From an uncultured Bacilli bacterium (GTDB taxonomy: Bacteria; Bacillota_I; Bacilli_A; RFN20; CAG-826): a DNA stretch of 64,000 nucleotides. The position numbers and the translations under genes were made by a program. The stretch is taken from NCBI GenBank assembly GCA_947625975.1, contig CANQQL010000001.1, forward strand, positions 10,833 through 74,832. The letters are read 5' to 3'. A model generated the notes under the pieces. That model saw nothing but the letters and a program-made list of their open reading frames with translations, was not told the DNA's origin and did no database searches. Numbering within the stretch: position 1 is the stretch's first letter; each line of letters starts with the position of its first letter. Positions 1 to 64,000 of this stretch are shown here, one piece after another.

Positions 1-201
1 GAAGTATCTTTATATCGATATGATAATAGTCAAATTTTATTGTGTACAGATGGACTTTATACAATGGTAAAAGAAGAAAAAATGTATGAAATTTTAAAAA
101 AGAAGATTTCGACAGAGGAAAAATGTAAACTACTTGTCGATGAAGCAAACAGAAATGGTGGAAATGATAATATTGGTTTAGTGCTTTGGGAGGTTTGTTA
201 A
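1..201 (+). CDS. PP2C-family Ser/Thr phosphatase, C-terminal fragment (5' truncated by the window edge)
   Basis: Frame 1 reads ...LLCTDGLY...VDEANRNGGNDNIGLVLWEVC*, a typical PP2C/Stp C-terminus. It sits immediately upstream of a Hanks kinase, as in stp-prkC operons. Confidence 0.6.
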   Translation, partial: EVSLYRYDNSQILLCTDGLYTMVKEEKMYEILKKKISTEEKCKLLVDEANRNGGNDNIGLVLWEVC

Positions 202-202
202 G

Positions 203-1084
203 ATGAATGTTAATGATATTATAGATGATCGTTATCGCATTGAAAGGATTCTTGGCGAAGGTGGTATGTCGGTTGTTTATGAAGCAAAAGATATTGTAAG
301 TAAGAAACAAGTAGCGATAAAAATTATTAAAGGCGATATGATGGCTAATGCTATTAACTTATCGCGTTTTGAAAGAGAAGCTCGTGCAGCGGCCTCATTG
401 AGTCATCCTAATATTGTGAAAGTCTTGAGTCTAGGTACTTTTGAAGGGCGACCCTATATGGTTAATGAATATGTTAACGGGAAAAATCTTCGTGATATAT
501 TAGATTCACGTAGTCATTTTACGCCTTTAGAAGCATGTGATATTATGCATCAATTAGTATCAGCGGTAATTCATTCGCATGAACATGGAGTAATCCATCG
601 TGATATTAAACCGCAAAATGTGTATTTAACTGCAGACGGAACAATTAAACTTGGCGATTTCGGAATTGCTACGTTTGAAAATTCGGCGCGTCTGACACGA
701 AGTGAAACAATTATAGGATCTGCCCACTATTTAGCACCGGAAATTTCGAAAGGACAACAAGCATCTTTTGCCAGTGATATTTATTCATTAGGAGTAACAT
801 TCTTTGAATTGATTACGGGCAAAGTTCCTTTTGATGCGGATACTCCGGTGGGAGTAGCTATTCAACACATTAAAGATAAATTTCCTTCCCCTAAAAAAAT
901 TATTCCCTCGACTCCAAAAGAGATTGAAAGAATTATCTTTAAAGCCACAAGAAAAAATCCTTTAGAAAGATATAAATCAGCCTTAGAGATGCGTAAAGAT
1001 ATCGAACGTATTTTGCGAAATCCAGAAATAATAAAAGAAAAACAATCATTTTTCGCCAAATTGTTCCATCGAGGCAAAAAATAA
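203..1084 (+). CDS. prkC: Hanks-type Ser/Thr protein kinase, kinase domain only (no TM/PASTA region)
   Basis: Gly-rich loop GEGGMSVVYEA, VAIK lysine, catalytic loop HRDIKPQNV, DFG and APE motifs. 293 aa; rsgA starts 2 nt after the stop. Confidence 0.85.
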   Translation: MNVNDIIDDRYRIERILGEGGMSVVYEAKDIVSKKQVAIKIIKGDMMANAINLSRFEREARAAASLSHPNIVKVLSLGTFEGRPYMVNEYVNGKNLRDILDSRSHFTPLEACDIMHQLVSAVIHSHEHGVIHRDIKPQNVYLTADGTIKLGDFGIATFENSARLTRSETIIGSAHYLAPEISKGQQASFASDIYSLGVTFFELITGKVPFDADTPVGVAIQHIKDKFPSPKKIIPSTPKEIERIIFKATRKNPLERYKSALEMRKDIERILRNPEIIKEKQSFFAKLFHRGKK

Positions 1085-1085
1085 T

Positions 1086-1949
1086 ATGGAAGGTATTATT
1101 CTTTCTTCACGCTATGGCAATTATGAAGTTTTAGATAGCAATCGGAATATAGAAATTTGTAAACCGCGAGGATTGTTTCGTCATAAACACATAAAATTAG
1201 TTGTCGGAGATAGGGTTGTTATCTCAGAAGATGAATTATTAATTACGGAAGTAAAAGAACGAAAAAATTATCTTCTACGTCCCAATATTGCCAATATTGA
1301 TGAGTTAGTTATCGTAATGTCAGCAATAGATCCAGATTTTTCTTCGCTATTGCTTGATAAATTTATTGCCTATGCACACTTTTTTAAAATAAATCCAAAT
1401 GTTATAATTAGTAAAATTGATAAAATGTCCAATAAAAATTTTTTCGATGAAAAAATTAACTATTTATCGAAAATTGGTGTGCGTGTTATCAAATATTCGA
1501 ATATCACAAAAGAAGGTTTAGAAGAAATTCAAGAATTATTCTCTAATAAGATTGTTGCTTTAATGGGACAAAGTGGAGTCGGTAAGTCAAGTCTTTTAAA
1601 TGCTTTGTCACCGCAAAGTAAAAGAGAAATAGGTGAATTTAGTAAGTCTTTAGGAAGAGGAAAACATCAAACAAAAGAGGTTGTCCTAATTCCTTATGAA
1701 AACGGATTTATCGCCGACACTCCCGGCTTTTCATCTTTGGAATTACCATTTTATAAGGACGATTTAGCAAATTGTTTCATGAATTTTGCAAAATATGCAA
1801 AAGATTGCAAATTTAACAATTGCCTGCACATTCAGGAAACTTTCTGTGCAGTGAAAAAAGCGGTCGAAGAAGGAAATATTTCTTGTGAAAGTTATGAGAA
1901 TTACTTAAAGTTATCAGAGGATTTAATATTGCGAAAGGACAGATTCTAG
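1086..1949 (+). CDS. rsgA: ribosome small-subunit-dependent GTPase A
   Basis: G1 motif GQSGVGKSSLLNAL and DTPGF, plus a C-terminal Zn-finger-like CKFNNCLHIQETFC. Conserved position after prkC. Confidence 0.9.
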   Translation: MEGIILSSRYGNYEVLDSNRNIEICKPRGLFRHKHIKLVVGDRVVISEDELLITEVKERKNYLLRPNIANIDELVIVMSAIDPDFSSLLLDKFIAYAHFFKINPNVIISKIDKMSNKNFFDEKINYLSKIGVRVIKYSNITKEGLEEIQELFSNKIVALMGQSGVGKSSLLNALSPQSKREIGEFSKSLGRGKHQTKEVVLIPYENGFIADTPGFSSLELPFYKDDLANCFMNFAKYAKDCKFNNCLHIQETFCAVKKAVEEGNISCESYENYLKLSEDLILRKDRF

Positions 1950-1950
1950 T

Positions 1951-2610
1951 ATGAATAAAATTATCGTTTCTCCATCTTTGCTTTCAGCAGATTTTTCAAA
2001 GATTCAACAAGAATTAGATTTATTGGAAAAGTCTGGTGCCGAGTGGTTACATTTTGATGTTATGGATGGACACTTTGTGCCAAATATTTCTTTTGGCTTA
2101 CCAGTGCTAAAATCTTTAGCGCACAAGCATCACATGTTGAATGATGTGCATATTATGATTTCTAATCCCTTATTTTATGCACCAAAGTTTGTTGATGCCG
2201 GTGCTAATTTAGTTACATTTCATTATGAGGCGGTTAAAAATTCCGAGGTGTTAAAGGTTATTGAAACTATTAAAGAGAAAAAATGTAAAGTTGGTTTGTC
2301 AATAAAGCCTAAAACAAGTGTAGAAAAAATAATCCCATTTTTAGATAAGATAGATGTGGTTCTGGTTATGTCTGTTGAGCCTGGCTTTGGTGGACAAGCA
2401 TTTATGGACATAGCTTTAGAAAAAATTTCTAAGCTCCGAAAATATATTGATCAATACCATCTATCTACTCTTATAGAAGTTGATGGTGGTATCAACCAGG
2501 AAACAGGTAAAAAATGTGTTGAAGTTGGGGCTAATGTTTTAGTAGCAGGTTCTTATTTGTTTGGCCATGAAAATTTATCAAGCCGTATTAATATTCTAAA
2601 GGGGATTTAA
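1951..2610 (+). CDS. rpe: ribulose-phosphate 3-epimerase
   Basis: Motifs HFDVMDGHFVPN, MSVEPGFGGQAF and DGGIN. Confidence 0.9.
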   Translation: MNKIIVSPSLLSADFSKIQQELDLLEKSGAEWLHFDVMDGHFVPNISFGLPVLKSLAHKHHMLNDVHIMISNPLFYAPKFVDAGANLVTFHYEAVKNSEVLKVIETIKEKKCKVGLSIKPKTSVEKIIPFLDKIDVVLVMSVEPGFGGQAFMDIALEKISKLRKYIDQYHLSTLIEVDGGINQETGKKCVEVGANVLVAGSYLFGHENLSSRINILKGI

Positions 2611-2612
2611 AA

Positions 2613-3227
2613 ATGCGGAAAGCAATTGTTGTGACTGATGATACAAAATATTATCAATTAGCAAGATACGAAGGGTATCCTTTTTTGGTCTTATCAAAAA
2701 GTGAAGATTTTCAAAATATTAAATCGGATAAGAGATTTAGTGATTTTTATCGTCGCACAAGTTTTGAAACTGTTGATCCATCACAATATTTTGAAGATGA
2801 AAACAATAATGAAAAAGTACAAATAATGGATAATATTGTTGAATATCTCTATAAAAAAGGGTTTGATGAAATTGTTATTCTGACTGATATAAAGACTAAT
2901 TCCAGTGATTATTTTAGTTATATTCTCTTGCTAAAAAAATACTATTATTTAAAGATATCCTTTGAAACGCAGCAAGAATCAATACAATATTTTGGCAAGG
3001 GAAATCATATAATACCAAAGGAAAATAGTGTATCCATATCTTTGGTTCCCTTTACATCTTGTGTTGTTTCTTTAGACTATACTATCGAGAAAAAAAGCAA
3101 TATAAAACTTGATGCTTTAAGTGGTGTTATGAAAGATATAAAATTATTTCAACGCATTGTTTTATTGAAAGTAGAAAGTGGCGAAGTTTTATTAATCAGA
3201 AAGTTGGGTGAAGTAAATGAAGATTGA
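2613..3227 (+). CDS. thiamine pyrophosphokinase-like protein (divergent/degenerate), position of thiN/yloS
   Basis: Synteny with rpe-thiN. Weak collinear similarity to TPK (MRKAIVV..., DEIVILTD, ISLVPF). The canonical GGRxDH-type motif is not recognisable. Confidence 0.35.
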   Translation: MRKAIVVTDDTKYYQLARYEGYPFLVLSKSEDFQNIKSDKRFSDFYRRTSFETVDPSQYFEDENNNEKVQIMDNIVEYLYKKGFDEIVILTDIKTNSSDYFSYILLLKKYYYLKISFETQQESIQYFGKGNHIIPKENSVSISLVPFTSCVVSLDYTIEKKSNIKLDALSGVMKDIKLFQRIVLLKVESGEVLLIRKLGEVNED

Positions 3228-3885
3228 AATTATGATTCCAAGTTTAATTGTTATAATAATGATTTTTGCAATTCTGCTGGTTGTGGGAAGAAATAATTAT
3301 CTTGAATATACTAAAGATAAATTTGATTTTCGCTCTAAGTTTCCTTATGAAATGCAAGATAAATCTTATTTCAAATATAATTGGCAAGTCAGATTTTTAG
3401 CCCTGTTTTTTTGCCTTAGTTTAGCCCTTTTTGCTGTTAATGCGTTTGATATGCGCCATGCCTCAAGCCTTTCATTGGCAATCGGAGTCATGATTTTAAA
3501 TGCAATAGTTACAATGTTACTGTTTTTTGTTTCGATGAAAAATGCTTCATTGCATATGATTTTAGCAATCGCGCAATTTGCATTAACCTTTTTAAGTTAC
3601 GCCTTCGTTTCTAATTATGTTTATTTTTTTAATGCCCTTGATTATCCCTTGTTTTTGGGAATTGTTTCTAGCGTTTTTGTGCTTGTCATATTACTGCTTT
3701 TAATAAATCCAAAATTATATCGTTGGATGTACCTAGATAAAGTGGAAGAGAATGGTGAAATTGTCATAAAAAGACCAAAAATTCTTTTACTTGCTTTTTA
3801 TGAATGGATATTTATGCTTTTGACAATTATACTTGATTTACTAATTGTGATTGCTACTCTTGTTATGCAAACGCCTATGGCGTAA
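3217..3885 (+). CDS. polytopic membrane protein, unknown function
   Basis: 222-aa ORF with 5-6 hydrophobic helices. Overlaps the upstream gene by 11 nt. Confidence 0.5.
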   Translation: MKIEIMIPSLIVIIMIFAILLVVGRNNYLEYTKDKFDFRSKFPYEMQDKSYFKYNWQVRFLALFFCLSLALFAVNAFDMRHASSLSLAIGVMILNAIVTMLLFFVSMKNASLHMILAIAQFALTFLSYAFVSNYVYFFNALDYPLFLGIVSSVFVLVILLLLINPKLYRWMYLDKVEENGEIVIKRPKILLLAFYEWIFMLLTIILDLLIVIATLVMQTPMA

Positions 3886-3901
3886 AAAACTTATTAAGCA
3901 A

Positions 3902-3936
3902 AATAAAAAAATCAAGGCGCTAACCTTGATTTTTTA
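3902..3936. terminator. bidirectional rho-independent terminator between the membrane-protein gene (+) and rpmB (-)
   Basis: Hairpin ATCAAGG-cgctaa-CCTTGAT at 3911-3930, with an A-run upstream and T-run downstream. Confidence 0.6.
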
Positions 3937-4128
3937 ATCTTGCTTAGTTGATTTATTAAGGGTTCTATAAGCACGCGCGGACATTCTAACTGTTTGAACA
4001 CGTCCATCAACGACGACCTTATATGGTTGTAAGTTGACATTCCATCTACGCGGAGTTGCTCTTAAGGAGTGAGAGCGTTTATTTCCACTTAAAGGTGCTT
4101 TACCTGTTACTGGGCAAACTCTTGACAT
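3934..4128 (-). CDS. rpmB: 50S ribosomal protein L28
   Basis: MSRVCPVTGKAPLSGNKRSHSLRATPRRWNVNLQ... is the canonical L28 sequence. Confidence 0.9.
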   Translation of the reverse strand: MSRVCPVTGKAPLSGNKRSHSLRATPRRWNVNLQPYKVVVDGRVQTVRMSARAYRTLNKSTKQD

Positions 4129-4343
4129 TTTTACATACCTCCCTTAATTTTTTCACATTATTTACACAATGCTTTTGTATAATAACATATTTTTTATACT
4201 TTATGCAATGACTTTTTGAAAATTTTAAAATCTTATGTGGTTTTTTTACAATAGTTTTGTTAAAAAGTTCGAGCTGATTAATTTTCATCTATATATAGGC
4301 AACAAAAATAAAATTATTTTGTAAAGTTCGGGAGGTAATAAAA

Positions 4344-4433
4344 GTGAATACAAATGAAAAAGTAGAAAAGAAAAATGTTGAAGTAGAAAAGGTTGAAGTT
4401 AATTTTACAGATAACTTAAAAAAATTTAATTAA
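4344..4433 (+). CDS. small ORF (29 codons, GTG start) with a consensus SD; possible leader/uORF upstream of the GH3 island
   Basis: GGGAGGTAATAAAA-GTG, then VNTNEKVEKKNVEVEKVEVNFTDNLKKFN*. Lies 170 nt upstream of the first GH3 gene. Confidence 0.25.
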   Translation: MNTNEKVEKKNVEVEKVEVNFTDNLKKFN

Positions 4434-4601
4434 TTAAATAAAAATAAATGAAAAATATCCAGGTATAGAGAATTTTATTTAATATTTTGGTACCAGATAC
4501 GCAAATATTTTAACCAAATACGAGAAAATCATTTGTTAATATTACTTTACAAGTAAAATTAAACCGATGAAAGCGTTAACAATTCTCACTGGAGGTTAAT
4601 T

Positions 4602-7600
4602 ATGAAGAAGAAACCCTTTACGATTATGATGGGATCAATCGCTTTGGCAATAGCAGCAATTGCTATTGTAGGAAACATCTTAGCGTTTGGAACATTTGAT
4701 CCGGTATTAACAAGTTATTTTGGTGTTGAAGGAGCAACTGAAACAAGTTTTAAAGATAATCAATATTTTGAAAGAAAATATGAAAACGCTAAAGATGCTT
4801 CTGATAGAGCAGATGAAATAAGTAAAGAAATCGAAGCTGAAGGTGCTGTATTATTGAAAAATGATAATTCTGCATTACCACTTGCTGAAAATAGTTCAGT
4901 TAGTATGTTTTCTGTTTCCTCAGTTAATTTTTATTCAGGAAAATTATATGGCTCAGGCGCTATTAATTCTGATGGATTATTGACTTTAGGTCAAACTTTA
5001 GAAAATGCAAATTTAAAAGTTAATAAAACACTAGAAAATTTCTATATTTCAAAAAAGAATCAATATAGTAGAAAAATTGGTGGTTTAAATCAGGGGACAA
5101 GCAAAACGCCATACAAATGGGGAATCAATGAAGTTCCGTATAGTGAATATACAAGCGAAGTAATAGCAAGTTATAAAAATTATAATGATGCAGCGATTGT
5201 GGTTATCACAAGAGAAGGTGCAGAAAATGGTGACTTACCTCGTGATATGTCAGAAGCGGATCCTAAAAATACAGGACATATCTTAGAACTTGATTATAAT
5301 GAAAAAAAGATGATGGAAGAAGTTTGTAAAAACTTCAAAAAAGTAATAGTGTTACTCAATACAACCAACACATTCGAATTAGGCTTCTTAGATGAATACA
5401 ATATAGATGCTTGCATTTGGGTTGGTAACGTTGGTTTAGGTATGAAAAGCGTTGGACAAATAATTGCTGGAGAAATAAATCCATCTGGAAGAACTGTCGA
5501 TACATATGCTTATGATTTGTTCTCTTCACCAGCTATGCAAAACATGGGAAATTATGCCTATGTTAATGGCTCAAATGAAACGACAGGACATTATTACTTA
5601 GCTTATGCTGAAGGAATTTATATTGGATACAAATATTATGAAACACGTTATGAAGATAAAGTATTAAATCAAGGAAATGCAGGAAACTATAACTATGATG
5701 AAGTTGTACAATTCCCATTTGGCTATGGTTTAAGTTATACGACATTTGAATGGTTTGATTATTCTTCAGCAATTAAAGGCGATAATATTGAAGTTAATGT
5801 TACGGTGAAAAACACAGGTAAAATAGCAGGAAAAGATGTAGTTGAAGTATATTATCAATCGCCATATACAGCTTATGATATAAAAAACAAAGTCGAAAAA
5901 GCTTCAGTTAATTTAGGTGGAATTGGTAAGACAAAACTTTTGAAGGCTGGAGAAAGTGAAACTATTACAGTTTCTTTCCCAATAAATGATATGAAGTCTT
6001 ATGATTCAAATAACAAAAAGACCTATATTTTTGAAGCAGGTGATTATTATGTCACTGCCGCAACAAACGCACATAACGCTATTAATAATATTTTAAAGGA
6101 GAAAGGAAACAACGTTGATGGTAATAGCGAACTTGCAAGCAAACATAATATTAAATTAAGAGATGTTTCAAAAGATGATGTGACAGAAGTTGAAATAAAG
6201 AATTTGTTTGATGATGCAAAAGGTGATGTTAAATATTTAAGTCGAAACAATTGGAGTGCAATGGACAACAATGGTTTATTATATGGAACTGCTTTTGGAA
6301 AAGATAGCGACGGACCAACATATAAACACATTATTGATGCAGCATTAAAGAAAGAATTAGACACTAAGGGGTATGCTGCATCTGGAGCTCCAAATGAAGA
6401 ATTTGTAGAGCCAACAGTTGGAGCAAAGACTAATAGGAAATTAATTGAATTTAGAGGCAAAGACTTTAATGATCATGAATGGGATGAATTACTAAATCAA
6501 GTAAGAAAACAAGAAATGGTTCAAATGGCAAAATCATCAGGGCACCATACATATGCAATGCCATCTGTTGGAAAACCATATACAACTGATAGTGATGGGC
6601 CATCTGCTTGGAAACCATTTATTGGTGATGGAATATCATCGGGTGGTCTACCTGGTGAAATTGTACATGCTTCAACTTGGAATAAGAAATTAGCCTATGA
6701 AATTGGTGAAATTATGGGTGAGTTGTGTCTTTGGGCAAAAATCGAAGGTAAAGATACGAATCCTAATTTAACAGGATGGTATGCACCAGCAATGAATATT
6801 CATAGAACACCTTTTGGTGGAAGAAACTTCGAATACTATTCAGAAGATGCAACATTATCAGCGATTATTGGTTCGGAAGTTGTAAAAGGTGCAACTGAAA
6901 AAGGTGTCGTGACATATATTAAACACTTTGCAATGAATGAGCAAGAAGCGAATCGTATGACTGATAATGTTACTTGGACCAATGAACAAGCCTTAAGAGA
7001 AATATATTTAAGACCATTTGAAGTATCAATTAAAGAAGGTAAATCTTTAGGATTAATGTCTTCTTACAATAGAGTTGGTAAAGTTTGGTCTGGTGGTAAC
7101 TATAATTTAATTACAGGAGTATTAAGAACGGAATGGGGATTTAATGGATTTGTCATCACGGACTATATGGATGGTGATTACGAAGATATCGATCAAATGT
7201 TAGCGGCTGGTGGCGATGCAGCACTATACTCACTTAATGATAAACATTTAACACTAAGCGGAGCTCAAGCATTAACATACTTAAGAAGAGCGACAAAGCA
7301 TTGTTTATATGCATTTGCAAATAGTAATGCTATGAATGGTATTAGTAGTGGAACAGTAATTATAGGTGGAACACCAATTTATCATCGTTATATAATTATA
7401 ATTGATGTGATATTAGGAATTGCATTGTTAGCAACTTTAGGATCAATACCATTAAAATTATTATTAGCTCGTTCTAATGATACAGAATCTGGAACACCAC
7501 CAAGGCTAGAAGAGAAAAAGAAAAAAGAAAAACCTAAGAAAAATAAGAATGTGAAAAAAGAATTGTTAGAAGAAATCGATCAACTAAAGGAACGTATAAA

Positions 7601-7655
7601 ATCTCTACAGGCTACGCTCTCGGAAAATGCTGATGTAGATGATAAAAATAATTAA
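4602..7655 (+). CDS. GH3-family glycoside hydrolase (beta-glucosidase/xylosidase-like), paralog A: N-terminal signal-anchor, permuted GH3 domains, C-terminal TM helix and charged coiled-coil tail
   Basis: FPFGYGLSYTTFEW (normally at the GH3 C-terminal/Fn3 junction) is near residue 375. The N-terminal-domain motifs GGRNFEYYSEDA, KHF and nucleophile GFNGFVITDY are at residues 740-860. TM segment IIIIDVILGIALLATLG, then a KKKEKPKKNKNVKKELLEEIDQLKERIKSL tail. Confidence 0.85.
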   Translation: MKKKPFTIMMGSIALAIAAIAIVGNILAFGTFDPVLTSYFGVEGATETSFKDNQYFERKYENAKDASDRADEISKEIEAEGAVLLKNDNSALPLAENSSVSMFSVSSVNFYSGKLYGSGAINSDGLLTLGQTLENANLKVNKTLENFYISKKNQYSRKIGGLNQGTSKTPYKWGINEVPYSEYTSEVIASYKNYNDAAIVVITREGAENGDLPRDMSEADPKNTGHILELDYNEKKMMEEVCKNFKKVIVLLNTTNTFELGFLDEYNIDACIWVGNVGLGMKSVGQIIAGEINPSGRTVDTYAYDLFSSPAMQNMGNYAYVNGSNETTGHYYLAYAEGIYIGYKYYETRYEDKVLNQGNAGNYNYDEVVQFPFGYGLSYTTFEWFDYSSAIKGDNIEVNVTVKNTGKIAGKDVVEVYYQSPYTAYDIKNKVEKASVNLGGIGKTKLLKAGESETITVSFPINDMKSYDSNNKKTYIFEAGDYYVTAATNAHNAINNILKEKGNNVDGNSELASKHNIKLRDVSKDDVTEVEIKNLFDDAKGDVKYLSRNNWSAMDNNGLLYGTAFGKDSDGPTYKHIIDAALKKELDTKGYAASGAPNEEFVEPTVGAKTNRKLIEFRGKDFNDHEWDELLNQVRKQEMVQMAKSSGHHTYAMPSVGKPYTTDSDGPSAWKPFIGDGISSGGLPGEIVHASTWNKKLAYEIGEIMGELCLWAKIEGKDTNPNLTGWYAPAMNIHRTPFGGRNFEYYSEDATLSAIIGSEVVKGATEKGVVTYIKHFAMNEQEANRMTDNVTWTNEQALREIYLRPFEVSIKEGKSLGLMSSYNRVGKVWSGGNYNLITGVLRTEWGFNGFVITDYMDGDYEDIDQMLAAGGDAALYSLNDKHLTLSGAQALTYLRRATKHCLYAFANSNAMNGISSGTVIIGGTPIYHRYIIIIDVILGIALLATLGSIPLKLLLARSNDTESGTPPRLEEKKKKEKPKKNKNVKKELLEEIDQLKERIKSLQATLSENADVDDKNN

Positions 7656-7820
7656 AAAAGAAAAGGAGAAAATATTAATTATGAAAACTTATATCAAACC
7701 TACTGTAGAAATCGAATCTATTATGATGCAAGATGTTATTTTGTCATCAATAGCAATTAATGATTCAGAAAAAGACTTCGAAGATTGCGATGAAGTTTTA
7801 TAAAGGAAATAGATAAAATT

Positions 7821-9533
7821 ATGAAAAACAAATTATCATTTTTAGTCCTTTTAACATTTGTGGGGATATCTCTTGCTGCTTGTGGAAACGAAGAGAATTC
7901 TACTCCTAGTGTGAATAATTCTACTACCCCTACATCATCTAATATCTATGATGACGATGTAGATTTAGAAGAAAAATACGGGACACCAACAAAATTTAAT
8001 TTGACAAATGGCACAGATACTATGTCTTTTGACACAAGCAAAAGAGGTTACTATTATGAAGCTGAAGCTGCAGATCTAACTTCGCCTGCAAAAGTAAAGG
8101 ATGGTGCGACTGCATCGGGTGGCCAATTTGTTGGTAATTTTGAACCGGGAGCAACAATGATTTTTGCTATTGATGTAGTAGAAGATACAGATGCAATGTT
8201 AATGGCATCAGCTGGTTATTGGAGTTCTGGGGATTATTATGTTGAAGACTTCCTCTATGTAACTTATGGTATTGACGACACATTCTTAGATAATGATATT
8301 AATCTAAGTGATGTTTCCTTTACAGGAAGTGGAAATTATAACACATTCCGTGAATTTGTCATTGGTGAAGTTCATTTGAAAAGTGGCATAAACTATATTG
8401 AATTTGACTCTTATGGCGATGCTCTTAACTATGATTATATTTGTTTAGTTGCACCATGGGATGGAACTCCTGATGAAGAAGAGAATATTGTTGATTTAAA
8501 AGAAAAATATGGTGACGTTAAAAAGAAACATCTTACAGATGGAACAGCAACAATGTCATTTGACGATAAGACAAGAGGCTATTACTATGAAGCTGAAAAA
8601 GCAACATTAAGTGAAAAGGTACAAATTGAGGATAATCCAAGTGCATCTGGTAAAAAAGTCATTACACATTTCAATCCAGGTGAGACAATGTTGTTTGAAA
8701 TTACCTCTAGTGTCGAAGCAGATGTTTTAGTTATGATGTCTGGGGCAATGTATGACCGAGTTGATGTTGCATTTAGAAATGCAGTTAAAATTAATTATGG
8801 TAACAGTCAAGATGGATTAGAAGGTGAAGTTAACTCGTACAATCAAATGTATACAGGTACTGGTGATTGGAATATTTATAAAGAATATATGATTGGAGAA
8901 ATTCACTTAGAAGAAGGAAAGAATTATATTAATTTATTATCTCTTACGGCAATAAACTATGATTATATTGCTCTCGTTAATGAATATGATGAAGTACGTG
9001 ATGGTGACTTTAAAGAAGATGTAGAAATTAATCTTGATGAAAAATACGGATATCCTACTAAAGATGTATTATTAAATGGCACAAGCGGTATGAAATTTGA
9101 TGATTCAGTTACTGGATATTACTACGAGGCAGAAGATGCAGATTTAAGTAGTGGCATTACTTTTGAAACTGGAAATATGTCAGGTGGAAAAGGTATTGGT
9201 CATTTCCAAAATGGTGCTACAATGACTTTCACAATCAATTCAGATGTGGAAACAGATGCTTTAGTAATGTTAGCAGTAACTAGATGGAATGACGGGGATT
9301 TGTTAATGAGTGATGCATTCAAATGCGAATATGGGGCAGATTTAAATAATTTATCTGGACAAGTAAACACATTTGAAAGATCAATTAAAAATCATCAAAG
9401 TTGGTCTGCTTATGAAGAATATAAAGTCGGAGAACTTCATTTAGTAGCAGGTGTTAACTATATCAAATTTACTGGTTATAATGCCGTAAATGTTGATTAT
9501 ATGTGTTTGGTTTCGCCAATTTTAGTAGCATAA
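7821..9533 (+). CDS. lipoprotein with three tandem CBM6/CBM35-like beta-sandwich repeats (about 185 aa each)
   Basis: Lipobox LAAC. Each repeat begins D/E-L-E-EKYG...RGYYYEAE and ends GE(I/V)HL..G.NYI.F....NYDY..LV, the CBM6/35-like pattern. Confidence 0.7.
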   Translation: MKNKLSFLVLLTFVGISLAACGNEENSTPSVNNSTTPTSSNIYDDDVDLEEKYGTPTKFNLTNGTDTMSFDTSKRGYYYEAEAADLTSPAKVKDGATASGGQFVGNFEPGATMIFAIDVVEDTDAMLMASAGYWSSGDYYVEDFLYVTYGIDDTFLDNDINLSDVSFTGSGNYNTFREFVIGEVHLKSGINYIEFDSYGDALNYDYICLVAPWDGTPDEEENIVDLKEKYGDVKKKHLTDGTATMSFDDKTRGYYYEAEKATLSEKVQIEDNPSASGKKVITHFNPGETMLFEITSSVEADVLVMMSGAMYDRVDVAFRNAVKINYGNSQDGLEGEVNSYNQMYTGTGDWNIYKEYMIGEIHLEEGKNYINLLSLTAINYDYIALVNEYDEVRDGDFKEDVEINLDEKYGYPTKDVLLNGTSGMKFDDSVTGYYYEAEDADLSSGITFETGNMSGGKGIGHFQNGATMTFTINSDVETDALVMLAVTRWNDGDLLMSDAFKCEYGADLNNLSGQVNTFERSIKNHQSWSAYEEYKVGELHLVAGVNYIKFTGYNAVNVDYMCLVSPILVA

Positions 9534-9710
9534 TTAAATAACTATAAAATCCAGTTCTAATCATGGACTGGTTTTTACATTATGTAAAAACTACACTGGG
9601 AATGTGCTTTAAATATGTAATGCTTTGTGATAAAATTAAATCGTAAACTTAATATTATTTTGTATTTATTAATTGAAAAAAAGCACAAAATAGCGTGTGA
9701 AAGGTTAATT

Positions 9711-10430
9711 ATGTTTAGAATAGCAATTATTGAAGATGAAAATAGCGTAGCGGATACATTAAAAGAATATATCAACAGATTCTTTTTAGATGCAAAAAGA
9801 GATTATATTGCTAATCGCTTTGATAATGCTATAAAATTTTTAGATCAATATAAATGTGAATACGATTTAGTTTTAATGGATATAAATTTGCCTGGATTAG
9901 ATGGAATGTCTGCCATTCAAAAATTGCGAGAAAAAGATAAGGAAGTTAAAGTTATTTTTGTGACATCTTTAGCTCAATATGCTATTAAAGGATATGAAGT
10001 TAATGCGTTTGATTTTGTAATTAAACCAGTTAACTATTATAATTTCGCGTTGAAATTAAATAGGGTTATTGAACATTTTGTAGAAGACGATGGTCATGAT
10101 ATTATACTAAAGAATAAATTGGGTTTAGTTAAATTAAATATCAATACAATAAAATATATTGAGGTATCTGATCATAAGTTAATATTCCATACGACAAATG
10201 GCAATTATGAAGAGTATGCCACTTTAAACAAATATTTAGATTTGCTTAAGGATGAATCTTTTTCCTTATGTAATAGATGCTATTTAGTTAATTTACAATA
10301 TGTGAAAAAAATTACTAAAGATACAGTCTATGTCCGAGACGAACAAATTCAAATGTCGCGAAGAAAATATAAAGATTTTATGGAAGATTTAAATAAATAT
10401 CTTGGAAGTGGCGGAAATATAAATGTTTAA
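9711..10430 (+). CDS. LytTR-family response regulator (REC + LytTR DNA-binding domain)
   Basis: MFRIAIIEDE...LVLMDINLPGLDG receiver motifs, with a C-terminal LytTR-like region. Start chosen at ATG 9711 (RBS AAAGG) rather than the track start. Confidence 0.85.
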   Translation: MFRIAIIEDENSVADTLKEYINRFFLDAKRDYIANRFDNAIKFLDQYKCEYDLVLMDINLPGLDGMSAIQKLREKDKEVKVIFVTSLAQYAIKGYEVNAFDFVIKPVNYYNFALKLNRVIEHFVEDDGHDIILKNKLGLVKLNINTIKYIEVSDHKLIFHTTNGNYEEYATLNKYLDLLKDESFSLCNRCYLVNLQYVKKITKDTVYVRDEQIQMSRRKYKDFMEDLNKYLGSGGNINV

Positions 10431-11760
10431 ACTCACACAATTGTTTATTTATAAAATCTTATTTGTCATTGAAATTTTAATTGCAATGCATCTTTTTTCA
10501 TTAAAACTGAAAAAGAAATCTTATCCAGTAGTGCGTTACATTTTATCCATAATTATAACTTTGATAATTGCAGTTTTCTTTCCGATTTTTGATGGATTTT
10601 CTTACACATGGTGGTATTCATCTATCATGTTTCTGTTTTTGTTTATGCTATGTATGGTTACAATGTTTATCATTTATGATTCTTCTTGGCAAAAAATATT
10701 ATTCATATCCCTAACATCTTATTCTATTCAGCATTTATCTCATGAAATATATAATATTGTTTCAATAATGTTAAATTTAACAGATCCAGTAGAATTTGAT
10801 GTCTATGGTTCGGAAATAATTGGTGTCGTTGCTCCAGCTTTCCAATTTGTGATAGTTGTTGCAGTGTTTTTTGTAGTATACTCCATCGCTTTTGTTTTTT
10901 TAAATAAGAAAATTAATGATTATGATGGTGGGAAAATTAATAATTCGGTTATTTTATTTATAAGTTCTTTAATTTTATTTACCGATATTATCTTAAATTC
11001 ATTTGTTATATATATCGAAGAAGAATATAACACTATATATTCATACACTATAGGATTATATAATATACTTTGCTGTTTTATGGTTTTGTTCATACAATTC
11101 AGTGTTATTAGTACTAAAAAAATACAAACCGAATTAGATATAACGCAGCAATTACTGCAAAAATCTGAAGAAAGATATATTCAAAGTAAAGAAAATATTG
11201 ATTTGATAAATTTGAAATGTCATGACTTACGTCATCAAATTAGAGAATATGGTAAAAAAGGTAGTTTGTCGCCAGAATCAATTATGGATTTAGAGCAAAT
11301 GATTAATATCTATGATTCGACTGTAAAAACAGGAAACAAAACATTAGACTTAATTCTTACAGAAAAAAGCTTAATTTGCCAAAAGAAAAATATCAAATTA
11401 ACATGCCTTGCAGATTGTTCTAAATTCAATTTCATTGCGGATTCTGATTTATATTCTCTCTTCGGAAACGCTCTCGACAACGCAATAGAAGCTGTGATGA
11501 AAATAAAAGATAAGGATAAAAGAAGTATTAATTTAATTATAAGAAATATTGAAAATTACATATCTATTTCTATAGAAAACTATTTTGAGGGAAGTATAAA
11601 ACTTAATAATGAAGGACTACCAATTACTACAAAGGGTGATTCTAATTATCACGGATTTGGAATAAAATCTATGAAATATATTGTAGAAAAATATAAAGGA
11701 ACATTATCAATATCATCAAACAAAGATATATATTCCGTGTTTATCTTGTTTGTAATTTAA
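10423..11760 (+). CDS. sensor histidine kinase, AgrC/LytS-like (polytopic N-terminus, GHKL ATPase)
   Basis: 6 N-terminal TM helices, H-box region NLKCHDLRHQ, and ATP-lid GFGIKSMKYIVEKYKGTL. Overlaps the RR gene by 8 nt. Confidence 0.8.
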   Translation: MFKLTQLFIYKILFVIEILIAMHLFSLKLKKKSYPVVRYILSIIITLIIAVFFPIFDGFSYTWWYSSIMFLFLFMLCMVTMFIIYDSSWQKILFISLTSYSIQHLSHEIYNIVSIMLNLTDPVEFDVYGSEIIGVVAPAFQFVIVVAVFFVVYSIAFVFLNKKINDYDGGKINNSVILFISSLILFTDIILNSFVIYIEEEYNTIYSYTIGLYNILCCFMVLFIQFSVISTKKIQTELDITQQLLQKSEERYIQSKENIDLINLKCHDLRHQIREYGKKGSLSPESIMDLEQMINIYDSTVKTGNKTLDLILTEKSLICQKKNIKLTCLADCSKFNFIADSDLYSLFGNALDNAIEAVMKIKDKDKRSINLIIRNIENYISISIENYFEGSIKLNNEGLPITTKGDSNYHGFGIKSMKYIVEKYKGTLSISSNKDIYSVFILFVI

Positions 11761-11786
11761 GAAGTGGTAAAACACTTCTTTTTTTC
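11761..11786 (+). terminator. rho-independent terminator after the histidine kinase gene
   Basis: GAAGTG-gtaaaa-CACTTC followed by TTTTTTT. Confidence 0.5.
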
Positions 11787-11894
11787 ACCACTTGCGAATA
11801 TAGTAAAGCCATGTACGGGCAAATGGTTGTTGTGCAAGTGCTTTCAATTTAAATTGAAAGTACTTAGTTTTCTAAGTGCGAAAGGAAAATTATT

Positions 11895-13058
11895 ATGCGT
11901 AAGTTTTCGATTTTTTGCTTATCTGCTTTTTTGATGCTAGGAGGATGTTTAGTTTCTTGTGACGAAACCGAACCAAGCGTCGTTAGTACTAATAATAGTG
12001 CAAAAGTACGTGAGGGCGATGTTTGCATTGATCTAGTAATTACTCAAATGCCAAAAAAACTCGAATACAAATCAGGTGAGAGATTCTCTCCTTTAGGATT
12101 AAAGTTTGATGCTGTTTATCAAAATGGTTTTGATGGTGATAAAGGACTAGAAGCTGGCGATCTTGATGGATGGACTCCATCTGGACCATTGACTTCAAAT
12201 GATAAGACAGTAAAACTTAAATTTGAGGGATTTGAAAAAGAGATTACTATCTCTGTTGAAGAAAAAGAATTGCTTGGTGTAGAAATAACGCGCGTGCCTG
12301 ATGTTAAGTCGTATTCATTTGGTGATCTTTTAAATTTAACTGGACTCGTTGTTCGTGCAACATATGAAGAAGGAGTTGATGAAAACGAGCAAAATTATGT
12401 AGTAAAAGATAACAAAGGCAAAGTTTATGTAAACGGCACTATTTTAGATGAAGCAAATCCAGAGCTAGAATTATTTGTAAGTGTAACTTCCAAAGGAAAA
12501 ACTTATTCTGATTCCTTTAAAATTGGTGTTTATTCCGGTTTATCTGTTCAAGCAGAAGATATCATCAAAGATGGTAATTTCCCTACAGACAAATCTTATA
12601 CAACTGTAAACGAAGATTATAGTGGATATTATGAATCTAAAGATGATTGCAATTTCACGGGTACTGGCTATATCGGTACAATAGGCAAAAATTTAGAATT
12701 GAACTTCTATATATATTCAAATGTGGAAATTAAAAATGCAAGACTAGTGTTAATTGCCTCCTCTACATGTCAAGGTAATGGAAGGATGGAAGATATGAAG
12801 TTTAATGATTGTTTCTCAGCATTTATTGGAGAAGACAATACAAAACTTAATGTAGATGATAGCGTAGTTATACCTGGTTTAGAATATCCTGCGGAAGGTA
12901 TGGGTAGCAAATGGACCAATTGGGCAGATGCAGAATTTGGCACAATTAACTTAGTAAAAGGATTTAATAAGGTAAGAATTGTGTGTGTAAATACCATCTT
13001 AGATGCATCAAATTATGGTCGTACCCCTAATGTTGATAGATTGGATATAAGATTTTAA
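11895..13058 (+). CDS. lipoprotein with two Ig-like (Big-type) domains and a C-terminal beta-sandwich domain
   Basis: Lipobox GGCLVSC. ITQMPKKLEYKSGERFSPLGLKFDAVYQNG and EITRVPDVKSYSFGDLLNLTGLVVRATYEEG match the bacterial Ig-like domain pattern. Confidence 0.65.
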   Translation: MRKFSIFCLSAFLMLGGCLVSCDETEPSVVSTNNSAKVREGDVCIDLVITQMPKKLEYKSGERFSPLGLKFDAVYQNGFDGDKGLEAGDLDGWTPSGPLTSNDKTVKLKFEGFEKEITISVEEKELLGVEITRVPDVKSYSFGDLLNLTGLVVRATYEEGVDENEQNYVVKDNKGKVYVNGTILDEANPELELFVSVTSKGKTYSDSFKIGVYSGLSVQAEDIIKDGNFPTDKSYTTVNEDYSGYYESKDDCNFTGTGYIGTIGKNLELNFYIYSNVEIKNARLVLIASSTCQGNGRMEDMKFNDCFSAFIGEDNTKLNVDDSVVIPGLEYPAEGMGSKWTNWADAEFGTINLVKGFNKVRIVCVNTILDASNYGRTPNVDRLDIRF

Positions 13059-13072
13059 TAAGAGGTAAAATT

Positions 13073-16000
13073 ATGAAAAAAAAGGGTAAGATTATATCAA
13101 TTGCTGCCATATCTTTAATTGCCACAACAATTGTTGTTGGCGATATTTTTGCTGCAAAATACCGCACAATTATTTCCACATTTTTTGGATTAACTGAACA
13201 AATTGAAGGCGACGCAGACAAAGTAGAAGAAGGCGCTAAAAGTGGTGATGGAGTAGTTAGAAAAATTGCTAATGAGGGTGTAGTTTTATTAAAAAACGAG
13301 TTAAATAGTGATGGAGTACAAACTTTACCACTTCCGAAATCTACGAAAAATATAAACATTTTTGGGTGGGGTGCTACAAACGATGGCTTCCTTTTAGCAG
13401 GTAATGGTTCTGGTAAATCTATTTCTCACGAAGATAACAAAGTGACACTATTACAAGCTTTTGAAAAAGAAGGATTAAGTTATAATAAAGAAATTATTGA
13501 AATATACGAAAAACATTGTTCTAAACCTAAAGATTGGGGAGAAACTCAAGAATGGGCATACCGTAACAATACTGAATTAAAAGAACCAGTGACAAATAAA
13601 GCTTTTTCAAACGAAGTTATAAATCGTGCTAAAGAGTTTTCTGATACAGCTGTTGTTGTTTTGTCACGTTATAGTGGAGAATATGTTGGTCGTATTGCAA
13701 CATACCAAGACAAACAAGGCTTGCCAAGAGATGAAACAAGATCTTTTAGTGAGATAACTACGGAAGAAGAAACATTATTAAAAATGTGTACAAGCAATTT
13801 TAAAAATGTTATTGTCGTATTTAATTCTGGTTCAACGATGAAAATGTCATTTTTAGATGATGTTGATAAAGTAGGGAAAATAGGTGCGGCTTTAAATGTT
13901 GGATATGTTGGTCAATCTGGCTCAAGCGCTATTCCTAAAATATTATTTGGTGATGTAAATCCATCTGGCAAAATGGCAGATACCGTTGCATTTAACCCAG
14001 AAAGAGATGAAATAACACGTGTCAATTGTAAAAGTGGATCAAATGATATCGTTTATGCCGAAGATATTTATATGGGATATAAGTGGTATGAGACCGCGGA
14101 TAAAGAAGGATATTGGAATCAGTATGGTGGATATAACAAAGTAGTGCAATTCCCATTTGGTTATGGCTTAAGCTACACAAAATTTGATTGGGAAATAGAA
14201 TCTGTTAGTTTAGAATCGGGAAGTTATTTAGATAAAGAAAGTGAAATTGAAATACAAGTTAAAGTTACTAATACTGGTAGTGTTGCTGGAAAAGATGTCA
14301 TCGAATTATATTATAGCGCTCCTTACACTAAAGGGGGAATTGAAAAGTCTGCAATTAATTTATTAGATTTTGCAAAAACTCCACTTTTAGAACCTTCAGA
14401 ATCTGCAACAGTTACATTTAAAGTGACACCTTATGATATGGCAAGTTATGATGCTTATTCCAAAAACGAAAATGGACTAACTGGATGGGAACTGGATGCC
14501 GGTCAATATCAGTTAAAACTTATGACAGATTCGCATCATCTAAAAGATATGCAAAACAATACTTTAAATTATAATGTTGATTATATTTTAAGGTATAATA
14601 AAGATCCACACACTAATGGAAGAATTAAAAATCGTTTTACAGGTGAAACTGCGTATGGTGAATTACCACTTGATGGCTCAACTTTAAATGCTCAAGATGG
14701 AAAACCTTGGACTTATCTATCACGTGGCGATATTCAAAATACTATTCCTAAAGTTCGCTCAAAATCTGCAAGTAGTGACTCTTTAGCACCGTATATTGGT
14801 TATAAAAATAGCAGTTTTGATGATATATATACAAGTTTACCAACAATGGGTCAAGAAAATAACTTGCGTTTAGTAACAAAATCTGATGGTAGTTTTGTTT
14901 CTAAAGAAGAATTCGAAGGGATAGTTACTGGTGATTTTACTTTAGTATATAATGATGATTTGCTTTTTGAACTTGCGGAAAATTTCGATAGTGAAAAATG
15001 GGATTTATTGTTAAATCAATTAACAGTTAATGACATGCGTGCCTTAGTAGAAGGTAGTGGCTATAAAACACAAGCAGCCGAAAGTGTTGGAAAACCTATG
15101 TATCTTGAATATGACGGACCATCAGGTTTTAATAGAACAAATATGTCACCTAATGTTCCTGGTTCAAGAATGACGGCATTCCCTGCACAAAATCTTGTTG
15201 CTCAAACATGGAACAAAGAATTAGCGTATCAAATGGGGCAAATTGTTGGTATAGACGGCAACAACTTTGGTATTAATGGAATTTATGCTCCTACTGTTAA
15301 TTTGCATCGCGAAATGCTAAATGAAAGAAATTATGAGTGTTATTCTGAAGATCCTATTGTATCTGGCTATATGGCAGCATCATTTATAAGAGGTGCTGCA
15401 AGTAATAACGTATACTGTTATTTGAAACATTTATGCCTCTATGACGCTAGCCCTTATACTGATATTCGTATTTGGCTTACTGAACAAAACTTTAGAGAAA
15501 ACTATTTAAAACCTTTTGAAATTGCAATAAAAAAAGGTGGAGCAAATGGTTTAATGGCTTCTTTTAATAAAATTGGTGCTACTTGGGCGGGATCAAATGA
15601 TGCAATGATTAATGGTATTATTCGCACTGAATTTGGTTTTAAAGGAACAGTTATTACTGACTGGTCAGATGGATCTAATCCTGTTATGGATATTCATGCG
15701 GGTTTACGTGGTGGTTTAAATACACAATTAAATCCTAATTACCCAACAAATACTGGTAAGTATGGAATTGTTGATTTCACTAATCCAGTAGAGGCAAATC
15801 TTGCTAGAGAATCTGCTAAATCAATTTTATATACATCATGTAATACGTATTATCGCGCAAAACATAACATTGATGTTAATGAATACACAGTTGATGTAAA
15901 CGGACCACAAGCAATTAAAAAAGGGTTTGAATGGTGGATACCAACACTTATTGCATTAGAGGTAGTTATTTTTGGCGCATTAGGATATTGGCTATATAGA

Positions 16001-16213
16001 GTTTTAAGAAAACAAAAATTTAAAAAACTTGAAAATTATGATATAAATAATAACCATTCTACAAATACTCCAGCATTTAAAGAAAAAGTCAAAAAAGCGA
16101 AGCACAAAAATGATGCGGAAATGGAAGAGGAAATACGTGGAGAAATAGAAAAACTAAAAGCACGTTTAAACGAATTAACAGACACGATATCACAAAAAGA
16201 TGAGAAATATTAA
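13073..16213 (+). CDS. GH3-family glycoside hydrolase, paralog B (same double-anchored, permuted architecture)
   Basis: VQFPFGYGLSYTKFDW near residue 365. NERNYECYSEDP, KHL and FGFKGTVITDW lie C-terminal. TM segment WWIPTLIALEVVIFGALGYWLY plus a KKAKHKNDAEMEEEIRGEIEKLKARLNELT tail. Confidence 0.85.
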   Translation: MKKKGKIISIAAISLIATTIVVGDIFAAKYRTIISTFFGLTEQIEGDADKVEEGAKSGDGVVRKIANEGVVLLKNELNSDGVQTLPLPKSTKNINIFGWGATNDGFLLAGNGSGKSISHEDNKVTLLQAFEKEGLSYNKEIIEIYEKHCSKPKDWGETQEWAYRNNTELKEPVTNKAFSNEVINRAKEFSDTAVVVLSRYSGEYVGRIATYQDKQGLPRDETRSFSEITTEEETLLKMCTSNFKNVIVVFNSGSTMKMSFLDDVDKVGKIGAALNVGYVGQSGSSAIPKILFGDVNPSGKMADTVAFNPERDEITRVNCKSGSNDIVYAEDIYMGYKWYETADKEGYWNQYGGYNKVVQFPFGYGLSYTKFDWEIESVSLESGSYLDKESEIEIQVKVTNTGSVAGKDVIELYYSAPYTKGGIEKSAINLLDFAKTPLLEPSESATVTFKVTPYDMASYDAYSKNENGLTGWELDAGQYQLKLMTDSHHLKDMQNNTLNYNVDYILRYNKDPHTNGRIKNRFTGETAYGELPLDGSTLNAQDGKPWTYLSRGDIQNTIPKVRSKSASSDSLAPYIGYKNSSFDDIYTSLPTMGQENNLRLVTKSDGSFVSKEEFEGIVTGDFTLVYNDDLLFELAENFDSEKWDLLLNQLTVNDMRALVEGSGYKTQAAESVGKPMYLEYDGPSGFNRTNMSPNVPGSRMTAFPAQNLVAQTWNKELAYQMGQIVGIDGNNFGINGIYAPTVNLHREMLNERNYECYSEDPIVSGYMAASFIRGAASNNVYCYLKHLCLYDASPYTDIRIWLTEQNFRENYLKPFEIAIKKGGANGLMASFNKIGATWAGSNDAMINGIIRTEFGFKGTVITDWSDGSNPVMDIHAGLRGGLNTQLNPNYPTNTGKYGIVDFTNPVEANLARESAKSILYTSCNTYYRAKHNIDVNEYTVDVNGPQAIKKGFEWWIPTLIALEVVIFGALGYWLYRVLRKQKFKKLENYDINNNHSTNTPAFKEKVKKAKHKNDAEMEEEIRGEIEKLKARLNELTDTISQKDEKY

Positions 16214-16463
16214 AGATGTCAAAGAAAATAATGTGATAGAAATTGAGGATACAAAAGAAGCTGAAAAAGTAGAAAATAAAGAACCTAGTGAAATAGTTAA
16301 AAAAAATAAAGATGGTAAATGGCAAATTAAACTAGCAACTGGCGAAAGAGCAATTAAGCTCTTTGACAAACAAAGAGATGCCATTGAATACGCTAAAAAT
16401 TTAATGGAAACACAAGGTGGATCAATTCGTATCCATTCCCTTAAAGGAAAAATTAGGAAATAG
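16200..16463 (+). CDS. DUF2188-like small protein (87 aa)
   Basis: KDGKWQIKLATGERAIKLFDKQRDAIEYAKNLMETQGGSIRIHSLKGKI fits the DUF2188 pattern. The start overlaps the last 14 nt of GH3 paralog B. Confidence 0.5.
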   Translation: MRNIKDVKENNVIEIEDTKEAEKVENKEPSEIVKKNKDGKWQIKLATGERAIKLFDKQRDAIEYAKNLMETQGGSIRIHSLKGKIRK

Positions 16464-16490
16464 TAATATCGTTTTATATATCCTCCTTAA

Positions 16491-16538
16491 CCCCAACAAT
16501 CAGATGGAATCCAAAAGGATTGTTGGGGCATTTTATTT
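16491..16538 (+). terminator. rho-independent terminator
   Basis: 11-bp perfect stem CCCCAACAATC...GATTGTTGGGG followed by TTTTATTT. Confidence 0.65.
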
Positions 16539-16716
16539 ACTTAAAATTGTTTTAATTATATTTAATTAAAAACATCGCTAACCATTTACGAATAAAGTCA
16601 CACCATATACGTTTAATTTATAGCGGATGAAACTGCTTTCATTTATTTTATAAATGGATTATGACGATATTACAAATTAGTTTCTAAAATGTATCGAAAA
16701 TAAAGGAGAAAAGTTT

Positions 16717-19371
16717 ATGAAAAGTACATGGAAAAAATTGTTAATTGGATTAGCATTAGGTGCTATAGCAATTCCTGGTGCATCTATAAGTAATGGTGCC
16801 AAATTAAGTGAAGAAGCAAAAGATTTGCTTAATGATGGATCAAGCAAACATTTTAAAAACGCCATTCAAGTTGGTAGTAGTGATGTTTTGGATGTTTCAC
16901 CTATGTTTGTGCAATACGGAAAAAATAGTGAGCAAAAAGATTGCTTGAGATTTGCGGTTGCTTTAACTGGTGAAATCAAAAATATTAAATTTGTTAGAAG
17001 TGCATTTGATGGTGCTTTAGAAAACACAAAAATTGTAGACACAGTATACAAAGGAATACTTTCAAATGGAGAAACTGTATATTATAACCCTGCTGCAGGG
17101 ACAAAAAATGGTTTAACAAATGATATTGGTTATGCTGGCGAATATCTATGGGCTTGCTATACAATCAAGTTTGAATCTGATACATACAAATCCCAAAATT
17201 TAGAAGTAACTATTTTTGTTGATGGTGAAGAAAAAACTAGTAGGACAGCAAGTCTAGAAAATGTTAAAGCTGGTAATAGTGACGAAGTAGAGAAAGTTGA
17301 TTTAGATAAAAAATATGGTGAATTTACTCAATATGATTTATTAGATGGAGTTAGTTCAAATTCAATGATATTTGATTATAACAATAGAGGATATCGTTAT
17401 GAAACCGAATCTAGCTTGGTAAACAAAACTTCTGGTAATCTTGAAAATTCAAATAATAAGAGCATATCTGGTGATGGAGACTGGGGAAGTATTCACAATG
17501 GTGCAAACATTACATATACTATTGAATCTGATGAAGATAGAGATGCTCTTTTAGTGGCAAGTATAGCTAGAGATGGTGAAGCAGTTAATGCTACAGAAAT
17601 GATGACTGTTACATATGGCACAGATTTAGAGAACTTAAATAAAACAATTGATCTTTCTAGTCGTCAATTTACATTCTTAAAGGGATGGACAAGATTTAGA
17701 CTATTTACAATTGGCGAAGTTCATTTAAAAAAAGGCGCAAACTACATCAACTTTACTACTGGTGCAACTGGCTGTAACTATGACTATATTGGCTTAGTAA
17801 GACCATGGAATGATGAGGTTGACGTAGCAAATAAACCGATAGATTATATGAAGAAATATGGAACTTTCGCAAAAGATTTGATGATTGATGGAAGTGATAC
17901 AAAAGAATTCTCTACATCCGAAGCTGGTTACTTCTATGAAGCAGAAAAAGCAAATTTTTATGGCGTAAATGGCATTGGCACAGAAGATAATTCTAGTGCA
18001 TCTAATGGAAAAGTTGTCAATAGATTTAGATATGGTGATCATATTCAATTTGAAATTAATTCAAATGAGAAAGCAACTGTTGGACTTGTTTTATCAATGT
18101 CAACAGAAGCTGGACCAACATTCCAATACGATGATGCATTGACAATTCGTTATGGAACAAGTTCTAGCAATTTGGATAAAGTAGTTACCAACTTTAATAA
18201 AGACGGAAATCTTTTGGGTAGTGGATTTAAAAACTGTAGAGTACATACAATTTGTGAAGTTACATTAGAAAAAGGCGTTAACTATATTGATTTACAAAGT
18301 CGTGATGCATTCAATGTTGACTATATGGCATTAGTTAATGAACAAGAAGAAACTGCAAATATTTATGAAAAATACACACCATATGATAAAGAATTATTAA
18401 TAGATGGTAGTGAAAAAGATAGCGATAACGCCATGACATATAACTCAAATGAGTTAGGTTACTATTATGAAGCAGAAAAAACAGATGTTGATGGCGGGGT
18501 AACAATTGAATCTGGTTGTATTAAAAAATTTAATTCTGTAACAGCAACTGTCACACTTACTATTAAAGCTGATAAAGATTGTGAAGCCTTATTAACTATG
18601 GCAGCAACAAGGTGGAACGATAACACAATTCTATTAAGCAATGTATTGACTGCTTATTATGGAACAGATTTAAATAATTTAAAAAAGAGCGTGAATACAG
18701 AAGAAAGGTGGATGAATAATCATTCTAACTGGGATGGTAATTTTGTAAATTACTCAATAGGCGAAGTTAAATTAAAAGCGGGTATTAACTACATTAAGTT
18801 AGTTGGTGTTGCTAATAGCGGTGGTATTAATATTGATTACTTCACTCTTGTTTCGCCTGCTAATAAGTCTTTGAATTCTATATACGAATATGATTCATCT
18901 GTAAAACAAAATGGATTAGTCGATGGCACAAGCAATATGACATTCGACTTAAATAATAAAGGATATTTCTATGAAATAGAAAATGCAGCGTTATCTTCAG
19001 GAATTGGATCTGAATCTGGAAATTCGTTATCTGGAGGAAAAGGTATTGGTAGTTTCCAATATGGAAGAACTGCAATGTTCACCATTGAATCTAATACTGA
19101 TACAGATGTTCTTGTATATATGGCAATTGCTGAGGGAAATTATGAATTACAAATGTGCAATGCTTTCTCATTAAGATATGGAACAACAGCTGAAGCATTA
19201 GATGGCCAAGCATATATGGGTAATACTTTAATTGCTAAAAATGGGTGGAGCAGTTATTCTGAATATATGGTTGGCGAAATCCATTTATCACAAGGAACAA
19301 ACTATATCTTACTAACATCAAAAATCCCAGTTAACTTAGATTATATGTGTTTAATTGCACCTAATGCATAA
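16717..19371 (+). CDS. secreted protein (884 aa): N-terminal domain plus five tandem CBM6/CBM35-like repeats
   Basis: Signal peptide MKSTWKKLLIGLALGAIAIPGA. Contains repeated ...GY(R/F/Y)YEAE..., GE(V/I)HL..G.NYI and N.DY..LV blocks. Confidence 0.7.
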   Translation: MKSTWKKLLIGLALGAIAIPGASISNGAKLSEEAKDLLNDGSSKHFKNAIQVGSSDVLDVSPMFVQYGKNSEQKDCLRFAVALTGEIKNIKFVRSAFDGALENTKIVDTVYKGILSNGETVYYNPAAGTKNGLTNDIGYAGEYLWACYTIKFESDTYKSQNLEVTIFVDGEEKTSRTASLENVKAGNSDEVEKVDLDKKYGEFTQYDLLDGVSSNSMIFDYNNRGYRYETESSLVNKTSGNLENSNNKSISGDGDWGSIHNGANITYTIESDEDRDALLVASIARDGEAVNATEMMTVTYGTDLENLNKTIDLSSRQFTFLKGWTRFRLFTIGEVHLKKGANYINFTTGATGCNYDYIGLVRPWNDEVDVANKPIDYMKKYGTFAKDLMIDGSDTKEFSTSEAGYFYEAEKANFYGVNGIGTEDNSSASNGKVVNRFRYGDHIQFEINSNEKATVGLVLSMSTEAGPTFQYDDALTIRYGTSSSNLDKVVTNFNKDGNLLGSGFKNCRVHTICEVTLEKGVNYIDLQSRDAFNVDYMALVNEQEETANIYEKYTPYDKELLIDGSEKDSDNAMTYNSNELGYYYEAEKTDVDGGVTIESGCIKKFNSVTATVTLTIKADKDCEALLTMAATRWNDNTILLSNVLTAYYGTDLNNLKKSVNTEERWMNNHSNWDGNFVNYSIGEVKLKAGINYIKLVGVANSGGINIDYFTLVSPANKSLNSIYEYDSSVKQNGLVDGTSNMTFDLNNKGYFYEIENAALSSGIGSESGNSLSGGKGIGSFQYGRTAMFTIESNTDTDVLVYMAIAEGNYELQMCNAFSLRYGTTAEALDGQAYMGNTLIAKNGWSSYSEYMVGEIHLSQGTNYILLTSKIPVNLDYMCLIAPNA

Positions 19372-19383
19372 AGGTAATTAAAT

Positions 19384-20811
19384 ATGAATAAGAAAACTAT
19401 TGTTGCACTTGCGTGTATGGCTTTACTCACAGGTCTAACATCTTGTGATAAAGGTGGTTCAAGTACAAATAATTCAGGAGATAGGTCGACACCAACATAT
19501 GTCGACCAGGATCCATATGTTATGAGTATTGAAATAATTTCTGCACCTAAAAAATTAGTGTATTTTGCTGGAGAATTTTTTGAGGCATCAGGTTTAAGAT
19601 TCAACGCTGTTTGGAATATTGATGGGGAAGAAGAACTCATTGAAGACATGACTGCTTCTGATTGTGAATATTCTCCAAGAGGCCGAGCTTTAACTGTTGA
19701 AGATAAAAAAGTTGTGTTTAATATTGGTGGATATGAATTTTCTTTTGATATAACTGTAAATGATGCCGTAAATATTGAAGAAAAATATGGCAATGCAAAG
19801 AAACAATATCTTCAAAATGGTACAGGAAGCATGTCTTTTAATGATAATGTACGTGGATATTATTATGAAATGGAAAATGCAACAAGTTTAAGTGATAATA
19901 TTCGGATTGCCGATGATATTGTTGCATCAGGAGGAAAATATATTTCTTATTTCAATCCTAATGAAGAAGTAATGTTTTCGATAAATTCAAGTGTCGAAGT
20001 TGATACTTTAATGATGCTTTCTGGTGCGATGGAAAATCGTGTTGAAGTTATGTTAACTAGTGCGTTTGAAATAACTTATGGAACAAATTTAGACGATTTA
20101 TCTAATAAAGTAGAAACATATTATTTTAGTTTTACAGGCACTGGTCAATGGAATATATTTAAAGAATTTAATGTCGGTGAGATTCATTTAGAAGAAGGAA
20201 TAAATTATATTAAGATTAAATCGTTAAGGGCAATAAATTACGATTTTATGTCTCTTGTTAACGTATACGATGAGTCTCGCGATAGCGGTGATATTGATGA
20301 TAAGGAAATAGATCTTGAAGAGAAATATGGCACACCAACTAAAAATCAATTATTAGATGGTACAAATAATATGAAATTTGATGATTCCGTTACTGGATAT
20401 TACTACGAGGCAGAGAGTGCTCAATTAAGTGATGGCATTACTTTAGAAACTGGATCAATGTCTGGTGGACAAGGTATCGGAAGATTTAGAAATGGAGAAA
20501 CAATGACGTTTTCTATTATCTCTGACGTAGAAACTGATGCGTTAGTCATTTTATCATTGACTAGATGGAATGATGGAGATTTGTCAATGAGCGATGCATT
20601 CTTAGGAGAATATGGTACTGATTTAGAGAATTTAACAAAATCAATTAATACATTCTCCCGTACAATTCATAATCATCAAAGTTGGTCGGCATATCAAGAA
20701 TATAACGTTGGAGAAGTTCATTTAGGTCAAGGTGTTAATTATATTAAATTTACGGCGTATCAGGCCGTAAACGTTGATTATATGTGTTTGGTTAATCCGC
20801 TCATTTCGTAA
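19384..20811 (+). CDS. lipoprotein: Ig-like domain plus two CBM6/CBM35-like repeats
   Basis: Lipobox LTSC. ISAPKKLVYFAGEFFEASGLRFNAVWNIDGEE is an Ig-like segment. Two YYYE(M/A)E repeats, with the last one about 80% nt-identical to the last repeat of the 7821-9533 gene. Confidence 0.7.
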   Translation: MNKKTIVALACMALLTGLTSCDKGGSSTNNSGDRSTPTYVDQDPYVMSIEIISAPKKLVYFAGEFFEASGLRFNAVWNIDGEEELIEDMTASDCEYSPRGRALTVEDKKVVFNIGGYEFSFDITVNDAVNIEEKYGNAKKQYLQNGTGSMSFNDNVRGYYYEMENATSLSDNIRIADDIVASGGKYISYFNPNEEVMFSINSSVEVDTLMMLSGAMENRVEVMLTSAFEITYGTNLDDLSNKVETYYFSFTGTGQWNIFKEFNVGEIHLEEGINYIKIKSLRAINYDFMSLVNVYDESRDSGDIDDKEIDLEEKYGTPTKNQLLDGTNNMKFDDSVTGYYYEAESAQLSDGITLETGSMSGGQGIGRFRNGETMTFSIISDVETDALVILSLTRWNDGDLSMSDAFLGEYGTDLENLTKSINTFSRTIHNHQSWSAYQEYNVGEVHLGQGVNYIKFTAYQAVNVDYMCLVNPLIS

Positions 20812-20826
20812 TAGTGAGGTGTCAAT

Positions 20827-23800
20827 ATGAAGAAACTAACAAAAGGAAATATATTTACACTAGTAGCTTTTGCCGTTATTCTTGTGGGAGTGGCTATAGG
20901 CAATTACGAATGCTATATTCATTCTACCGAAATTACAACTCATTTAATCGGAACGGGTGTTGTGATTGATTCAGAAAAGGCTCAAAACGCTTTACTAGAT
21001 GGTGATGAGCTAGTAGAAAAAATTGCCGCAGAAGGTATTGTAATGCTAAAAAATGATAACGTTCTACCTTTAAGTGTGGATAAAGATAAAGGTTATAATG
21101 TTAACTTATTTGGAGTCGGATCTACTGATGATGGGTTTGCCTATACTGGCGTAGGTGGAAGCGGTGTTGCCACAATCATAAGTGAGGATATTTTAAATAG
21201 TGATGGCACTATTAAATATAAGCATAATAGAGTTACTCTAAAAGAAGGTTTAGAACAAGCTGGTTTTAAAGTAAATACTACATTATTAGACAAATATAAA
21301 GATGGAAATCCAGATCCTTCGTTTTATAGCACGGACGATAGTGTTTTAAAAAGTGCCAAAGAATATTCTGATACGGCTATTATTACAATTACAAGACAAA
21401 CAGGAGAAAATTATAAAACTAGTGAATTAGTTGGCGATGTGGATAACGGATTACAAATTACAAGTAAAGAACAGGCAATAATTGACTATGTTTGTGATAA
21501 TTATGATAAGGTAATTATTTTAATAAATTCAACAAACACAATGGAAATGGGATATTTGCAAAATCCTAAAATTAAGGCGTGTCTTAATGTTGGAGTACCA
21601 GGTCAATCTGGAACAAGAGCAATTGGAAAGATTTTATCAGGAGATGTAAATCCTTCTGGTAAATTAGTAGATACTATTCCTTATGATACTACACAAGACC
21701 CTACTTGGGCGAATGCGATTCGAGAGGGTGGAGGAAATGGTAAAAACCAAATCTTCTATGCCGAAGATATTTATATAGGTTATAAATGGTATGAAACAGC
21801 GGATAAAGAAGGCTACTTTAACTCTGTACAAAACGACTATGGTGAAGGTTATGATGGAGTTGTTCAATATCCGTTTGGATATGGATTAAGCTACACTGAT
21901 TTTGAGTGGACACTTAAGAGTGCTGGTTTTGAAGTAGATGGAATAAAGACAGAATTGTCAAAAAGCAATATTTTGACAGATAAAAAAGCTGTCATCAATC
22001 TTGAAGTAGAAGTTAAAAACACTGGTACTGTGGCAGGAAAAGATGTTGTACAGGTATATGTGAATGCACCTTATTATAAAGGAGAGATAGAAAAACCATA
22101 TATTCGTCTAGTTAATTTTGGCAAAACTTCAATTTTAGAGCCAAATCAAACTGAAACTTTATCAATTTCTTTTGATATATACGACTTTGCATCTTACGAC
22201 TGTTATGATGCTAATAACAATGGGATTAGTGGTTGGGAACTTGATCCAGGTGATTATTGTCTTAAATTAATGACAGATGCACATCACCAATCAAATGTTG
22301 AAGATATTACTTTTGTCGTTCCGAGTGCTGAATCAGATACAGGCAGAAAAGGATTTTTGTATCGCTTCGATAATGATTCTAAGGGCTATATAAAAAACAG
22401 ATTTACTGGTGAAAGTGCGGAAGCTGGTGTCCCTATTGATGGAAGTAGTTTTGATCAAGACCCTGTTGTTTATTTATCAAGAAATGACTTTAGCAGTACA
22501 TTTCCTAAAACAAAAACAAAAAATAGAACTGAGTCAATTGTTGCGGATACATTTATAAATTATTATTATAAAGGTTATGATGATCAAAGTGATTTAGTTG
22601 CTCCAATTTTAAATAGAAACAGCGAAGAAATGCTATATTTATATACTTTGGAAGATGGCTCGAAGGCTTCATTAAATGACTTAGAAGGGACAGGAAAAAC
22701 TGTTGTTCCAAACGAAGAGTTAATCTTAGAATTGGGAGAAAATTATAAGAGCGAAAAATGGAATGAGTTATTGTCGCAAATGTCAATAACAGATATTAAC
22801 AACTTTATTTCGAGTGCTGGATTTGGGACAAAACCTATTGAAAGCATCGGGAAACCAAATTTGCTTGATTATGATGGAAGTTGTGGATTTAACCATAAAA
22901 TGGCTAATACTTATGTCAGCAATGCTTGGACTGGATATGCTGGAGAATTTGTTTTAGCCCAAACATATAATGTTGATTTAGCATTGCAAGTTGGACGTGT
23001 TATGGGTGCGGAAGCAAAAGTTACTGGTGGAATGACTGGTATTTACGCTCCTTGTGTTAACTTACACCGTACTCCTTATAATACAAGAAACTATGAGGCT
23101 TATAGTGAGGATGGTTTACTTTCTGGTTATATTGCTGCTAATGTTATTTATGGTGCTAAAACTAATGGCTTGTCTTGTTATATCAAACATTTTGCCCTAT
23201 CAGAACCTGGCTGGAATCCCAATGATTTAGCGACATGGTTAACTGAACAAAACTTAAGAGAAAACTATTTAAAACCATTTGAAATTGCAGTGAAAAAAGC
23301 TGAAGTGAATGCTGTAATGAGCGCATTTAATTGTGTTGGTGCAGTAAGATGCTGTAATAGTTATTCCTTACTTACAGAAATCTTAAGAAAAGAATGGGGC
23401 TTTAAAGGCTCAGTAATAACAGATTATAATATGGGAGAAATTTCTCAACACGTACGTGCTGGCAATGACTTGCACTTAAATCCTAATACAACTGTTATGA
23501 ATTGGATTAATGAAAAGAGTGTTGGAGATGTTTATAGTGGATATTTAGCAGTTAAAAACTCATTATTTACCTATTGTAATACGTATTATACAGCAAAAAC
23601 TTATGATCCATCTGCATCATTGGGAGTTTCCAAACGTGTTGAGCAATTCGTTTGGTGGATTCCTGTATTAATTTTCGCTGATTTATTAGTAGTCGGTTCA
23701 ATTGCGTTCTGGTTATTTAGAATGTTTAAAACGCCTAAGACAACGACTGATATAAATATTATTGCGACGGGAGATACTAAAAAGAAGAACAGGAAGAATG

Positions 23801-23913
23801 ATAAAAGAATTCAAGATTTGATTGAGGAATTGAAATTGCTTAATAAAGAATTAGATGATTTAGAAAAATTAAAAAAACAGCGGGAAAGTAAGGATGATTC
23901 AAATGAAGAATAA
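20827..23913 (+). CDS. GH3-family glycoside hydrolase, paralog C (double-anchored, permuted)
   Basis: VQYPFGYGLSYTDFEW near residue 350. NTRNYEAYSEDG, KHF and WGFKGSVITDY lie C-terminal. TM segment WWIPVLIFADLLVVGSIAFWLF plus a KKKNRKNDKRIQDLIEELKLLNKELDDLEKLKK tail. Confidence 0.85.
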   Translation: MKKLTKGNIFTLVAFAVILVGVAIGNYECYIHSTEITTHLIGTGVVIDSEKAQNALLDGDELVEKIAAEGIVMLKNDNVLPLSVDKDKGYNVNLFGVGSTDDGFAYTGVGGSGVATIISEDILNSDGTIKYKHNRVTLKEGLEQAGFKVNTTLLDKYKDGNPDPSFYSTDDSVLKSAKEYSDTAIITITRQTGENYKTSELVGDVDNGLQITSKEQAIIDYVCDNYDKVIILINSTNTMEMGYLQNPKIKACLNVGVPGQSGTRAIGKILSGDVNPSGKLVDTIPYDTTQDPTWANAIREGGGNGKNQIFYAEDIYIGYKWYETADKEGYFNSVQNDYGEGYDGVVQYPFGYGLSYTDFEWTLKSAGFEVDGIKTELSKSNILTDKKAVINLEVEVKNTGTVAGKDVVQVYVNAPYYKGEIEKPYIRLVNFGKTSILEPNQTETLSISFDIYDFASYDCYDANNNGISGWELDPGDYCLKLMTDAHHQSNVEDITFVVPSAESDTGRKGFLYRFDNDSKGYIKNRFTGESAEAGVPIDGSSFDQDPVVYLSRNDFSSTFPKTKTKNRTESIVADTFINYYYKGYDDQSDLVAPILNRNSEEMLYLYTLEDGSKASLNDLEGTGKTVVPNEELILELGENYKSEKWNELLSQMSITDINNFISSAGFGTKPIESIGKPNLLDYDGSCGFNHKMANTYVSNAWTGYAGEFVLAQTYNVDLALQVGRVMGAEAKVTGGMTGIYAPCVNLHRTPYNTRNYEAYSEDGLLSGYIAANVIYGAKTNGLSCYIKHFALSEPGWNPNDLATWLTEQNLRENYLKPFEIAVKKAEVNAVMSAFNCVGAVRCCNSYSLLTEILRKEWGFKGSVITDYNMGEISQHVRAGNDLHLNPNTTVMNWINEKSVGDVYSGYLAVKNSLFTYCNTYYTAKTYDPSASLGVSKRVEQFVWWIPVLIFADLLVVGSIAFWLFRMFKTPKTTTDINIIATGDTKKKNRKNDKRIQDLIEELKLLNKELDDLEKLKKQRESKDDSNEE

Positions 23914-25021
23914 GAAATTATTTTATACTTTCTTGTCTTTTACTATCTTTGGTTTAGTTGGTTGTGGCGAACTAACTAGTTCTAATTTAGAAAATTCTAT
24001 TATTAGTGAAAATACACCAAGCAGTGCACAAGATTCGCAAGGTTCAATTTATTTGCAACCGTCAGTATCTAATAGTTCTTCGGACATTCAAGAGCATATT
24101 CATAATTTAACTAAAGTAAATGAAGTTGCCGCGACTATGACGAAGGATGGGCACAAGGTTTATTATACTTGTGATGGATGTGAAGATATATTTGCTGATG
24201 CTAATGGTAAAACTATTACAACATTTGATAAAGTAATTTTAAAGGCAACAACACCATTTAGACAAAAACAATATAGTGATTTGAATTATTGTGAATATAT
24301 GCCCGAAATTGCGAATAATGAAAAAGTGCCATTAGTATTATTCTTACATGGAGCTGGTGAAAGAGGTAGCGATAATGAATTACAACTTAAAAATGCTATT
24401 TTAAAAGTGGTTAACTACAATTCAAATTCGCAGTTTATGAACTCAATTGTCATTGCTCCACAATGTCCAGAAAATAAACAATGGGTAGATACACCTTGGG
24501 CAAATGGAAATTATAAACTTTCAGATGTTAATGAATCTGAAATAATGAAAAAAATCGTTTCATTAGTCGAAGAATATCGCACATTTGATTATGTTGACAT
24601 TAATAGGATATATGTTGTGGGATTATCTATGGGTGGTTTTGGAACATGGGATTTAATTGCTAGACATCCAGAATTATTTGCTGCTGCTGTACCAATCTGT
24701 GGTGGTGGTCCCACTGACGCTATTAAGACATTAAGGACTATGCCAATTTATACATTCCATGGCACAAATGATGGAACGGTTCCTTATGCTGGCACAAAAG
24801 AAATGGTAAATCTTATCACAAATTTTGGTGGAAAAAACATTAATTTTGTCACTTTTGATGGAGCTGGTCATGGTATTTGGGATAGTGCTATTACATATGC
24901 TGGTAATGAAGATATTCCTGGGTTAGAAAATTGGCTATTTGCTTTAACTAAAGTAGAAATAAATGATGATTTATTTTTTGGAAAAGTCAATGATTATGAT
25001 GACTTTGATGAAGTGTTATAA
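23903..25021 (+). CDS. lipoprotein alpha/beta-hydrolase esterase (phospholipase/carboxylesterase, PHB-depolymerase/CE1-like family)
   Basis: Lipobox LVGC. Motifs LFLHGAGERGSDN, catalytic-Ser GLSMGGFGTW, CGGGP and FHGTNDGTVPY. Start chosen at ATG 23903 (RBS AAGGA). Confidence 0.7.
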   Translation: MKNKKLFYTFLSFTIFGLVGCGELTSSNLENSIISENTPSSAQDSQGSIYLQPSVSNSSSDIQEHIHNLTKVNEVAATMTKDGHKVYYTCDGCEDIFADANGKTITTFDKVILKATTPFRQKQYSDLNYCEYMPEIANNEKVPLVLFLHGAGERGSDNELQLKNAILKVVNYNSNSQFMNSIVIAPQCPENKQWVDTPWANGNYKLSDVNESEIMKKIVSLVEEYRTFDYVDINRIYVVGLSMGGFGTWDLIARHPELFAAAVPICGGGPTDAIKTLRTMPIYTFHGTNDGTVPYAGTKEMVNLITNFGGKNINFVTFDGAGHGIWDSAITYAGNEDIPGLENWLFALTKVEINDDLFFGKVNDYDDFDEVL

Positions 25022-25058
25022 TAGGTGCATATAATATGCACCTTTTTTGGAGGGAAAT

Positions 25059-26420
25059 ATGAAAAATAAATTAATGCTAACAGCGTTATTGTTAGTAGGA
25101 ACTGGATTAGTGGCATGTAAGCAAAACACAGCGAATAGTAGTCCAGCAATGCCTAATAATTCAATATCAATAGGTGCTGAAAAGGAGTATTGGGATAGTG
25201 ATGGAAAATTAAAGGTATTAACAATTGGAAATAGTTTTTCTGATGATACAATGGAATACTTTTATCAAATTGCGGATTTAGTTGGTGTTGGAGATATTGA
25301 ATTAGGTAATTTATATATTGGTGGATGCACTTTAGAAACACATCTTAATAATGCTAGAGACAATTCTCCAAGCTATGAATATCGAACGAATTATGATGGC
25401 AGTTGGAGTACAGAATTTAAATATAAAATGCTCGATGCGGTTAGCAGTAATGATTGGGATTTCATATCCTTTCAACAAGCAAGTGGCTATAGTGGCATAG
25501 AATCTTCTTATGATTATTTAGAAGAATTAATGGATATAGTAGAAGGTTATTGCATCTCCAAAAACACCCGCTTTGTTTGGAATATGACATGGGCTTATCA
25601 ACAAAATAGTAGTCATGGGGATTTTCCTAAATATGATAATAGCCAAACAAAAATGTATCAAATGATTACAACAACAGTGCAAAACAAAATAGTACCTAAT
25701 AAGAGAATTGAAATAATTTCTCCTACAGGTACAGCAATTCAAAATGTAAGACAATCTTACATTGGTGATAAATTGACAAGAGATGGTTATCATTTATCTT
25801 ATAATTTTGGTAGGTATATTGCAGGATGTACCTTTTTCTCTTCTCTAACGGGCATTTTGCCAACTATGATAAGTTATTTTCCGACTGGAGTTGATGCTCA
25901 ATTAAAAAGAGCTATGACCAAAATGGATTTAGACGTTATCCAAGATGCAATATTATTTGCTTTAGATAAACCTTTTGAAGTAACAAAGTCTCAATATGTT
26001 GCTAAAACAATAGATGGAGTCAAATATGTTCAAATGCCACAAAGCGAACTAGGTATTGTTGATTGTGCTTTTTATAATTCTTCAGCAGAAGACGATTGGT
26101 ATAATTTAAAATACAACGATAGTATTAGTGATAACTTTTTAGCGACAAGAAGGTTTACAAAAAAGGAGTTGCCAGTTGGATCTCTAATTGTAATTGAAAA
26201 TGGTTGGAAGTATCGACCGGAAGGATGGATTGCAGGTAACAAGAACGCTAGTGAAAATAGACCTATAAATGTTACAGAAGAAAAGATTATTGCTGATGTT
26301 GTTTGGTGGGGAAGATATACTGAGAGGGCATTTAATATTTCTAAAGCTTCTGGTGGACCATTATCTAAAGAAGAAATAGAACAAGGAAGAGAATGCTTAG
26401 AAATCTATATACCTGTATAA
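25059..26420 (+). CDS. lipoprotein, SGNH/DUF4886-like putative carbohydrate esterase
   Basis: Lipobox LVAC. VLTIGNSFSDDT resembles the DUF4886/SGNH N-terminal block. RBS GGAGGG. Confidence 0.55.
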   Translation: MKNKLMLTALLLVGTGLVACKQNTANSSPAMPNNSISIGAEKEYWDSDGKLKVLTIGNSFSDDTMEYFYQIADLVGVGDIELGNLYIGGCTLETHLNNARDNSPSYEYRTNYDGSWSTEFKYKMLDAVSSNDWDFISFQQASGYSGIESSYDYLEELMDIVEGYCISKNTRFVWNMTWAYQQNSSHGDFPKYDNSQTKMYQMITTTVQNKIVPNKRIEIISPTGTAIQNVRQSYIGDKLTRDGYHLSYNFGRYIAGCTFFSSLTGILPTMISYFPTGVDAQLKRAMTKMDLDVIQDAILFALDKPFEVTKSQYVAKTIDGVKYVQMPQSELGIVDCAFYNSSAEDDWYNLKYNDSISDNFLATRRFTKKELPVGSLIVIENGWKYRPEGWIAGNKNASENRPINVTEEKIIADVVWWGRYTERAFNISKASGGPLSKEEIEQGRECLEIYIPV

Positions 26421-26513
26421 TAAAATTGATGTAAACATGGCATGGGTTACATTATTTGTGAATATTGCAATTTTTTAAAATAAGTAAATATTTATGCTAA
26501 AATAATTTTGATA

Positions 26514-26523
26514 CTTGCTATAA
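26514..26523 (+). promoter_or_regulatory. extended -10 promoter element (TGcTATAAT) for the downstream esterase paralog
   Basis: ttGcTATAAT lies 38 nt upstream of ATG 26561. Confidence 0.35.
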
Positions 26524-26560
26524 TTTATTTGTATTTTCATCAAAAGAAATAGGATTTAGT

Positions 26561-27280
26561 ATGAAAAAGACATTATTCTCACAAAAACGATTTGGTGACT
26601 TAAACTATTGTGAATATGTGCCAAAAATAGAAGAGGGACAAAAAGTTTCTCTAGTCTTGTTTTTGCATGGTGGTGGGGAAAGAGGTAATGATAATAAATC
26701 ACAGCTCAAAAATGCCATTTTAAAAGTTATAAACAAAAATTCTAAATCAAAGTTTATGAATGCAATAGTTATTGCCCCACAATGTCCTTTAAATATAAGA
26801 TGGGTAAATACTCTTAGTGGAGAGGGGAACTATACATTAGCAGAAGTAGATGAATCAGCATTAATGATAAAGGTTGTAGCATTAATAAAATATTACAGCA
26901 CTTTAGAGTATGTAGATGCAAATTGTATATACGTTATTGGTTTATCAATTGGTGGATTCGGAACATGGGACTTACTTTCAAGACATCCAAAATTATTTGC
27001 AGCGGGTGTTCCAATTTGTGGTGGAGGTCCTACTGACGCTATAGATACTTTAAAAAACATTCCAATTTATACTTTCCATGGAACAAATGATTCTGTAGTT
27101 CCATTTAATGGTACAAAAGAAATGGTGAATTTAATTACTAATGCTGGTGGTAAAAATATTGATTTTGTAAGTTTTGAAGGCGCGGGCCATGAGATATGGG
27201 ATAACGCTATTACTTATATAGGAGATAAAAGTCATCCAAAATTAGAAGATTGGTTATTTAGTAAGAGCTTAATTAAGTAG
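26561..27280 (+). CDS. alpha/beta-hydrolase esterase paralog, N-terminally truncated with no signal peptide
   Basis: Collinear with residues about 120-375 of the 23903-25021 esterase: FGDLNYCEYVP, LFLHGGGERGNDN, GLSIGGFGTW, FHGTNDSVVPF. Confidence 0.7.
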   Translation: MKKTLFSQKRFGDLNYCEYVPKIEEGQKVSLVLFLHGGGERGNDNKSQLKNAILKVINKNSKSKFMNAIVIAPQCPLNIRWVNTLSGEGNYTLAEVDESALMIKVVALIKYYSTLEYVDANCIYVIGLSIGGFGTWDLLSRHPKLFAAGVPICGGGPTDAIDTLKNIPIYTFHGTNDSVVPFNGTKEMVNLITNAGGKNIDFVSFEGAGHEIWDNAITYIGDKSHPKLEDWLFSKSLIK

Positions 27281-27700
27281 TTGTTTTTGTATTGCTTGTT
27301 TTAAGAATATTGTATATAAAGTTTTTTAAAGAAAGATGACAAATCATTTTGAAAATCTTATGTAGCTTATAAAAGAAAAATGCTAATAATTTTGAAATGA
27401 TTTGCAAATGAAAATATAGGACAAGTTATGATTAATTTAATAAAAAGGTTAACTTTTGAAAGTTAACCTTATACAAATCCCTGCTTAGAAAGTAAGGATT
27501 ATCTGTAATTGATTTTATTTGGCATTATTTTTATAAAGCTTATAATTAAAATTCATCTTGTAAAGAGTATTTAAACTTGCTTTTTAATGCATCTAATATC
27601 AATTACACTTTTATTATGTGCTAATTATTAAATTTTATTATTTATAAGAAATTTACCAAAAAAAGGCTTTTAGTTTTTTGAACTTGAAAACAATAATGAA

Positions 27701-28159
27701 TTAAATTTTAACATTTGGGAATTGGATTAATACTGATTCACGATCCTTTAAATTTTTGCATCTTTTAAGCATTTCGTCTAACAATTTTTGCTTTTTGTCT
27801 AAAATTAGATAGACCGCAACGCCACGATCAGTTACGAAAAGTAAAATATTGTTTTTTCTTGACCAATTTTCATCAATATAGATTATTTTGCTATATTCGT
27901 AGACATACTCTTTGGTTAATTTCTTTTGCGAAAGATATTTTTTTTCTAAAGTATAATAACTACATTTTAAAGTAATAATAAAATAAACTAAAGTAATGAT
28001 TGCCCAGCCGGCAAATATAATATAATCTTGCTTTGGAAGTGGCCAAGTAAAACTTCCATCAAGAGTCAAATAAAATAAAGCTAGAAGAAGAATAGAAAGA
28101 AGAAAAAACCATAAAAGGGTTTTTTTCATATTCGGGAATATTTTCACTTTAATCACCAT
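27701..28159 (-). CDS. small two-TM membrane protein with a bacterial-PH-like soluble domain (putative)
   Basis: 152-aa ORF with two hydrophobic helices and a roughly 90-aa basic C-terminal domain. No clear SD; the real start may be the internal Met at 28129. Confidence 0.4.
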   Translation of the reverse strand: MVIKVKIFPNMKKTLLWFFLLSILLLALFYLTLDGSFTWPLPKQDYIIFAGWAIITLVYFIITLKCSYYTLEKKYLSQKKLTKEYVYEYSKIIYIDENWSRKNNILLFVTDRGVAVYLILDKKQKLLDEMLKRCKNLKDRESVLIQFPNVKI

Positions 28160-28282
28160 TTAAAATTATATCACATTTGTAAAGTTACTAAAAGGAAAAT
28201 AGACACGAAATGTTTTGTAAATCATATTTACAACATTCTTTTAAATATGGTAAAATTAACATAGAATTTGGGAGGAGAAAAT

Positions 28283-29725
28283 ATGCGTTTGTTTGATGTA
28301 GTTCCTAGTAATTTTTTTTCAATCCTCTCTTCTAAAAACAAAGAAGTTTACGCAATGACTTTAAGCGTTCTTTATAAAAGTTTAGAAACTGAAGAGATGT
28401 CTATTAAAAAGGCGGATTTTTTACGTGTTTTAAAAGAAACGGCTACGGATTTAGTTATGAGCCTTGATTTAAGCGAAGAGGATACAGATGCTGATGCTTT
28501 AAATAACTCTAGCCTTCCTAGTAAGGTCGCATTTATTTTGCGAAGACTTGAGGAAACCGGTTGGATTGATATTCAGATTGATAGTGAAAATTTTGAAGAA
28601 TACATTATATTACCTTCCTATTCAATCAAAGTGCTATCGTCCTTAAAAGAAATTAGTGAAGAGCAAGAGGCAGCCTACAATTCATTAGTGCATTCGACAT
28701 ACAGTGAACTAAAACTTGAAGATGATAATCCGGATGATTTGATGTATGTAACTCTTTTAAGAGCATATGAAAATACCAAAAAGTTAAGAATTGAATTAGT
28801 AACTTTAGGTCATCAAATTAAAATATATCAACATCGTTTATCGAACCTATTTACTACGAATGCAGTGTTAGAAAATCATTTTGATGAATATAAGGTTAGA
28901 ATTTCTGATAAGTTATATCATCCCTTAAAAACATTTGACTCAATAACACGCTTTAAAAGACCAATAATGTCTATCTTACAAAAGTGGTTACGAGATGATA
29001 AAATTCGCGAAAAATTGGTTAGTCAGTCCCTACTTTGGCGAAAAGACCGCGATCATCAAAATGCGGAATCTGATTTGATTAATAAGATTAACTTTATCCA
29101 AGATATGTATGAGCAATTAAATACGATGATTAATGAGATTGATCAAAGTCATAGTGAATATACAAAATCCAGTGCCTCAAAAATTATTTATTTTAACAAT
29201 AACGATAAGACTATAAAGGGACATCTTGAAACAATATTTAAAGCTTACGCGAGGGCGAATGCGGAGGTTAATGATGGCAAAGGATATAAGGACTTAAGAT
29301 TTATCTTATCTTCGATGCAAGATTCTTTGCTTTTTCATGAACAAGGTTACATTGATCCAGAATCTATAACACTGCCAATTATCAGGCAGTATCGTGAAAT
29401 TGGTGAGCCATTACCAATTGTTAACAATTTTGAAGAAGCCGGCGATTTGATAATGCAAAACTTTTTAGACCAAACACGTAATGTTTTTACAGATGCTCGA
29501 GTTATGGAATTTATGGAAAGAGCTTTTGGTGATTCTGATATTTTAAATGTGGAAGAAATACCGCTACCGGATTATGATGCGTTTATTTTATTGATTTTAG
29601 CAACTTTAAAACGTAATGATGACGATTGCTTTTATGAAGTAGATTATGACAATAGCGAACATATTTTATCGCAAGGATACATCTTGCCTAAGCTTGTTTT
29701 TAGACGAAAGGAGAGAGTGGAATAA
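28283..29725 (+). CDS. condensin-complex kleisin-like subunit (MksF/JetA-like, putative), first gene of the SMC-like operon
   Basis: 480 aa from ATG 28283 (SD GGAGGAG 5 nt upstream). Acidic, helical, with a winged-helix-like N-terminal region (ILRRLEETGWI). Stop overlaps the next start (TAATG). Assignment rests on size and order relative to the SMC-like ATPase. Confidence 0.45.
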   Translation: MRLFDVVPSNFFSILSSKNKEVYAMTLSVLYKSLETEEMSIKKADFLRVLKETATDLVMSLDLSEEDTDADALNNSSLPSKVAFILRRLEETGWIDIQIDSENFEEYIILPSYSIKVLSSLKEISEEQEAAYNSLVHSTYSELKLEDDNPDDLMYVTLLRAYENTKKLRIELVTLGHQIKIYQHRLSNLFTTNAVLENHFDEYKVRISDKLYHPLKTFDSITRFKRPIMSILQKWLRDDKIREKLVSQSLLWRKDRDHQNAESDLINKINFIQDMYEQLNTMINEIDQSHSEYTKSSASKIIYFNNNDKTIKGHLETIFKAYARANAEVNDGKGYKDLRFILSSMQDSLLFHEQGYIDPESITLPIIRQYREIGEPLPIVNNFEEAGDLIMQNFLDQTRNVFTDARVMEFMERAFGDSDILNVEEIPLPDYDAFILLILATLKRNDDDCFYEVDYDNSEHILSQGYILPKLVFRRKERVE

Positions 29726-30354
29726 TGTTTGAAACGGAATTTGAAAAACTTAGTAATTCTGAGCAAAGTGAATTTTCAAGAGTAGTCAACACTTTGATGC
29801 TTCGCTCTTTTATAGTAAGAGATATTTTTGATAGTAAAGAAAAAGCCATGAGAATCAATAATGACTACCGCTTTATCGAACGCCATTTTGATTTAATAAA
29901 TGACTATTTGAAATACACAAATTGGGTTATGGAAAAAGATGTTTTAAATGGTGTTGTGGCTCTTTTTAATATGAATGAACAAAATCGCTTAAGAATTGAT
30001 CGTGAAACATCCTTGTTGCTTTTTGTTTTAAGACTAATATATGAGACGGAAAAAAATGAGTCTGCTCAAACAGGAGAATCAATATATATTACCACTCCAA
30101 CTCTTATCAAAACTATGATCGATCATGGTATTACCATGTCTGGAAAAAGAATGAGTGGCAGACTTTTTGCGAAATCTTTAAGATTTTTGGCAAATCATAA
30201 TATCATTGCTAAAGTTAGTGGATCTTATGATGAAGGAAATGTTGCCTTCTATATCTTGCCAAGTATCATTTTTGCCGTTGATAACCAAAGAATTAAAGCT
30301 ATGTCTGAAGCTTTGGAACAAATGAAAGCGGGTGATGAAGATGAAAATGCTTAA
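29725..30354 (+). CDS. KITE-like small subunit (MksE/JetB-like, putative)
   Basis: 209 aa with an acidic C-terminal tail (EQMKAGDEDENA). Translationally coupled to both neighbours. Size and position are typical of MukE/MksE/JetB. Confidence 0.45.
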   Translation: MFETEFEKLSNSEQSEFSRVVNTLMLRSFIVRDIFDSKEKAMRINNDYRFIERHFDLINDYLKYTNWVMEKDVLNGVVALFNMNEQNRLRIDRETSLLLFVLRLIYETEKNESAQTGESIYITTPTLIKTMIDHGITMSGKRMSGRLFAKSLRFLANHNIIAKVSGSYDEGNVAFYILPSIIFAVDNQRIKAMSEALEQMKAGDEDENA

Positions 30355-33300
30355 GAAGATTAAGATTATAAATTGGCATTATTTTTGGAATGAAACAATC
30401 AATATAGAACCAATAGTTTTTTTAACTGGTTTGAATGCTTCGGGTAAATCCACCTTAATTGATGCTATGCAAATTATCTTGCTAGGTGATACATCAGGAC
30501 GCTTTTTCAATAAAGCGGCAAGTGAAAAATCTTCACGTACGCTGAAAGGTTATCTGCGTGGAGAACTAGGCGATGCTGAAGATGGTGGCTTCAAATATTT
30601 AAGAGATGGAAGATTCACATCTTATATTGCCTTAGAATTTTATGATGACTTAAATGATAAGTCTTTTACTTTAGGATGTGTTTTTGATTCTTTTGATGAT
30701 GGATCAGAAGAACATCGATATTTTTGTTTAGAAAATAAAATTCCCGAAAATGAATTTATAAAAGATAAAATACCGATGGACTATAAAACATTATCTCAAT
30801 TTTTCTTTTCAACCTATGGAGAAGGAAACTATCGCTTTGTTGATACTAACAAGCAATACCAAGACTTGTTAAAGAAAAAATTCGGAAACATCAAAGACAA
30901 ATATTTTTCTCTTTTCAAAAAAGCAGTTTCTTTTACACCGATTACCGATATTACAACTTTTATTACTGAGTATATTTGTGATGCACAAGGCAATATAAAT
31001 ATTGATTCGATGCAAGAAAATATTTTGCAATATAAACGTTTGGAAAACGAAGCGGCAATAATGGGAATGCGTGTTGATCGTTTAGTAGAAATTGAAAATT
31101 CATATAATGCCTATCAATCAAATTATCATAATATGTCCATCTTTGGTTATATCGTGCAGAAAGCGGAGTTACAAATTGAATTAAATCGCTTGAAGTCTTA
31201 TGAAGATTCAATTGCAAAAGCTAAAACACGACTATTGGAAATTGAAAATGAACTTGCAGAAATTGATGTTAATATTGCGGAATTAAATCGTCGTAAAACA
31301 CGTTTAATTCAAGATAAAGCAAGTAGTGATACTTATCGTTTGACAGACGAACTTCGTGAGCAAAAGAAAGAAGCCACGGAAAAATTAGCAAGTCTAAATC
31401 GTGATGCGCAAATCGTTAGACAAAATTTGGGCAAATACGCTAACGACTTTATTACTATAGCTTCTAAACTGGTAGATAAATTATCTAATCTTGATAAGGC
31501 ACTGTTTAATGATGACCGTGGCTATGAATTTAATGAATTATTAGTTTGTGCTACAAGGGTAGTGGAGACTTCGACAAATTTGCGTGATAATGAACTTCCG
31601 CACATTGAAACACTTTCAATTGAAACATTAAAGGAATGGCGTGATTCCTTGGCAAAGTTTAAACAAATGGTTTCGGCTCTGAGTGTTTCATTGAGTCGTA
31701 CAATCGCAACTTTTGATCGTGAAACAGGATTATTGCGACAACAAGAGGCTGAAATGCGTAATGGTGGGAAATCATATGATCGCACACTTGTTACAATTAA
31801 GAATGAGTTACAAAGAATTTTAACGGAGCGTCATGGGAAACCAATCGTTGTTTCGCTATTTGCGGATTTGATTGATATTAAATCGCAAACTTGGGTTAAC
31901 GCTGTCGAAGGTTTTTTACATTCACAAAAATTTAATTTATTTGTTGAGAGCAAATATTATTTTGAAGCTTATGAAATTTTACGTGACTTATTAGCTAAAA
32001 ATCATTTCTATAACACAACTTTGGTTGATCAAGAAAAAATTCTAGAAAGAAACTACACTTGCGAGAAAGGCTCGCTGGCAGAAGAAATTTTAACAGATCA
32101 TGCAGGAGCTCGTGGTTATGCAAATTTCTTAATTGGACGATTAATGAAATGCCGTAATATAAAAGAAGCACGAGAATCTATGAATGGTATTACTCCGGAA
32201 TGTGATATATATCGTAATTTCACTTTGGGAAAATTGAATCCTCGTAGTTATAGTCCGGCATATATTGGAAGAAGTGTCGGAGAATCGCAAATTGCTTTAA
32301 AACGTGCTGAAATTGATCGTAACAATCATTTAGTGGCTATTTTGCGAAATATTCATAACGACATTGCGGAAGCAAATACTTTCGAAATTATTAATACAAA
32401 TGAAATAAATAATACGATTGCGTTAATTGAAAACTCCCGTAATGTTGATGGCTTAAAGAATACTATCGCATATTTAGAAGAAGAATTATCTAAACATGAC
32501 GTTTCGCAAATTGAGTCTTTTGATCGTCGTATTAAAGATGTTGAAGATGACATACGTAATCTTGAAAATGAAAAAGAAGTCTTATTTGAAGAAAGGGGTC
32601 AGCTCAATTCACAAATTAAGTCATATACAGAAGAAAAAATTCCTGAGACTAAACTTAAATGCGAAGAGAAAACGAAAAACTTAGAAGAAAACTATGATCC
32701 TTTCGTGGTCGCGGAGGAAGCAGAACCGCTCTTTAATCAATTATTAATTGAAAACAAAACACCAATCGAGATGGTTAGTGAATATAATGTTAAATTTTCG
32801 CAAGCTCAATACAAAGCTCAAACGATATTTAACAATGTAACAAAACTTCGTCGGGAATATGTAAAAAATTATCATTTGTCCTATGATACTGAGCAAAAAG
32901 ACAATGAAGCATATCAAAACGAATTAGTTGAACTAAGAGAAATTAAACTTCCGCAATATCAAATTGCGATTACTGATGCATATAATAAAGCGACAAAGCA
33001 GTTCAAAGATGATTTTATCTCTCGCTTAAGAAGTGCAATTGAAAGTGTTGAAATACAAATTGAAGACTTAAATAATGCTTTATCACAAGCTATTTTCGGT
33101 AATGACTCTTATCGTTTTACTTGTAAACCAAGTCAATTATATCGCCGTTATTACGATATGATTAAAGATGATTTATTGCTTCAGGTTGGTGAAGATGAGT
33201 CAGCTTTTATCGAGAAATATTCAGATGTTATGAATGATTTGTTCAAACAAATTGTTGATGTCGGTGAGCATGGTGATAAAAATGCTCAATTGGCTGCTAA

Positions 33301-33748
33301 TGTGGAGAAATTTACAGATTATCGCTCTTATCTTGATTTTGATTTAATTGTTAAAAACAAAGAAGGACAAGAACAGCGCCTTTCGAAAATGATGAAGAAA
33401 AAATCCGGTGGTGAAACACAAACACCATTCTATATCGCGGTTTTGGCAAGCTTTGCACAGCTATATCGGGTTAATGATGCCGGCGAATTGGGTAATTCTA
33501 TGCGCCTTATCATCTTTGATGAAGCATTTTCTAAGATGGATCGAAGCCGTATCATTGAATCTGTACGATTATTGCGTAAGTTTGGACTACAAGCTATTTT
33601 ATCTGCACCATCCGATAAGATTGCCGATATTTCGGAATTAGTGGATGAGACCTTAGTAGTATTACATGATAAGAATACCTCACGTGTTCGTCTTTACGCC
33701 GAAGAAGAAAAAATAAAATTAAATAAGAAAGAAGTAGGCCAGTATTAA
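30341..33748 (+). CDS. SMC-like ATPase of the MukB/MksB/JetC type
   Basis: N-terminal Walker A LTGLNASGKSTLIDAMQIILLGD, then about 900 aa of heptad-rich coiled coil. C-terminal signature-like SGGETQTPFYIAVLASF, Walker B LIIFDEAFSKMD and D-loop. No Rad50/SbcC CxxC zinc hook. Start among the ATGs at 30335/30341/30347. Confidence 0.75.
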   Translation: MKMLKKIKIINWHYFWNETINIEPIVFLTGLNASGKSTLIDAMQIILLGDTSGRFFNKAASEKSSRTLKGYLRGELGDAEDGGFKYLRDGRFTSYIALEFYDDLNDKSFTLGCVFDSFDDGSEEHRYFCLENKIPENEFIKDKIPMDYKTLSQFFFSTYGEGNYRFVDTNKQYQDLLKKKFGNIKDKYFSLFKKAVSFTPITDITTFITEYICDAQGNINIDSMQENILQYKRLENEAAIMGMRVDRLVEIENSYNAYQSNYHNMSIFGYIVQKAELQIELNRLKSYEDSIAKAKTRLLEIENELAEIDVNIAELNRRKTRLIQDKASSDTYRLTDELREQKKEATEKLASLNRDAQIVRQNLGKYANDFITIASKLVDKLSNLDKALFNDDRGYEFNELLVCATRVVETSTNLRDNELPHIETLSIETLKEWRDSLAKFKQMVSALSVSLSRTIATFDRETGLLRQQEAEMRNGGKSYDRTLVTIKNELQRILTERHGKPIVVSLFADLIDIKSQTWVNAVEGFLHSQKFNLFVESKYYFEAYEILRDLLAKNHFYNTTLVDQEKILERNYTCEKGSLAEEILTDHAGARGYANFLIGRLMKCRNIKEARESMNGITPECDIYRNFTLGKLNPRSYSPAYIGRSVGESQIALKRAEIDRNNHLVAILRNIHNDIAEANTFEIINTNEINNTIALIENSRNVDGLKNTIAYLEEELSKHDVSQIESFDRRIKDVEDDIRNLENEKEVLFEERGQLNSQIKSYTEEKIPETKLKCEEKTKNLEENYDPFVVAEEAEPLFNQLLIENKTPIEMVSEYNVKFSQAQYKAQTIFNNVTKLRREYVKNYHLSYDTEQKDNEAYQNELVELREIKLPQYQIAITDAYNKATKQFKDDFISRLRSAIESVEIQIEDLNNALSQAIFGNDSYRFTCKPSQLYRRYYDMIKDDLLLQVGEDESAFIEKYSDVMNDLFKQIVDVGEHGDKNAQLAANVEKFTDYRSYLDFDLIVKNKEGQEQRLSKMMKKKSGGETQTPFYIAVLASFAQLYRVNDAGELGNSMRLIIFDEAFSKMDRSRIIESVRLLRKFGLQAILSAPSDKIADISELVDETLVVLHDKNTSRVRLYAEEEKIKLNKKEVGQY

Positions 33749-33774
33749 TCTGGTCTATTTGTTTATAAAAAGAT

Positions 33775-34677
33775 ATGGAATTAAGTTATGCAAGTAAAAA
33801 AATAAGAGGACAAAAACGTTTGACTATTTTCAAACTATTTTTAGTGGTTATGAAGTGGTTAATTATTATTTTATTATTAAATGGGATATTTTATTTATTA
33901 ATTAATCCATATTTTAAATTAGTCAATGATGTTATTGGGATTACCGTAGCTACGATTATTAGTATTTTACTGTTTATCATTGCCTCAATCATAAATTTAG
34001 TGATTAGTTATTATCGGTTTAATAAAAAATATAAAATTTTTTATCTGGAATTATTAAAAAATGAGGCAATGCTTGATGGTTTAGCTTTATTTGAAAATGA
34101 AAATAGTTTAAATACCGTCGAAATAAATACCATTGAAAGCTATGTGGGTATTCAAGATATTAAGGTAATAAAGGCTATGTCACAAACTAGTAGTTCCGCT
34201 TTCTTTGATCTTTATCAAATCAAATATGAAAATACGAATTTTGCAGTAATAATTAAGACTAAGATAGATTTTATGGGCAATGAACTGATTATACTTCGCA
34301 ATGATGACAGGAAAGGGAAACTATCCTATGATGAAAAAAAACTTAAACAATATGGAATAGGATTAAGCAATACTGAAAAATATTATGGCAGTAATTTTGC
34401 TTTATATGCGACTTTAGATAATCGTGTGTATAAGTGGATAAATAATCAGATATTGGAAGAATTGCAAAAGTTCGCAACATTTGTAAAGACATCGCTTTGT
34501 TTAACACTTTTAGATGATAATTTATTTATTTTTATTGACAATTGGGAAATGCAATTAGAAAAATCAATTTTTAACAAAGATGGTATATATATTATTGATG
34601 CCCAAATAGAAGCGTTAAAAAGATTACAAAGTTATATTGAAAGTATGACTTTATTAATAAATAAAAAGGAGGAATAA
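33775..34677 (+). CDS. two-TM membrane protein with about 210-aa cytoplasmic domain, unknown function
   Basis: TM helices LVVMKWLIIILLLNGIFYLLI and VIGITVATIISILLFIIASIINLVISYY. No Toprim or nuclease motifs recognised. Lies 26 nt after the SMC-like gene and 2 nt before glgC. Confidence 0.5.
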   Translation: MELSYASKKIRGQKRLTIFKLFLVVMKWLIIILLLNGIFYLLINPYFKLVNDVIGITVATIISILLFIIASIINLVISYYRFNKKYKIFYLELLKNEAMLDGLALFENENSLNTVEINTIESYVGIQDIKVIKAMSQTSSSAFFDLYQIKYENTNFAVIIKTKIDFMGNELIILRNDDRKGKLSYDEKKLKQYGIGLSNTEKYYGSNFALYATLDNRVYKWINNQILEELQKFATFVKTSLCLTLLDDNLFIFIDNWEMQLEKSIFNKDGIYIIDAQIEALKRLQSYIESMTLLINKKEE

Positions 34678-34679
34678 AA

Positions 34680-35795
34680 ATGGCAAAAGATCTAGTCGCA
34701 ATGATTTTAGCAGGTGGAAAAGGAACAAGACTTGAAGCATTAACCAAAAAAGTTGCAAAGCCGGCAGTTTATTACGGAGGTAGGTATCGCATTATTGATT
34801 TTCCTTTATCTAATTGTGCGAATTCAGGTATCGACACCGTTGGTGTTTTGACACAATATGAGTCTGTAGCGCTGAATAATTATATTGGTAACGGAGCAAA
34901 ATGGGGGTTAGATGGTAATCGTTCTTTAGCTTTAATTTTGCCACCACGTCAAAAAGAAGAAGGTGCTAATTGGTATCGGGGAACAGCAGATGCTATTGCC
35001 CAAAATATAGATTTTCTTGATTCGGTCAATCCGAAATACGTACTTATTTTATCCGGTGATCACATTTATAAAATGAACTATCGTCAGATGCTGGCCGATC
35101 ATTTAAAAAATAAAGCTGATGCCACGATTGCAGTTTTGAATGTTTCTCTTAAAGAAGCATCGCGCTTTGGCATAATGAATGTTAAAGAGGATATGTCAAT
35201 TTATGAATTTGAAGAGAAACCGGAAAAACCAAAATCTACATTAGCAAGCATGGGAATTTATATTTTTTCTTATAGTGTTTTAAAAGAAGCCTTAATTAAA
35301 GATTTAAATAATGAAAAGTCATCTCACGATTTCGGTAAAAATATAATTCCATATTTAATAGCTAAAAATAAACGAGTGTTTGCCTATCGTTTTGAAGGCT
35401 ATTGGAAAGATGTTGGCACTCTTGAATCTCTATGGGAAGCAAACATGGATTTACTTGATAACAAACAAGATGTTGGCTTGTATGATAATGATCATATGAA
35501 AATTTATTCGGAAGATACAAAGTCAGTGCCGGAATATATTGGAAAAAAAGGTATTGTGAAAAATTCTTTACTTAATCAAGGCTCAGTAGTACTTGGTAAA
35601 GTTGAACATAGCATTATCTCTAATGAGGCAATTATTGAGGAAGAAGCTGAAGTTATTGATTCGGTGGTCATGCCTGGTGCAAGAATTAAAAAAGGCGCAA
35701 AGGTTTATAGGACTATTGTGGGCGAAAATATGGTCATCGAAGAAAATGAAATAATCAATAAGGAAAAGAAAGGAATAGTACTGATTAAAGACTAA
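34680..35795 (+). CDS. glgC: glucose-1-phosphate adenylyltransferase
   Basis: MAKDLVAMILAGGKGTRLEALTKKVAKPAV and GTADAI motifs. Confidence 0.9.
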   Translation: MAKDLVAMILAGGKGTRLEALTKKVAKPAVYYGGRYRIIDFPLSNCANSGIDTVGVLTQYESVALNNYIGNGAKWGLDGNRSLALILPPRQKEEGANWYRGTADAIAQNIDFLDSVNPKYVLILSGDHIYKMNYRQMLADHLKNKADATIAVLNVSLKEASRFGIMNVKEDMSIYEFEEKPEKPKSTLASMGIYIFSYSVLKEALIKDLNNEKSSHDFGKNIIPYLIAKNKRVFAYRFEGYWKDVGTLESLWEANMDLLDNKQDVGLYDNDHMKIYSEDTKSVPEYIGKKGIVKNSLLNQGSVVLGKVEHSIISNEAIIEEEAEVIDSVVMPGARIKKGAKVYRTIVGENMVIEENEIINKEKKGIVLIKD

Positions 35796-35807
35796 GAGGT
35801 GAAGAAA

Positions 35808-36917
35808 ATGTATAAAGTTTTAGGTTATTGTAATTTGCATCATAGTGTGAAATTAGGACCATTGACGGAAGAAAGATCACTAGCGTCCACACCTTTTTTA
35901 GGTCGCTACGCTTTCATCGATTTTACTTTATCTAATTTTTCGAATTCCGGCATTGATCGCATAGGTATACTGGTAAAAGAACATCTGCGTTCTTTAGTCA
36001 AACATTTAGGTAGTTCAAACGCTTGGACAATTAATACAAAAATCGGTACAAAGGCCATCTTATACAATGAAAAAGATGCAAAAAATTCCCGTTATAATCA
36101 TGATGTAAATAACATCAAAGAAAATGACTGGTTAATTTTAAGAGAAAAAGCCGATTTTGTGGTAATTGCTCCTGTTCATTTTGTTATGGCCATTAACTAT
36201 CAAGAAGTAATTGATGAGCACGTAAAAAACGGTGCAGATATTACCATTGTTTATCAAAAAGTAGATAATGCAAAAACTCATTTTGAAACCTGTGATGTTC
36301 TCACTCTTTCCAATAATGTTATAACAAGCTTAAAAGAAAATAAATGTACTAAAGATAACGCTTATATTTCGCTTGAAACATATGTTATTAGCATGCAAAA
36401 GTTTGAAGAGTTAATTTATAAAATCAGTAAGATATCAGCTTTATATGAACTAAGAGATTTAATATTATATGCCATTCAAAATGAAAAAGTATACGGATTT
36501 GAACATAAAGGATATGTACGCTGCTTCGATACTTTAAACCATTATTTAGAATATTCATTAGAACTATTAGATTTTAAAACTCGGCAAAAATTGTTTTTGG
36601 AAAATTGGCCAATCTATACGATTACCAATGACACACCTCCGACCAAATATTTAAATAATGCCGATGTAAAAAATTCATTTATTTCCAATGGAGCAGTTAT
36701 TGACGGGAAAGTGGAAAATTCAATTTTATCCCGAGAAGTTATTGTTAAAGAAGGCGCTGTCATAAAAAATTCCATTATTTTAACTGATTGCGTTATTTCT
36801 TCCGATGCACATTTAGAATATGTCATAGAGGATAAATATTCTAAAGTTATGCGAGCAAAAGATATAAGAGGAAGTAAGGAAGATCCAATCTTTATCAAGC
36901 AAGGAGATGTTATATAA
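35808..36917 (+). CDS. glgD: glycogen biosynthesis protein GlgD (regulatory, adenylyltransferase-like)
   Basis: Paralogous to GlgC but lacks the GGxGxRL motif. Start chosen at ATG 35808 (RBS AGAGGTG). Confidence 0.75.
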   Translation: MYKVLGYCNLHHSVKLGPLTEERSLASTPFLGRYAFIDFTLSNFSNSGIDRIGILVKEHLRSLVKHLGSSNAWTINTKIGTKAILYNEKDAKNSRYNHDVNNIKENDWLILREKADFVVIAPVHFVMAINYQEVIDEHVKNGADITIVYQKVDNAKTHFETCDVLTLSNNVITSLKENKCTKDNAYISLETYVISMQKFEELIYKISKISALYELRDLILYAIQNEKVYGFEHKGYVRCFDTLNHYLEYSLELLDFKTRQKLFLENWPIYTITNDTPPTKYLNNADVKNSFISNGAVIDGKVENSILSREVIVKEGAVIKNSIILTDCVISSDAHLEYVIEDKYSKVMRAKDIRGSKEDPIFIKQGDVI

Positions 36918-38335
36918 TGAAAATAGTTATGGTAGCTTCTGAAGCTAATCCTTTGGCAAAAACAGGGGGTTTAGCCGATGTAGTGTATGCCCTATCTAAA
37001 GAGTTAGCTAAGAAACATGATATCAGTATTTTTATGCCATTTTATAAAATTTCAGAGCACAAGGCAAAGGAAGCAAAATTATTAAAAAATCTGACAATTT
37101 TTATGTCCTGGAGATGCATTAATACAAAGCTATATTTTCTAGAAATTGATGGCATAAAATATTACCTTATCAAATGTGATCAATATTTTAATCGTGATGC
37201 CTTATATGGCTATGAAGATGATATTGAAAGATTTGCTTATTTTACGATAGCGGTTAAACAAATAATGACAGATTTAAATATGCTTCCGGATATAATTCAT
37301 CTTCACGATTGGCAACCAGGCATGCTACCGGTACTTATTCGTGATGATAAAAATAATCAATTAAATCACGCAAAATTTGTTTTAACAATTCATAATCCGG
37401 CATTTAAAGGGTATTTTAATCCTTATTTTTTAGGCGATTTATACGGAATGGATGATAGACATTATATTGATGGATCAATTCGCTTTAAAGATTCAGTTTC
37501 GACATTAAAGAGTGCAATTATGTATGTTAATAAAGTTACCACAGTTTCGCCAAGCCATCGTAGTGAATTGCTTTATCAAGATATTTCGGATGGTTTAAAT
37601 GAGGTATTAAAATTTCGTCAGGATGATTTTATCGGAATCTTAAATGGAATTGACGATCATGAATTTAATCCACGTACCGATGATAAAATTTATGCCAACT
37701 TTGATTTAAGAAATTTTAAAAGCAAAAAAGCCTATAACAAAAAATGTTTGGAAGAAGAATTACATTTAAAAGTAGATGATGCTCCTTTATATGGAATGGT
37801 TTCACGTCTGACTTGGCAAAAGGGAATTGATATTTTACTTCCTACAATTCATGGATTATTAGCAAAGGGAAGAAAGGTGGTTATTCTTGGTTCTGGTGAA
37901 CGAAAGTATGAACAAGCCTTAGAAAATTTAAGACGTGAATTTCCCGATTGCCTTGCTATTTACCTTGGTTACAATGATGTTTTGGCGCATAATATATATG
38001 CTGCATCTGATTTCTTTTTAATGCCATCATTATTTGAGCCATGTGGTCTGTCTCAAATGATTGCACATCGTTATGGCACTCTTCCGATTATTCGAAGAGT
38101 TGGTGGGCTCCAAGATAGTGTAATTTCTTATGATGGACATAATATTGAGGTTGCGGATGGCTTTGGTTTTGATGAATATAGTGAATCCGGCCTATGGTGG
38201 ACATTTGATTGGTGTGAAAAAAATTATTATCAATCGGCGGTAATGCATCAACTTCGTAAGAATGCGATGCATGTTAATCACGATTGGAAAGTCGCGGCAC
38301 AAAAATACTTAAATATATATCGAGAAATTATTTAA
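36917..38335 (+). CDS. glgA: glycogen synthase (ADP-glucose type)
   Basis: MKIVMVASEANPLAKTGGLADVV N-terminal motif (KTGGL). 472 aa. Confidence 0.9.
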   Translation: MKIVMVASEANPLAKTGGLADVVYALSKELAKKHDISIFMPFYKISEHKAKEAKLLKNLTIFMSWRCINTKLYFLEIDGIKYYLIKCDQYFNRDALYGYEDDIERFAYFTIAVKQIMTDLNMLPDIIHLHDWQPGMLPVLIRDDKNNQLNHAKFVLTIHNPAFKGYFNPYFLGDLYGMDDRHYIDGSIRFKDSVSTLKSAIMYVNKVTTVSPSHRSELLYQDISDGLNEVLKFRQDDFIGILNGIDDHEFNPRTDDKIYANFDLRNFKSKKAYNKKCLEEELHLKVDDAPLYGMVSRLTWQKGIDILLPTIHGLLAKGRKVVILGSGERKYEQALENLRREFPDCLAIYLGYNDVLAHNIYAASDFFLMPSLFEPCGLSQMIAHRYGTLPIIRRVGGLQDSVISYDGHNIEVADGFGFDEYSESGLWWTFDWCEKNYYQSAVMHQLRKNAMHVNHDWKVAAQKYLNIYREII

Positions 38336-38933
38336 AATAGCTTTTAAAATAATTTAACACAGATAAATCATAATTGATTTCGGGATGATATTGAACGGCA
38401 TATATCATCCTTTTATTGTCCTCTATTTCTTCAATGACCATGTCTTTGCTTTGCGAAACAAGATGAAAATTTTTTGCTAATTGGTCGATACATTGATGAT
38501 GGAAGGAATTAGTGGTCTTACTTTCTAAGCCCTTGAAAATAAGGTGAGGGCCACAATGATTAGCAGGTATTTCTTTTAATGAACCACCAAAATAAACATT
38601 TAAGATTTGTAAACCACGACAAATGCCTAGAATAGGCTTATTATTTTTGGTCATATATTCAATGCATTTATACTCTAAAGCATCCAGTTGGTCATCAAAA
38701 TTTATTTTTTTATCAATTTTATTATATAAAAGAGGATTAATATCTCCGCCTCCAATTAAGATTAAACAATCAAGTTTGCTTATTAAATAGGTAGCATTAT
38801 TGATAGTTAAAAAAATCACAAGAAACCCATTGCTCTCCAAATAATTAAGATAACGCTTGTATATTCCTACGATTTCTTTGTGATTTTGAAAATAAGTGCG
38901 AATCGGAATTCCGGCAATCAGACAATTTTTCAT
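38328..38933 (-). CDS. class-I glutamine amidotransferase-like protein (peptidase C26/gamma-glutamyl hydrolase family)
   Basis: Nucleophile elbow GICRGLQILN and a downstream His region (YAVQYHPE). Confidence 0.7.
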   Translation of the reverse strand: MKNCLIAGIPIRTYFQNHKEIVGIYKRYLNYLESNGFLVIFLTINNATYLISKLDCLILIGGGDINPLLYNKIDKKINFDDQLDALEYKCIEYMTKNNKPILGICRGLQILNVYFGGSLKEIPANHCGPHLIFKGLESKTTNSFHHQCIDQLAKNFHLVSQSKDMVIEEIEDNKRMIYAVQYHPEINYDLSVLNYFKSYFK

Positions 38934-39039
38934 ATTAAATTAGATGATAATACTTGGAAAAAAATTACAAGAATAACTTGCATTAAAAGTTTCTAAATAT
39001 TGTTTGTAAAACATACATTAAAGTGTTAGGGGTGTTTTT

Positions 39040-40053
39040 ATGAATAAACAATACAAAGTTGCGGTTGTGGGAGGGCATGGCTTAGTTGCTAAAGCAATTA
39101 TAGCTGATTTGTTTCGGTATAATTTTCCCATTTCCGAACTTGTTGTGTATGGCTCGAAAGAGCATGCAACGGTAGATTTAAAAATAAATGGACATACTTA
39201 TCAAATCTTACCATTAGAAGCAAGCAATGTTAAGCACTATGATTTGGTCTTTTTTTCTTCAAGTGAAGATCTTTCCAATAAATATGCCACATTATTTATA
39301 GAAAAAGGTGCGCGTGTAATTGATAATTCCTCATATTATCGTGGTGATAAAAATGTACCATTGGTTATTCCGGAAATTAACGAAAGTGACTTATTAAATG
39401 AAAGTAAAATTTACGCTAACCCGAATTGTACGACTATTATGATGCTACTAGCGCTTTATCCACTTCACCAAGTATGCAAATTAGAAAAACTGAATATTTC
39501 CAGTTATCAATCTATCTCTGGAGCGGGTACTTTAGCTTTAGAAGAATATGTCAATGAAACGTTAGATACAAATTTTAGAGCTAAAATTTTACCGAGTAAT
39601 AATGCGGAAAAGAAGACAATTTATCATAATATTTTACCAGTTGTAGATAATTTTACCGTTGATGGTTATACCGGTGAAGAAATAAAAATAATTACCGAAA
39701 GTCAAAAAATATTACATATGAAAGAATTAGAGATTAATCCAACTTGTGTAAGAGTACCAACATTATATGGACATGGAATTACGATTTACGCACTTTGCCA
39801 AGAAAAAATCAATCTTGAAGAAATAAAAAAGATTTATCAAAAAGTTCCATATTTGAAATACAAAGAGATGCCGGATTATCCAGATTTAAAGGAAGTTATT
39901 GGGACGCCGATTGTTGAAGTTGGAAGATTTCGAGTAGATAAATTTTGTGAGTATACCCTAAATCTTTTTGCGACATCTGATAACTTAATTCGCGGTGCAA
40001 GTTATAATGCCGTCCAAATAGCTTTATCGTTAATTAAATTAGGAGTCTTATGA
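39040..40053 (+). CDS. asd: aspartate-semialdehyde dehydrogenase
   Basis: N-terminal Rossmann VAVVGGHGLV, active-site NPNCTTI, and a C-terminal dimerisation domain. Confidence 0.9.
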   Translation: MNKQYKVAVVGGHGLVAKAIIADLFRYNFPISELVVYGSKEHATVDLKINGHTYQILPLEASNVKHYDLVFFSSSEDLSNKYATLFIEKGARVIDNSSYYRGDKNVPLVIPEINESDLLNESKIYANPNCTTIMMLLALYPLHQVCKLEKLNISSYQSISGAGTLALEEYVNETLDTNFRAKILPSNNAEKKTIYHNILPVVDNFTVDGYTGEEIKIITESQKILHMKELEINPTCVRVPTLYGHGITIYALCQEKINLEEIKKIYQKVPYLKYKEMPDYPDLKEVIGTPIVEVGRFRVDKFCEYTLNLFATSDNLIRGASYNAVQIALSLIKLGVL

Positions 40054-40781
40054 TTTTTTACAAGTTACAAGCAAATGGGAATGATTTTATAGTTTTTTAT
40101 AACTCGCAAATACCCAAAAAAAATATTAAAAATTTATGTCGAAATCATTTTTCTATAGGTGCAGATGGAATAATTTTACTTAATAAAAGTAAAAATTATG
40201 ACTTAAACATGAGTATTTATAATTTTGATGGTAGTAGGGCTAAAATGTGTGGAAATGGTCTTAAAGTTGCAGCCTATTTTTTAAAAAATATTTTGCAAAA
40301 TAAAAAAGATGAATACCATATACTTGTCAATAAAAATGTCAAAGCAACAGTGGGATATGCCAACTCTCAATACTATGCTATATTAGATAAACCGAAATTT
40401 ATAAAGCGTGTTAACAATTATTATATTTATAATGTGGGAAATATTCATGCTATAAAACTAGTAGATTATATTTCTAAATCAACGCTGGTTAATGATAAAA
40501 AAAATAAAGAATTTGACGGAATGAATGTGACCAATGTAGCCCTTATCGATCACAAAAAGGCCAAAATTTTAACATTTGAAAATGGTGTTGGAATTACGAA
40601 TTCTTGTGGCAGTGCTTCATTATGTACATTTCAATATTTGCTAGATTTGAATAAAGTAGAAAATAAGATCGAATTTTTATCTTTGGGAGGAAGATATTCC
40701 GTAGAGAAAATGTGCGATAAACTATGCTTGTTTGGTAGAGTTAATTATGTTTATAAAGGAGAGTTAATAGATGAATATTGA
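40050..40781 (+). CDS. dapF: diaminopimelate epimerase-like protein
   Basis: LQANGNDFIVF start pattern and MCGNG / NSCGSAS cysteine motifs. Somewhat short (243 aa). Confidence 0.65.
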   Translation: MIFYKLQANGNDFIVFYNSQIPKKNIKNLCRNHFSIGADGIILLNKSKNYDLNMSIYNFDGSRAKMCGNGLKVAAYFLKNILQNKKDEYHILVNKNVKATVGYANSQYYAILDKPKFIKRVNNYYIYNVGNIHAIKLVDYISKSTLVNDKKNKEFDGMNVTNVALIDHKKAKILTFENGVGITNSCGSASLCTFQYLLDLNKVENKIEFLSLGGRYSVEKMCDKLCLFGRVNYVYKGELIDEY

Positions 40782-41943
40782 TAAACTAGTTATACCAGGA
40801 TATGAGGGAATATTTTATAATCGTTTTCAAGAATTACTTAATCAAAAAAGCAAGTATCAAGGCCCTTTTAAGTTAATGGATTTTGGTGTTGGGGAAGAAA
40901 AATCAATGCCAGATGAGAGAATCCTTTCCTCGTTTAATAACGCATTAAAAGAAAGTAAAAATCATAAGTATAGTGATAATGAGGCTAAAGAATTATTAGC
41001 AAGTGCCCAAAAGTATCTCCAAAGGAATTTTAATGTTCAGGTAGATGCGGATGAGTTAATGCACGTTATGGGAGCTAAATCAATCTTAGCAATGATACCT
41101 TCTCTTTTTATAAATAAGGGTGACTATGTAGTAACCCTTAAACCAAGTTATGTTATTTTAGAACGTGCGACAATCTTAAGAGAAGGTAAGATAGCGTATT
41201 TACCCTTAAAAGAAGAAAATCAATTTTATCCTAATCTCGATGATATAGGTGAAGATATTTGGCAAAAAACAAAAATATTAAATTTAAATTTTCCGCATAA
41301 TCCTACCGGAGCTACTGTAGATGAAAATTTTTACAAAAAAGCTATTGCTCTTGCAAGAAAATATAATTTTATTATTGTCAACGATGCTGCATATATTGGA
41401 ATATCTTATCATAAACCTGTTTCATTTTTATCAATAGAAGGGGCCAAAGAAGTAGGAATTGAGATTTTTACACTTTCAAAAAGTCATAATATGACAGGAT
41501 TTAGAATTGGTTTTGTAGCAGGCAACGCCAAGCTTATATCACTATTAAAACTATTAAAAAACAATTTTGATTCTGGTCAATATATTCCTATCCAACTTGC
41601 GGCTAAAACTGCCTTGGATTGTGATGATATCACAGAATCCTTGAAGAATAAATATCTAAGTCGCATGAAAAAAATTGCTATGATTTTATTTGAGCATGGC
41701 TTATATGCATATATACCCTATGGAACTTTTTATCTTTATGTAAAAATACCTTCAAGAATTAAAGATACGACATTTAAAACTGCGCAAGAATTTGCAGAAT
41801 TTTTACTTGAACGCGTTGGAATTATGTTAATTCCTTATGATGATGAAGGGCACTATGTGCGCTTATCCATGACTTTTGAGTGCGCTGATGAGAAAGCATT
41901 CTATGAAGATTTGCGAACTCGCTTAAATTTGATTTTCTTTTAA
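40771..41943 (+). CDS. PLP-dependent aminotransferase, class I/II (LL-diaminopimelate aminotransferase-like by context)
   Basis: PLP-lysine block FTLSKSHNMTGFRIG and NPTGA motif. Adjacent to asd-dapF. Confidence 0.7.
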   Translation: MNIDKLVIPGYEGIFYNRFQELLNQKSKYQGPFKLMDFGVGEEKSMPDERILSSFNNALKESKNHKYSDNEAKELLASAQKYLQRNFNVQVDADELMHVMGAKSILAMIPSLFINKGDYVVTLKPSYVILERATILREGKIAYLPLKEENQFYPNLDDIGEDIWQKTKILNLNFPHNPTGATVDENFYKKAIALARKYNFIIVNDAAYIGISYHKPVSFLSIEGAKEVGIEIFTLSKSHNMTGFRIGFVAGNAKLISLLKLLKNNFDSGQYIPIQLAAKTALDCDDITESLKNKYLSRMKKIAMILFEHGLYAYIPYGTFYLYVKIPSRIKDTTFKTAQEFAEFLLERVGIMLIPYDDEGHYVRLSMTFECADEKAFYEDLRTRLNLIFF

Positions 41944-42016
41944 TACTAAAATAACCAGCAATTTTAAATATTTAACATATACCTCTCTGAAACATAATTG
42001 TCCAAGGGAGGTTTTT

Positions 42017-42049
42017 ATGTTTATGGCGATAAATTTTTACTATTTATAA
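42017..42049 (+). CDS. 10-codon leader ORF (MFMAINFYYL) with consensus SD, upstream of the ABC exporter
   Basis: AAGGGAGGT-ttttt-ATG. The SD can pair with an upstream anti-SD-like ACCTCTC (41981-41987). A 235-nt structured AT-rich UTR follows before the ABC gene. Confidence 0.3.
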   Translation: MFMAINFYYL

Positions 42050-42284
42050 TTATCTAAATGAAAAAATAGTTTATTCCAAGTGTAAAAGTCTAAAATAATA
42101 ATAAATTTGAAAAAAATACGATAAAACTAATAATTCATTTATTTTAAATGAATTTATTGCTACAATTTATTCGGTGAGTATGTAATAAAAAACATATTAT
42201 CGTGCGTACATCTTAAAGTTAAATAAGTTGAAATTAACTACTAAGAATTTTGTTTATTCTCGGATTGATGAAAGGTGATTTTGG

Positions 42285-44018
42285 TTGTTTAAGTTATTTA
42301 AAAAATATTTAAAGCCCTATTTAGCAGGTGTTATTGCTGGTCCAGTCTTTAAACTTTTAGAGGCTATTTTTGAATTGATTGTACCTCTTATTGTTAAAAA
42401 TATAATAGATGTAGGTCTCAAAAATATGGCCGGAAGAGATTATATTCTAAAGCAAGGATTAATTTTATTAGCATTAGCAGTCATTGGCTTTGCCACGACG
42501 ATGATTTGCCAATACATTGCTTGTCGTATTGCCGCTAAATATCGCTATGATCTTGATAAAGATCTCTATCATAAAGTAAATTCTTTATCATTAAAAGATT
42601 TTGAAAGTTTAGGTGTGTCATCTTTGCAAACTAGGATAAATAATGATGTTTTAATTACGCAGCGTGGGGTAGCAATGTTAATACGTCTTGTTGTGCGGGC
42701 ACCTTTAATTTTAATAGGTGGGACGGTCATGGCATTTATTATTTCCCCAAAACTCGGCATTATTTTTATTGTAGCAGGCTTAGTTATCGGACTTATTTTA
42801 ATTTTTATTTCTAAAGTATCTCTTCCTTATAATAAACGTATTCAAAATGATTTAGATGTGGCAACAAATATTACAAAAGAAAATCTCGAAGGAACACGAG
42901 TGATTCGTGCTTTTAATAAACAAAATTATGAAAAGAACAGATTTTATCAAACTGTTGATACTATTGAGAAAGAATCTTCACATCTTGTATTATTCTCATC
43001 ACTTTTAAATCCACTAGTTACCATAATTACAAATGTGGGAATTATACTTATATGTTATTTTGGCTCCTTTGATGTCAGTAATGGTTTATTGACGCAAGGT
43101 GAAATTTCTTCGCTTATTAATTACATGGTGCAAATTTCTTTGGCAGTTGTAGTTGTAGGAGATTTAGTAGTTGTATTTTCGAAAACCAGTGCAGCGGCGC
43201 AAAGGATTAATGAAGTACTAGAAATGAATGCAAAAATTGCAAGTGGAGATAAAATTCCCTTGAATCAAAAAGAAATCGTTAAGTTTGAAAATGTTTATTT
43301 TTCTTATAATGATAATAACTCTTATGCTTTAAAAGACATTAATTTTACGGTACAAAAAGGTGAAGTCATTGGTCTAATAGGTAGCACTGGAAGTGGAAAA
43401 TCGACGATTATAAATTTGCTAGATCGACTTTATGAAATTACTAAAGGTAAAATATTTGTCAATGGTTTAGCAATTAATGAATATAATTTAGAAAAATTGC
43501 GTGAGCAAATTGCTATTGTTCATCAAAAATCATCTTTATTTAAAGGTACAATACGTTCAAATTTATTATTTGCTAATCAAAACGCAAGTGAAGAGGATAT
43601 GTTCCAAGCCTTATCAACAGCACAGGCGTTAGATATCGTTTTAAATAAAGAGAATAAATTAGATAGCATTGTCGAAGAAAATGGCAAAAATTTCTCGGGG
43701 GGACAAAGACAGCGGTTATGCATTGCGAGAGCGTTAGTCAAAAAACCTCAAATACTTGTTTTAGATGACTCTTCAAGTGCTTTGGATTATAAAACAGATT
43801 TAAATTTAAGAACTGCCATAAAAAAGGACTATAAAAACACAACCTTATTTCTTATTTCGCAGCGTCCTAATACTTTAAGATATGCCGATAAAATTATTGT
43901 TTTAGAAGAAGGTTGTATTGCGGGAATAGGAAAGCATGAAGAGCTTTTGCATAACTGTGAAGTATATAAAGAAATATGTGATTCGCAAGACTATAAAGGA
44001 TGTGATAGTCATGAATAG
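42285..44018 (+). CDS. ABC transporter permease/ATP-binding protein (exporter half-transporter 1 of a heterodimer)
   Basis: 6-TM domain, Walker A GSTGSGKST, signature FSGGQRQR and Walker B ILVLDD. TTG start with RBS GAAAGGTGA. Confidence 0.85.
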   Translation: MFKLFKKYLKPYLAGVIAGPVFKLLEAIFELIVPLIVKNIIDVGLKNMAGRDYILKQGLILLALAVIGFATTMICQYIACRIAAKYRYDLDKDLYHKVNSLSLKDFESLGVSSLQTRINNDVLITQRGVAMLIRLVVRAPLILIGGTVMAFIISPKLGIIFIVAGLVIGLILIFISKVSLPYNKRIQNDLDVATNITKENLEGTRVIRAFNKQNYEKNRFYQTVDTIEKESSHLVLFSSLLNPLVTIITNVGIILICYFGSFDVSNGLLTQGEISSLINYMVQISLAVVVVGDLVVVFSKTSAAAQRINEVLEMNAKIASGDKIPLNQKEIVKFENVYFSYNDNNSYALKDINFTVQKGEVIGLIGSTGSGKSTIINLLDRLYEITKGKIFVNGLAINEYNLEKLREQIAIVHQKSSLFKGTIRSNLLFANQNASEEDMFQALSTAQALDIVLNKENKLDSIVEENGKNFSGGQRQRLCIARALVKKPQILVLDDSSSALDYKTDLNLRTAIKKDYKNTTLFLISQRPNTLRYADKIIVLEEGCIAGIGKHEELLHNCEVYKEICDSQDYKGCDSHE

Positions 44019-45747
44019 GCATAAAACTTCGAAAATTTTTATCCATATTTTTAAAGAACACATTCTGTCTTTAATACTATGCATTAGTTTAGCCTTACTA
44101 TTTGTCCTTTCAACAATTTCCTTTACTATTATCACAGGTCGCATTGTGGATATTTTACAAGGTATTAACAATGTTGATTTTCTGGCATTACGAAAAAACT
44201 TAATTATTTTAATTCTCTCTGCTTTAGTAGCTTTAGTGTCAGAATGGGGCTTACGATTTATTTCTTCCAAAATGTGTTACAGAATTGTTAGTAACTTAAG
44301 AAAGCAGGCAATGGATAAATTCTTAACTGTTAATATTTCTTATATAGATACCCACGAACATGGTAATTTAATTACCGCAGTTATCACGGATATTGATATT
44401 ATATCTGATGGATTAATGCAATTGTTCCAAAAATTATTTACGGGAGTTTTGACTATTATTTTAACCCTGATAATTATGATATATCTTTGTTATCCTCTTG
44501 CTTTAGTAGTTTTTTTACTTACCCCACTCTCGCTTTTATTTTCTTTCATTATTGCTAAAAAATCGAAAAAAATCTTTCGCTTACAATCGGAAATTAAAGG
44601 AAAAATGGGTGGCTTTCTAAATGAAAATCTGACCAATCAAAAAATAATTTTGTCTTATGGAAATGAAAGACTAAAAGAAGAAGAATATGAAAAAATTAAC
44701 CGCGATTATTTAGATGTTAACTTTCAAGCCGAAATGATTGCCGCATTCATTAATCCGACAACACGTTTGATTAACGCTGTTATTTATGCAACACTAGCCA
44801 TTATTGGGGGTATTTTTGTGATAAATGGTCATTTTCATTTAAGCACGGGCATTTTAGTATCTTTTTTACTTTTTGCTAATCATTACACAAAGCCTTTTAA
44901 TGAAATTTCAAATGTTATATCCGATCTTCAAACCACATTTGCTTCAATGAATCGTGTAGAAAGAATTTTAGATGAAAAGAACATTATTGATGATAGGGGA
45001 AAGAAATTATTTAAGTATAAAGACGGAACTATCAAAGTAAAAGATGTAGATTTTTCTTATGATCAGGATCACTTAATTTTAAAGAAAATAAACTTTGTAA
45101 TAAAACCGAAACAAAAAGTGGCAATTGTCGGCACTACCGGATGTGGGAAAACAACGCTTATTAATTTAATAATGCGCTTTTATAATCAAGATAAGGGAAA
45201 TATTTTTGTCTCTAATCAAAATGTATTGGAAGTAAATCGTGATACACTTCGCGAACACTTTGGTATGGTATTACAAGATACATGGATATTTAGAGGAACT
45301 ATTAGAGATAATATTCGCTATGCTAAACTGGAGGCAAGTGATGAGGAGATTATTCAGGCAAGTAAAAAGGCCAAAGCGCATAATTTCATTATGCAACTGA
45401 AAGACGGCTATGACACAATTGTAAGCGATGACGAAGGACTATCTAATGGTCAGAAGCAGTTAATATGCATAGCACGATTGTTTTTGGCAAAACCAGAAAT
45501 GTTAATTTTAGATGAAGCAACTTCAAGTATTGATACCAGAACGGAACTACTTATTCAAAAAGGATTTGATGAGGTTATGAATGATAAAACCTCAATTATA
45601 ATAGCCCATCGTTTATCGACAATCCGTAATGCTGATTTAATTCTTGTTATGGATGATGGGAAAATCATCGAGCAAGGAAAACACGAAGAATTATTAAAAC
45701 ATAAAGGATTTTATTATGAACTATATAACGCTCAATTTAAACAATGA
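44011..45747 (+). CDS. ABC transporter permease/ATP-binding protein (half-transporter 2)
   Basis: Walker A GTTGCGKTT, signature LSNGQKQL and Walker B ILILDEATS. Start chosen at ATG 44011, overlapping the upstream stop. Confidence 0.85.
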   Translation: MNRHKTSKIFIHIFKEHILSLILCISLALLFVLSTISFTIITGRIVDILQGINNVDFLALRKNLIILILSALVALVSEWGLRFISSKMCYRIVSNLRKQAMDKFLTVNISYIDTHEHGNLITAVITDIDIISDGLMQLFQKLFTGVLTIILTLIIMIYLCYPLALVVFLLTPLSLLFSFIIAKKSKKIFRLQSEIKGKMGGFLNENLTNQKIILSYGNERLKEEEYEKINRDYLDVNFQAEMIAAFINPTTRLINAVIYATLAIIGGIFVINGHFHLSTGILVSFLLFANHYTKPFNEISNVISDLQTTFASMNRVERILDEKNIIDDRGKKLFKYKDGTIKVKDVDFSYDQDHLILKKINFVIKPKQKVAIVGTTGCGKTTLINLIMRFYNQDKGNIFVSNQNVLEVNRDTLREHFGMVLQDTWIFRGTIRDNIRYAKLEASDEEIIQASKKAKAHNFIMQLKDGYDTIVSDDEGLSNGQKQLICIARLFLAKPEMLILDEATSSIDTRTELLIQKGFDEVMNDKTSIIIAHRLSTIRNADLILVMDDGKIIEQGKHEELLKHKGFYYELYNAQFKQ

Positions 45748-45792
45748 ATATGGAAAAAGGGTTGATTTATCAAAATCAATCCTTTTTCCTTA

Positions 45793-46260
45793 TTAGTATG
45801 TAATAATTTCTTTTATAAATGCAAAACCTTCTTCAATTGTGGGTTTTACAATTGTGCTTGCATAACTTTCCACTTTATCTAATGGAAAGAAATGTTCGCC
45901 GGGAACTAAATTACGCTTTTCAATGCGTTGATAACAAATATTCGCGGGAGTTGGAAAAAAATATGCTCCGACCTGAAATTTAGTATGGGGAATTCGCTCA
46001 TTTAATTTTTCAAAAAATCTTGCCCGAACTTTAGGAGTAGGGCTAGTAGCGTCGTAAATTACATCATGACCAAAAGTAATTTCTTCGGCGAGTCGGCGAT
46101 ATACTTCCGGCCAAACAAGATCCTCACTCCAATCAGGATGCTCCAATCTTACTCCGTCAGATGTAACGACTTTACAATTTAATTCCTTTACTAAAACATT
46201 GTTAGCATAAGTTGATTTTCCGGATCCGGGAATACCGACCAACATATGGACAGTAACCAT
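45793..46260 (-). CDS. small P-loop kinase-like ATPase (AAA_33-like)
   Basis: MVTVHMLVGIPGSGKST Walker A at the N-terminus. Start chosen at the internal Met (RBS GAGGTAAAGG). Confidence 0.55.
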   Translation of the reverse strand: MVTVHMLVGIPGSGKSTYANNVLVKELNCKVVTSDGVRLEHPDWSEDLVWPEVYRRLAEEITFGHDVIYDATSPTPKVRARFFEKLNERIPHTKFQVGAYFFPTPANICYQRIEKRNLVPGEHFFPLDKVESYASTIVKPTIEEGFAFIKEIITY

Positions 46261-46431
46261 TGCCTTTACCTCAACTTCCTTAATATTTGTGAAATTGGAC
46301 TTCACATACTAATGTTATCGATAAATCATAGTTTTAACAATAACATTTTGTATATTTTTTTTGAAAATGCTTTCATAAAAATGTTAATTAAATAATATCA
46401 AGATTTTTTATATTTTAGAGCGAAAATTGTC

Positions 46432-46460
46432 TTGACATTAGTTTTGCCAAAAGCAATAAT
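46432..46460 (+). promoter_or_regulatory. sigma-A-type promoter for the leuS leader (TTGACA-17-AATAAT)
   Basis: TTGACA at 46432-46437 and AATAAT at 46455-46460. Confidence 0.45.
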
Positions 46461-46466
46461 AATTTT

Positions 46467-46658
46467 AGCGAAAGCAATAATTAATCGTTTAATTTTATAG
46501 AGAGTTATTGGATGGTGAAAAATAACAATTAAAGGTTAAGTCTCAGCTTAAACAATCGCTCGTTGCTGGCGTTAACAAGAAAGAAAGTGTATATCAGATT
46601 TTGATATAAATTAAGGTGGTACCGCGTAATATACGTCCTTAAGTTTAAGGGCGTTTTT
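46467..46658 (+). promoter_or_regulatory. T-box riboswitch leader (Leu, candidate specifier CUC) with intrinsic terminator
   Basis: Canonical T-box AATTAAGGTGGTACCGCG at 46609-46626. Terminator hairpin CGTCCTTAA...TTAAGGGCG plus TTTTT at 46634-46658. Stem-I AGAGA at 46500-46504 and a CUC-A at 46542-46545. Confidence 0.7.
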
Positions 46659-46677
46659 ATATTTTAAGGAGGAAACA

Positions 46678-49074
46678 ATGAGTTACGATTTTAGCAATAT
46701 TGAAAAAAAATGGCAAAAATATTGGGAAGATAATCAGACCTTCAAAACAGATGTTTATGATTTTTCTAAACCAAAATTTTATGTATTGGATATGTTTCCT
46801 TATCCTTCAGGTGTAGGACTTCATGCTGGTCATCCTGAGGGATATACAGCGACAGATATTGTCGCAAGGATGAAAAGAATGCAAGGTTATAATGTCTTGC
46901 ATCCAATGGGCTATGACTCTTTTGGACTTCCGGCGGAACAATATGCGATAAAAACCGGTAATCATCCGGAAGGATTTACCAAGCAAAACATTGAAAATTT
47001 TACTAAACAGTTAAAAGAACTTGGCTTTGACTATGATTGGTCAAAGATGATTGTTACAAGTGATCCTAAATATTATAAGTGGACACAATGGATTTTTAAA
47101 CAGTTATATCTCGATGGTTACGCCAAATACATTGATATGCCTGTAAATTGGTGTGAAGAACTGGGTACAGTTTTATCAAACGATGAAGTAATCGATGGCA
47201 AGTCAGAAAGAGGAGGCTATCCAGTTGTTCGCAAGAATCTAAAGCAATGGGTTATTGATCAGGCTGCTTTTGGTGATGAATTACTAGATGGTTTAAATCG
47301 CGTTGATTGGCCGGAGTCCACTAAAGAAATGCAAAGAAACTGGATTGGAAAAAGCGAGGGTGCTTTAGTTGATTTCCAAGTAAAAGGTACTAAAGAAAAA
47401 TTTACGGTCTTTACAACCCGTTGCGATACGCTTTTTGGCGCTACATATTGTGTTCTTTCGCCAGAACATGAGTTGGTAAATAAAATAACTACTACTTGCC
47501 AAAAAAAGCAAGTAGAACAATACATAAAAGAAGCTGCTAGAAAATCAGAATTGGAAAGAACTTCTTTAAATAAAGAAAAAACTGGTTGTTTTGTAGGTAG
47601 TTTTGCAATTAATCCTGTCAATGGAAAAGAAATACCAATTTATATTTCTGATTATGTTTTAGCAAGCTATGGCACAGGTGCAATAATGGCTGTTCCTGCT
47701 CATGATGAAAGAGATTATGCTTTTGCTAAGAAATTCGGTATTGAAATTATTCCGGTTCTTGAAGGCGGAGATATTAGTAAAGAAGCGTTTACCGGAGATG
47801 GCAAGCATATAAATTCAGATTTCTTAAATGGATTAAATAAAGAAGATGCCATTAAGAAAATGTTAGACTTTTTAAAAGAGCACAAAATAGGTGAAAAGAA
47901 AATTAATTTTAAATTTCGTGAATGGATTTTTGCTCGTCAACGTTATTGGGGTGAACCAGTTCCTGTCGTACATATGGAAGATGGTACGATTTATGCTTTA
48001 CCCGATGAAGAACTTCCATTGGTTTTGCCGGAATTAAGTGATTATAAGGGAAAAAACGGTAAGGCTCCACTTGAAAATGCCAGCGAATGGAAAAAATATG
48101 AAAATGGAAGTAAAAAGGGTATAAGAGAAACTTCTACAATGCCCGGATCAGCGGGGTCAAGTTGGTACTTTATGCGCTATGTGGATCCAAACAACGATAA
48201 AGAATTTGGTGATAAAAAGTTACTTGATCATTGGTTGCCGGTTGACTTATATATCGGTGGTCCAGAGCATGTTGCCGGTCACTTAATTTACTCACGCATC
48301 TGGACTAAATATTTGCACTCTAAAGGATATATTTCTTTTGATGAACCTTTTAAAAAGCTTGTTCATCAAGGTATGATTTTAGGAAGTAATGGCATTAAGA
48401 TGGGAAAAAGATTTCCGGAGTTTGTCATAAATCCTAGTGATATTGTTAAGCAATATGGTGCGGACACTTTAAGATTGTATGAAATGTTTATGGGTCCATT
48501 AGAGGCCAGTAAACCATGGAGCAATCAAGGTGTAGAAGGTGCACATAAATTTTTGGAGCGTGTTTATCGCATTATTGTTGAAGCAAATATTATTTGTGAG
48601 GAAAATGTCAATGAGTTAGAAATAATTTATCATCAAACTGTGAAAAAAGTTACCGATGACTTTGAAAAGCTTTCTTTTAACACGGCAATATCTCAAATGA
48701 TGATTTTTATTAACGAAATATATCGTGTCAATAAACTTCCGCGACCTTATGCAGAAGGATTTGTGAAAATGTTGTCTTGCGTAACTCCTCATATTGGGGA
48801 AGAAATGTGGCAATTATTAGGGCATTCTAATACCATAGCCTATGAAAAATGGCCGACATTTGATGAAAACAAACTAGTCAAGCAAGAATTGGTTATGGCA
48901 ATACAAGTAAATGGAAAACTTCGTGATACCATAAAGGTTGCTATTTCTACCTCTGAAGAAGAAATTAAAGAATTAGCGTTAAAATCTGAGAGTGTTCAAA
49001 AGCATATAAAAGGTTTAACGATTAGAAAAATCATTGTAATTAAAAATAAAATTGTTAGCATCGTAGCAAATTAA
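46678..49074 (+). CDS. leuS: leucyl-tRNA synthetase
   Basis: HAGH motif (LHAGHPEGY) and KMSKS-like KMGKRF, with editing and anticodon-binding regions. 798 aa. Confidence 0.95.
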
Positions 49075-49087
49075 AAAATTGAAATTG

Positions 49088-49118
49088 GAGGCTATTAGGT
49101 AATAGCCTCTTTTTTTTG
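49088..49118 (+). terminator. rho-independent terminator after leuS
   Basis: GAGGCTATT-aggt-AATAGCCTC followed by TTTTTTTT. Confidence 0.8.
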
Positions 49119-49164
49119 ACAAAAAATTCATTGTAAAGAATTTAGCATAATTATGGTGATTTTT

Positions 49165-49356
49165 ATGTTAAATGTGGCGGTTTTTGATGAAGAAAACGAG
49201 GAAGATTTAGAAAGTGAAATAAATGAATTCTTAGGAGCACTGCCAGAGAATAGCTTTATTGATTTAAAATTTGCAACTTCACATTTTTTCACGCACGAAG
49301 GTGAGCAAATTTTTTCCTATTCTGCAATAATTGTTTATAAGGTAATTCGAAATTAA
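49165..49356 (+). CDS. small acidic hypothetical protein (63 aa)
   Basis: SD-like TGGTGAT 5 nt upstream of ATG 49165. MLNVAVFDEENEEDLESEINEFLGALPENSF... Confidence 0.3.
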   Translation: MLNVAVFDEENEEDLESEINEFLGALPENSFIDLKFATSHFFTHEGEQIFSYSAIIVYKVIRN

Positions 49357-49717
49357 GAATATTTTAAGGCAAAAAAAATCCAATTTGTATAATATTCTAT
49401 CGAAATATCTCCTAAGAAATAATTGTTAAAGTTGATTAACGAAAATCAAATTATTAAAATATCAATGGATTACTTTAGTGGTTTTGTTTTCCTTAGTCTT
49501 AGTGAGGTTTATTGTTAATAGAATCAATAAAAAAGGAATTCGAAAACTCGAAGCGAATCAACAAAATAATTAATAAATTTTTCTATAAACGAAAAAGATT
49601 GACGGATAATGCTTACTTGTAGTTTGCATCGGTTGTTTTTAAATTTAGGACAGAAAAAAGCATTAAACATTCTTTTTATCTTACATTTCCTATGATAAAA
49701 TAATACAAGGTGATTGT

Positions 49718-50173
49718 ATGAAAAAAGTAAGGAGCTTATTATTGTTTTCACTTTTACTTTTTTCATGTGCTTTAAATAGTAAAAAGGATCTTTATAAGCG
49801 ACAAATAAGTGTTCTATTACAAAACAATTTTTATGTAAATGAAAATATTCCTTTTTATTTTCAGACAAGTGTCACCAAAAGTGAAGAAAGACAAAAAGTG
49901 CAAATTATGTTTTTCGAACCCCAAATGGACTTAATGGATTTTACGGCAATTTTACTTGATTCACGGCAAAAAAACGTTAGCGACGCTCCGATTAATGTGG
50001 GCTTTTTTTCCGAATCAATTAATTTCGTAAAGCAAAAAACGAACAAAAACGATCAAACAAAATTACGCTTTAATTTCTATTGTGATATTGAAAATCCAAA
50101 ATATAATTGTGCTGTTTCCTTTTTAGAAGGCATGCAAAGGTTAGAAGTGTTTTTTGTTATTGAGGTAAAATAG
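49718..50173 (+). CDS. lipoprotein, unknown function
   Basis: Lipobox LLFSCALNS. Possible extended -10 (TGATAAAAT) at about 49693. Confidence 0.5.
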   Translation: MKKVRSLLLFSLLLFSCALNSKKDLYKRQISVLLQNNFYVNENIPFYFQTSVTKSEERQKVQIMFFEPQMDLMDFTAILLDSRQKNVSDAPINVGFFSESINFVKQKTNKNDQTKLRFNFYCDIENPKYNCAVSFLEGMQRLEVFFVIEVK

Positions 50174-50184
50174 GAGAAATTAAA

Positions 50185-52323
50185 ATGGACATTGTTAAGA
50201 CTTTAAGCGAAGAATTAAATATCAGTGAAGGACAAGTAAAGGCAGTCATTGATTTGCTCGATGAAGGGAATACTATTCCTTTTATTGCTCGTTATCGTAA
50301 AGAAGTAACTGGTAGTTTAGATGATGAGATTTTAAGAAAATTTTATACACGGTTAGAATATGTGAAGAGTTTTAATGAGCGCTTGGAAACGATTGTAAAA
50401 TCAATAACTGAGCAAGGCTTTATGACAGAGGAGATAATGGCATCCTTAATGAATGCCAAAACTTTAACGGAGTTAGAAGATATTTATCGCCCATTTAAAC
50501 CGAAGAAAAAGACGCGAGCAAGTATTGCTAAAGAAAAAGGTTTAGAGCCCTTTGCAAATGCAATTCTTGCTTTGGAAAAAGATTTCATTGTCCTCGAAGA
50601 AGCTAAGAAATATATAAGCGAAGAAAAAAAAGTTTTAACTGAAGACGATGCCATAAATGGTGCAAAAGATATTATTGCTGAATTAGTTTCTGATAATCCT
50701 AAATACCGTAAACAAATACGCGATTTTATATATCGCACGGGTAAGATTAAAACTAGTGAAGACAAACCGGATGAGAAAAACACCTTTGAAATGTATAAAG
50801 ACTATCAGGAAGCAATTAATCGTATACCACCACATCGGATTTTGGCGATAAATCGTGGCGAAAAAATGAAGTGTTTAAAAGTTAGTTTGGTTGTGGATGA
50901 TATTGAAGCTTTAGCGCGTATTAAATCAAAAATGGTCACCCGAGAATGCGATTCCGCCAAATATGTTTTGGATGCCATCGACGATGCTTACAAAAGATTA
51001 ATATTTCCTAGTTTAGAGAATGAATTACGCAACGAATTGACGGAGAAAGCAGAAGAAACTTCGATGGATGTTTTTAAGGAGAATTTAAAACAACTCTTAC
51101 TTGTGGCACCTGTTGAGCATAAAATTGTTTTAGGCTTCGATCCGGCCTTTAGAACCGGTTGTAAATTGGCAGTTGTGGATGAAAGAGGTAAAGTTTTGGC
51201 CACATCTGTGGTCTATCCTACTGAACCGCACAATAAAGTCGAAGAAGCAAAGAAAACAATCAAGGCTCTCATTTCTCAATATGGAATTAATATGATTGCA
51301 CTTGGCAATGGAACAGCTTCAAGAGAATCCGAAGCATTTTTAAAAAATCTATTAGCCGAGCTAGATAAAAAGATTGACTATGTTATTGTAAACGAAGCCG
51401 GGGCATCTGTGTATAGTGCTTCACCACTAGGTACGAAGGAATTTCCAACTTTTGATGTGGCGCTTCGCAGTGCAGTATCTTTAGCCCGTCGCTTACAAGA
51501 TCCGCTTGCCGAATTAGTAAAAATTGATCCTAAAGCTATCGGGGTTGGGCAATATCAACATGATATGAATCAAAAAAGACTAGGAGAGGTTTTAGGCGGA
51601 GTTGTGGAAAATTGTGTCAACAGTGTTGGCGTTGATTTAAATACCGCTTCACCATCTCTTTTAGAGTATGTGTCAGGCATTTCCGCGACTTTAGCATTAG
51701 CAATTGTAAAATATCGTGAAGAACATGGACCTTTTAAAAGCCGTGAAGAGTTACTTAAAGTTAACAAATTAGGCCCAAAAGCATATGAACAATGTGCTGG
51801 ATTTTTGCGTATAAGAAATGGATATCCCCTTGATAACACGGCAGTTCATCCAGAGAGCTACCATTTTGCTCTTGCTCTTTTAAATGAATTAAAACATACA
51901 ATAGATGATTTAAACGACGAATCTTTAATAAATTTACTTAAAAATTTGAATATTGAAGAATATGCCAAGAAATTAAATGTGGGTGCTCCAACACTTTTAG
52001 ATATAGTCGATGAATTAATAAAGCCTGGAAGAGATCCGCGTTTAGATATCGAAGTGGCAGAACTTCGCAATGATGTTATAGATATTAAAGATTTACAAGT
52101 TGGAATGGTTTTAAAAGGTACTGTTCGTAATATTATGGACTTTGGTGTTTTTGTAGACATTGGTGTCCATCAAGACGGATTGGTGCATATCTCTGAACTA
52201 TCAAATAAGTTTGTTAAACATCCACTTGATGTCGTAAGTATTAATCAAATTGTTAAAGTAAAAGTTATTAGTGTCGATGTCAACAAAAAAAGAATTGGAT
52301 TATCGATTAAACAAGCCGAATAG
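50185..52323 (+). CDS. tex: transcription accessory protein Tex (YqgF/RNase-H-like, HhH and S1 domains)
   Basis: N-terminal IARYRKEVTGSLDDE, a YqgF-like region, HhH, and a C-terminal S1 domain (GMVLKGTVRNIMDFGVFVDIG). Confidence 0.9.
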   Translation: MDIVKTLSEELNISEGQVKAVIDLLDEGNTIPFIARYRKEVTGSLDDEILRKFYTRLEYVKSFNERLETIVKSITEQGFMTEEIMASLMNAKTLTELEDIYRPFKPKKKTRASIAKEKGLEPFANAILALEKDFIVLEEAKKYISEEKKVLTEDDAINGAKDIIAELVSDNPKYRKQIRDFIYRTGKIKTSEDKPDEKNTFEMYKDYQEAINRIPPHRILAINRGEKMKCLKVSLVVDDIEALARIKSKMVTRECDSAKYVLDAIDDAYKRLIFPSLENELRNELTEKAEETSMDVFKENLKQLLLVAPVEHKIVLGFDPAFRTGCKLAVVDERGKVLATSVVYPTEPHNKVEEAKKTIKALISQYGINMIALGNGTASRESEAFLKNLLAELDKKIDYVIVNEAGASVYSASPLGTKEFPTFDVALRSAVSLARRLQDPLAELVKIDPKAIGVGQYQHDMNQKRLGEVLGGVVENCVNSVGVDLNTASPSLLEYVSGISATLALAIVKYREEHGPFKSREELLKVNKLGPKAYEQCAGFLRIRNGYPLDNTAVHPESYHFALALLNELKHTIDDLNDESLINLLKNLNIEEYAKKLNVGAPTLLDIVDELIKPGRDPRLDIEVAELRNDVIDIKDLQVGMVLKGTVRNIMDFGVFVDIGVHQDGLVHISELSNKFVKHPLDVVSINQIVKVKVISVDVNKKRIGLSIKQAE

Positions 52324-52334
52324 GAGGTAAAAGT

Positions 52335-53165
52335 ATGTCTAGAGCTGATGAAATATTTGTGCAAAATATGGAAGATATTTTAAAAAATGGTTTTTGGGAT
52401 AAAGACTTAAACGTTCGACCTCATTGGGACGATGGAACTCCTGCCCATACTATTAAAAAATTTTGCATCGTAAATCGCTATAATTTACAAGAGGAATTGC
52501 CGATTTTAACAATACGAAAAACTGCTTTTAAATCTTGTCTTGATGAATTACTTTGGATTTGGCAAAAAAAATCTAATAATATTCATGACTTAAAAAGTCA
52601 TATTTGGGATTCTTGGGCAAATTCTGATGGATCAATTGGTAAGGCATATGGTTATCAACTAGCTAAAAAATCTAAGTATCCGGAAGGTGAATTTGATCAA
52701 GTAGATCGTGTGCTCTATGATTTAAAGCATAATCCGCAATCTAGACGAATTTTGACTAATATATATAATTTTGAGGATTTACATGAAATGAATCTTTATC
52801 CGTGTGCTTATTCGATGACTTTTAATGTTGTGGGCGATACCTTAAATGGCATATTAAACCAGCGCAGTAATGATATGTTAACTGCCAATAATTGGAATGT
52901 TTTGCAATATTCTTTGTTACTTATAATGTTTGCGCAAGTATCTAATTTAAAACCAGGAGAATTAGTACATGTTATTGCCGATGCGCATATTTATGATCGC
53001 CATGTCGAAATAGTAAAAGAAATTATTAAAAAACCTCAGCATAGAGCGCCAAAATTAATCGTAGATCAATCAATTACTAATTTTTATGATTTTATAGTGA
53101 ATTCCTTTAAATTAGTTGATTATGAATATGAAGAGTTAGATAAAAAAATTCCAGTGGCGGTGTAA
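52335..53165 (+). CDS. thyA: thymidylate synthase (divergent)
   Basis: Collinear with ThyA: SRRILTNIYNFED, active-site Cys in LYPCAYSMTFNV, NQRSNDML, DAHIYDRH, and the C-terminal ...PVAV. Confidence 0.8.
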   Translation: MSRADEIFVQNMEDILKNGFWDKDLNVRPHWDDGTPAHTIKKFCIVNRYNLQEELPILTIRKTAFKSCLDELLWIWQKKSNNIHDLKSHIWDSWANSDGSIGKAYGYQLAKKSKYPEGEFDQVDRVLYDLKHNPQSRRILTNIYNFEDLHEMNLYPCAYSMTFNVVGDTLNGILNQRSNDMLTANNWNVLQYSLLLIMFAQVSNLKPGELVHVIADAHIYDRHVEIVKEIIKKPQHRAPKLIVDQSITNFYDFIVNSFKLVDYEYEELDKKIPVAV

Positions 53166-53167
53166 TT

Positions 53168-53680
53168 ATGATTATTGCTATATTAAATTGTGATAAAAAT
53201 TGGGGAATAGGAAAGAAAAATGGCTTACTTTTTCACCTCCCTAAAGATATGAAATTTTTTCGTGATACGACACTGAACCATGTTGTAGCATTAGGAGAGA
53301 AAACTCTATTATCTTTTCCTAACGCACGACCATTAAAAAACCGTACTCACATCGTTTTATCAAGCGATAAGACACATAATTATGAGAACGTTATAAATGT
53401 GCATACTTTGGAAGATTTTTTACAAAAAATCAAAGAATATTCTCTAAAGGAAGAAGTTTATATTATTGGAGGTGCTTCAATCTATAATCAAACACTTCCC
53501 TATGTTGATAAAGTCCTTTTAACCAAAGTTAATTATGATGGAAAGGCTGATGTATTCTTTCCACCTCTTGATAATCATCAAGACTTTGAATTAAAAGAGC
53601 AAAGCGATATTATCCAAGATGAAGAATATCAAATACAATTTTTAACTTACTACAATAAAAATAAAAAAGAAATAGAATAA
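53168..53680 (+). CDS. folA: dihydrofolate reductase
   Basis: MIIAILNCDKNWGIGKKNGLLFHLPKDMKFFRDTT and GGASIYNQ motifs. Confidence 0.85.
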   Translation: MIIAILNCDKNWGIGKKNGLLFHLPKDMKFFRDTTLNHVVALGEKTLLSFPNARPLKNRTHIVLSSDKTHNYENVINVHTLEDFLQKIKEYSLKEEVYIIGGASIYNQTLPYVDKVLLTKVNYDGKADVFFPPLDNHQDFELKEQSDIIQDEEYQIQFLTYYNKNKKEIE

Positions 53681-53809
53681 CAAGGCGGAATTTACTTCTA
53701 CTATATTACTTTTTATTTTTGATTCTAATGAATATTTTAATTTAAATATAAACACAATTGTTATATAATAGCAATGCACGATACATTTTGATCGTAGCAG
53801 GAGGAAAAT

Positions 53810-54565
53810 ATGTTTTTAACGTTAGACTTAGGAAACACCAATTTATTTATTGGCGTTTGCGATGACGAAAAAGTCATTAAGACTTTCCGTACATCGACAG
53901 ACCTAAATAAATCCGGTGACGAATACGCCTTAGTTCTTGCTTCTCTTTTAAAAGAACAAAAAGAGAATATTGAAGGCGTAATCATTTCATCCGTAGTACC
54001 GAGTTTGAATCATGTCTTACGACAAGCCGTACGGTACTTATTTAACCTCGAGCCTCTATTCGTGGAGACTGGTGTTAAAACGGGTTTACCAATTCGCATT
54101 GATAATCCTAATGAAACTGGTGCAGATTTGGTATGTGATGGTGTAGGGGCTCTGGCAAAATATGGGCCAAAAACCATTGTTGTAGATTTAGGAACTGCGA
54201 CAAAAATCTTTGTAATTGATGATAAGGGAGCCTTTATTGGCGGAATCATTACGGCGGGATTAAAAATTTCGATGGAAGCTTTAGCGGGGAAAGCTGCTAA
54301 GCTAAGTGAAATTTCTTTGGAAATGCCAAGCAGTGTAATTTGTAAAAATACCGTAGATTGTATGAATGCCGGTATTGTTACTGGTACAAAATTAATGATT
54401 CAAAGCTTTGTTAGTGAAATGGAAAATGAATTAGGTTACAGCACTAATAAGGTTATTACAGGTGGGTTTGCCCATATTATTAATAATTTAGAAAGGTTTA
54501 CATATGACTTTAATTTAATTCTTGATGGATTAAGAGTTATATATTTAAAAAATAGACATGAATAA
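53810..54565 (+). CDS. coaX: type III pantothenate kinase
   Basis: MFLTLDLGNTNLFIGV start plus DLGTATK and GGF motifs. Confidence 0.85.
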   Translation: MFLTLDLGNTNLFIGVCDDEKVIKTFRTSTDLNKSGDEYALVLASLLKEQKENIEGVIISSVVPSLNHVLRQAVRYLFNLEPLFVETGVKTGLPIRIDNPNETGADLVCDGVGALAKYGPKTIVVDLGTATKIFVIDDKGAFIGGIITAGLKISMEALAGKAAKLSEISLEMPSSVICKNTVDCMNAGIVTGTKLMIQSFVSEMENELGYSTNKVITGGFAHIINNLERFTYDFNLILDGLRVIYLKNRHE

Positions 54566-55085
54566 ACAACAGAATATAAGACGTATTGCAGGAATTGCAG
54601 TATTGTCTGCTTTAACAATTATTTTAACTATAGTATCTAATTATATTATTATTGCGGGGGTTAGTATTAATTTGTCACTAGTCCCTATTGTATTAGCGGC
54701 GATTATTTATGGTCCATATGCCGGCTTCTTCGTTGGACTCATTAATGGTGGATTTGTAATGCTGTCTGCTCAAGCATTTTTTGCGATAAGCCCAGTTGGC
54801 ACGGTTATTGTTTGTCTTTTGAAAACATCGATTGCAGGTTTGGTTTCCGGCTATATATATCGTTTGATTGTCAGATTTAATGAAATTGTGAGTACTTTTG
54901 TTGCATCATTAATTGTACCAGTGGTAAATACAGGTTTATTTATAATTGGTTCATTAATTTTCTTTAAAGGAAGCTTTGGCTCATTAATTTCTATTTTCAT
55001 AAGTCTTAATTTTATAATTGAATTTGCTATTAATTTATTACTTGCTCCGGCAATAATTAGAATTATCAAAGCTGTGAAAAAATAG
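54558..55085 (+). CDS. small polytopic membrane protein (ECF-transporter S-component-like; possibly a vitamin transporter, by adjacency to coaX)
   Basis: 175 aa, 5 TM helices. Overlaps coaX by 8 nt. Confidence 0.4.
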   Translation: MNKQQNIRRIAGIAVLSALTIILTIVSNYIIIAGVSINLSLVPIVLAAIIYGPYAGFFVGLINGGFVMLSAQAFFAISPVGTVIVCLLKTSIAGLVSGYIYRLIVRFNEIVSTFVASLIVPVVNTGLFIIGSLIFFKGSFGSLISIFISLNFIIEFAINLLLAPAIIRIIKAVKK

Positions 55086-55101
55086 TAAAGTAAAAAAAGG
55101 G

Positions 55102-56460
55102 GTGACTAGTGTGGACTTAGAGGAATTCGTTAATATTAATTTAAAAGATGCGCTACATAATTTATCAAAATGGATTCAAATAAATTCAATAGATGATTCA
55201 GAGCACGCCAGTCCCCTTAAACCATTTGGTGATGGTGTGTATAAGGCCCTGCAATTTGTTGCTAATCTAGCTAAAAGTGAGGGATTTGAAGTTGATGAAT
55301 GCGATGGATATTGTACGGAAATTAAATTAGGAAATGGACCAAAATTAATTTCGATATATGCACACGCAGATGTTGTCCCAGTATCAGGAGATTGGCTTTA
55401 CCCTCCGTTTTCGGGAATTATTGCCGATGATGTGATGTATGGCCGAGGAACAAGCGATGACAAAGGACCGGCCATGGCAGCATTCTATGCCATAAAATAT
55501 CTTAAAGAAAATTTTGATTTAAAAAATTATCAAATTCGCCTAGTCATTGGAGGAAATGAAGAAAAAGGAAGCCGATGTTTAGAACATTATTTTAATGTCT
55601 TAAAAAAGCCACATCCTGACTATGGTTTTACACCTGATGGAGAGTTCCCTCTTATATATGGCGAAAAGGGTATCTCTAACTATAAATCAGAAATAGATGT
55701 TGACTTAAAGCCATTAATTAAATTTAAGGCAGGCGTAGTTGTTAACTCGGTTCCGGATATTGCTCAAGCCACATTATTTAAAGATGAAAGCTTAGAACAA
55801 ACTTTAAAATCATCTAAACATAAATATTCAATCAAATATTTTGATGATAAAATGGAAGTTATTATGCTAGGAAAGGCAAGTCATGGTTCATTGCCACAAG
55901 AAGGAGTGAATGCAGGACTAGAGCTTTTAAAAGTGATTGGTAAACATTACAATCAAGAATTTTTAAATTTAATCACAAAAGCTTATGCTGATCCTTTTGG
56001 TAAAAATTTGGATTTATATTTTGAGACCCCATTGTTGCATAATTCTACCTATAATGTAGGATTAATTAGTTACGAAAACAGCAAGTTTATAATGCAGGTC
56101 AATTTTCGTTATCCCGAAAATGTGGAAATCGAAAAAATTATTATTTCGCTTAATAAAAAATTGCCACTAAATACTACTTTGCTGAGTGAATCAAAACCAC
56201 TATTATTTGATCCACATTGTAAAATGGTTGAAACATTACTTAAGGCCTATCAAGATGTAACTGGTGACTATAAGAGCAAAATAATGACGATTGGAGGAGG
56301 TACATATGCGAAAGAGTGCAAGAATACCATTGCCTTTGGATCCGCTTTTCCTGGTCGAGATGATAAAATTCATGATGCCAATGAAAGTATTCATTTACGG
56401 GACTTTGAAAAATCCATTTCGATTTACGCAACGGCAATTATGTACTTAACTGAATTATGA
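55102..56460 (+). CDS. M20-family dipeptidase (PepV/Sapep-like)
   Basis: HADVVP and GRGTSDDKGP motifs. 452 aa. Confidence 0.8.
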   Translation: MTSVDLEEFVNINLKDALHNLSKWIQINSIDDSEHASPLKPFGDGVYKALQFVANLAKSEGFEVDECDGYCTEIKLGNGPKLISIYAHADVVPVSGDWLYPPFSGIIADDVMYGRGTSDDKGPAMAAFYAIKYLKENFDLKNYQIRLVIGGNEEKGSRCLEHYFNVLKKPHPDYGFTPDGEFPLIYGEKGISNYKSEIDVDLKPLIKFKAGVVVNSVPDIAQATLFKDESLEQTLKSSKHKYSIKYFDDKMEVIMLGKASHGSLPQEGVNAGLELLKVIGKHYNQEFLNLITKAYADPFGKNLDLYFETPLLHNSTYNVGLISYENSKFIMQVNFRYPENVEIEKIIISLNKKLPLNTTLLSESKPLLFDPHCKMVETLLKAYQDVTGDYKSKIMTIGGGTYAKECKNTIAFGSAFPGRDDKIHDANESIHLRDFEKSISIYATAIMYLTEL

Positions 56461-57107
56461 GAATGAAAAATAAGAAATGGTCAATTCCCTTTTTAAATGA
56501 ACATTCTAATCTTGCTTTGTATGAGGCTAGTTATCAAGATATAGTGCTAAAAGATTTTTTAAATAAGAGTCCACTATATTTAGAAATAGGGACTGGTAAG
56601 GGAGACTTTATTTTAAACATGGCCAAAAATGACAGACATAGTTATTTTCTGGGTATTGAGAAAAATGTTACATGTTTAGCTATTACAACTAAAAAAATTT
56701 ATGCCGAGGGGTTATCGAATGTATTGCTGATTTGTGATGATATAGAAAATGTCTTTGAAGTTTTACCAAGTCAAAGCATTGATAGAATTTATTTAAATTT
56801 TTCTGATCCTTGGCCGAAAAAAAGACACACAAAACGGAGGTTGACTTACAAGACCTTTTTAGATCGTTACAAAAATATTTTAAAAAAAGATGGACGATTG
56901 ATTATGAAAACCGACAATTTGGATTTATTTGAATTTTCCCTCGTAAGTCTAAACGAAAATGGTTACAAATTAGAAGTAGTGAATTATGATTATGATGGTA
57001 AAGATGAAAATGATGTCCAAACAGAATACGAAAAGTATTTTCGTGACTTACATACCCCAATTAAAAAATTGATAGCAAAGGTAGGCGATTTTGATGAAAC
57101 TAAATGA
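56457..57107 (+). CDS. trmB: tRNA (guanine-N7)-methyltransferase
   Basis: LEIGTGKGDF SAM motif and NFSDPWPKKRH. Confidence 0.85.
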   Translation: MRMKNKKWSIPFLNEHSNLALYEASYQDIVLKDFLNKSPLYLEIGTGKGDFILNMAKNDRHSYFLGIEKNVTCLAITTKKIYAEGLSNVLLICDDIENVFEVLPSQSIDRIYLNFSDPWPKKRHTKRRLTYKTFLDRYKNILKKDGRLIMKTDNLDLFEFSLVSLNENGYKLEVVNYDYDGKDENDVQTEYEKYFRDLHTPIKKLIAKVGDFDETK

Positions 57108-58176
57108 GCATCAATTAAAATTATTTGAAGATTTAACGCAACTTAATGGAATTGCGGGTCAAGAAGACGAAATTAGAAATTATTTAAAGAAAGCATACAC
57201 CGAATTAGGTTATGAATTAATGTTTGATAATCTTGGCTCGGTTATTGCTGTTAAGCGATCAAAAAATAAAAAAGCTAAAAAAGTGTTTTTAGTGGCTCAT
57301 ATGGATGAAGTAGGCTTTATGGTGTCCAATATTTTACCTAACGGAATGCTTAAGGCAAATGCCGTAGGAGGACTAAACAGTGAAACCTTACTATCTTCAC
57401 GTGTTTTGCTAAAAACGAAAGATGGAAATTATTTAAAAGGAGCGATTTCTGCTTTACCACCTCATTTGCTAAAAGGAACGGAAATGGCAAAAACTGAAAT
57501 AGCAAATATGCTCTTTGACTTTGGCTTTACCTCAAAAGAGGAAGCAATTGAAAATGGAGTATATCTAGGGGCAATGATGGTAATTGAAGGTAAGATGGAA
57601 ATTCTTAATGAAAATAGAATTTTAACTAAGGCTGTTGATGACCGTTATGGACTTGTTCTTGGCTTAGAAGTATTAGAAACTTTAAAGAATGTCGATCTTG
57701 AGTTTGATTTATTTGTTGGAGGTTCGGTTCAAGAAGAGGTTGGATGTCGTGGTGGAATGACCTCTGGTTATTTGATTAATCCGGATTTGGCAATTGTTTT
57801 AGACTGCTCACCGGCACGTGATACAAGTGGTGACAATATGGCTTTAGGACAACTAGGTCAAGGCTTGTTAGTGCGCTTTATGGATGGCAATATGATAGCG
57901 TTCAAAGAGTTATTAGATTTTCAAATGAAATGTTGTAAGGAAGCTGGAGTAAAGTATCAATATTTTGATTCACCTGGTGGAACAGATGCCGGTAATATTC
58001 ATAAGCTTAGAGAAGGAATCTTAACTTTAACACATTGTATATGTGCTAGAGGCATACATACGTGTTCAACGATCTTCGACACAAATGATTATCTTGCGGC
58101 GAGAGATTCCCTATTAACGATTTTAAGACATTTAAATACTAAGGAATTCGATTTTTTATTAGGAGCTAGAAAATAA
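57091..58176 (+). CDS. M42-family aminopeptidase (glutamyl aminopeptidase/YsdC-like)
   Basis: VAHMDEVGFMV, and the DDR and GG..QEEVG metal-ligand regions. Confidence 0.8.
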   Translation: MMKLNEHQLKLFEDLTQLNGIAGQEDEIRNYLKKAYTELGYELMFDNLGSVIAVKRSKNKKAKKVFLVAHMDEVGFMVSNILPNGMLKANAVGGLNSETLLSSRVLLKTKDGNYLKGAISALPPHLLKGTEMAKTEIANMLFDFGFTSKEEAIENGVYLGAMMVIEGKMEILNENRILTKAVDDRYGLVLGLEVLETLKNVDLEFDLFVGGSVQEEVGCRGGMTSGYLINPDLAIVLDCSPARDTSGDNMALGQLGQGLLVRFMDGNMIAFKELLDFQMKCCKEAGVKYQYFDSPGGTDAGNIHKLREGILTLTHCICARGIHTCSTIFDTNDYLAARDSLLTILRHLNTKEFDFLLGARK

Positions 58177-58787
58177 TGAAAGATTATGCTTTATTTTATG
58201 ATTATCATACTACCGATGATGTCTTAATGATTGTTAAAGATATTTTAACAAAACCAGATAAGATAATTAAAAATGGTGATGTAGTTAGCTTATACAAAAA
58301 TGATGAATTAATTGGTATTAATATATTTAATATTTCTAATGTTTTAAAGATAAAGTCTAAGGGCTTAATTGTCTTACCAATGAAAGAAATGGTAGATGTC
58401 ATCAATAATATATTAAAAAATGCTAATGCCGAAACATTGGAATATAAAAAAGAATCAGGCTTTGTAATTGGGAAAGTTCTAACTTGTGAAGAACACCCTG
58501 ATTCGGATCATATGCACGTTTTAACGGTAGATATTAAGAATGAAATTTTAGATATTGTGTGTGGTGCGCCGAATGTGAAGGTCGGACAAAAAGTAGTGGT
58601 TGCAACCTTAGGAACATTTATGTTTGATGGTAAAAAAATCTTACCTAGTGAATTAAGAGGTATCAAATCAAACGGGATGCTTTGTTCACCACGTGAACTC
58701 CATCTTGAAGGCGCCCCACAGATAAGGGGAATTCTTGTATTAGATGATAATTCACAAATTGGTGAAGACTTTTTTAAAATTCAATAA
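58176..58787 (+). CDS. tRNA-binding-domain protein (YtpR/CsaA-like)
   Basis: EHPDSDHMHVLTVDIKNEILDIVCGAPNVKVGQKVVVATLG is the OB-fold tRNA-binding motif. Confidence 0.7.
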   Translation: MKDYALFYDYHTTDDVLMIVKDILTKPDKIIKNGDVVSLYKNDELIGINIFNISNVLKIKSKGLIVLPMKEMVDVINNILKNANAETLEYKKESGFVIGKVLTCEEHPDSDHMHVLTVDIKNEILDIVCGAPNVKVGQKVVVATLGTFMFDGKKILPSELRGIKSNGMLCSPRELHLEGAPQIRGILVLDDNSQIGEDFFKIQ

Positions 58788-58801
58788 TTCCTTACAAATA
58801 A

Positions 58802-58829
58802 AAAATCCAGTTCATATGAACTGGATTTT
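58802..58829. terminator. bidirectional rho-independent terminator (28-bp perfect palindrome)
   Basis: AAAATCCAGTTCATATGAACTGGATTTT flanked by A- and T-runs. Lies between convergent genes. Confidence 0.7.
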
Positions 58830-59079
58830 ATCCTTTTAAACCGCGTGATTGACGATCCATATCTTCGACAACAATGTCATATATTTCCCCGAGAGAAGCA
58901 CAATATTCTAAGACTTTCCAGGGTTCATTTGTATGATAATGAATTTTTATTAATTCGTCGTCGCCTACTGCTAATAGACAGTCACCTACAAAGTGTTGAG
59001 TAAAATATTCATTAATTTTATTTTCATCAAGTCCTTTTCCTTCAATAAGTAATTGAGTGTCATAACGAAATTCAATCAT
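58828..59079 (-). CDS. small hypothetical protein (83 aa from the second ATG)
   Basis: RBS AAAGGAGA upstream. MIEFRYDTQLLIEGKGLDENKINEYF... Confidence 0.4.
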   Translation of the reverse strand: MIEFRYDTQLLIEGKGLDENKINEYFTQHFVGDCLLAVGDDELIKIHYHTNEPWKVLEYCASLGEIYDIVVEDMDRQSRGLKG

Positions 59080-59339
59080 AATCATAATCTCCTTTAATTA
59101 GAATTTATTAATATTTTACTCTTTTTGATTTATATTGCAATCTTACAAATTGGTTTTTATATCTTGTTTTAGACCATCTATGCCTAAGCCTTGTATTTAA
59201 TAACTGCGGGTTATTTGTTTTTTTTGAAATCATCATATCTTACGGATAATCTAGGTTTAGTTCTTAGATTACGGATAAATTATTGTAGAATTATTGTAAT
59301 AAAATTGTTATACTATTAAAGTATCATGAGGTGATAAAT

Positions 59340-59819
59340 ATGGGAGACAAAAAAATTGAACTTACAAAACGTGGTAAAGAATCTTTAGAAAGTGAATTAA
59401 GAAATCTTATCGATGTTGTTCGTCCTGAAGTTATTGAACAATTAAAGGCTGCTCGTGCACAAGGTGACTTGTCTGAAAATGCTGATTATGATGCCGCAAG
59501 AGATCGACAAGCGGAAGTAGAACATCGTATCAATGAGATTGAAGCAATTTTGGCCAATGCTGTTGTAATCGAAGATAAGCCGGTTAACACCAAGGTTGTT
59601 GCTTTGGGTACAAAAGTTACTTTTAAGGATTTATCTGATGGTACAAATACCACTGTAGAAATAGTTGGATCTGTCGAAGCTAATCCATTAGAAAATTTAA
59701 TATCTAATGAATGTCCACTTGGAGTAGCAATGATTGGACATTATGTTGGAGAAAAAGTTTTAGTAAATTCGCAAGTTCCATATGAAGTTGAAATACTTAA
59801 TATATCATTAGACAAATAA
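59340..59819 (+). CDS. greA: transcription elongation factor GreA
   Basis: N-terminal coiled coil (LRAARAQGDLSENADYDAARDRQ) and C-terminal FKBP-like domain. Start ATG 59340 is preferred over the upstream GTG. Confidence 0.85.
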   Translation: MGDKKIELTKRGKESLESELRNLIDVVRPEVIEQLKAARAQGDLSENADYDAARDRQAEVEHRINEIEAILANAVVIEDKPVNTKVVALGTKVTFKDLSDGTNTTVEIVGSVEANPLENLISNECPLGVAMIGHYVGEKVLVNSQVPYEVEILNISLDK

Positions 59820-59955
59820 TTTATATATGAATTAAGGAAATAAAGTAGACAAGTAAAAACTAGTCTACTTTTTAATTAAATTAAAAAGGTAAAAATTCTA
59901 AAATATTTTCTGCTTTTTAATAGAGTCTCACTTATATTATTAAAGAGGTGAGATA

Positions 59956-60492
59956 ATGACAAAAGTCATAATAATAGGAGCAATTTTGACCGCGATTTTA
60001 ATGCTTGTTTTTACCAAAATTGATCCAACAATTTCTGCTAATCAAAATAATTTAAACCAATCTACGCAGGTGGAAAAAGATTATGTATCTTGTTCCATAA
60101 GTGGTGAGGTATTGCGACCGGGAAGTTATGTTTTAAATAGCGACTCTACTTTGTTAGATTTAATTTCTACTGCAGGGGGATTAACGGCAAATGCGGATGA
60201 ATTGGCCTTTAACTCAGCTATTTTTTTAATAGATGGGATGGATTATTATATTGCTAAAAAATCCAAAACGCCGGATACTTGTCAAATTGAAACTATTGAA
60301 AAGGTTAATATTAACACGGCAAGCAAAGAAGAACTTATGCAAATAAATGGGATAGGAGCATCGACTGCCCAAGCAATAATCGACTATCGCGAACTAAATG
60401 GTGAATTTACCTATTTAGAAGAATTAAAAAATGTCGCAGGAATAGGAAATGCAACATTTGAAAAAATAAAAGATTATGTGGTAATATACTAA
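59956..60492 (+). CDS. comEA: competence protein ComEA (SLBB + helix-hairpin-helix DNA-binding)
   Basis: N-terminal TM, then a C-terminal tandem HhH (INTASKEELMQINGIGASTAQAIIDYR). Confidence 0.8.
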   Translation: MTKVIIIGAILTAILMLVFTKIDPTISANQNNLNQSTQVEKDYVSCSISGEVLRPGSYVLNSDSTLLDLISTAGGLTANADELAFNSAIFLIDGMDYYIAKKSKTPDTCQIETIEKVNINTASKEELMQINGIGASTAQAIIDYRELNGEFTYLEELKNVAGIGNATFEKIKDYVVIY

Positions 60493-60495
60493 GTA

Positions 60496-62460
60496 ATGAC
60501 TGCGATAGTATTTGCTCTTGCTACGAGTTTTTTACTATTTGGGAATCCTTTTATTTCTTTAATAATTTTTGTGAGTTTTATATTTTTTAATTTGCATAAA
60601 AGAAATAAAATAATTCTTTTTTTATGCACTATTATTTATTGTTTTTTAGTAAATTTTTTTGCGAGAAATATTTTTACTTATACTATAGATAAAGTTATGG
60701 TGGTTGTTGATGTAAAAGACAACTACATCATTGTGCAAAATTTTTTTCATAAGTTCTATGTATCAATAAGTAACAACACTTACGAAGTTGGTGATATTAT
60801 TGCTCTTAAAGGCGAAACGTTAAGACTTAAAATGCACGCAATAGAGGGGCATTTTGATTTTCAAAACTATTTAGAACATAAAGGAATATTTTTTGAAATA
60901 AAAAATTATGAGATAGAAATATTGATAAATTCTTTTTTTCCAAAAAGAAAAATCTTAAATAATTGGCTAGAACCCTATAGTGCACAAAGTAAGGACTTCA
61001 TAAGATCTTTTGTTTTTGGCCTGTCGCGTGGTGAGTTTTTAAAAGAATATTCAAATACATCTATTGCATATTTCCTAGGCTTAAATAATTACTTGTTGAC
61101 TACTTTGTTTTTTGGTGTCAATGCTTTGATGCGTAAATTAACAAAAAAATCCGAAATTGTGACCTTGTTAGTTTTAATGCCTTATTTATTATTTGTTTAT
61201 GATAAAACATGTTTTCTGCGCTTAGTTGTTTACCTTTTTGTCTTTGCTTTTTTGAAAGAAAAATATCAATTAAATTATGAAAACTGTCTAAAAATTATAT
61301 TTGTTATTTATATAGTAATTTCCCCTTTTAATGTTTTTAATGAAGGCCTTATGCTTCCGTTGCTGTTGAGCTTTCTTCTAAAATTTATTAAACAGTTTAA
61401 AGCAAGAAAAATTTTAAAAACAATCCTGATTTATATAACATTTTCTCTAGTAGGTATAGTTAAAGAGAATATTTTAACTATCTTTGCGCCGCTATATCGT
61501 ATTATGATACTTCCAATCATATTTGTTTTTTATTTGTTTTCTTTTTTTTCAGTGTCTTTTGAGTCTCTTATAGTATTTCATCATCGATGGTCAGTAGCAC
61601 TTTTAAAAACATTTGATTTTTTATTATATTTTGATTTAAAAATATATTTATATCCGGATATAATCAGTCCCACTATTGCTTGCATTCTTTTTATGGTTGT
61701 TTTATTTGGATTTTACATTAATCATAAAAAAATCATCGAAAAGTGTTCAATACTTTTTTGTTTAAGTATAACTATATTAGCCACAAATATACATAATTAC
61801 ATATTTGATTATGTATGTTTCCTTGATGTGGGCCAAGGGGATTGTGCACTGTTAATTCATAAAAATAAAGGACTTTTGATTGATACTGGAGGATTACTTT
61901 ATGAAGATTTAGCTACGACAACTTTAATACCTTTTTTTAATAAATTTCATTTAAAAAATATAGATACTGTAATATGCTCTCATTCTGATTTTGATCATAT
62001 AGGAGCCCTAAATTCTTTAAAAGAGCATTTTTTGGTAGAAAGAGTTTTATCCAAAAAGGAGGATTTTCCGTTTAATTTTTATGGAATACAAATTTACAAT
62101 TTAAATAATTATGAAGCTCAAGACAATAATGACACCTCACTTGTTAACTATTTTTCTTTTATGAACAAAAATTTTTTATTTTTAGGTGATGCCTCAGCAA
62201 ATATAGAAAGAAAAATTATCCAAGAATATGACTTAAGTGATGTTGATATCGTAAAAGTTTCTCATCATGGTTCCAAAAGTGGTAGCTGTCAAGAATTGTT
62301 ACAAGAAATAAAGCCCTGCATTGCCATTATGTCTTTGGGGTTTAAAAATATATATGGTTTTCCAAATGAGGAAGTTTTAACAAGATTTAAAGAAAATAAT
62401 ATTGAAGTACATAGAACTGATGAGGAAGGTACAATTATCTACAAAAAAATATCAATTTAG
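60496..62460 (+). CDS. comEC: DNA internalisation channel ComEC (competence domain plus C-terminal metallo-beta-lactamase)
   Basis: Polytopic membrane core. C-terminal MBL motifs DVGQGDC and CSHSDFDHIG. Confidence 0.8.
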   Translation: MTAIVFALATSFLLFGNPFISLIIFVSFIFFNLHKRNKIILFLCTIIYCFLVNFFARNIFTYTIDKVMVVVDVKDNYIIVQNFFHKFYVSISNNTYEVGDIIALKGETLRLKMHAIEGHFDFQNYLEHKGIFFEIKNYEIEILINSFFPKRKILNNWLEPYSAQSKDFIRSFVFGLSRGEFLKEYSNTSIAYFLGLNNYLLTTLFFGVNALMRKLTKKSEIVTLLVLMPYLLFVYDKTCFLRLVVYLFVFAFLKEKYQLNYENCLKIIFVIYIVISPFNVFNEGLMLPLLLSFLLKFIKQFKARKILKTILIYITFSLVGIVKENILTIFAPLYRIMILPIIFVFYLFSFFSVSFESLIVFHHRWSVALLKTFDFLLYFDLKIYLYPDIISPTIACILFMVVLFGFYINHKKIIEKCSILFCLSITILATNIHNYIFDYVCFLDVGQGDCALLIHKNKGLLIDTGGLLYEDLATTTLIPFFNKFHLKNIDTVICSHSDFDHIGALNSLKEHFLVERVLSKKEDFPFNFYGIQIYNLNNYEAQDNNDTSLVNYFSFMNKNFLFLGDASANIERKIIQEYDLSDVDIVKVSHHGSKSGSCQELLQEIKPCIAIMSLGFKNIYGFPNEEVLTRFKENNIEVHRTDEEGTIIYKKISI

Positions 62461-62484
62461 TCTATAATAAAAAAGAGGTAATTT

Positions 62485-63447
62485 ATGGTTTGCTTGATAT
62501 TTGGTGCACAAGATTTAATGATAAAAAATCGTTTGAACAAGTTAATAAATGAACGATTAGGTGTAGTTAACGATTTTAATTGCGTAAAATTTAATGCGGA
62601 CACTGTTGAAATTTTTGATGTTATCGAGGAATGTAAATTAATGCCACTGGAAACTGAAAAAAAAGCAGTAGTGTATGATAACGCAAATTTTTTAAGTGGA
62701 GATAAAACTAAAAAAGTATTAACTAAAGAAAATGAGCAAGCAATCCTAAATTATTTAGAGCATACAAATGAGTATTGTGATCTTTATTTTGTGGTTCATT
62801 CTTCAAGTTTAAATCTAGCTAATCCGATATGTAAAAAAATTAAAGAAATAGGAAAAATTATTGAATCAGTAGATCCCAGTGATAAAGAGTGGCAAGATTA
62901 TGTTTATAAATTATTTGCTAAGTACGAAATTGCCATAGATAAAGAAGCAATCGAGGAGTTTTTGAAGCGCACAAATAAGGATGCAATGCTTATCAATAGT
63001 GAAGTAAAGAAATTATCTCTTTATGGCGATAAAATTACTTTAAATGTATTAAATTTAATGGTTGCAAAACCACTCGAGGATAATATATTTGAATTGGTTA
63101 ATTATTTGGTAACAAACAAAAAAAAGAATGCTATTGAACTATATCGCGATTTAATTGTAAAAAATGAAGAACCAGTTGCACTTATTGCGTTAATCGCAAC
63201 TCAATTAAGGTTTTTTGTAGATGTTTTTTCTTTACACTTAGAAAATCTGTCTCAAGAGGAAATAGCTACAACTTTAAAAGTTCACCCATATCGAATTAAG
63301 CTTGCATTAAATAACCAACGATTTATAAGTTTGAAGAGCTTAAAAGAAAGTTTAGAAAAACTCTATCAACTTGATTATGACATCAAATCAGGAAAAGTTG
63401 ATCGGTTTTTTGGACTTGAATTGTTTATTTTAAATTTTAATAAGTAG
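62485..63447 (+). CDS. holA: DNA polymerase III delta subunit
   Basis: Conserved position after comEC, with a delta-subunit-like helical pattern. 320 aa. Confidence 0.7.
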   Translation: MVCLIFGAQDLMIKNRLNKLINERLGVVNDFNCVKFNADTVEIFDVIEECKLMPLETEKKAVVYDNANFLSGDKTKKVLTKENEQAILNYLEHTNEYCDLYFVVHSSSLNLANPICKKIKEIGKIIESVDPSDKEWQDYVYKLFAKYEIAIDKEAIEEFLKRTNKDAMLINSEVKKLSLYGDKITLNVLNLMVAKPLEDNIFELVNYLVTNKKKNAIELYRDLIVKNEEPVALIALIATQLRFFVDVFSLHLENLSQEEIATTLKVHPYRIKLALNNQRFISLKSLKESLEKLYQLDYDIKSGKVDRFFGLELFILNFNK

Positions 63448-63722
63448 AAATTTAATAACTTTTTATAGCATAAAAGCATAAATATATAAATATATATAAA
63501 TTATAAAAATTAATTTTGATTTTTGTTCAATTAGTAATATGGAAATTTTTGGTAATGATTGAAAAAAATGGCTTATTTTCAAACTGAAAGCAGTTTCAGA
63601 AATAAAAAATTCTAAAAAAAAGTTGCTAAAAATATATTATTAGTATAGAATTAGGAAAACCTAAAATAATTTTGGTATTTTTGTAAAAAAGTGATAATGA
63701 CTCACAGAGGGGGAAAGACTTT

Positions 63723-64000
63723 ATGAAAAAGACTAGAAGTGTTTTTATACTAATGGTTAGCATGGTTTTTTCATTATGTGTCGCATGTAATGATCAAACT
63801 TCCATTAGCGGTTCAGAAGGATCCACTAACGAGCCAAGTGTAAGTACACAGAATTCGACTCAAACACCAAGTGTAAGTACAGAGAATTCAACTCAAACGC
63901 CGAGTGTAAGTACACCTAGTGTAAGTACAGAAAATCCTTCAGTAACTGAATATTTTGATTTTACTGTAGTTAATGGCACCGGAAGCCAAACTCATGTTGA
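63723..64000 (+). CDS. lipoprotein with Ser/Thr-rich repeats, 3' truncated by the window edge
   Basis: Lipobox SLCVACND. Repeats STQNSTQTPSVSTENSTQTPSVSTPSVSTENPSV. RBS GAGGGGGAAAG. Confidence 0.5.
   Translation, partial: MKKTRSVFILMVSMVFSLCVACNDQTSISGSEGSTNEPSVSTQNSTQTPSVSTENSTQTPSVSTPSVSTENPSVTEYFDFTVVNGTGSQTHV

Follow-up and report, generated by a model that had tools for sequence, protein, structure and literature searches.

The permuted GH3 subfamily, described in PMC5104943 and PMC11233000, has been known and crystallised since 2016. In GlyA1, a beta-glucosidase/beta-xylosidase from a cow-rumen metagenome (PDB 5K6L-5K6O; Ramirez-Escudero et al. [quoted passage not shown] This enzyme is soluble, its published description mentions no signal peptide or transmembrane (TM) segment, and its C-terminus carries an extra CBM6/35-like domain that is present in about half of the cluster and hence is not strictly defining (PMC5104943). 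The same C-FnIII-N order is found in 58 of 126 three-domain rumen GH3s, and BrGH3A from the bovine rumen, an 814-aa, predicted intracellular enzyme with short linkers (41-60 aa) and without TM helices, has it together with the PFG(F/Y)GLSYT and GRNFEYYSED motifs that are shared with the proteins described below (PMC11233000, 2024). The GH3 beta-glucosidase of Paenibacillus barengoltzii (5WUG/5WVP) is likewise permuted, with an extra C-terminal CBM6/35-like domain and no membrane anchors. In contrast, Thermotoga neapolitana Bgl3B (TnBgl3B; PDB 2X40-2X42) is a canonical, cytoplasmic three-domain GH3 in which the barrel comes first, then the sandwich and FnIII.

Two further systems are informative with respect to anchoring and regulation. 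In PUL7, 21 and 33 of Butyrivibrio proteoclasticus B316, LytTR regulators neighbour secreted GH3s that carry a TM helix at the C-terminus (Kelly et al. 2010, PMC2914790). The same association is seen in the locus presented here, although the published account is a single sentence in which domain order, operator, kinase type and partner lipoproteins are not described. The SN243 GH3 beta-glucuronidase (bioRxiv 10.1101/2022.04.25.489410) has a predicted N-terminal signal sequence and C-terminal TM domain and was interpreted as surface-bound. It differs in belonging to another GH3 branch and in having no reported two-component link, and we take its domain order to be canonical because its paper mentions no permutation.

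Here we describe three GH3 genes, G1, G2 and G3, in a 64,000-nucleotide stretch of DNA from an uncultured Bacilli bacterium (the window; Table 1). Like GlyA1, their products have the permuted order, long linkers, adjacent termini and equivalent catalytic Glu and Asp, but sequence identity to GlyA1 is only about 22%, a TM helix stands where GlyA1 has its C-terminal domain, and CBM35/6-like modules reside on separate lipoproteins. Terminal hydrophobic helices, CBM35/6-like lipoprotein partners, a LytTR/AgrC-like pair and 21-bp-spaced repeats are all absent from the characterised permuted enzymes. We consider it likely that G1, G2 and G3 are anciently diverged, GlyA1-type permuted GH3 exo-glycosidases, anchored at the surface and produced from LytTR/AgrC-driven operons together with CBM lipoproteins.

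Results

The initial annotation described three GH3 open reading frames with a reversed domain order. The frames, all on the forward strand, are present as described, and Pfam gives the same order in each protein, with Glyco_hydro_3_C preceding the Fn3-like domain and Glyco_hydro_3 (Table 1). All of these domain matches exceed the gathering scores: the barrel (PF00933), with matches that span about 81-278 of 316 profile positions, scores 83-103 bits (cut-off 27) and the alpha/beta sandwich (PF01915) 74-101 bits (cut-off 31). With both barrel and sandwich matched, the proteins belong to CAZy family GH3.

Table 1. Features of the GH3 gene cluster, in positions of the window
Feature	Position	Strand	Description
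Direct repeat	4493..4522	+	CCAGATACG-N12-CCAAATACG, 21-bp period, 80 bp upstream of G1 start; candidate LytTR operator
G1	4602..7655	+	Permuted GH3, 1017 aa; sandwich aa about 83-343 (Pfam Glyco_hydro_3_C 83-343), Fn3-like aa 413-488 (Pfam), barrel aa about 630 to 900 (Pfam Glyco_hydro_3 681-856); N-terminal hydrophobic helix aa 6-24, C-terminal TM aa 931-949, tail K/E-rich
Small ORF	7681-7803		40 aa
Lipoprotein	7821..9533	+	Lipobox LAAC, three CBM35/6-like modules; downstream of G1
Hairpin	9551..9571	+	Terminator-like, closing operon of G1 and CBM lipoprotein
Response regulator (RR)	9627..10430	+	REC and LytTR DNA-binding domain
Histidine kinase (HK)	10423..11760	+	AgrC-like; HATPase_c_5 aa 340-442
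Hairpin	11759..11780	+	Terminator-like, closing regulator-kinase unit
Direct repeat	11788..11817	+	CCACTTGCG-N12-CCATGTACG, just past kinase terminator, 78 bp upstream of lipoprotein-G2 operon; candidate LytTR operator
Lipoprotein	11895..13058	+	Lipobox LVSC, Big_3-like N-terminal part, one divergent CBM35/6-like module
G2	13073..16213	+	Permuted GH3, 1046 aa; sandwich aa 70-336 (Pfam Glyco_hydro_3_C), Fn3-like aa 409-486 (Pfam), linker 2 aa about 490-640, barrel to aa about 930 (Pfam Glyco_hydro_3 698-884); TM1 helix aa 3-29, TM2 helix aa 955-978, disordered aa 985-1012, tail helix aa 1014-1045
Direct repeat	16582..16611	+	CCATTTACG-N12-CCATATACG, 106 bp upstream of operon from CBM proteins through G3; candidate LytTR operator
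Secreted protein	16717..19371	+	884 aa, four CBM35/6-like modules
Lipoprotein	19384..20811	+	Lipobox LTSC, Big_3-like N-terminal part, two CBM35/6-like modules; immediately upstream of G3
G3	20827..23913	+	Permuted GH3, 1028 aa; architecture as G1 and G2; Pfam Glyco_hydro_3_C aa 71-319, Fn3-like aa 406-479, Glyco_hydro_3 aa 702-877; TM helices aa 7-25 and 938-956, tail charged, helical
Lipoprotein esterase	23894..25021	+	375 aa, alpha/beta hydrolase (Abhydrolase_2 / Esterase_PHB-like)
DUF4886 lipoprotein	25047..26420	+	In same gene run
Second esterase	26561..27280	+	Without signal sequence; paralogue of catalytic part of the 375-aa esterase

Relative to the canonical order of barrel, C-domain and Fn3, that of G1, G2 and G3 is rotated cyclically. 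TnBgl3B, which gives the top PDB sequence score (E 4.5e-79), is matched by phmmer as two segments in swapped order (query 657-877 to chain 34-256, and 64-491 to 330-706); the sequence matches to permuted 5WUG (identity about 24-25%) and 5K6L are co-linear. When the AF2 model of G2 (pLDDT 91.8, pTM 0.90) was compared with known structures using Foldseek, the best matches were 5WVP/5WUG (E about 1e-54, 932-940 aligned columns), with 5K6L-O at E about 1e-52 and a target TM-score of 0.77-0.80. Across the permuted crystal structures the model aligns over 928-947 columns (target TM-score 0.69-0.80) versus only about 450 for canonical GH3s; that is, full-length alignment is obtained only with permuted structures. 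By domain order and co-linear full-length superposition, the three proteins fall in the GlyA1-type permuted GH3 subfamily. The extra C-terminal CBM6/35-like domain was not found in any of them, the barrel being followed by a helix, the TM helix and a charged tail. Since this topology is that of a published, crystallised subfamily, the permutation adds nothing new, and the novelty implied at first has to be withdrawn.

The permuted order might in principle be produced by an assembly or sequencing fusion of C-domain and N-domain genes, or by misassigned motifs. No support for such an artefact was found, and it is refuted by several observations: the three ORFs are separate and uninterrupted, separate metagenome assemblies (L028, L029) contain the identical sequence, the order is common to homologues, and crystal structures with this order exist. 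Specifically, Pfam finds the C-domain, Fn3-like, barrel order in 120 of 120 homologues among the matches listed, from a search that scored thousands, and because all of these listed homologues share it the order is no chance pattern. Pairwise identities among G1, G2 and G3 are 31%, 32% and 39% over the full length, which identifies them as old paralogues and not recent duplicates.

The diagnostic motifs are largely as first reported, with some differences in detail. The FPFGYGLSYT motif is in place near aa 348-382, within [F/Y]PFGYGLSYT.F at aa 371-382 (G1), 360-371 (G2) and 348-359 (G3), although G3 reads YPFGYGLSYT. RN[FY]E.YSED is at aa 741, 752 and 754 of G1, G2 and G3, respectively, but only G2 has the SEDP that had been ascribed to all three, G1 having SEDA and G3 SEDG. 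KH[FL] lies at aa 774, 785 and 787, and GF.G.VITD[YW] at aa 846-855, 855-864 and 858-867. Furthermore, what had been called a 170-aa insert does contain extra residues, about 45-50 of them, but is no new insertion. Between the end of the Fn3 match and the DGPSG motif of the barrel there are 190-201 aa in the three proteins versus 144-149 aa in 5WUG and GlyA1, the linker 2 of GlyA1 being shorter by the same 45-50 or so residues; because the difference is no larger, the segment is the known linker 2 together with a barrel start that Pfam leaves poorly matched or unmatched.

The residues of TnBgl3B that define the active site (D58, K163-H164, D242 and E458) all have aligned equivalents in the permuted GH3s. 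The nucleophile Asp in the barrel (VITD[YW]; TnBgl3B D242) is D854 in G1, D863 in G2 and D866 in G3, and the acid/base Glu from the sandwich (TnBgl3B E458, GlyA1 E143), which aligns with the ...SGE... of TnBgl3B, is E208, E203 and E194. The KH dyad is K774-H775, K785-H786 and K787-H788, the subsite -1 Asp (DGP) is D665 in G1 and D681 in G2, and the Arg of G1 is R735. Nucleophile, acid/base, KH dyad, subsite -1 Asp and Arg are invariant in an 89-sequence homologue alignment together with G1, G2 and G3. The catalytic Asp and KH motif are thus retained, as first noted, and because of this invariance it is reasonable to regard the proteins as probably active. The long extra linkers and membrane anchors, unusual for GH3 enzymes, could be taken to mean that these are pseudo-enzymes, catalytically dead proteins of GH3 fold that bind glycans or serve as scaffolds; with every one of these residues preserved, and with permuted relatives that are active enzymes (PMC5104943, PMC11233000), we find that reading highly improbable. 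Specificity (beta-glucoside, beta-xyloside, alpha-L-arabinopyranoside or other) is not assignable, because scores against NCBIfam equivalogs are at most 236 bits, far under the cut-offs of 666-1350.

Hydrophobic helices are present at both ends in 104 of the 120 homologues among the matches listed, as they are in G1, G2 and G3, where the flanks are rich in K/R; two such terminal helices imply display at the cell surface. No LPXTG motif was found in G1, G2 or G3, and their C-terminal tails are 68-76 aa long; they are not assigned to the sortase-anchored surface proteins. Tails of the homologues range from 4 to 141 aa, and because of this variation the coiled-coil look of the G1, G2 and G3 tails is probably not essential.

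The neighbouring genes encode mainly lipoproteins with CBM35/6-like modules (Table 1). The lipoprotein upstream of G2 is a conserved partner, found immediately upstream of G2-type GH3 genes, and the start of the 375-aa esterase gene overlaps the end of G3. A model of one CBM repeat (pLDDT 94) matches CBM35 2W1W with a target TM-score of 0.81, which shows the CBM fold. No transporter genes were found in the GH3 cluster.

The components of an AgrC/LytTR-type regulon, a REC and LytTR regulator and a polytopic HATPase_c_5 kinase, are present in the cluster. As in the identical contig L028, the regulator probably starts at the ATG at position 9711 and is then 239 aa long. Residues 1-225 of the kinase contain about 6 TM helices, and the kinase has no large extracellular domain. 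Of 27 loci found via GH3, about 19 have such an RR-HK pair next to permuted GH3 genes, as do all 5 contigs found via the kinase, and a Butyrivibrio locus (L026) has the arrangement RR-HK-GH3 with a G1-like permuted enzyme. In addition, candidate direct-repeat pairs of about 9 bp with a 12-bp spacer lie upstream of the putative target promoters, as in AgrC/LytTR-type regulons. The pattern occurs exactly at the fronts of the three GH3 operons, whereas shuffled sequence gives an expectation of 0, statistics that are partly circular in that the pattern was defined from those sites. No repeat was seen in the window before the regulator gene itself. The exact pattern is absent from the 27 related loci, where there are only looser 21-bp repeats; in L001, L002, L006, L030 and L034, the interval from the kinase gene to the GH3 operon contains comparable 21-bp repeats.

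A HATPase_c_5 kinase with a LytTR regulator is the classic peptide-sensing pair, and one can imagine Agr/Com-type quorum sensing in which the GH3 operons are controlled by cell density and the conserved 40-aa ORF encodes the pheromone precursor. A homologous 38-aa ORF directly follows the kinase gene in L034, and a relative with 66% identity exists (P0308). However, no AgrB-like or ABC/peptidase processing gene was found in the cluster, the 40-aa peptide has neither a signal sequence nor a double-glycine leader, and the small peptide occurs in only 2 of about 35 loci, with essentially no family. Peptide quorum sensing therefore appears decidedly unlikely.

Discussion

The explanation we favour is that of surface-held glycosidases under local two-component control. 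Permutation places the new N- and C-termini at the old barrel-sandwich junction, side by side. The N-terminal helix could act as a signal sequence, and then be cleaved, or as a signal anchor, while the C-terminal TM helix would be followed by a positively charged cytoplasmic tail; with a hydrophobic helix at each of two adjacent termini, the whole catalytic body would face outward. The enzymes would thereby be tethered to the cytoplasmic membrane on its outer side, within a large clade that has no biochemically characterised member. Each GH3 is probably co-transcribed with CBM35/6-like lipoproteins whose role may be surface capture of a glycan from plant or host, with esterases as the likely contribution of the third operon, and the GH3s would remove sugars from non-reducing ends by standard retaining catalysis, using the Asp nucleophile of the barrel and the Glu acid/base of the sandwich. 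The local AgrC-like kinase and LytTR regulator are predicted to drive all three operons, with the regulator binding the 9-bp direct repeats, 21 bp apart, just upstream of each.

It is also possible, although we think it unlikely, that the anchored GH3, with or without a CBM35/6 lipoprotein, is at once an enzyme and an in-trans glycan-sensing ectodomain for the AgrC-like kinase, such that substrate binding or turnover is relayed via the GH3 TM helices. A kinase of about 6 TM helices with no sizeable extracellular domain would suit this arrangement, as would the tight linkage of GH3 and kinase genes across diverse MAGs, the two genes even overlapping in L035. Likewise, a juxtamembrane F-x-W-W-I-P before TM2 and I34 after TM1 are nearly invariant in the homologue alignment, conservation beyond the needs of a plain anchor. 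Nonetheless, simple target regulation explains the linkage equally well; the pairing is not 1:1, since a single kinase serves three GH3 operons here and L020 has four GH3s with two kinases; and in G1, which carries a candidate operator, the WWIP motif is missing and the W955 position is occupied by Y. If true, this possibility would amount to a glycosidase-coupled two-component sensor, in which RR, HK, lipoprotein and GH3 form a self-contained, horizontally mobile unit to detect and digest glycans in gut Firmicutes.

Under the favoured explanation, that of anchored enzymes as regulatory targets, the yield of this analysis is descriptive: a large clade of permuted GH3s anchored at both termini, all of them from MAGs of uncultured organisms, of gut, rumen or metagenome origin. 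Members of the clade come in a compact module that also comprises an AgrC/LytTR two-component system, CBM35/6-like lipoproteins and 21-bp-spaced candidate operators. As a regulon, this module can be put to the test, and it is a candidate for a Gram-positive equivalent of surface glycan-capture systems; it also leads one to ask what is sensed by an Agr-type kinase that controls glycan foraging and has no ectodomain.

Circular permutation of the GH3 domains

The three GH3 paralogues of the window (G1, G2 and G3; see table) share one domain order, in which Pfam mapping places the C-domain first, the Fn3-like domain second and the barrel last, every domain match exceeding its Pfam gathering score. 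The initial annotation had read this order from short motifs; their positions hold, and their wording needs only trivial correction, as G3 carries YPFGYGLSYT and SEDP occurs in G2 only. The best PDB sequence match for G2 is the canonical Thermotoga neapolitana Bgl3B (TnBgl3B), which aligns as two segments in exchanged order (chain 34-256 with query 657-877, chain 330-706 with query 64-491), and the permuted structures 5WUG (Paenibacillus barengoltzii beta-glucosidase) and 5K6L (GlyA1) match co-linearly. Likewise, a Foldseek search with an AlphaFold2 model of G2 (pLDDT 91.8, pTM 0.90; input of 89 family sequences) returned 5WVP/5WUG at the top (E about 1e-54), along with 5K6L-5K6O (E about 1e-52, target TM-score 0.77-0.80). 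G2 superposes over its full length on these permuted enzymes (928-947 aligned columns), whereas canonical GH3 structures cover about 450 columns, or half of the protein. Taken together, the sequence and model comparisons indicate that the order is a real circular permutation. The chain break corresponds to the canonical barrel-sandwich linker, around TnBgl3B residues 307-319, and the segment known as "linker 2" is the join between the old, canonical termini. The alternative that the order was created by an assembly artefact is refuted by homologues with the same domain order, by the full-length match to permuted crystal structures, and by the presence of identical sequence in separate metagenome contigs. 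The central point of the initial annotation is correct, although the permuted topology is not new: it has been published for GlyA1 (PMC5104943), BrGH3A is a second characterised example, and three-domain rumen GH3s include 58 of C-FnIII-N order versus 68 of N-C-FnIII order (PMC11233000).

Features of the window and of the GH3 proteins (nucleotide positions in the window; residues given as G1 / G2 / G3)
Feature	Position	Strand	Remark
PrkC-like Ser/Thr kinase	203-1084	+	293 aa
rpmB	3934-4128	-	
G1	4602-7655	+	1017 aa
40-aa ORF MKTYIKPTVEIESIMMQDVILSSIAINDSEKDFEDCDEVL	7681-7803	+	between G1 and CBM lipoprotein
LytTR response regulator	9627-10430		
AgrC-like kinase	10423-11760		
G2	13073-16213	+	1046 aa
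DUF2188 protein	16200-16463	+	87 aa; overlaps G2 end by 14 nt
G3	20827-23913	+	1028 aa
Lipoprotein esterase	23894-25021		
JetA, JetB, JetC	28268-33748	+	type I Wadjet-like; strong PADLOC matches
DUF3137 protein	33775-34677		no defence-family match
glgC-glgD-glgA	34680-38335		glycogen cluster
N-terminal hydrophobic helix	aa about 6-25		all three proteins
Glyco_hydro_3_C	aa 83-343 / 70-336 / 71-319		Pfam
Acid/base Glu	E208 / E203 / E194		
Fn3-like	aa 413-488 / 409-486 / 406-479		Pfam
Subsite -1 Asp	D665 / D681 / D683		
Glyco_hydro_3 barrel	aa 681-856 / 698-884 / 702-877		Pfam
KH dyad	K774-H775 / K785-H786 / K787-H788		
Nucleophile Asp	D854 / D863 / D866		
C-terminal hydrophobic helix	aa 931-949 / 952-970 / 938-956		

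The same annotation had described a 170-aa insert ahead of the barrel, which does not stand as a new domain. In G2, 190-201 aa separate the last residue of the Fn3 match from the DGPSG motif of the barrel, versus 144-149 aa in 5WUG and GlyA1, and in NCBIfam alignments the barrel begins at about aa 632-650; the insert thus consists of linker 2, already known as a wrapping segment, and of the N-terminal part of the barrel, which the Pfam profile leaves unmatched. What survives of the claim is a stretch of about 45-50 residues by which linker 2 of G2 exceeds that of the solved enzymes. Residues 490-640 of the G2 model are mostly coil, yet have a pLDDT of 88-97, and D511, N520-R521, D534-G535 and R551 are conserved across the family. 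Searched against the PDB, linker 2 (G2 aa 485-660) gave only chance matches to CDC14 phosphatase (E 0.3); it has no independent PDB relative and is not recognisable as a domain of its own.

Relationships among the GH3 genes

Full-length pairwise identities of 31-39% mark G1, G2 and G3 as old paralogues, and for each of them closer orthologues exist elsewhere. Among the matches listed in the protein homologue search, the nearest relatives of G2 reach 74% identity; those with conserved synteny lie at 59-61%, and those from the contig scan, at no more than 61%, come from MAGs labelled Clostridia, Christensenellaceae, Bacilli or Mollicutes. In an identical metagenome contig (L029) the G2 position is occupied by a gene for a GH3 of 1046 aa, and the DUF2188 gene is called on that contig as well. 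In the related locus L017 (10121-14506), a GH3 gene of canonical order (barrel before sandwich) lies immediately 3' of a permuted one, and L018, L021 and L023 carry similar tandem pairs. Such pairs are the type of arrangement that could yield circular permutation through fusion and truncation.

Catalytic residues

Across the 89 aligned sequences there is no variation in the nucleophile, acid/base, KH dyad or subsite -1 Asp, nor in the arginines of RN(F/Y)E..SED, which bears out the earlier reading that the catalytic Asp and KH motif are retained. This invariance makes glycosidase activity of all three proteins likely, and leaves very little probability to their being pseudo-enzymes. NCBIfam equivalogs all score far below cut-off against G1, G2 and G3, so that no substrate can be assigned. 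A NagZ-type function was rejected, as PRK05337 matches at only E about 1e-3 and the acid/base Glu of the sandwich is present.

Membrane anchoring and CBM-bearing partners

Each protein has two hydrophobic helices, one at either end; after the second come a stretch rich in K/R and a charged tail. Of the 120 best homologues, 104 possess both helices, tail length ranges from 4 to 141 aa, and by the positive-inside rule the catalytic body would lie outside the cell. In GlyA1 the beginning and end of the chain form a two-stranded sheet (PMC5104943), so two terminal helices can enter the membrane side by side, a geometry that arises because the chain is broken at the old inter-domain linker. Sortase anchoring of the GH3s was ruled out, as there is no LPXTG motif. 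[quoted passage not shown]

A module of about 160 aa occurs in ten copies in the flanking lipoproteins and one secreted protein; window 7971-8450 encodes one of them. Its AlphaFold2 model (pLDDT 94) matches CBM35 and CBM6 structures (2W1W: target TM-score 0.81, E about 1e-8); the CBM lipoprotein sequences themselves found no match among PDB sequences, the fold being recovered only through the repeat model. GlyA1 and 5WUG have a CBM6/35-like domain fused to the enzyme C-terminus, whereas in G1, G2 and G3 the C-terminus forms the anchor and flanking genes provide the CBM-like modules in trans. Genes for two esterases and a DUF4886 lipoprotein lie 3' of G3.

Two-component system and candidate operators

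The genes between G1 and G2 include those for a LytTR response regulator and for an AgrC-like kinase (HATPase_c_5, 6 TM helices); the kinase has a counterpart of 100% identity, P0187, in the protein collection searched. Homologues of the pair are found within 10 kb of a permuted GH3, usually directly upstream, in about 19 of the 27 loci retrieved with GH3. Starting from the kinase, all five homologues (47-56% identity) sit in modules of regulator, kinase, Big_3/CBM protein and GH3, embedded among unrelated housekeeping genes. As the kinase has no ectodomain, a GH3 might serve as its co-sensor; this linkage is compatible with that idea, which we nonetheless consider improbable. Less probable still is a peptide quorum-sensing circuit using the conserved 40-aa ORF. 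A 38-aa homologue (MKNYENPKLKIVEIVLEDIVLVSTNESNKNIFDFDEEL; L034 8444-8560) directly follows the kinase gene of an unrelated module, and exhaustive phmmer found one real relative (P0308, 66% identity); the ORF matched no Pfam family, and a word-index search returned only the ORF itself. The C-terminus of the lipoprotein esterase (...DDFDEVL) resembles the end of this ORF.

The direct repeat CCAnnT(A/G)CG-N12-CCAnnTACG occurs exactly three times in the window (4493-4522, 11788-11817 and 16582-16611), 80, 78 and 106 bp 5' of the first gene of the three GH3 operons, with none expected in shuffles, a statistic that is partly circular because the pattern was derived from the same sites. The second repeat is immediately 3' of the kinase terminator. 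LytTR sites (AgrA, ComE) have an established architecture of paired 9-bp repeats separated by 12 bp. A search of the 27 related loci for CCAnnTRCG-N12-CCAnnTACG found nothing, even when agreement at 13 of 14 positions was accepted; what recurs there is limited to a looser core and the 21-bp spacing. In L001, L002, L006, L030 (a perfect CAAGATAAG pair) and L034, comparable repeats of 21-bp period stand between kinase gene and GH3 operon, and lend independent support to the candidate operators. A promoter consensus scan was uninformative in this AT-rich window (82 sites versus 73 expected).

Other features of the window

JetABC-like genes are followed by a gene for a DUF3137 protein and have no JetD 3' of them, so they may encode an MksBEF-like condensin rather than a complete Wadjet system. 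The PrkC-like kinase, in a conserved kinase-rsgA-rpe gene run, consists of the kinase domain alone, without transmembrane segment or PASTA repeats. Some GH3 and kinase relatives belong to MAGs of 28-30% GC (31% in the window) that bear the label Mollicutes or Bacilli, and a wall-less or reduced Bacilli lineage is therefore possible. Nearly all genes of at least 150 aa lie on the plus strand and the GC skew is positive over the whole length, so the window probably belongs to one replichore of a chromosome of Firmicute type. tRNA and Rfam scans of the 64 kb found no tRNA genes and no Rfam families.

Implications

We favour a scheme in which surface-displayed exo-glycosidases and CBM-bearing lipoproteins would trim captured glycan, the three GH3 operons being transcribed on activation by the local LytTR regulator. 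The enzyme as sensor is the more novel, if improbable, reading. G1, G2 and G3 are new, uncharacterised additions to a clade of membrane-anchored enzymes with a linked two-component system, and it is in membrane anchoring, partners and regulation that the characterised permuted GH3s differ from them.

What the first reader, a model, noticed from the sequence alone, without database searches (positions are those of the whole stretch)
7377..7655. GH3 paralogs are anchored at both ends, with a cytoplasmic K/E-rich coiled-coil tail after a C-terminal TM helix
Each GH3 starts with an uncleaved signal-anchor-like helix, for example MKKKPFTIMMGSIALAIAAIAIVGNILAF. Each ends with a second TM helix followed by a 60-80-aa lysine-rich, heptad-patterned tail: KKKEKPKKNKNVKKELLEEIDQLKERIKSLQATL at 7377-7655, KKAKHKNDAEMEEEIRGEIEKLKARLNELTDTI at 15950-16213, and KKKNRKNDKRIQDLIEELKLLNKELDDLEKLKK at 23630-23913. 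This topology is unusual for glycoside hydrolases. It implies an extracellular enzyme held to the membrane at both termini, with a cytoplasmic oligomerisation or interaction module. The tail could couple to cytoplasmic partners.
Basis: seen in the sequence. Interest (0 to 1): 0.6.

Follow-up and report, generated by a model that had tools for sequence, protein, structure and literature searches.

The report
Doubly anchored GH3 enzymes with tails
Three sugar-trimming enzymes of a gut-type bacterium are pinned to the outside of the cell membrane by both ends and carry a short helical tail inside the cell. The double pinning is a conserved family trait tied to a dedicated two-component switch, whereas the tail is an optional add-on whose role is unproven.

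Summary
Three paralogous GH3 genes (4602-7655, 13073-16213, 20827-23913) each encode an N-terminal hydrophobic helix, a permuted GH3 ectodomain and a C-terminal TM helix. Each ends in a 62-72-aa Lys/Glu-rich tail with six consecutive hydrophobic a/d positions (shuffle P 0.002, <0.0002, 0.04). AlphaFold2 predicts that segment as a helix after a disordered linker.

Double anchoring is not peculiar to this genome. 337 of 344 sampled homologs have both helices. The helices carry a covarying Asn/Asp pair (ND 167, DN 102, DD 0, swapped repeatedly between close relatives). This argues that the N-terminal helix is retained and packs against the C-terminal one.

The coiled tail occurs in about 10% of homologs, scattered over at least 25 clades and including high-GC ones. 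So it is neither an artefact nor a conserved domain. No known family matches it.

The family is genetically tied to an AgrC-like kinase and LytTR regulator (48 of 59 membrane-type loci, 0 of 9 soluble-type). A 21-bp-spaced ACCAnnTACG repeat precedes all three GH3 operons.

[quoted passage not shown] was already noted in Butyrivibrio (2010). Tail function remains inferred; self-association is my preferred reading.

The parts
4602..7655 (+). G1: permuted GH3 exo-glycosidase, 1017 aa, carrying the tail named in the finding
   Evidence: ORF and translation. Pfam GH3_C 83-343, Fn3-like 413-488, GH3_N 681-856. AF2 pLDDT 90.5. Best Foldseek PDB matches are 5k6l and 5wug, both permuted GH3. E208 and D854 are invariant in 66 homologs.
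4620..4688 (+). G1 N-terminal membrane helix (res 7-29); Asn25 codon at 4674-4676
   Evidence: Hydropathy. AF2 helix 4-31, pLDDT about 90. The Asn25 column is N206/D109 in 337 homologs and covaries with the C-terminal helix.
7389..7466 (+). G1 C-terminal TM helix (res 930-955); Asp935 codon at 7404-7406
   Evidence: Hydropathy 2.56. AF2 helix 927-960. The Asp935 column is D177/N128/E8.
7467..7652 (+). G1 cytoplasmic tail: polar linker 7467-7514, Lys-rich patch 7515-7559, heptad helix 7560-7619, acidic end
   Evidence: Coordinates. AF2 shows disorder at 962-980 and a helix at 982-1009. Heptad shuffle P = 0.002. No Pfam family.
13073..16213 (+). G2: permuted GH3 paralog, 1046 aa; last gene of the unit Big_3 lipoprotein-GH3 that follows the RR-HK pair
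   Evidence: AF2 pLDDT 89.2. The same four-gene order is seen in L069, L071, L072 and L073.
13091..13156 (+). G2 N-terminal membrane helix (res 7-28, Asp24)
   Evidence: AF2 helix 4-29. Pair state is D/E.
15932..16006 (+). G2 C-terminal TM helix (res 954-978, Glu963)
   Evidence: AF2 helix 955-978.
16007..16210 (+). G2 cytoplasmic tail: linker 16007-16078, Lys-rich patch 16079-16114, heptad helix 16115-16189
   Evidence: AF2 shows disorder at 983-1012 and a helix at 1013-1045. Heptad P <0.0002. Orthologs at 51-74% identity often carry an alignable tail.
20827..23913 (+). G3: permuted GH3 paralog, 1028 aa
20851..20919 (+). G3 N-terminal membrane helix (res 9-31, Asn26)
23653..23727 (+). G3 C-terminal TM helix (res 943-967, Asp952)
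23728..23910 (+). G3 cytoplasmic tail: linker 23728-23778, basic patch 23779-23808, heptad segment 23809-23871
   Evidence: Heptad P = 0.04.
9627..10430 (+). Response regulator, receiver + LytTR domains. The true start is probably Met29 at 9711, because orthologs are 236-240 aa.
   Evidence: Pfam. Ortholog lengths. Found next to family GH3 genes in 44 of 68 species loci.
10423..11760 (+). Histidine kinase, six or more TM segments + GHKL (HATPase_c_5) domain, no sizeable extracytoplasmic domain (AgrC-like type)
   Evidence: Pfam. Hydropathy. Found in 43 of 68 species loci.
11895..13058 (+). Lipoprotein with Big_3-like domain, immediately upstream of G2
   Evidence: Lipobox LGGC. Pfam. Conserved position in L069, L071, L072 and L073.
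4492..4522 (+). Operator-like direct repeat ACCAGATACG-n11-ACCAAATACG, 80 bp upstream of G1
   Evidence: Pattern search gave 3 matches in 64 kb against 0.00 expected.
11787..11817 (+). Operator-like direct repeat ACCACTTGCG-n11-GCCATGTACG, 78 bp upstream of the Big_3 lipoprotein-G2 unit
   Evidence: The same motif sits at the equivalent place in L071 (8248), L017 and L018.
16581..16611 (+). Operator-like direct repeat ACCATTTACG-n11-ACCATATACG, 106 bp upstream of the unit lipoprotein 16717 - lipoprotein 19384 - G3
7821..9533 (+). Lipoprotein with three CBM6-like repeats. In the closest relatives of G1 its homolog is fused to the GH3 through TM-loop-TM.
   Evidence: Lipobox LAAC. Weak CBM_6 match. 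Fusion proteins P0002-5, 7, 14, 23, 28.

Best explanation
G1, G2 and G3 are catalytically intact exo-glycosidases of the permuted (GlyA1-type) GH3 subfamily, displayed on the outer face of the cytoplasmic membrane of an Erysipelotrichales bacterium.

Each is held by a two-helix membrane domain built from its own termini. The N-terminal helix runs N-in and acts as the export signal. It is probably not removed. The C-terminal helix runs C-in and acts as stop-transfer. The two helices contact each other through a buried Asn/Asp pair in the outer leaflet.

Behind the C-terminal helix lies a cytoplasmic tail. It consists of a basic juxtamembrane patch, a disordered polar linker of 20-30 aa, a Lys-rich patch, and one amphipathic helix of three heptads (Ile/Leu at a, Leu at d). 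I take this helix to be a short parallel coiled coil that helps the tethered enzymes self-associate or cluster, as homo-oligomers or between paralogs. It is an optional accessory that this family gains and loses readily.

The three GH3 operons are the output of the adjacent AgrC-like kinase and LytTR regulator, through 21-bp-spaced ACCAnnTACG repeats.

Shown here:
- the sequence anatomy;
- family-wide conservation of both helices;
- covariation of the polar pair;
- heptad statistics;
- predicted helicity;
- the gene linkage and the repeat motif.

Inferred:
- non-cleavage of the N-terminal helix;
- actual coiled-coil formation and oligomerisation;
- binding of the regulator to the repeats.
For: **Enzyme.**
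- Pfam gives the permuted domain order.
- Foldseek top hits are 5k6l and 5wug, target TM-score 0.68-0.78.
- E208 and D854 are invariant in 66 homologs. They correspond by position to the GlyA1 acid/base Glu143 and nucleophile Asp709 (PMC5104943).

**Topology.**
- 337 of 344 homologs have both helices.
- The charge distribution is positive-inside.
- HTH_3-GH3, GH3-GH3 and GH3-TM-loop-TM-CBM fusions fit only N-in/C-in.

**Helix pairing.**
- The N-helix column is N206/D109. The C-helix column is D177/N128/E8.
- Pair states are ND 167, DN 102, NN 26, DE 7, DD 0.
- This is the top APC-corrected mutual-information pair among all N-helix by C-helix column pairs.
- The NJ tree needs about 49 switches among the major pair classes.
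- ND-DN swaps occur between proteins 70-79% identical.
- AF2 gives both helices pLDDT of about 85-94 (G1) and 70-87 (G2).

**Tail.**
- Heptad P = 0.002, <0.0002 and 0.04.
- AF2 predicts tail helices.
- 35 of 337 homologs have such a tail, including Ala/Arg-rich high-GC ones.
- The G1 and G2 tails are colinear at DNA level, P <0.002.
- All three paralogs carry the tail, although only about 10% of family members do.

**Regulon.**
- The RR and/or HK is adjacent in 48 of 59 membrane-type loci and 0 of 9 soluble-type loci, Fisher p = 3e-6.
- The repeat occurs exactly 3 times in the window, each upstream of a GH3 unit, against 0 expected. It recurs upstream of family GH3 genes in other orders.
Against: - No oligomerisation test was possible.
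- Three heptads are short for an autonomous coiled coil.
- The tail is missing in the closest orthologs of G1 (fusions or 5-16-aa stubs) and of G3 (12-22-aa stubs). Whatever it does is therefore dispensable.
- A tail-only profile found nothing beyond GH3 fragments and generic coiled coils in 1.84 billion representatives.
- Pfam finds nothing.
- For the N-terminal helix, a -3/-1 signal-peptidase pattern exists in 249 of 337 homologs. G1 has ILA|F and G2 has IFA|A.
- SignalP-type tools called the equivalent segment a signal peptide in Bgl3A and SN243 (PMC5217386; bioRxiv 10.1101/2022.04.25.489410).
- The count of covariation events rests on an NJ tree of sequences that are not a random sample of the family.
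Confidence: 0.5

Rival explanations
1. The membrane domain and tail are a signalling link. The GH3 ectodomain senses substrate outside. Its two-helix bundle and cytoplasmic tail dock onto the adjacent AgrC-like kinase, which has no external sensor domain. GH3 + HK + RR would then form a three-component glycan sensor, with the coil contacting the kinase's cytoplasmic helices.
For: - RR-HK-(lipoprotein)-GH3 gene order is conserved across Firmicutes and Actinobacteria and is restricted to membrane-type GH3s.
- The kinase has six or more TM segments and only short loops.
- TM1-ectodomain-TM2-cytoplasmic helix is the topology of classical sensors.
- The cytoplasmic end of the family is a hot spot for added modules. 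These include coils, 150-200-aa globular domains and an N-terminal HTH_3 fusion.
- A buried, conserved polar pair is unusual for a mere anchor.
Against: - Linkage and the operator repeats are fully explained by the GH3 being only a regulated target.
- Most homologs next to the same two-component system have 5-30-aa tails, so the coil cannot be the essential link.
- Kinase lengths are the same (445-451 aa) whether the neighbouring GH3 has a coil or not.
- There is no interaction evidence.
Confidence: 0.2
2. The tail has no specific partner. It is an over-grown stop-transfer or topology-fixing segment, a basic patch plus helix-prone K/E sequence that drifts in length in A+T-rich genomes.
For: - Tail length and type are highly variable, with a median of 22 aa.
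- The tail profile finds no family and no Pfam domain.
- The genome is 30% G+C and the Lys-rich patches are A-runs.
Against: - The heptad register is significantly non-random in all three tails.
- The same terminal motif (..QQI..L..EI.ELK.LL) recurs in high-GC homologs with Ala/Arg-rich tails.
- All three paralogs keep a tail, although only about 10% of the family does.
- The G1 and G2 tails are still alignable at DNA level, while their ectodomains are 31% identical at protein level.
Confidence: 0.2
3. The N-terminal helix is an ordinary cleaved Sec signal peptide. The mature enzymes are then type I membrane proteins held only by the C-terminal helix, not anchored at both ends.
For: - The n-h-c layout has Gly-Asn/Asp at -5/-4 and small residues at -3/-1 in 249 of 337 homologs.
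- Relatives were predicted to have signal peptides (PMC5217386; PMC2914790; bioRxiv 10.1101/2022.04.25.489410).
Against: - The Asn/Asp covariation with the C-terminal helix includes repeated reciprocal swaps and no D/D state. It is hard to explain if the helix is removed long before the C-terminal helix is made.
- The juxtamembrane segment after the helix (res 29-41) also covaries with the F-x-W-W-I-P segment before the C-terminal helix.
- G3 has Y-E-C at -3/-1, which is a poor site.
- In L071 a member carries a folded HTH domain in front of this helix, which then must be a signal-anchor.
- AF2 confidence for the helix is about 90.
Confidence: 0.15
4. The terminal helix is an in-plane amphipathic helix that lies on the inner membrane surface, recruited by the Lys-rich patch, rather than a coiled coil.
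For: A polybasic patch directly precedes an amphipathic helix, and the segment lies close to the membrane.
Against: - The hydrophobic stripe is narrow, covering only the a/d positions.
- The helix segments are rich in Glu/Asp and roughly charge-neutral (seen in sequence).
- This composition is typical of coiled coils, not of membrane-surface helices.
Confidence: 0.05

Closest known systems
Permuted-topology GH3 beta-glycosidases: GlyA1 (PDB 5K6L-O), Paenibacillus barengoltzii Bgl (5WUG), BrGH3A
   Same: Domain order is (alpha/beta)6 sandwich, then FnIII, then (beta/alpha)8 barrel. They are the best structural matches. The acid/base Glu and nucleophile Asp positions are conserved (PMC5104943, PMC11233000).
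   Different: Those enzymes are described as soluble. BrGH3A lacks a signal peptide and is proposed to be intracellular (PMC11233000). No membrane helices or cytoplasmic tail are described. Sequence identity is only 25-26%.
Butyrivibrio proteoclasticus 'secreted GH3 with C-terminal TMH' next to LytTR regulators (PUL7, 21, 33; e.g. Bgl3A Bpr_I0693)
   Same: An N-terminal export signal, a GH3 and a C-terminal TM helix, with a LytTR response regulator close by (PMC2914790; PMC5217386). The window has the same arrangement.
   Different: That work reports the co-location in one genome and calls the N-terminus a signal peptide. It does not describe helix pairing, the Asn/Asp pair, the cytoplasmic tail, the operator repeat or the cross-phylum distribution. 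I did not verify that Bgl3A belongs to the same clade.
SN243, a metagenomic GH3 beta-glucuronidase
   Same: It was reported with a predicted N-terminal signal sequence and a C-terminal TM domain, and proposed to be surface-bound (bioRxiv 10.1101/2022.04.25.489410).
   Different: The ends were simply trimmed for expression. No tail or regulatory link was discussed. Its relationship to G1-G3 was not tested here, and the substrate specificity of G1-G3 is unknown.
Sensor topology TM1-extracytoplasmic domain-TM2-cytoplasmic helix (chemoreceptors, many histidine kinases), and accessory-protein-dependent intramembrane-sensing kinases (BceS/BceAB, LiaS/LiaF)
   Same: The membrane topology is the same. 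The linked kinase has no external domain. The partner membrane protein is encoded in the same locus. This comparison rests on general knowledge of these systems.
   Different: The external domain here is an apparently active enzyme. The cytoplasmic part is tiny and non-conserved. No HAMP, DHp or other signalling domain is present. Interaction is unproven.
RsgI-type anti-sigma factors of Clostridia with extracellular glycan-binding or GH-like sensor modules
   Same: A carbohydrate-active module outside is linked through the membrane to gene regulation. A sigma/RsgI pair even sits in the related locus L071.
   Different: RsgI proteins have the cytoplasmic anti-sigma domain at the N-terminus and a single TM helix. 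No such domain exists in G1-G3.

Membership tests
GH3, permuted (GlyA1-type) subfamily | Domain order GH3_C sandwich, then FnIII-like, then GH3_N barrel | tested here: met
   Pfam coordinates in all three paralogs. Foldseek top hits are 5k6l and 5wug.
GH3, permuted (GlyA1-type) subfamily | Catalytic nucleophile Asp in the barrel and acid/base Glu in the sandwich domain | tested here: met
   G1 D854 (VITDY) and E208 are invariant in 66 aligned homologs including G2 and G3. The roles are assigned by position relative to GlyA1 Asp709 and Glu143 (PMC5104943).
GH3, permuted (GlyA1-type) subfamily | Exo-glycosidase activity and substrate | not testable with these tools
   NCBIfam equivalog models all score far below their cut-offs. 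Specificity is unknown.
Membrane-anchored GH3 linked to LytTR regulators (as noted in B. proteoclasticus) | N-terminal hydrophobic export segment and C-terminal TM helix | tested here: met
   Also seen in 337 of 344 homologs.
Membrane-anchored GH3 linked to LytTR regulators (as noted in B. proteoclasticus) | LytTR response regulator (and kinase) adjacent | tested here: met
   RR 9627-10430 and HK 10423-11760. Adjacent in 48 of 59 membrane-type loci and 0 of 9 soluble-type loci.
Parallel coiled coil | Heptad repeat with hydrophobic a/d positions over three or more heptads, no Pro or Gly breaks | tested here: met
   Six of six a/d positions are L/I in each tail. Shuffle P = 0.002, <0.0002 and 0.04.
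Parallel coiled coil | Helical conformation | tested here: met
   AF2 helices G1 982-1009 and G2 1013-1045, 10-residue block mean pLDDT up to 93 and 87. G3 was not modelled.
Parallel coiled coil | Actual self-association (dimer or trimer) | not testable with these tools
   Only monomer prediction was available. Three heptads are marginal for an autonomous coiled coil.
Cleavable Sec (SPase I) signal peptide | Positive n-region, h-region, small residues at -3/-1 | tested here: inconclusive
   G1 has ILA|F, G2 has IFA|A and G3 has YEC|Y. The pattern is allowed in 249 of 337 homologs. The hydrophobic stretch is 16-23 residues, long enough to be an anchor.
Cleavable Sec (SPase I) signal peptide | Removal from the mature protein | not testable with these tools
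   Covariation with the C-terminal helix and the HTH fusion argue against removal. No predictor or experiment was available.
Sortase (LPXTG) cell-wall anchor | LPXTG motif before the C-terminal hydrophobic segment and a short basic tail | tested here: not met
   No LPxT[GASN] in the last 200 residues of G1-G3. The tails are 62-72 aa.
Accessory sensor of an intramembrane-sensing histidine kinase (three-component system) | Kinase without extracytoplasmic sensor domain, with a membrane protein encoded in the same conserved locus | tested here: met
   Kinase hydropathy. Conserved linkage.
Accessory sensor of an intramembrane-sensing histidine kinase (three-component system) | Physical and functional coupling of the membrane protein to the kinase | not testable with these tools
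   No interaction or genetic data are available.

The most novel reading that the evidence does not exclude
The doubly anchored GH3 is not only a regulated enzyme. It would be the extracellular sensing subunit of the neighbouring AgrC-like kinase, which has no sensor domain of its own. Substrate engagement by the ectodomain would be relayed through the Asn/Asp-stapled two-helix bundle. In some lineages the relay would also use cytoplasmic add-ons: a coiled tail as here, globular domains, or a direct HTH fusion. The result would be an enzyme-coupled three-component glycan-sensing system conserved from Erysipelotrichales and Clostridia to Bifidobacterium and Cellulomonas.
Probability: 0.2. Interest if true: 0.8.

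Novelty: new variant of a known kind. Interest (0 to 1): 0.5.

Why it matters
Gram-positive gut and rumen bacteria hold much of their glycan-degrading machinery at the cell surface. How these enzymes are retained and how their genes sense substrate is poorly known compared with Bacteroidetes.

This work makes a widespread GH3 clade directly testable on three points. The clade has thousands of homologs.
- It appears to be held by a defined two-helix membrane domain with a covarying polar pair.
- It is hard-wired to a dedicated LytTR two-component system.
- A recognisable operator precedes its genes.

For enzymologists, it cautions that trimming the "signal peptide" and the "TM domain" removes what may be a functional unit.

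The coiled tail itself is a modest curiosity unless it proves to mediate clustering or kinase coupling.

Tried and rejected
- **Tail-only profile.** I searched a profile of 12 tails (A3) against 1.84 billion representatives. Only 10 hits reached E ≤ 1e-3. They were GH3 fragments of the input clusters plus generic coiled-coil proteins. No tail family exists outside GH3, or the tail is too low in information to detect.
- **Domain searches on tails.** Pfam on the three tails and on six longer tails of homologs gave nothing above threshold. NCBIfam gave no named family for the GH3s, the kinase, the lipoprotein or the small ORFs.
- **Sortase anchor.** Rejected, because there is no LPXTG motif.
- **Wall-less host.** I considered a Mollicutes-like organism that would need TM anchors. 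The window encodes asd, DAP epimerase and an aminotransferase, and it has many lipoproteins, so this idea is not needed.
- **Source contig.** The look-up of encoding contigs for the window's own protein returned nothing. Taxonomy came from the LeuRS cluster name instead.
- **Recent gene conversion between tails.** Rejected. G1 and G2 are only about 60% identical at DNA level, although colinear, and G3 is not detectable.
- **Promoter and terminator scan.** Promoter-like hits are at background level. Terminator-like hairpins after 9533 and 11760 only hint at unit boundaries.
- **Kinase-GH3 covariation.** I set up residue covariation between the kinase and the GH3 pair state but dropped it. There are too few loci, and the alignments of distant GH3 ends are poor.
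- **Small-ORF family.** An HMM search of the other loci found it only in close relatives.
- **Literature.** No paper combines LytTR with "glycoside hydrolase family 3". The B. proteoclasticus remark was found through a broader search.

Full report
**1. What is in the window**

The window is 30-33% G+C, and almost all genes lie on the + strand. Its leucyl-tRNA synthetase falls in a 90% identity cluster that NCBI names "Erysipelotrichales bacterium".

Between 4.6 and 27.3 kb lies a surface glycan-degradation cluster:
- three GH3 genes: G1 4602-7655, G2 13073-16213 and G3 20827-23913;
- four lipoproteins with lipoboxes and repeated CBM6-like modules or a Big_3 domain (7821-9533, 11895-13058, 16717-19371, 19384-20811);
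- two alpha/beta-hydrolase esterases and a DUF4886 lipoprotein;
- a response regulator with a LytTR domain (9627-10430) and a multi-TM GHKL kinase (10423-11760).

**2.

The quoted peptides are at the quoted coordinates. The paralogs are only 31-38% identical. All have the order GH3_C, Fn3-like, GH3_N, which is the permuted topology first described for GlyA1 (PMC5104943).

The AlphaFold2 model of G1 (66-sequence alignment, pLDDT 90.5, pTM 0.89) matches GlyA1 (5K6L) and the Paenibacillus enzyme (5WUG) best. E208 and D854 of G1 are invariant across 66 homologs. They sit where GlyA1 has its acid/base Glu143 and nucleophile Asp709. The proteins therefore look like active enzymes.

Each protein begins with a +3/+4 N-terminus and a 22-23-residue hydrophobic segment. 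Each ends with a 25-26-residue hydrophobic segment followed by 62-72 residues with K+R 17-18 and D+E 14-15.

Each tail contains six consecutive a/d positions occupied by Leu or Ile. Composition-preserving shuffles reach the observed score with P = 0.002 (G1), <0.0002 (G2) and 0.04 (G3).

AlphaFold2 gives the same picture for G1 and G2. There is a long N-terminal helix, then a C-terminal TM helix, then a disordered linker (pLDDT <50), then a terminal helix of 28-33 residues. The 10-residue block mean pLDDT of that terminal helix reaches 93 in G1 and 87 in G2.

**3. Double anchoring is a family trait, and the two helices appear to touch**

Searches with each paralog returned 7,675-7,998 proteins at E ≤ 1e-10 among the 8,000 candidates scored in each search. 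They come from Clostridia, Christensenellales, Bacilli, Erysipelotrichia and Actinobacteria.

Of the 344 full-length best hits, 337 have both an N-terminal and a C-terminal hydrophobic helix. Charges follow the positive-inside rule.

The helices are not bland.
- The N-terminal helix has a near-invariant Gly-Asn/Asp four residues before its outer end (N 206, D 109).
- The C-terminal helix has Asp/Asn/Glu about eight residues after a conserved F-x-W-W-I-P interface motif (D 177, N 128, E 8).
- The two columns covary: N/D 167, D/N 102, N/N 26, D/E 7, and never D/D.
- This is the strongest APC-corrected mutual-information pair among all N-helix by C-helix column pairs.
- On a neighbour-joining tree built from the ectodomain only, the major pair classes (ND, DN, NN, DE, other) change about 49 times, and D/N forms at least 26 separate clades.
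- Reciprocal swaps are seen between proteins that are 70-79% identical, such as P0151/P0154, P0200/P0251 and P0148/P0149.
- Juxtamembrane residues after the first helix also covary with the F-x-W-W segment.

I read this as a direct interhelical carboxamide-carboxylate contact in the outer leaflet. Such a contact requires the N-terminal helix to stay in the mature protein.

Three kinds of natural fusion agree with an N-in/C-in topology.
- In L071, a member carries an XRE-type HTH domain in front of the first helix.
- P0012 is a tandem GH3-GH3 joined tail to head.
- The closest relatives of G1 (P0002-5, 7, 14, 23, 28; 56-72% identical) continue from the C-terminal helix through a 28-40-aa K/E-rich loop. 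They then pass through a further TM helix into a 550-750-aa external module. That module is homologous to the window's separate lipoprotein 7821-9533.

The caveat is real. I could not run SignalP or DeepTMHMM. A formally acceptable -3/-1 site follows the Gly-Asn/Asp in 249 of 337 homologs. Published work on relatives calls this segment a signal peptide (PMC5217386; bioRxiv 10.1101/2022.04.25.489410).

**4. The tail is real but optional**

| Ending after the C-terminal helix | Homologs (of 337) |
|---|---|
| Stub of 35 aa or less, basic | 188 |
| Second TM helix | 48 |
| Other long tails, including 150-230-aa apparently globular domains | 58 |
| External-module fusions | 8 |
| Tail with a significant heptad segment | 35 |

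The heptad tails are scattered over at least 25 clades. They occur in Lys/Asn-rich low-GC proteins and in Ala/Arg/Glu-rich high-GC proteins. They often end in a similar motif (…K-x-P-T/S-x-K-Q-Q/E-I-x-x-L/M-x-x-E-I-D/E-E-L/I-K-x-L-L), usually within about 15 residues of the C-terminus. So the tail is not a low-complexity artefact of an A+T-rich genome.

G2's orthologs (51-74% identical) frequently carry an alignable tail. The closest orthologs of G1 and G3 do not. G1's and G2's tails are colinear at DNA level (P <0.002 against codon shuffles), while G3's is not detectably related.

All three paralogs of one genome carry a feature seen in about 10% of the family. This suggests a host-specific use.

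A profile of 12 tails found no further family in 1.84 billion representatives. Pfam finds nothing in any tail type.

**5. Context: a dedicated two-component system**

I ran tblastn with the window's regulator and kinase against the flanks of family GH3 genes in 68 species-representative genomes. The regulator was found in 44 and the kinase in 43, often as RR-HK-GH3 on one strand.

Splitting the loci by GH3 type gives 48 of 59 membrane-type loci with the system and 0 of 9 soluble-type loci (Fisher p = 3.4e-6). The taxa include Bifidobacterium, Cellulomonas, Microbacterium, Blautia, Gemmiger and Bacilli.

In the window and in L069, L071, L072 and L073, the order RR-HK-Big_3 lipoprotein-GH3 is conserved, with G2 as the GH3.

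A direct repeat, ACCAnnTACG-n11-ACCAnnTACG, occurs exactly three times in the 64-kb window against 0.00 expected. Its period is 21 bp, which from general knowledge is the layout typical of LytTR operators. All three copies are on the + strand. They lie 78-106 bp upstream of G1, of the Big_3 lipoprotein-G2 unit and of the lipoprotein-lipoprotein-G3 unit.

The motif recurs upstream of family GH3 units in L071, L017 and L018. In degenerate form it recurs in about ten more loci. The three GH3 operons are therefore very probably the regulon of this system.

The kinase has six or more TM segments and no sizeable external domain.

**6. How it most likely works**

Shown here:
- the architecture;
- conservation of the two helices;
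- covariation of the polar pair;
- the heptad pattern;
- predicted helicity;
- the gene linkage;
- the repeat motif.

Inferred: the enzymes sit on the outer membrane face, stapled by both termini. The basic patch fixes topology. The terminal helix forms a short parallel coiled coil. By general coiled-coil rules, Ile/Leu at a and Leu at d favour dimers. This coiled coil would add avidity to self-association or clustering of enzymes that are already concentrated in two dimensions.

The main rival is that the membrane domain, helped by the tail, couples the enzyme to the kinase as a sensor. The linkage data allow this but do not require it. The frequent absence of the tail argues that the tail is at most a modulator.

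A neutral-spacer reading is weakened by the heptad statistics and by the recurrence of the tail in high-GC homologs.

**7. Comparison with what is known**

- Permuted GH3s are known (PMC5104943, PMC11233000).
- Bgl3A and SN243 were described with a signal peptide plus a C-terminal TM helix (PMC5217386; bioRxiv 10.1101/2022.04.25.489410).
- I found no description of the helix-helix Asn/Asp pair, the cytoplasmic tails or domains, the operator repeat, or the cross-phylum, membrane-type-specific linkage.

**8. Verdict**

The finding is a new variant of a known kind. Interest is moderate at 0.5. The tail alone is a minor curiosity. The stapled membrane domain and its dedicated regulatory system make the family a tractable candidate for enzyme-coupled glycan sensing.

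Noticed in passing
window 7681-7803 (+); L071 927-1058 and 19801-19923; L072 6891-7028: A conserved 40-45-aa ORF sits directly after family GH3 genes. Its motif is M..Y.KP.v.i....ED(I/V)(L/I)..S with an acidic C-terminus. The window copy is MKTYIKPTVEIESIMMQDVILSSIAINDSEKDFEDCDEVL, preceded by a GGAG ribosome-binding site. There is no Pfam or NCBIfam hit. It was found only in close relatives. Next to an AgrC-like kinase, it could be a signalling peptide or an acidic partner of the basic tail.
   Followed up: partly
window 4492-4522, 11787-11817, 16581-16611: Direct repeats ACCAnnTACG spaced 21 bp, found only upstream of the three GH3 transcription units (0 expected by chance). The same motif lies upstream of family GH3 genes in Oscillospiraceae and Subdoligranulum loci. 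This is the likely LytTR operator.
   Followed up: yes
L071 15328-19788: One 1486-aa protein with the architecture XRE-type HTH, TM, permuted GH3, TM, basic loop, TM, CBM-like modules. It lies beside a sigma70_r2/RsgI_M pair. It is a natural fusion of a cytoplasmic HTH domain to a family GH3.
   Followed up: partly
P0002-P0005, P0007, P0014, P0023, P0028 versus window 4602-9533: In the closest relatives, the G1 ortholog and the downstream CBM6-like protein form one polypeptide of about 1570-1770 aa, joined by TM-loop-TM. In the window they are a GH3 with a coiled tail plus a separate lipoprotein. This is a gene fission or fusion that links the two proteins functionally.
   Followed up: partly
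P0162-P0182, P0192-P0197, P0203, P0210, P0213, P0223-P0242, P0275, P0306, P0317: Other family members carry 140-230-aa cytoplasmic tails that look globular. They share a pattern (…Y..IK.YA..K… G..V..L.i..G...A.F…) and have no Pfam match. This may be an unrecognised small cytoplasmic domain.
   Followed up: partly
window 7821-9533, 16717-19371, 19384-20811: Lipoproteins built from two to four repeats of a module of about 190 aa (EKYG…GYYYEAE…NYDY(I/M)xLV). The match to CBM_6 is weak and sub-threshold. These are probably glycan-binding partners of the GH3s.
   Followed up: no
window 16200-16463 (+): An 87-aa ORF overlaps the last 14 nt of G2 (…KDGKWQIKLATGERAIKLFDKQRDAIEYAKNLMETQGGSIRIHSLKGKIRK). 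It has no Pfam or NCBIfam hit.
   Followed up: no
window 28268-33748: JetA (28268-29725), DUF4194/JetB (29725-30354) and a JetC-like SMC ATPase (30332-33748) have no recognisable JetD after them. The next gene is a 2-TM DUF3137 protein (33775-34677). This is either an MksBEF-like condensin or an incomplete Wadjet system.
   Followed up: no
window 9627-9710: The mechanically called GTG start of the response regulator adds 28 residues that orthologs (236-240 aa) lack. The real start is probably the ATG at 9711.
   Followed up: partly
window 2613-3885 and 3934-4128 (-): Two uncharacterised ORFs follow ribulose-phosphate 3-epimerase. One is 204 aa and soluble. The other is 222 aa with six TM segments. 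Neither has a family hit. rpmB (ribosomal protein L28) lies on the opposite strand just upstream of G1.
   Followed up: no

Follow-up and report, generated by a model that had tools for sequence, protein, structure and literature searches.

Predicted surface glycan-binding proteins built of CBM6/35-like repeats accompany domain-permuted GH3 glycosidases in an uncultured Bacilli bacterium

Introduction

The SusE/F-type surface glycan-binding proteins of Bacteroidota PULs and the CBM-bearing surface proteins of Gram-positive PULs are non-catalytic, multi-domain glycan binders. The ligand specificities of CBM35 and CBM6 modules vary widely. Here we describe an island in the window (the whole 64,000-nucleotide stretch of DNA from an uncultured Bacilli bacterium that was analyzed) coding for four repeat proteins, A–D. 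By analogy, these resemble the PUL surface glycan-binding proteins in being apparently lipid-anchored and multi-domain, and in being encoded beside glycosidases and their own sensor/regulator. Unlike the SusE/F-type systems, this one has neither a SusC/D pair nor an outer membrane, no transporter gene was identified within the island, and the partners are GH3 exo-enzymes whose two ends both appear to be anchored in the cytoplasmic membrane. A literature search for tandem CBM35 lipoproteins with GH3 enzymes returned nothing relevant. We favor, with a probability of about 0.7, the reading that A–D are surface glycan-binding proteins of CBM6/35-type modules partnering the GH3s, with a history of old duplications, rare exchange between units A3 and D2, and no active device for variation.

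Results and Discussion

Organization of the island

The open reading frames of 570, 387, 884 and 475 aa reported by the first-pass annotation were recovered at the positions it gave (Table 1). Each of the four adjoins a permuted GH3. Gene A is downstream of GH3a and in the same direction, B lies just before GH3b, and D, itself preceded by C, lies just before GH3c. Judging from gene spacing only, the CBM genes are inferred to be co-transcribed with the GH3 genes. The three GH3s are probably membrane-tethered, β-glucosidase-like exo-glycosidases, the nearest solved relatives of GH3c being the β-glucosidases 2x40, 5wug and 5k6l. Proteins A, B and D are predicted to be lipid-anchored, on the strength of lipoboxes recognized by eye in the ORF sequences, and C to be secreted or signal-anchored; the earlier description of all four as lipoproteins holds for the former three but not for C, whose signal peptide lacks the lipobox Cys. 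The LytTR response regulator/GHKL kinase pair (9627..11760) is likely the regulator of the island and holds the same position in a related species (L001). The two esterases of the island share 74% nt and 67% aa identity. Rfam gave no matches across the whole window, and a promoter scan was uninformative (118 sites against 108 expected).

Table 1. Features of the island and of the strain variants mapped onto it (window coordinates)
Feature	Position	Strand	Description
GH3a	4602..7655	+	Domain-permuted GH3 glycosidase; Pfam order GH3_C, Fn3-like, GH3_N; N-terminal TM helix (computed), C-terminal TM helix (by eye from sequence), K/E-rich tail
Gene A	7821..9533	+	Predicted lipoprotein, lipobox LAAC (...SLAAC/G), 3 CBM35-like units
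Units A1, A2, A3	7956-8453, 8487-8981, 9024-9530	+	Repeat HMM: 3 domains, E 1e-64 to 1e-71
Deletion in A2, L005	8862..8974	+	113 nt, with frameshift; ends approximate
A3 donor sequence	9132..9152	+	Exact match to L002 patch; sole window site within 4 mismatches
Terminator-like hairpin and T run, 3' of gene A	9551..9571	+	Consensus scan only
LytTR-type response regulator	9627-10430	+	Pfam Response_reg and LytTR
GHKL histidine kinase	10423-11760	+	Pfam HATPase_c_5
Gene B	11895..13058	+	Predicted lipoprotein (...LVSC/D), Ig-like (Big_3) head, 1 divergent CBM6/35-like domain ~12534-13055
GH3b	13073..16213	+	Permuted GH3, predicted membrane-anchored; starts 15 nt past gene B end
Gene C	16717..19371	+	Signal peptide without lipobox, distinct N-terminal β domain ~16804-17290, then 4 units
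Units C1, C2, C3, C4	17293-17802, 17836-18339, 18361-18855, 18868-19368	+	Repeat HMM
Gene D	19384..20811	+	Predicted lipoprotein, lipobox LTSC (...GLTSC/D), B-type Ig-like head, 2 units
Units D1, D2	19765-20262, 20305-20808	+	Paralogous to A2, A3
Recipient site in D2	20413..20433	+	A3 sequence in L002: 8 changes, 8/8 to A3 state within 21 nt
Deletion in D2, L002	20655..20693	+	39 nt, in frame: SRTIHNHQSWSAY; includes putative binding-site Trp; ends +/- 1-3 nt
GH3c	20827..23913	+	Permuted GH3, predicted membrane-anchored; starts 15 nt past gene D end
Lipoprotein carboxylesterase	23894-25021	+	Island accessory gene
DUF4886 protein	25047-26420	+	Island accessory gene
Second esterase	26561-27280	+	Island accessory gene

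The repeat units and their fold

The window has nine canonical units of ~165 aa each (three in A, four in C and two in D), with a measured period of 531–540 nt (~177 aa), in agreement with the repeats of 170–185 aa noted at first; gene B adds one divergent unit, only ~20% identical to the others (repeat HMM E = 5e-6). The initial copy numbers of 3, 1, 5 and 2 stand for A, B and D, but the 884-aa protein has four repeats rather than five. The N-terminus of C was considered as a fifth, degenerate repeat and ruled out: its first ~190 aa are without a repeat-HMM match and have a different predicted all-β fold (model pLDDT 86), with no PDB match below E = 1e-3. The Ig-like heads were borne out, that of B matching Pfam Big_3 and that of D being 35% identical to it (E = 1e-11), as was the proposed modular build, with D combining a B-type head and an A2–A3-type tail. 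The units are highly diverged, with 30–45% aa identity.

Both profile and structure comparisons support the assignment of the repeats to the CBM6/35-type β-jelly-roll modules, as the first-pass annotation had it. A profile of the nine units matched the CITase CBM35 in the PDB at E = 1.7e-4, along with Pel-CBM35 (2w3j) and Chi-CBM35 (2vzp), and a 26-unit profile recovered the CITase CBM35 at E = 2.7e-4. In a Foldseek search of the PDB with the AlphaFold (AF2) model of A3 (pLDDT 91, pTM 0.88), the best 50 matches were nearly all CBM35/CBM6 (E 2e-8 to 2e-6), with a TM-score of up to 0.81 normalized to the target (0.78–0.81 on free-standing modules). The Pfam CBM_6 gathering score of 28.9 bits was not reached, protein A coming closest with 26.2 bits and unit A3 scoring 21.9; five of the nine units gave sub-threshold CBM_6 matches, and the whole proteins C and D had no Pfam CBM matches.

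The units share with CBM35/CBM6 modules (Rhe-CBM35 2w1w/2w47, Chi-CBM35 2vzp, Pel-CBM35 2w3j, CITase CBM35 3wnk/5x7g and CtCBM6 1gmm) the β-jelly-roll (Foldseek E ~1e-8), the N-terminal 'YEAE' strand, the C-terminal 'N-x-D-Y' motif and attachment to glycoside hydrolases, and putatively an aromatic residue and an Asn in the places of the Trp of region A and the Asn of region C. They differ in their low identity to characterized CBMs (13–22%), in the sub-threshold CBM_6 scores, in the ~165-aa unit with its extra ~30-aa N-terminal helix/strand segment ('EKYG...'), absent from classic CBM35, and in occurring in arrays of 2–8, mostly as stand-alone lipoproteins rather than enzyme appendages.

Binding-site residues of CBM6/35 include an Asn in region C, where it forms the base of the loop site, and a Trp in region A (PMC9843283), and the putative equivalents of both positions appear to be kept in the repeats. 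All 26 units compared have the Asn of the N-x-D motif, which in a weak sequence alignment (E = 0.05) falls on the Asn of 'ANID' in 2w3j, with the loop Trp on the 'NW' of 2w3j. By eye, seven of the nine window units have Trp as the loop residue, A1 has Tyr and C2 has Phe.

A bolder proposal is that these are a new CBM family of CBM35-like fold, with its own N-terminal extension and ligand, serving the permuted GH3s of uncultured gut and rumen Bacilli as multivalent partners anchored in the membrane, and that the genes are also recombination hotspots retuning glycan capture between strains; we think this unlikely. The recombination invoked there would include conversion between paralogues (as in L002, below) and import of divergent alleles (as between L014 and L001).

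Relatives in other genomes

A profile search recovered ~500 representative proteins out of 1.84 billion, and no more than seven 90%-identity clusters have words in common with gene A. Genome contigs (GTDB representatives) searched with protein A gave 121 pattern matches, of which none was confirmed; the GTDB representatives therefore do not include the source species. A genome scan with a GH3b alignment reached only distant 'Bacilli bacterium' and Oscillospiraceae MAGs, a scan of JGI metagenome contigs with an alignment of A3, D2, LA3 and LA4 yielded no confirmed match, and no contig is recorded as encoding the exact protein A sequence.

Between species, the number of units varies in A (3 or 4) and in B (1 or 2, the L001 orthologue having two). 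Orthology by position is nevertheless kept: A1/LA1, C1/LC1, C3/LC3 and C4/LC4 pair with bootstrap values of 88–99, and A2/LA2 with 55, nested in an A2/D1/LA2 clade supported at 100%. GH3 is fused in frame to repeats (GH3::repeat) in L001, P0029, P0039 and P0054; the fusion of L001 joins the GH3a orthologue to four A-type repeats. A repeat protein also neighbors the GH3 of a Bacilli MAG, although GH3 identity there is as low as 42%.

Origin and age of the repeats

The self-alignment of the window gave its strongest match between the repeat blocks (8500–9512 vs 19778–20793; 71.5% over 1019 nt, E = 2e-149). Within it, A3 and D2 are 76–77% identical in nucleotides and 73–74% in amino acids, so that the likeness first reported for these last repeats is real but its figure of ~80% nt is too high. 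The match of A2, the middle unit of A, to D1 was likewise recovered (67% nt, 55% aa). As for the identical runs quoted earlier, the 21-mer occurs at both loci (9492 and 20773), whereas the long string (9090, 20371) does so only without its final G.

The family arose by single-unit duplication, duplication of a two-unit cassette (A2–A3 to D1–D2) and head swapping, and in other lineages GH3 fusion also shaped it; the saturation of synonymous sites marks these events as old. The first-pass annotation had instead seen a recent duplication or gene conversion and a substrate for recombination-driven variation. A broader version of that view, in which the cassettes are alike through recent duplication or ongoing concerted evolution and the repeats recombine often, varying the surface proteins within populations, would fit the clustering of A3 and D2 against their orthologues, the finding that the units of P0029, and likewise those of P0031, have their closest relatives within the same protein, the differences in unit number between species, and the conversion patch and two deletions described below, all in repeat genes from one sample with flanks 99.9–100% identical to the window. 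We nonetheless judge it decidedly unlikely. First, the dS values of A3/D2 (0.83) and A2/D1 (1.19) are comparable to the 0.92 of the orthologues A2/LA2, from species with GH3s only 71% identical (GH3b vs its L001 orthologue); the esterase paralogues are as similar as the cassettes. Second, the identical codons are unclustered (permutation test of synonymous identity: A3/D2 p = 0.86, A2/D1 p = 0.13). At identical residues, A3 and D2 use the same codon in 67% of cases, against 51% expected from codon usage and as much as 67% in pairs of unrelated units. Third, the longest runs common to the cassettes are only 26, 21 and 18 nt. Finally, units are orthologous by position across species, and no within-species change in repeat number was seen among the strain contigs compared.

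Strain variation and gene conversion

Three strain contigs (L003, L004 and L006) differ from the window by 0–2 mismatches and one 1-nt indel, and a fourth sample (P0011) has the window-type D2. The exception is L002, which is otherwise 99.9% identical to the window and carries a patch of A3 sequence in D2, within a tract of at most ~56 nt, and a deletion in the same unit; the third departure is the deletion in L005, in which the A3 donor sequence is unaltered. Both contigs come from the same metagenomic sample (ERZ27248987), and the patch is carried by just one SPAdes contig, of low coverage (cov 2.4).

These three oddities, confined to one sample with a coverage of ~2.4 and seen in no other, could be assembly artefacts, leaving only an old paralogous family without exchange. 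We consider this more doubtful still. The patch sits in an otherwise perfect D2 context, and a chimera would have to enter A3 through the 26-nt common run and exit through one of 11–12 nt, which, inferring from the alignment, is too short for assembly k-mers and argues against a chimeric path. Likewise, the deletion junctions have only ~3 nt in common, so the deletions are not k-mer collapses.

The phylogeny of individual repeats, as earlier foreseen, separates the halves of the cassette: A3 and D2 (74% aa) group against their orthologues LA3/LA4 (52–57%), whereas A2 and D1 (55%) are less alike than A2 and LA2 (64%) and do not group in this way. With ~165 residues per unit, this discordance may in part reflect unequal rates. 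Together with the L002 patch, it offers some evidence that short, non-reciprocal A3/D2 exchanges still occur occasionally. The gene conversion originally suggested thus survives on a small scale, as one 21-nt patch in one strain and the discordant halves, but finds no within-genome tract signal; the accompanying idea of recombination-driven variation is not supported, with a single patch and no change in copy number seen within the species. The locus does not appear to serve as a device for active variation.

Short non-reciprocal transfer between repeats of lipoprotein genes recalls the concerted evolution of repeated surface modules, such as the variable lipoproteins of Mollicutes, as does the within-protein clustering in some relatives. 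In contrast to such systems, a single event was observed, silent donor cassettes, invertible promoters and homopolymer switches are all lacking, and the units are highly diverged and keep their orthology between species. A host without a cell wall, of the Mollicutes type, would account for the membrane anchoring, but this idea was dropped: TGA is a stop codon, DAP-pathway genes are encoded, and nothing points to a wall-less organism. An old cassette duplication with rare micro-conversion is usual for repeat-domain families and raises no new question.

Function and significance

In the favored reading of A–D as glycan binders, the multivalent CBM arrays would retain oligo- or polysaccharide chains of plant or dietary origin at the surface of the membrane, where the GH3 enzymes may trim them from their ends; the esterases and the LytTR two-component regulator would belong to the same system. 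The least probable alternative, that the units have the CBM35 fold but bind no carbohydrate and serve as adhesin or protein-binding modules or as spacers distancing the GH3s from the membrane, could draw on the low identity to characterized CBMs, the extra N-terminal segment, the presence of the fold in non-CBM proteins (e.g., a Cry5B domain found by Foldseek) and the occurrence in the relatives P0033 and P0030 of repeats common in adhesins (BspA-type LRR or Listeria-Bacteroides), but it sits poorly with the invariant signature Asn, the aromatic loop residue in 9/9 window units, the repeated fusion to or adjacency with GH3s together with esterases, and the first rank of CBM35/6 in both profile and fold searches.

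The island is probably a fairly ordinary, poorly catalogued carbohydrate-capture system, for which the GH3 fusions in relatives link the binder cleanly to the enzyme, in 'Rosetta-stone' fashion. If binding is confirmed, the repeats would add a sparsely sampled branch to CBM6/35. If the reading is true, it would show how glycan capture is organized in uncultured gut/rumen Bacilli, with free-standing multi-CBM lipoproteins beside doubly tethered GH3s.

Architecture of the Repeat Proteins

The region 7821-20811 contains four plus-strand ORFs, here A, B, C and D, encoding proteins of 570, 387, 884 and 475 aa, in which a direct-repeat search detected a block recurring at a spacing of 531-540 nt. 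The first-pass annotation had read these as CBM6/35-like repeat proteins shaped by recent duplication or gene conversion, and had proposed self-comparison, a domain-model search and a per-repeat phylogeny as checks. By motif mapping and with an HMM derived from the repeats themselves, three units were placed in A (A1-A3), four in C (C1-C4) and two in D (D1-D2), with a single, very divergent unit in B (E = 5e-6 with the repeat HMM). The five units originally counted in C are thus reduced to four: its first ~190 aa have no repeat-HMM match and a different predicted all-β fold. The AlphaFold2 model of this ~165 aa N-terminal domain is all-β with a pLDDT of 86, and it retrieved neither a Pfam match nor a PDB fold match below E = 1e-3. 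The domain is conserved, being also present in the related proteins P0002, P0006, P0031 and P0034, and heads several multi-CBM proteins of the family. Lipoboxes were read from the sequences of A, B and D; C has a signal peptide only.

Coordinates of the repeat-protein genes and associated features
Feature	Sequence	Coordinates	Remarks
Inverted repeat	window	3895-3946	52 nt, imperfect; also scored as bidirectional terminator-like hairpin
GH3a	window	4602-7655	precedes A
A	window	7821-9533	
A2-A3 block	window	8500-9512	matches D1-D2 block
A2 deletion	window	~8862-8974	L005 ~932-946
A3 donor-state site	window	9132-9152	
B	window	11895-13058	
GH3b	window	13073-16213	B directly upstream
C	window	16717-19371	
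C N-terminal domain	window	16804-17304	
L002 counterpart	window	18643-21868	
D	window	19384-20811	
D1-D2 block	window	19778-20793	matches A2-A3 block
D2 patch	window	20413-20433	variant in L002
D2 deletion	window	~20655-20693	L002 ~2010
GH3c	window	20827-23913	C and D upstream
Esterase paralogues	window	24262-24940, 26581-27259	
Wadjet-type defence cluster	window	28268-33748	JetA (PF18982), DUF4194 JetB-like, SMC-like JetC; just past island
ORF after JetC	window	33775-34677	DUF3137, not recognisable JetD
Palindrome	window	58802-58829	28 nt, perfect
GH3a::CBM fusion gene	L001	1238-6469	
ISL3-family transposase	L001	6610-7920	immediately 3' of fusion, before C orthologue
Blocks divergent in L014	L001	2500-6500, 9000-10600	in fusion and C orthologue

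Identity and Distribution of the Units

A profile of the nine units of A, C and D matched the CBM35 of cycloisomaltooligosaccharide glucanotransferases (E = 1.7e-4), as well as Pel-CBM35 (2w3j) and Chi-CBM35 (2vzp), and a 26-unit profile gave the same outcome. Pfam CBM_6 matched five of the nine units, all under the gathering score; by this curated sequence model the units fall outside strict family membership. A3 was modelled by AlphaFold2 with high confidence (pLDDT 91, pTM 0.88), and Foldseek matched this model in the PDB almost exclusively to CBM35 and CBM6 structures (E 2e-8 to 2e-6; TM 0.78-0.81 normalised to free-standing modules). The conserved ligand-site signatures of CBM6/35 are a Trp in region A and an Asn in region C (PMC9843283). 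The Asn of an N-x-D-Y motif is invariant in the units (26/26) and, in the HMMER alignment to 2w3j, stands opposite the Asn of 'ANID', with a loop Trp opposite 'NW'; inspected by eye, this loop position is Trp in seven of the nine window units, Tyr in A1 and Phe in C2. In contrast to classic CBM35 modules, the units are longer (~165 aa), with an additional ~30-residue N-terminal segment ('EKYG...'). The CBM6/35-like assignment of the first-pass annotation therefore holds, being supported at the level of the predicted fold and plausible at that of the putative site.

Only 7 relatives of A were recovered when 5.8 billion protein clusters were screened with a word index. When 1.84 billion representatives were scanned exhaustively with a profile, the matches numbered 506 at E ≤ 1e-3, of which 194 reached E ≤ 1e-10 and 37 reached E ≤ 1e-30; most of those listed carry 2-8 units. 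The samples that yielded relatives are from human gut and rumen; the source species was not found among GTDB representatives or JGI contigs. Three proteins (P0030, P0032, P0033) combine CBM35-like units either with Listeria-Bacteroides repeats, in proteins of 2195-2336 aa with 8 units, or with BspA-type leucine-rich repeats, which hints at adhesin-like uses of the module.

An Old Cassette Duplication with Probable Later Exchange

Self-BLAST of the whole window ranked the A2-A3 and D1-D2 blocks as its top internal match (71.5% over 1019 nt, E = 2e-149). As this match spans both units, the two-unit cassette relationship is real and unbroken through the linker. A3 and D2 are 73-74% identical in amino acids and 76-77% in nucleotides, A2 and D1 55% and 67%, respectively, and the remaining unit pairs 29-45% in amino acids. 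Both identical strings quoted earlier for these genes occur at both loci, the long one being common only minus its final G.

The recent date proposed for the duplication was not borne out. The dS values of A3/D2 (0.83-0.89) and A2/D1 (1.19) lie in the range of orthologues between the window species and its sister species, represented by contig L001 (A2/LA2 0.92, A3/LA4 1.09), and synonymous sites are essentially saturated. Identical residues of A3 and D2 are encoded by matching codons in 67% of cases, with 51% expected from codon usage, 56% in the other unit pairs pooled and 67% in one unrelated pair; the matches show no clustering (p = 0.86). With saturated dS and unclustered codon sharing, most of the 76% nucleotide identity of A3 and D2 is attributable to protein conservation and AT-biased codon use. 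Two esterase paralogues of the island are at about the same level (74% nt, 67% aa), which points to a probable general phase of gene duplication there.

The halves of the cassette imply different relative ages. The mutual identity of A2 and D1 (55%) does not exceed that of A2 and LA2 (64%), and A3 and D2 (74%) are far closer mutually than either is to LA3 or LA4 (52-57%), with 99% bootstrap. This discordance fits one old cassette duplication whose last unit was later homogenised or replaced; unequal rates alone could be invoked for it but fit poorly, as the A2 branch is not shortened.

A metagenome contig of the window species, L002 (ENA ERZ27248987), 99.9% identical to its window counterpart, carries a D2 patch with 8 substitutions in 21 nt, all eight in the A3 state, and the only window site within four mismatches of this patch is that in A3, an exact match. 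The tract is flanked by runs common to A3 and D2, of 26 nt upstream and 11-12 nt downstream; since the closest flanking diagnostic sites retain the D2 state, it measures 21-56 nt. The transfer was non-reciprocal, given that A3 is unchanged in L005 from the same sample. All L002 and L005 variants trace to a single assembly of low coverage (cov about 2.4), yet an assembly chimera is unlikely, the downstream shared run being shorter than any assembly k-mer. Both the discordance and this patch speak for a degree of A-D exchange, probably as gene conversion, which is documented once and at micro scale.

Modular Evolution and Strain-Level Variation

The per-unit tree directly pairs A1/LA1 (bootstrap 99), C1/LC1 (90), C3/LC3 (97) and C4/LC4 (88), and places A2/LA2 (55%) within an A2/D1/LA2 clade at 100%. 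As orthology between species is position-specific, the arrays are old and ordered rather than freely shuffled. The proposed modular ancestry stands: D joins a B-type signal peptide and Ig-like domain (35% identity to B, E = 1e-11) to an A2-A3-type tail, and unit numbers vary between species. The A array has three units in the window species versus four in L001, where the 62% identity of LA3 and LA4 indicates a lineage-specific duplication, and B has one CBM-like domain versus two. In P0029 and P0031 the closest relative of each unit lies within the same protein.

Three further contigs of the window species (L003, L004, L006) show 0-2 mismatches and one 1-nt indel against the window, and a fourth sample (P0011) has D2 of the window type. 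The ERZ27248987 sample shows a 39-nt in-frame D2 deletion, which takes out the loop that bears the putative binding Trp, and a 113-nt frameshifting A2 deletion, both with only about 3 nt of microhomology at their junctions; in this strain, A is possibly a pseudogene. In the sister species, a second strain (L014) is 98-100% identical to L001 in the flanks versus 78-90% in blocks affecting both the catalytic part and the repeats. The dS of 0.4-1.1 and dN/dS of 0.02-0.25 in these blocks suggest divergent alleles imported by homologous recombination and held under purifying selection.

GH3 Partners and Proposed Role

The three adjoining GH3 glycosidases, 31-39% identical to one another and with β-glucosidases as their closest solved relatives, share a permuted Pfam domain order (GH3_C, Fn3-like, GH3_N). 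Each has an N-terminal hydrophobic anchor (TM helix) and, as read by eye, a C-terminal TM helix that leads into a cytoplasmic tail, K/E-rich and coiled-coil-like; from these features all three appear to be membrane-tethered at both ends. A LytTR response regulator and a GHKL kinase are encoded between A and B, and two carboxylesterases and a DUF4886 protein downstream of GH3c. The island is chromosomal, bordered by pknB-rsgA-rpe at one end and by Wadjet and glycogen genes at the other.

In L001, whose GH3b is 71% identical, a TM-loop-TM linker joins the GH3a orthologue in frame to four A-type units. P0029, P0039 and P0054 likewise have GH3::repeat fusions, and in a Bacilli MAG with a GH3 only 42% identical the repeat proteins again adjoin the enzyme. 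Both the fusions and the conserved gene neighbourhood link the units to GH3 in function.

The original observation is thus largely correct, with its numbers amended. Its significance is modest: it is a poorly sampled new instance of an already known class, that of surface glycan-binding proteins which carry CBM6/35-type modules and are linked to GH3 enzymes. The A-D proteins are best read as surface-anchored multivalent glycan binders, for which we infer both binding and ligand; as such, they would present substrate to the membrane-tethered exo-glycosidases.
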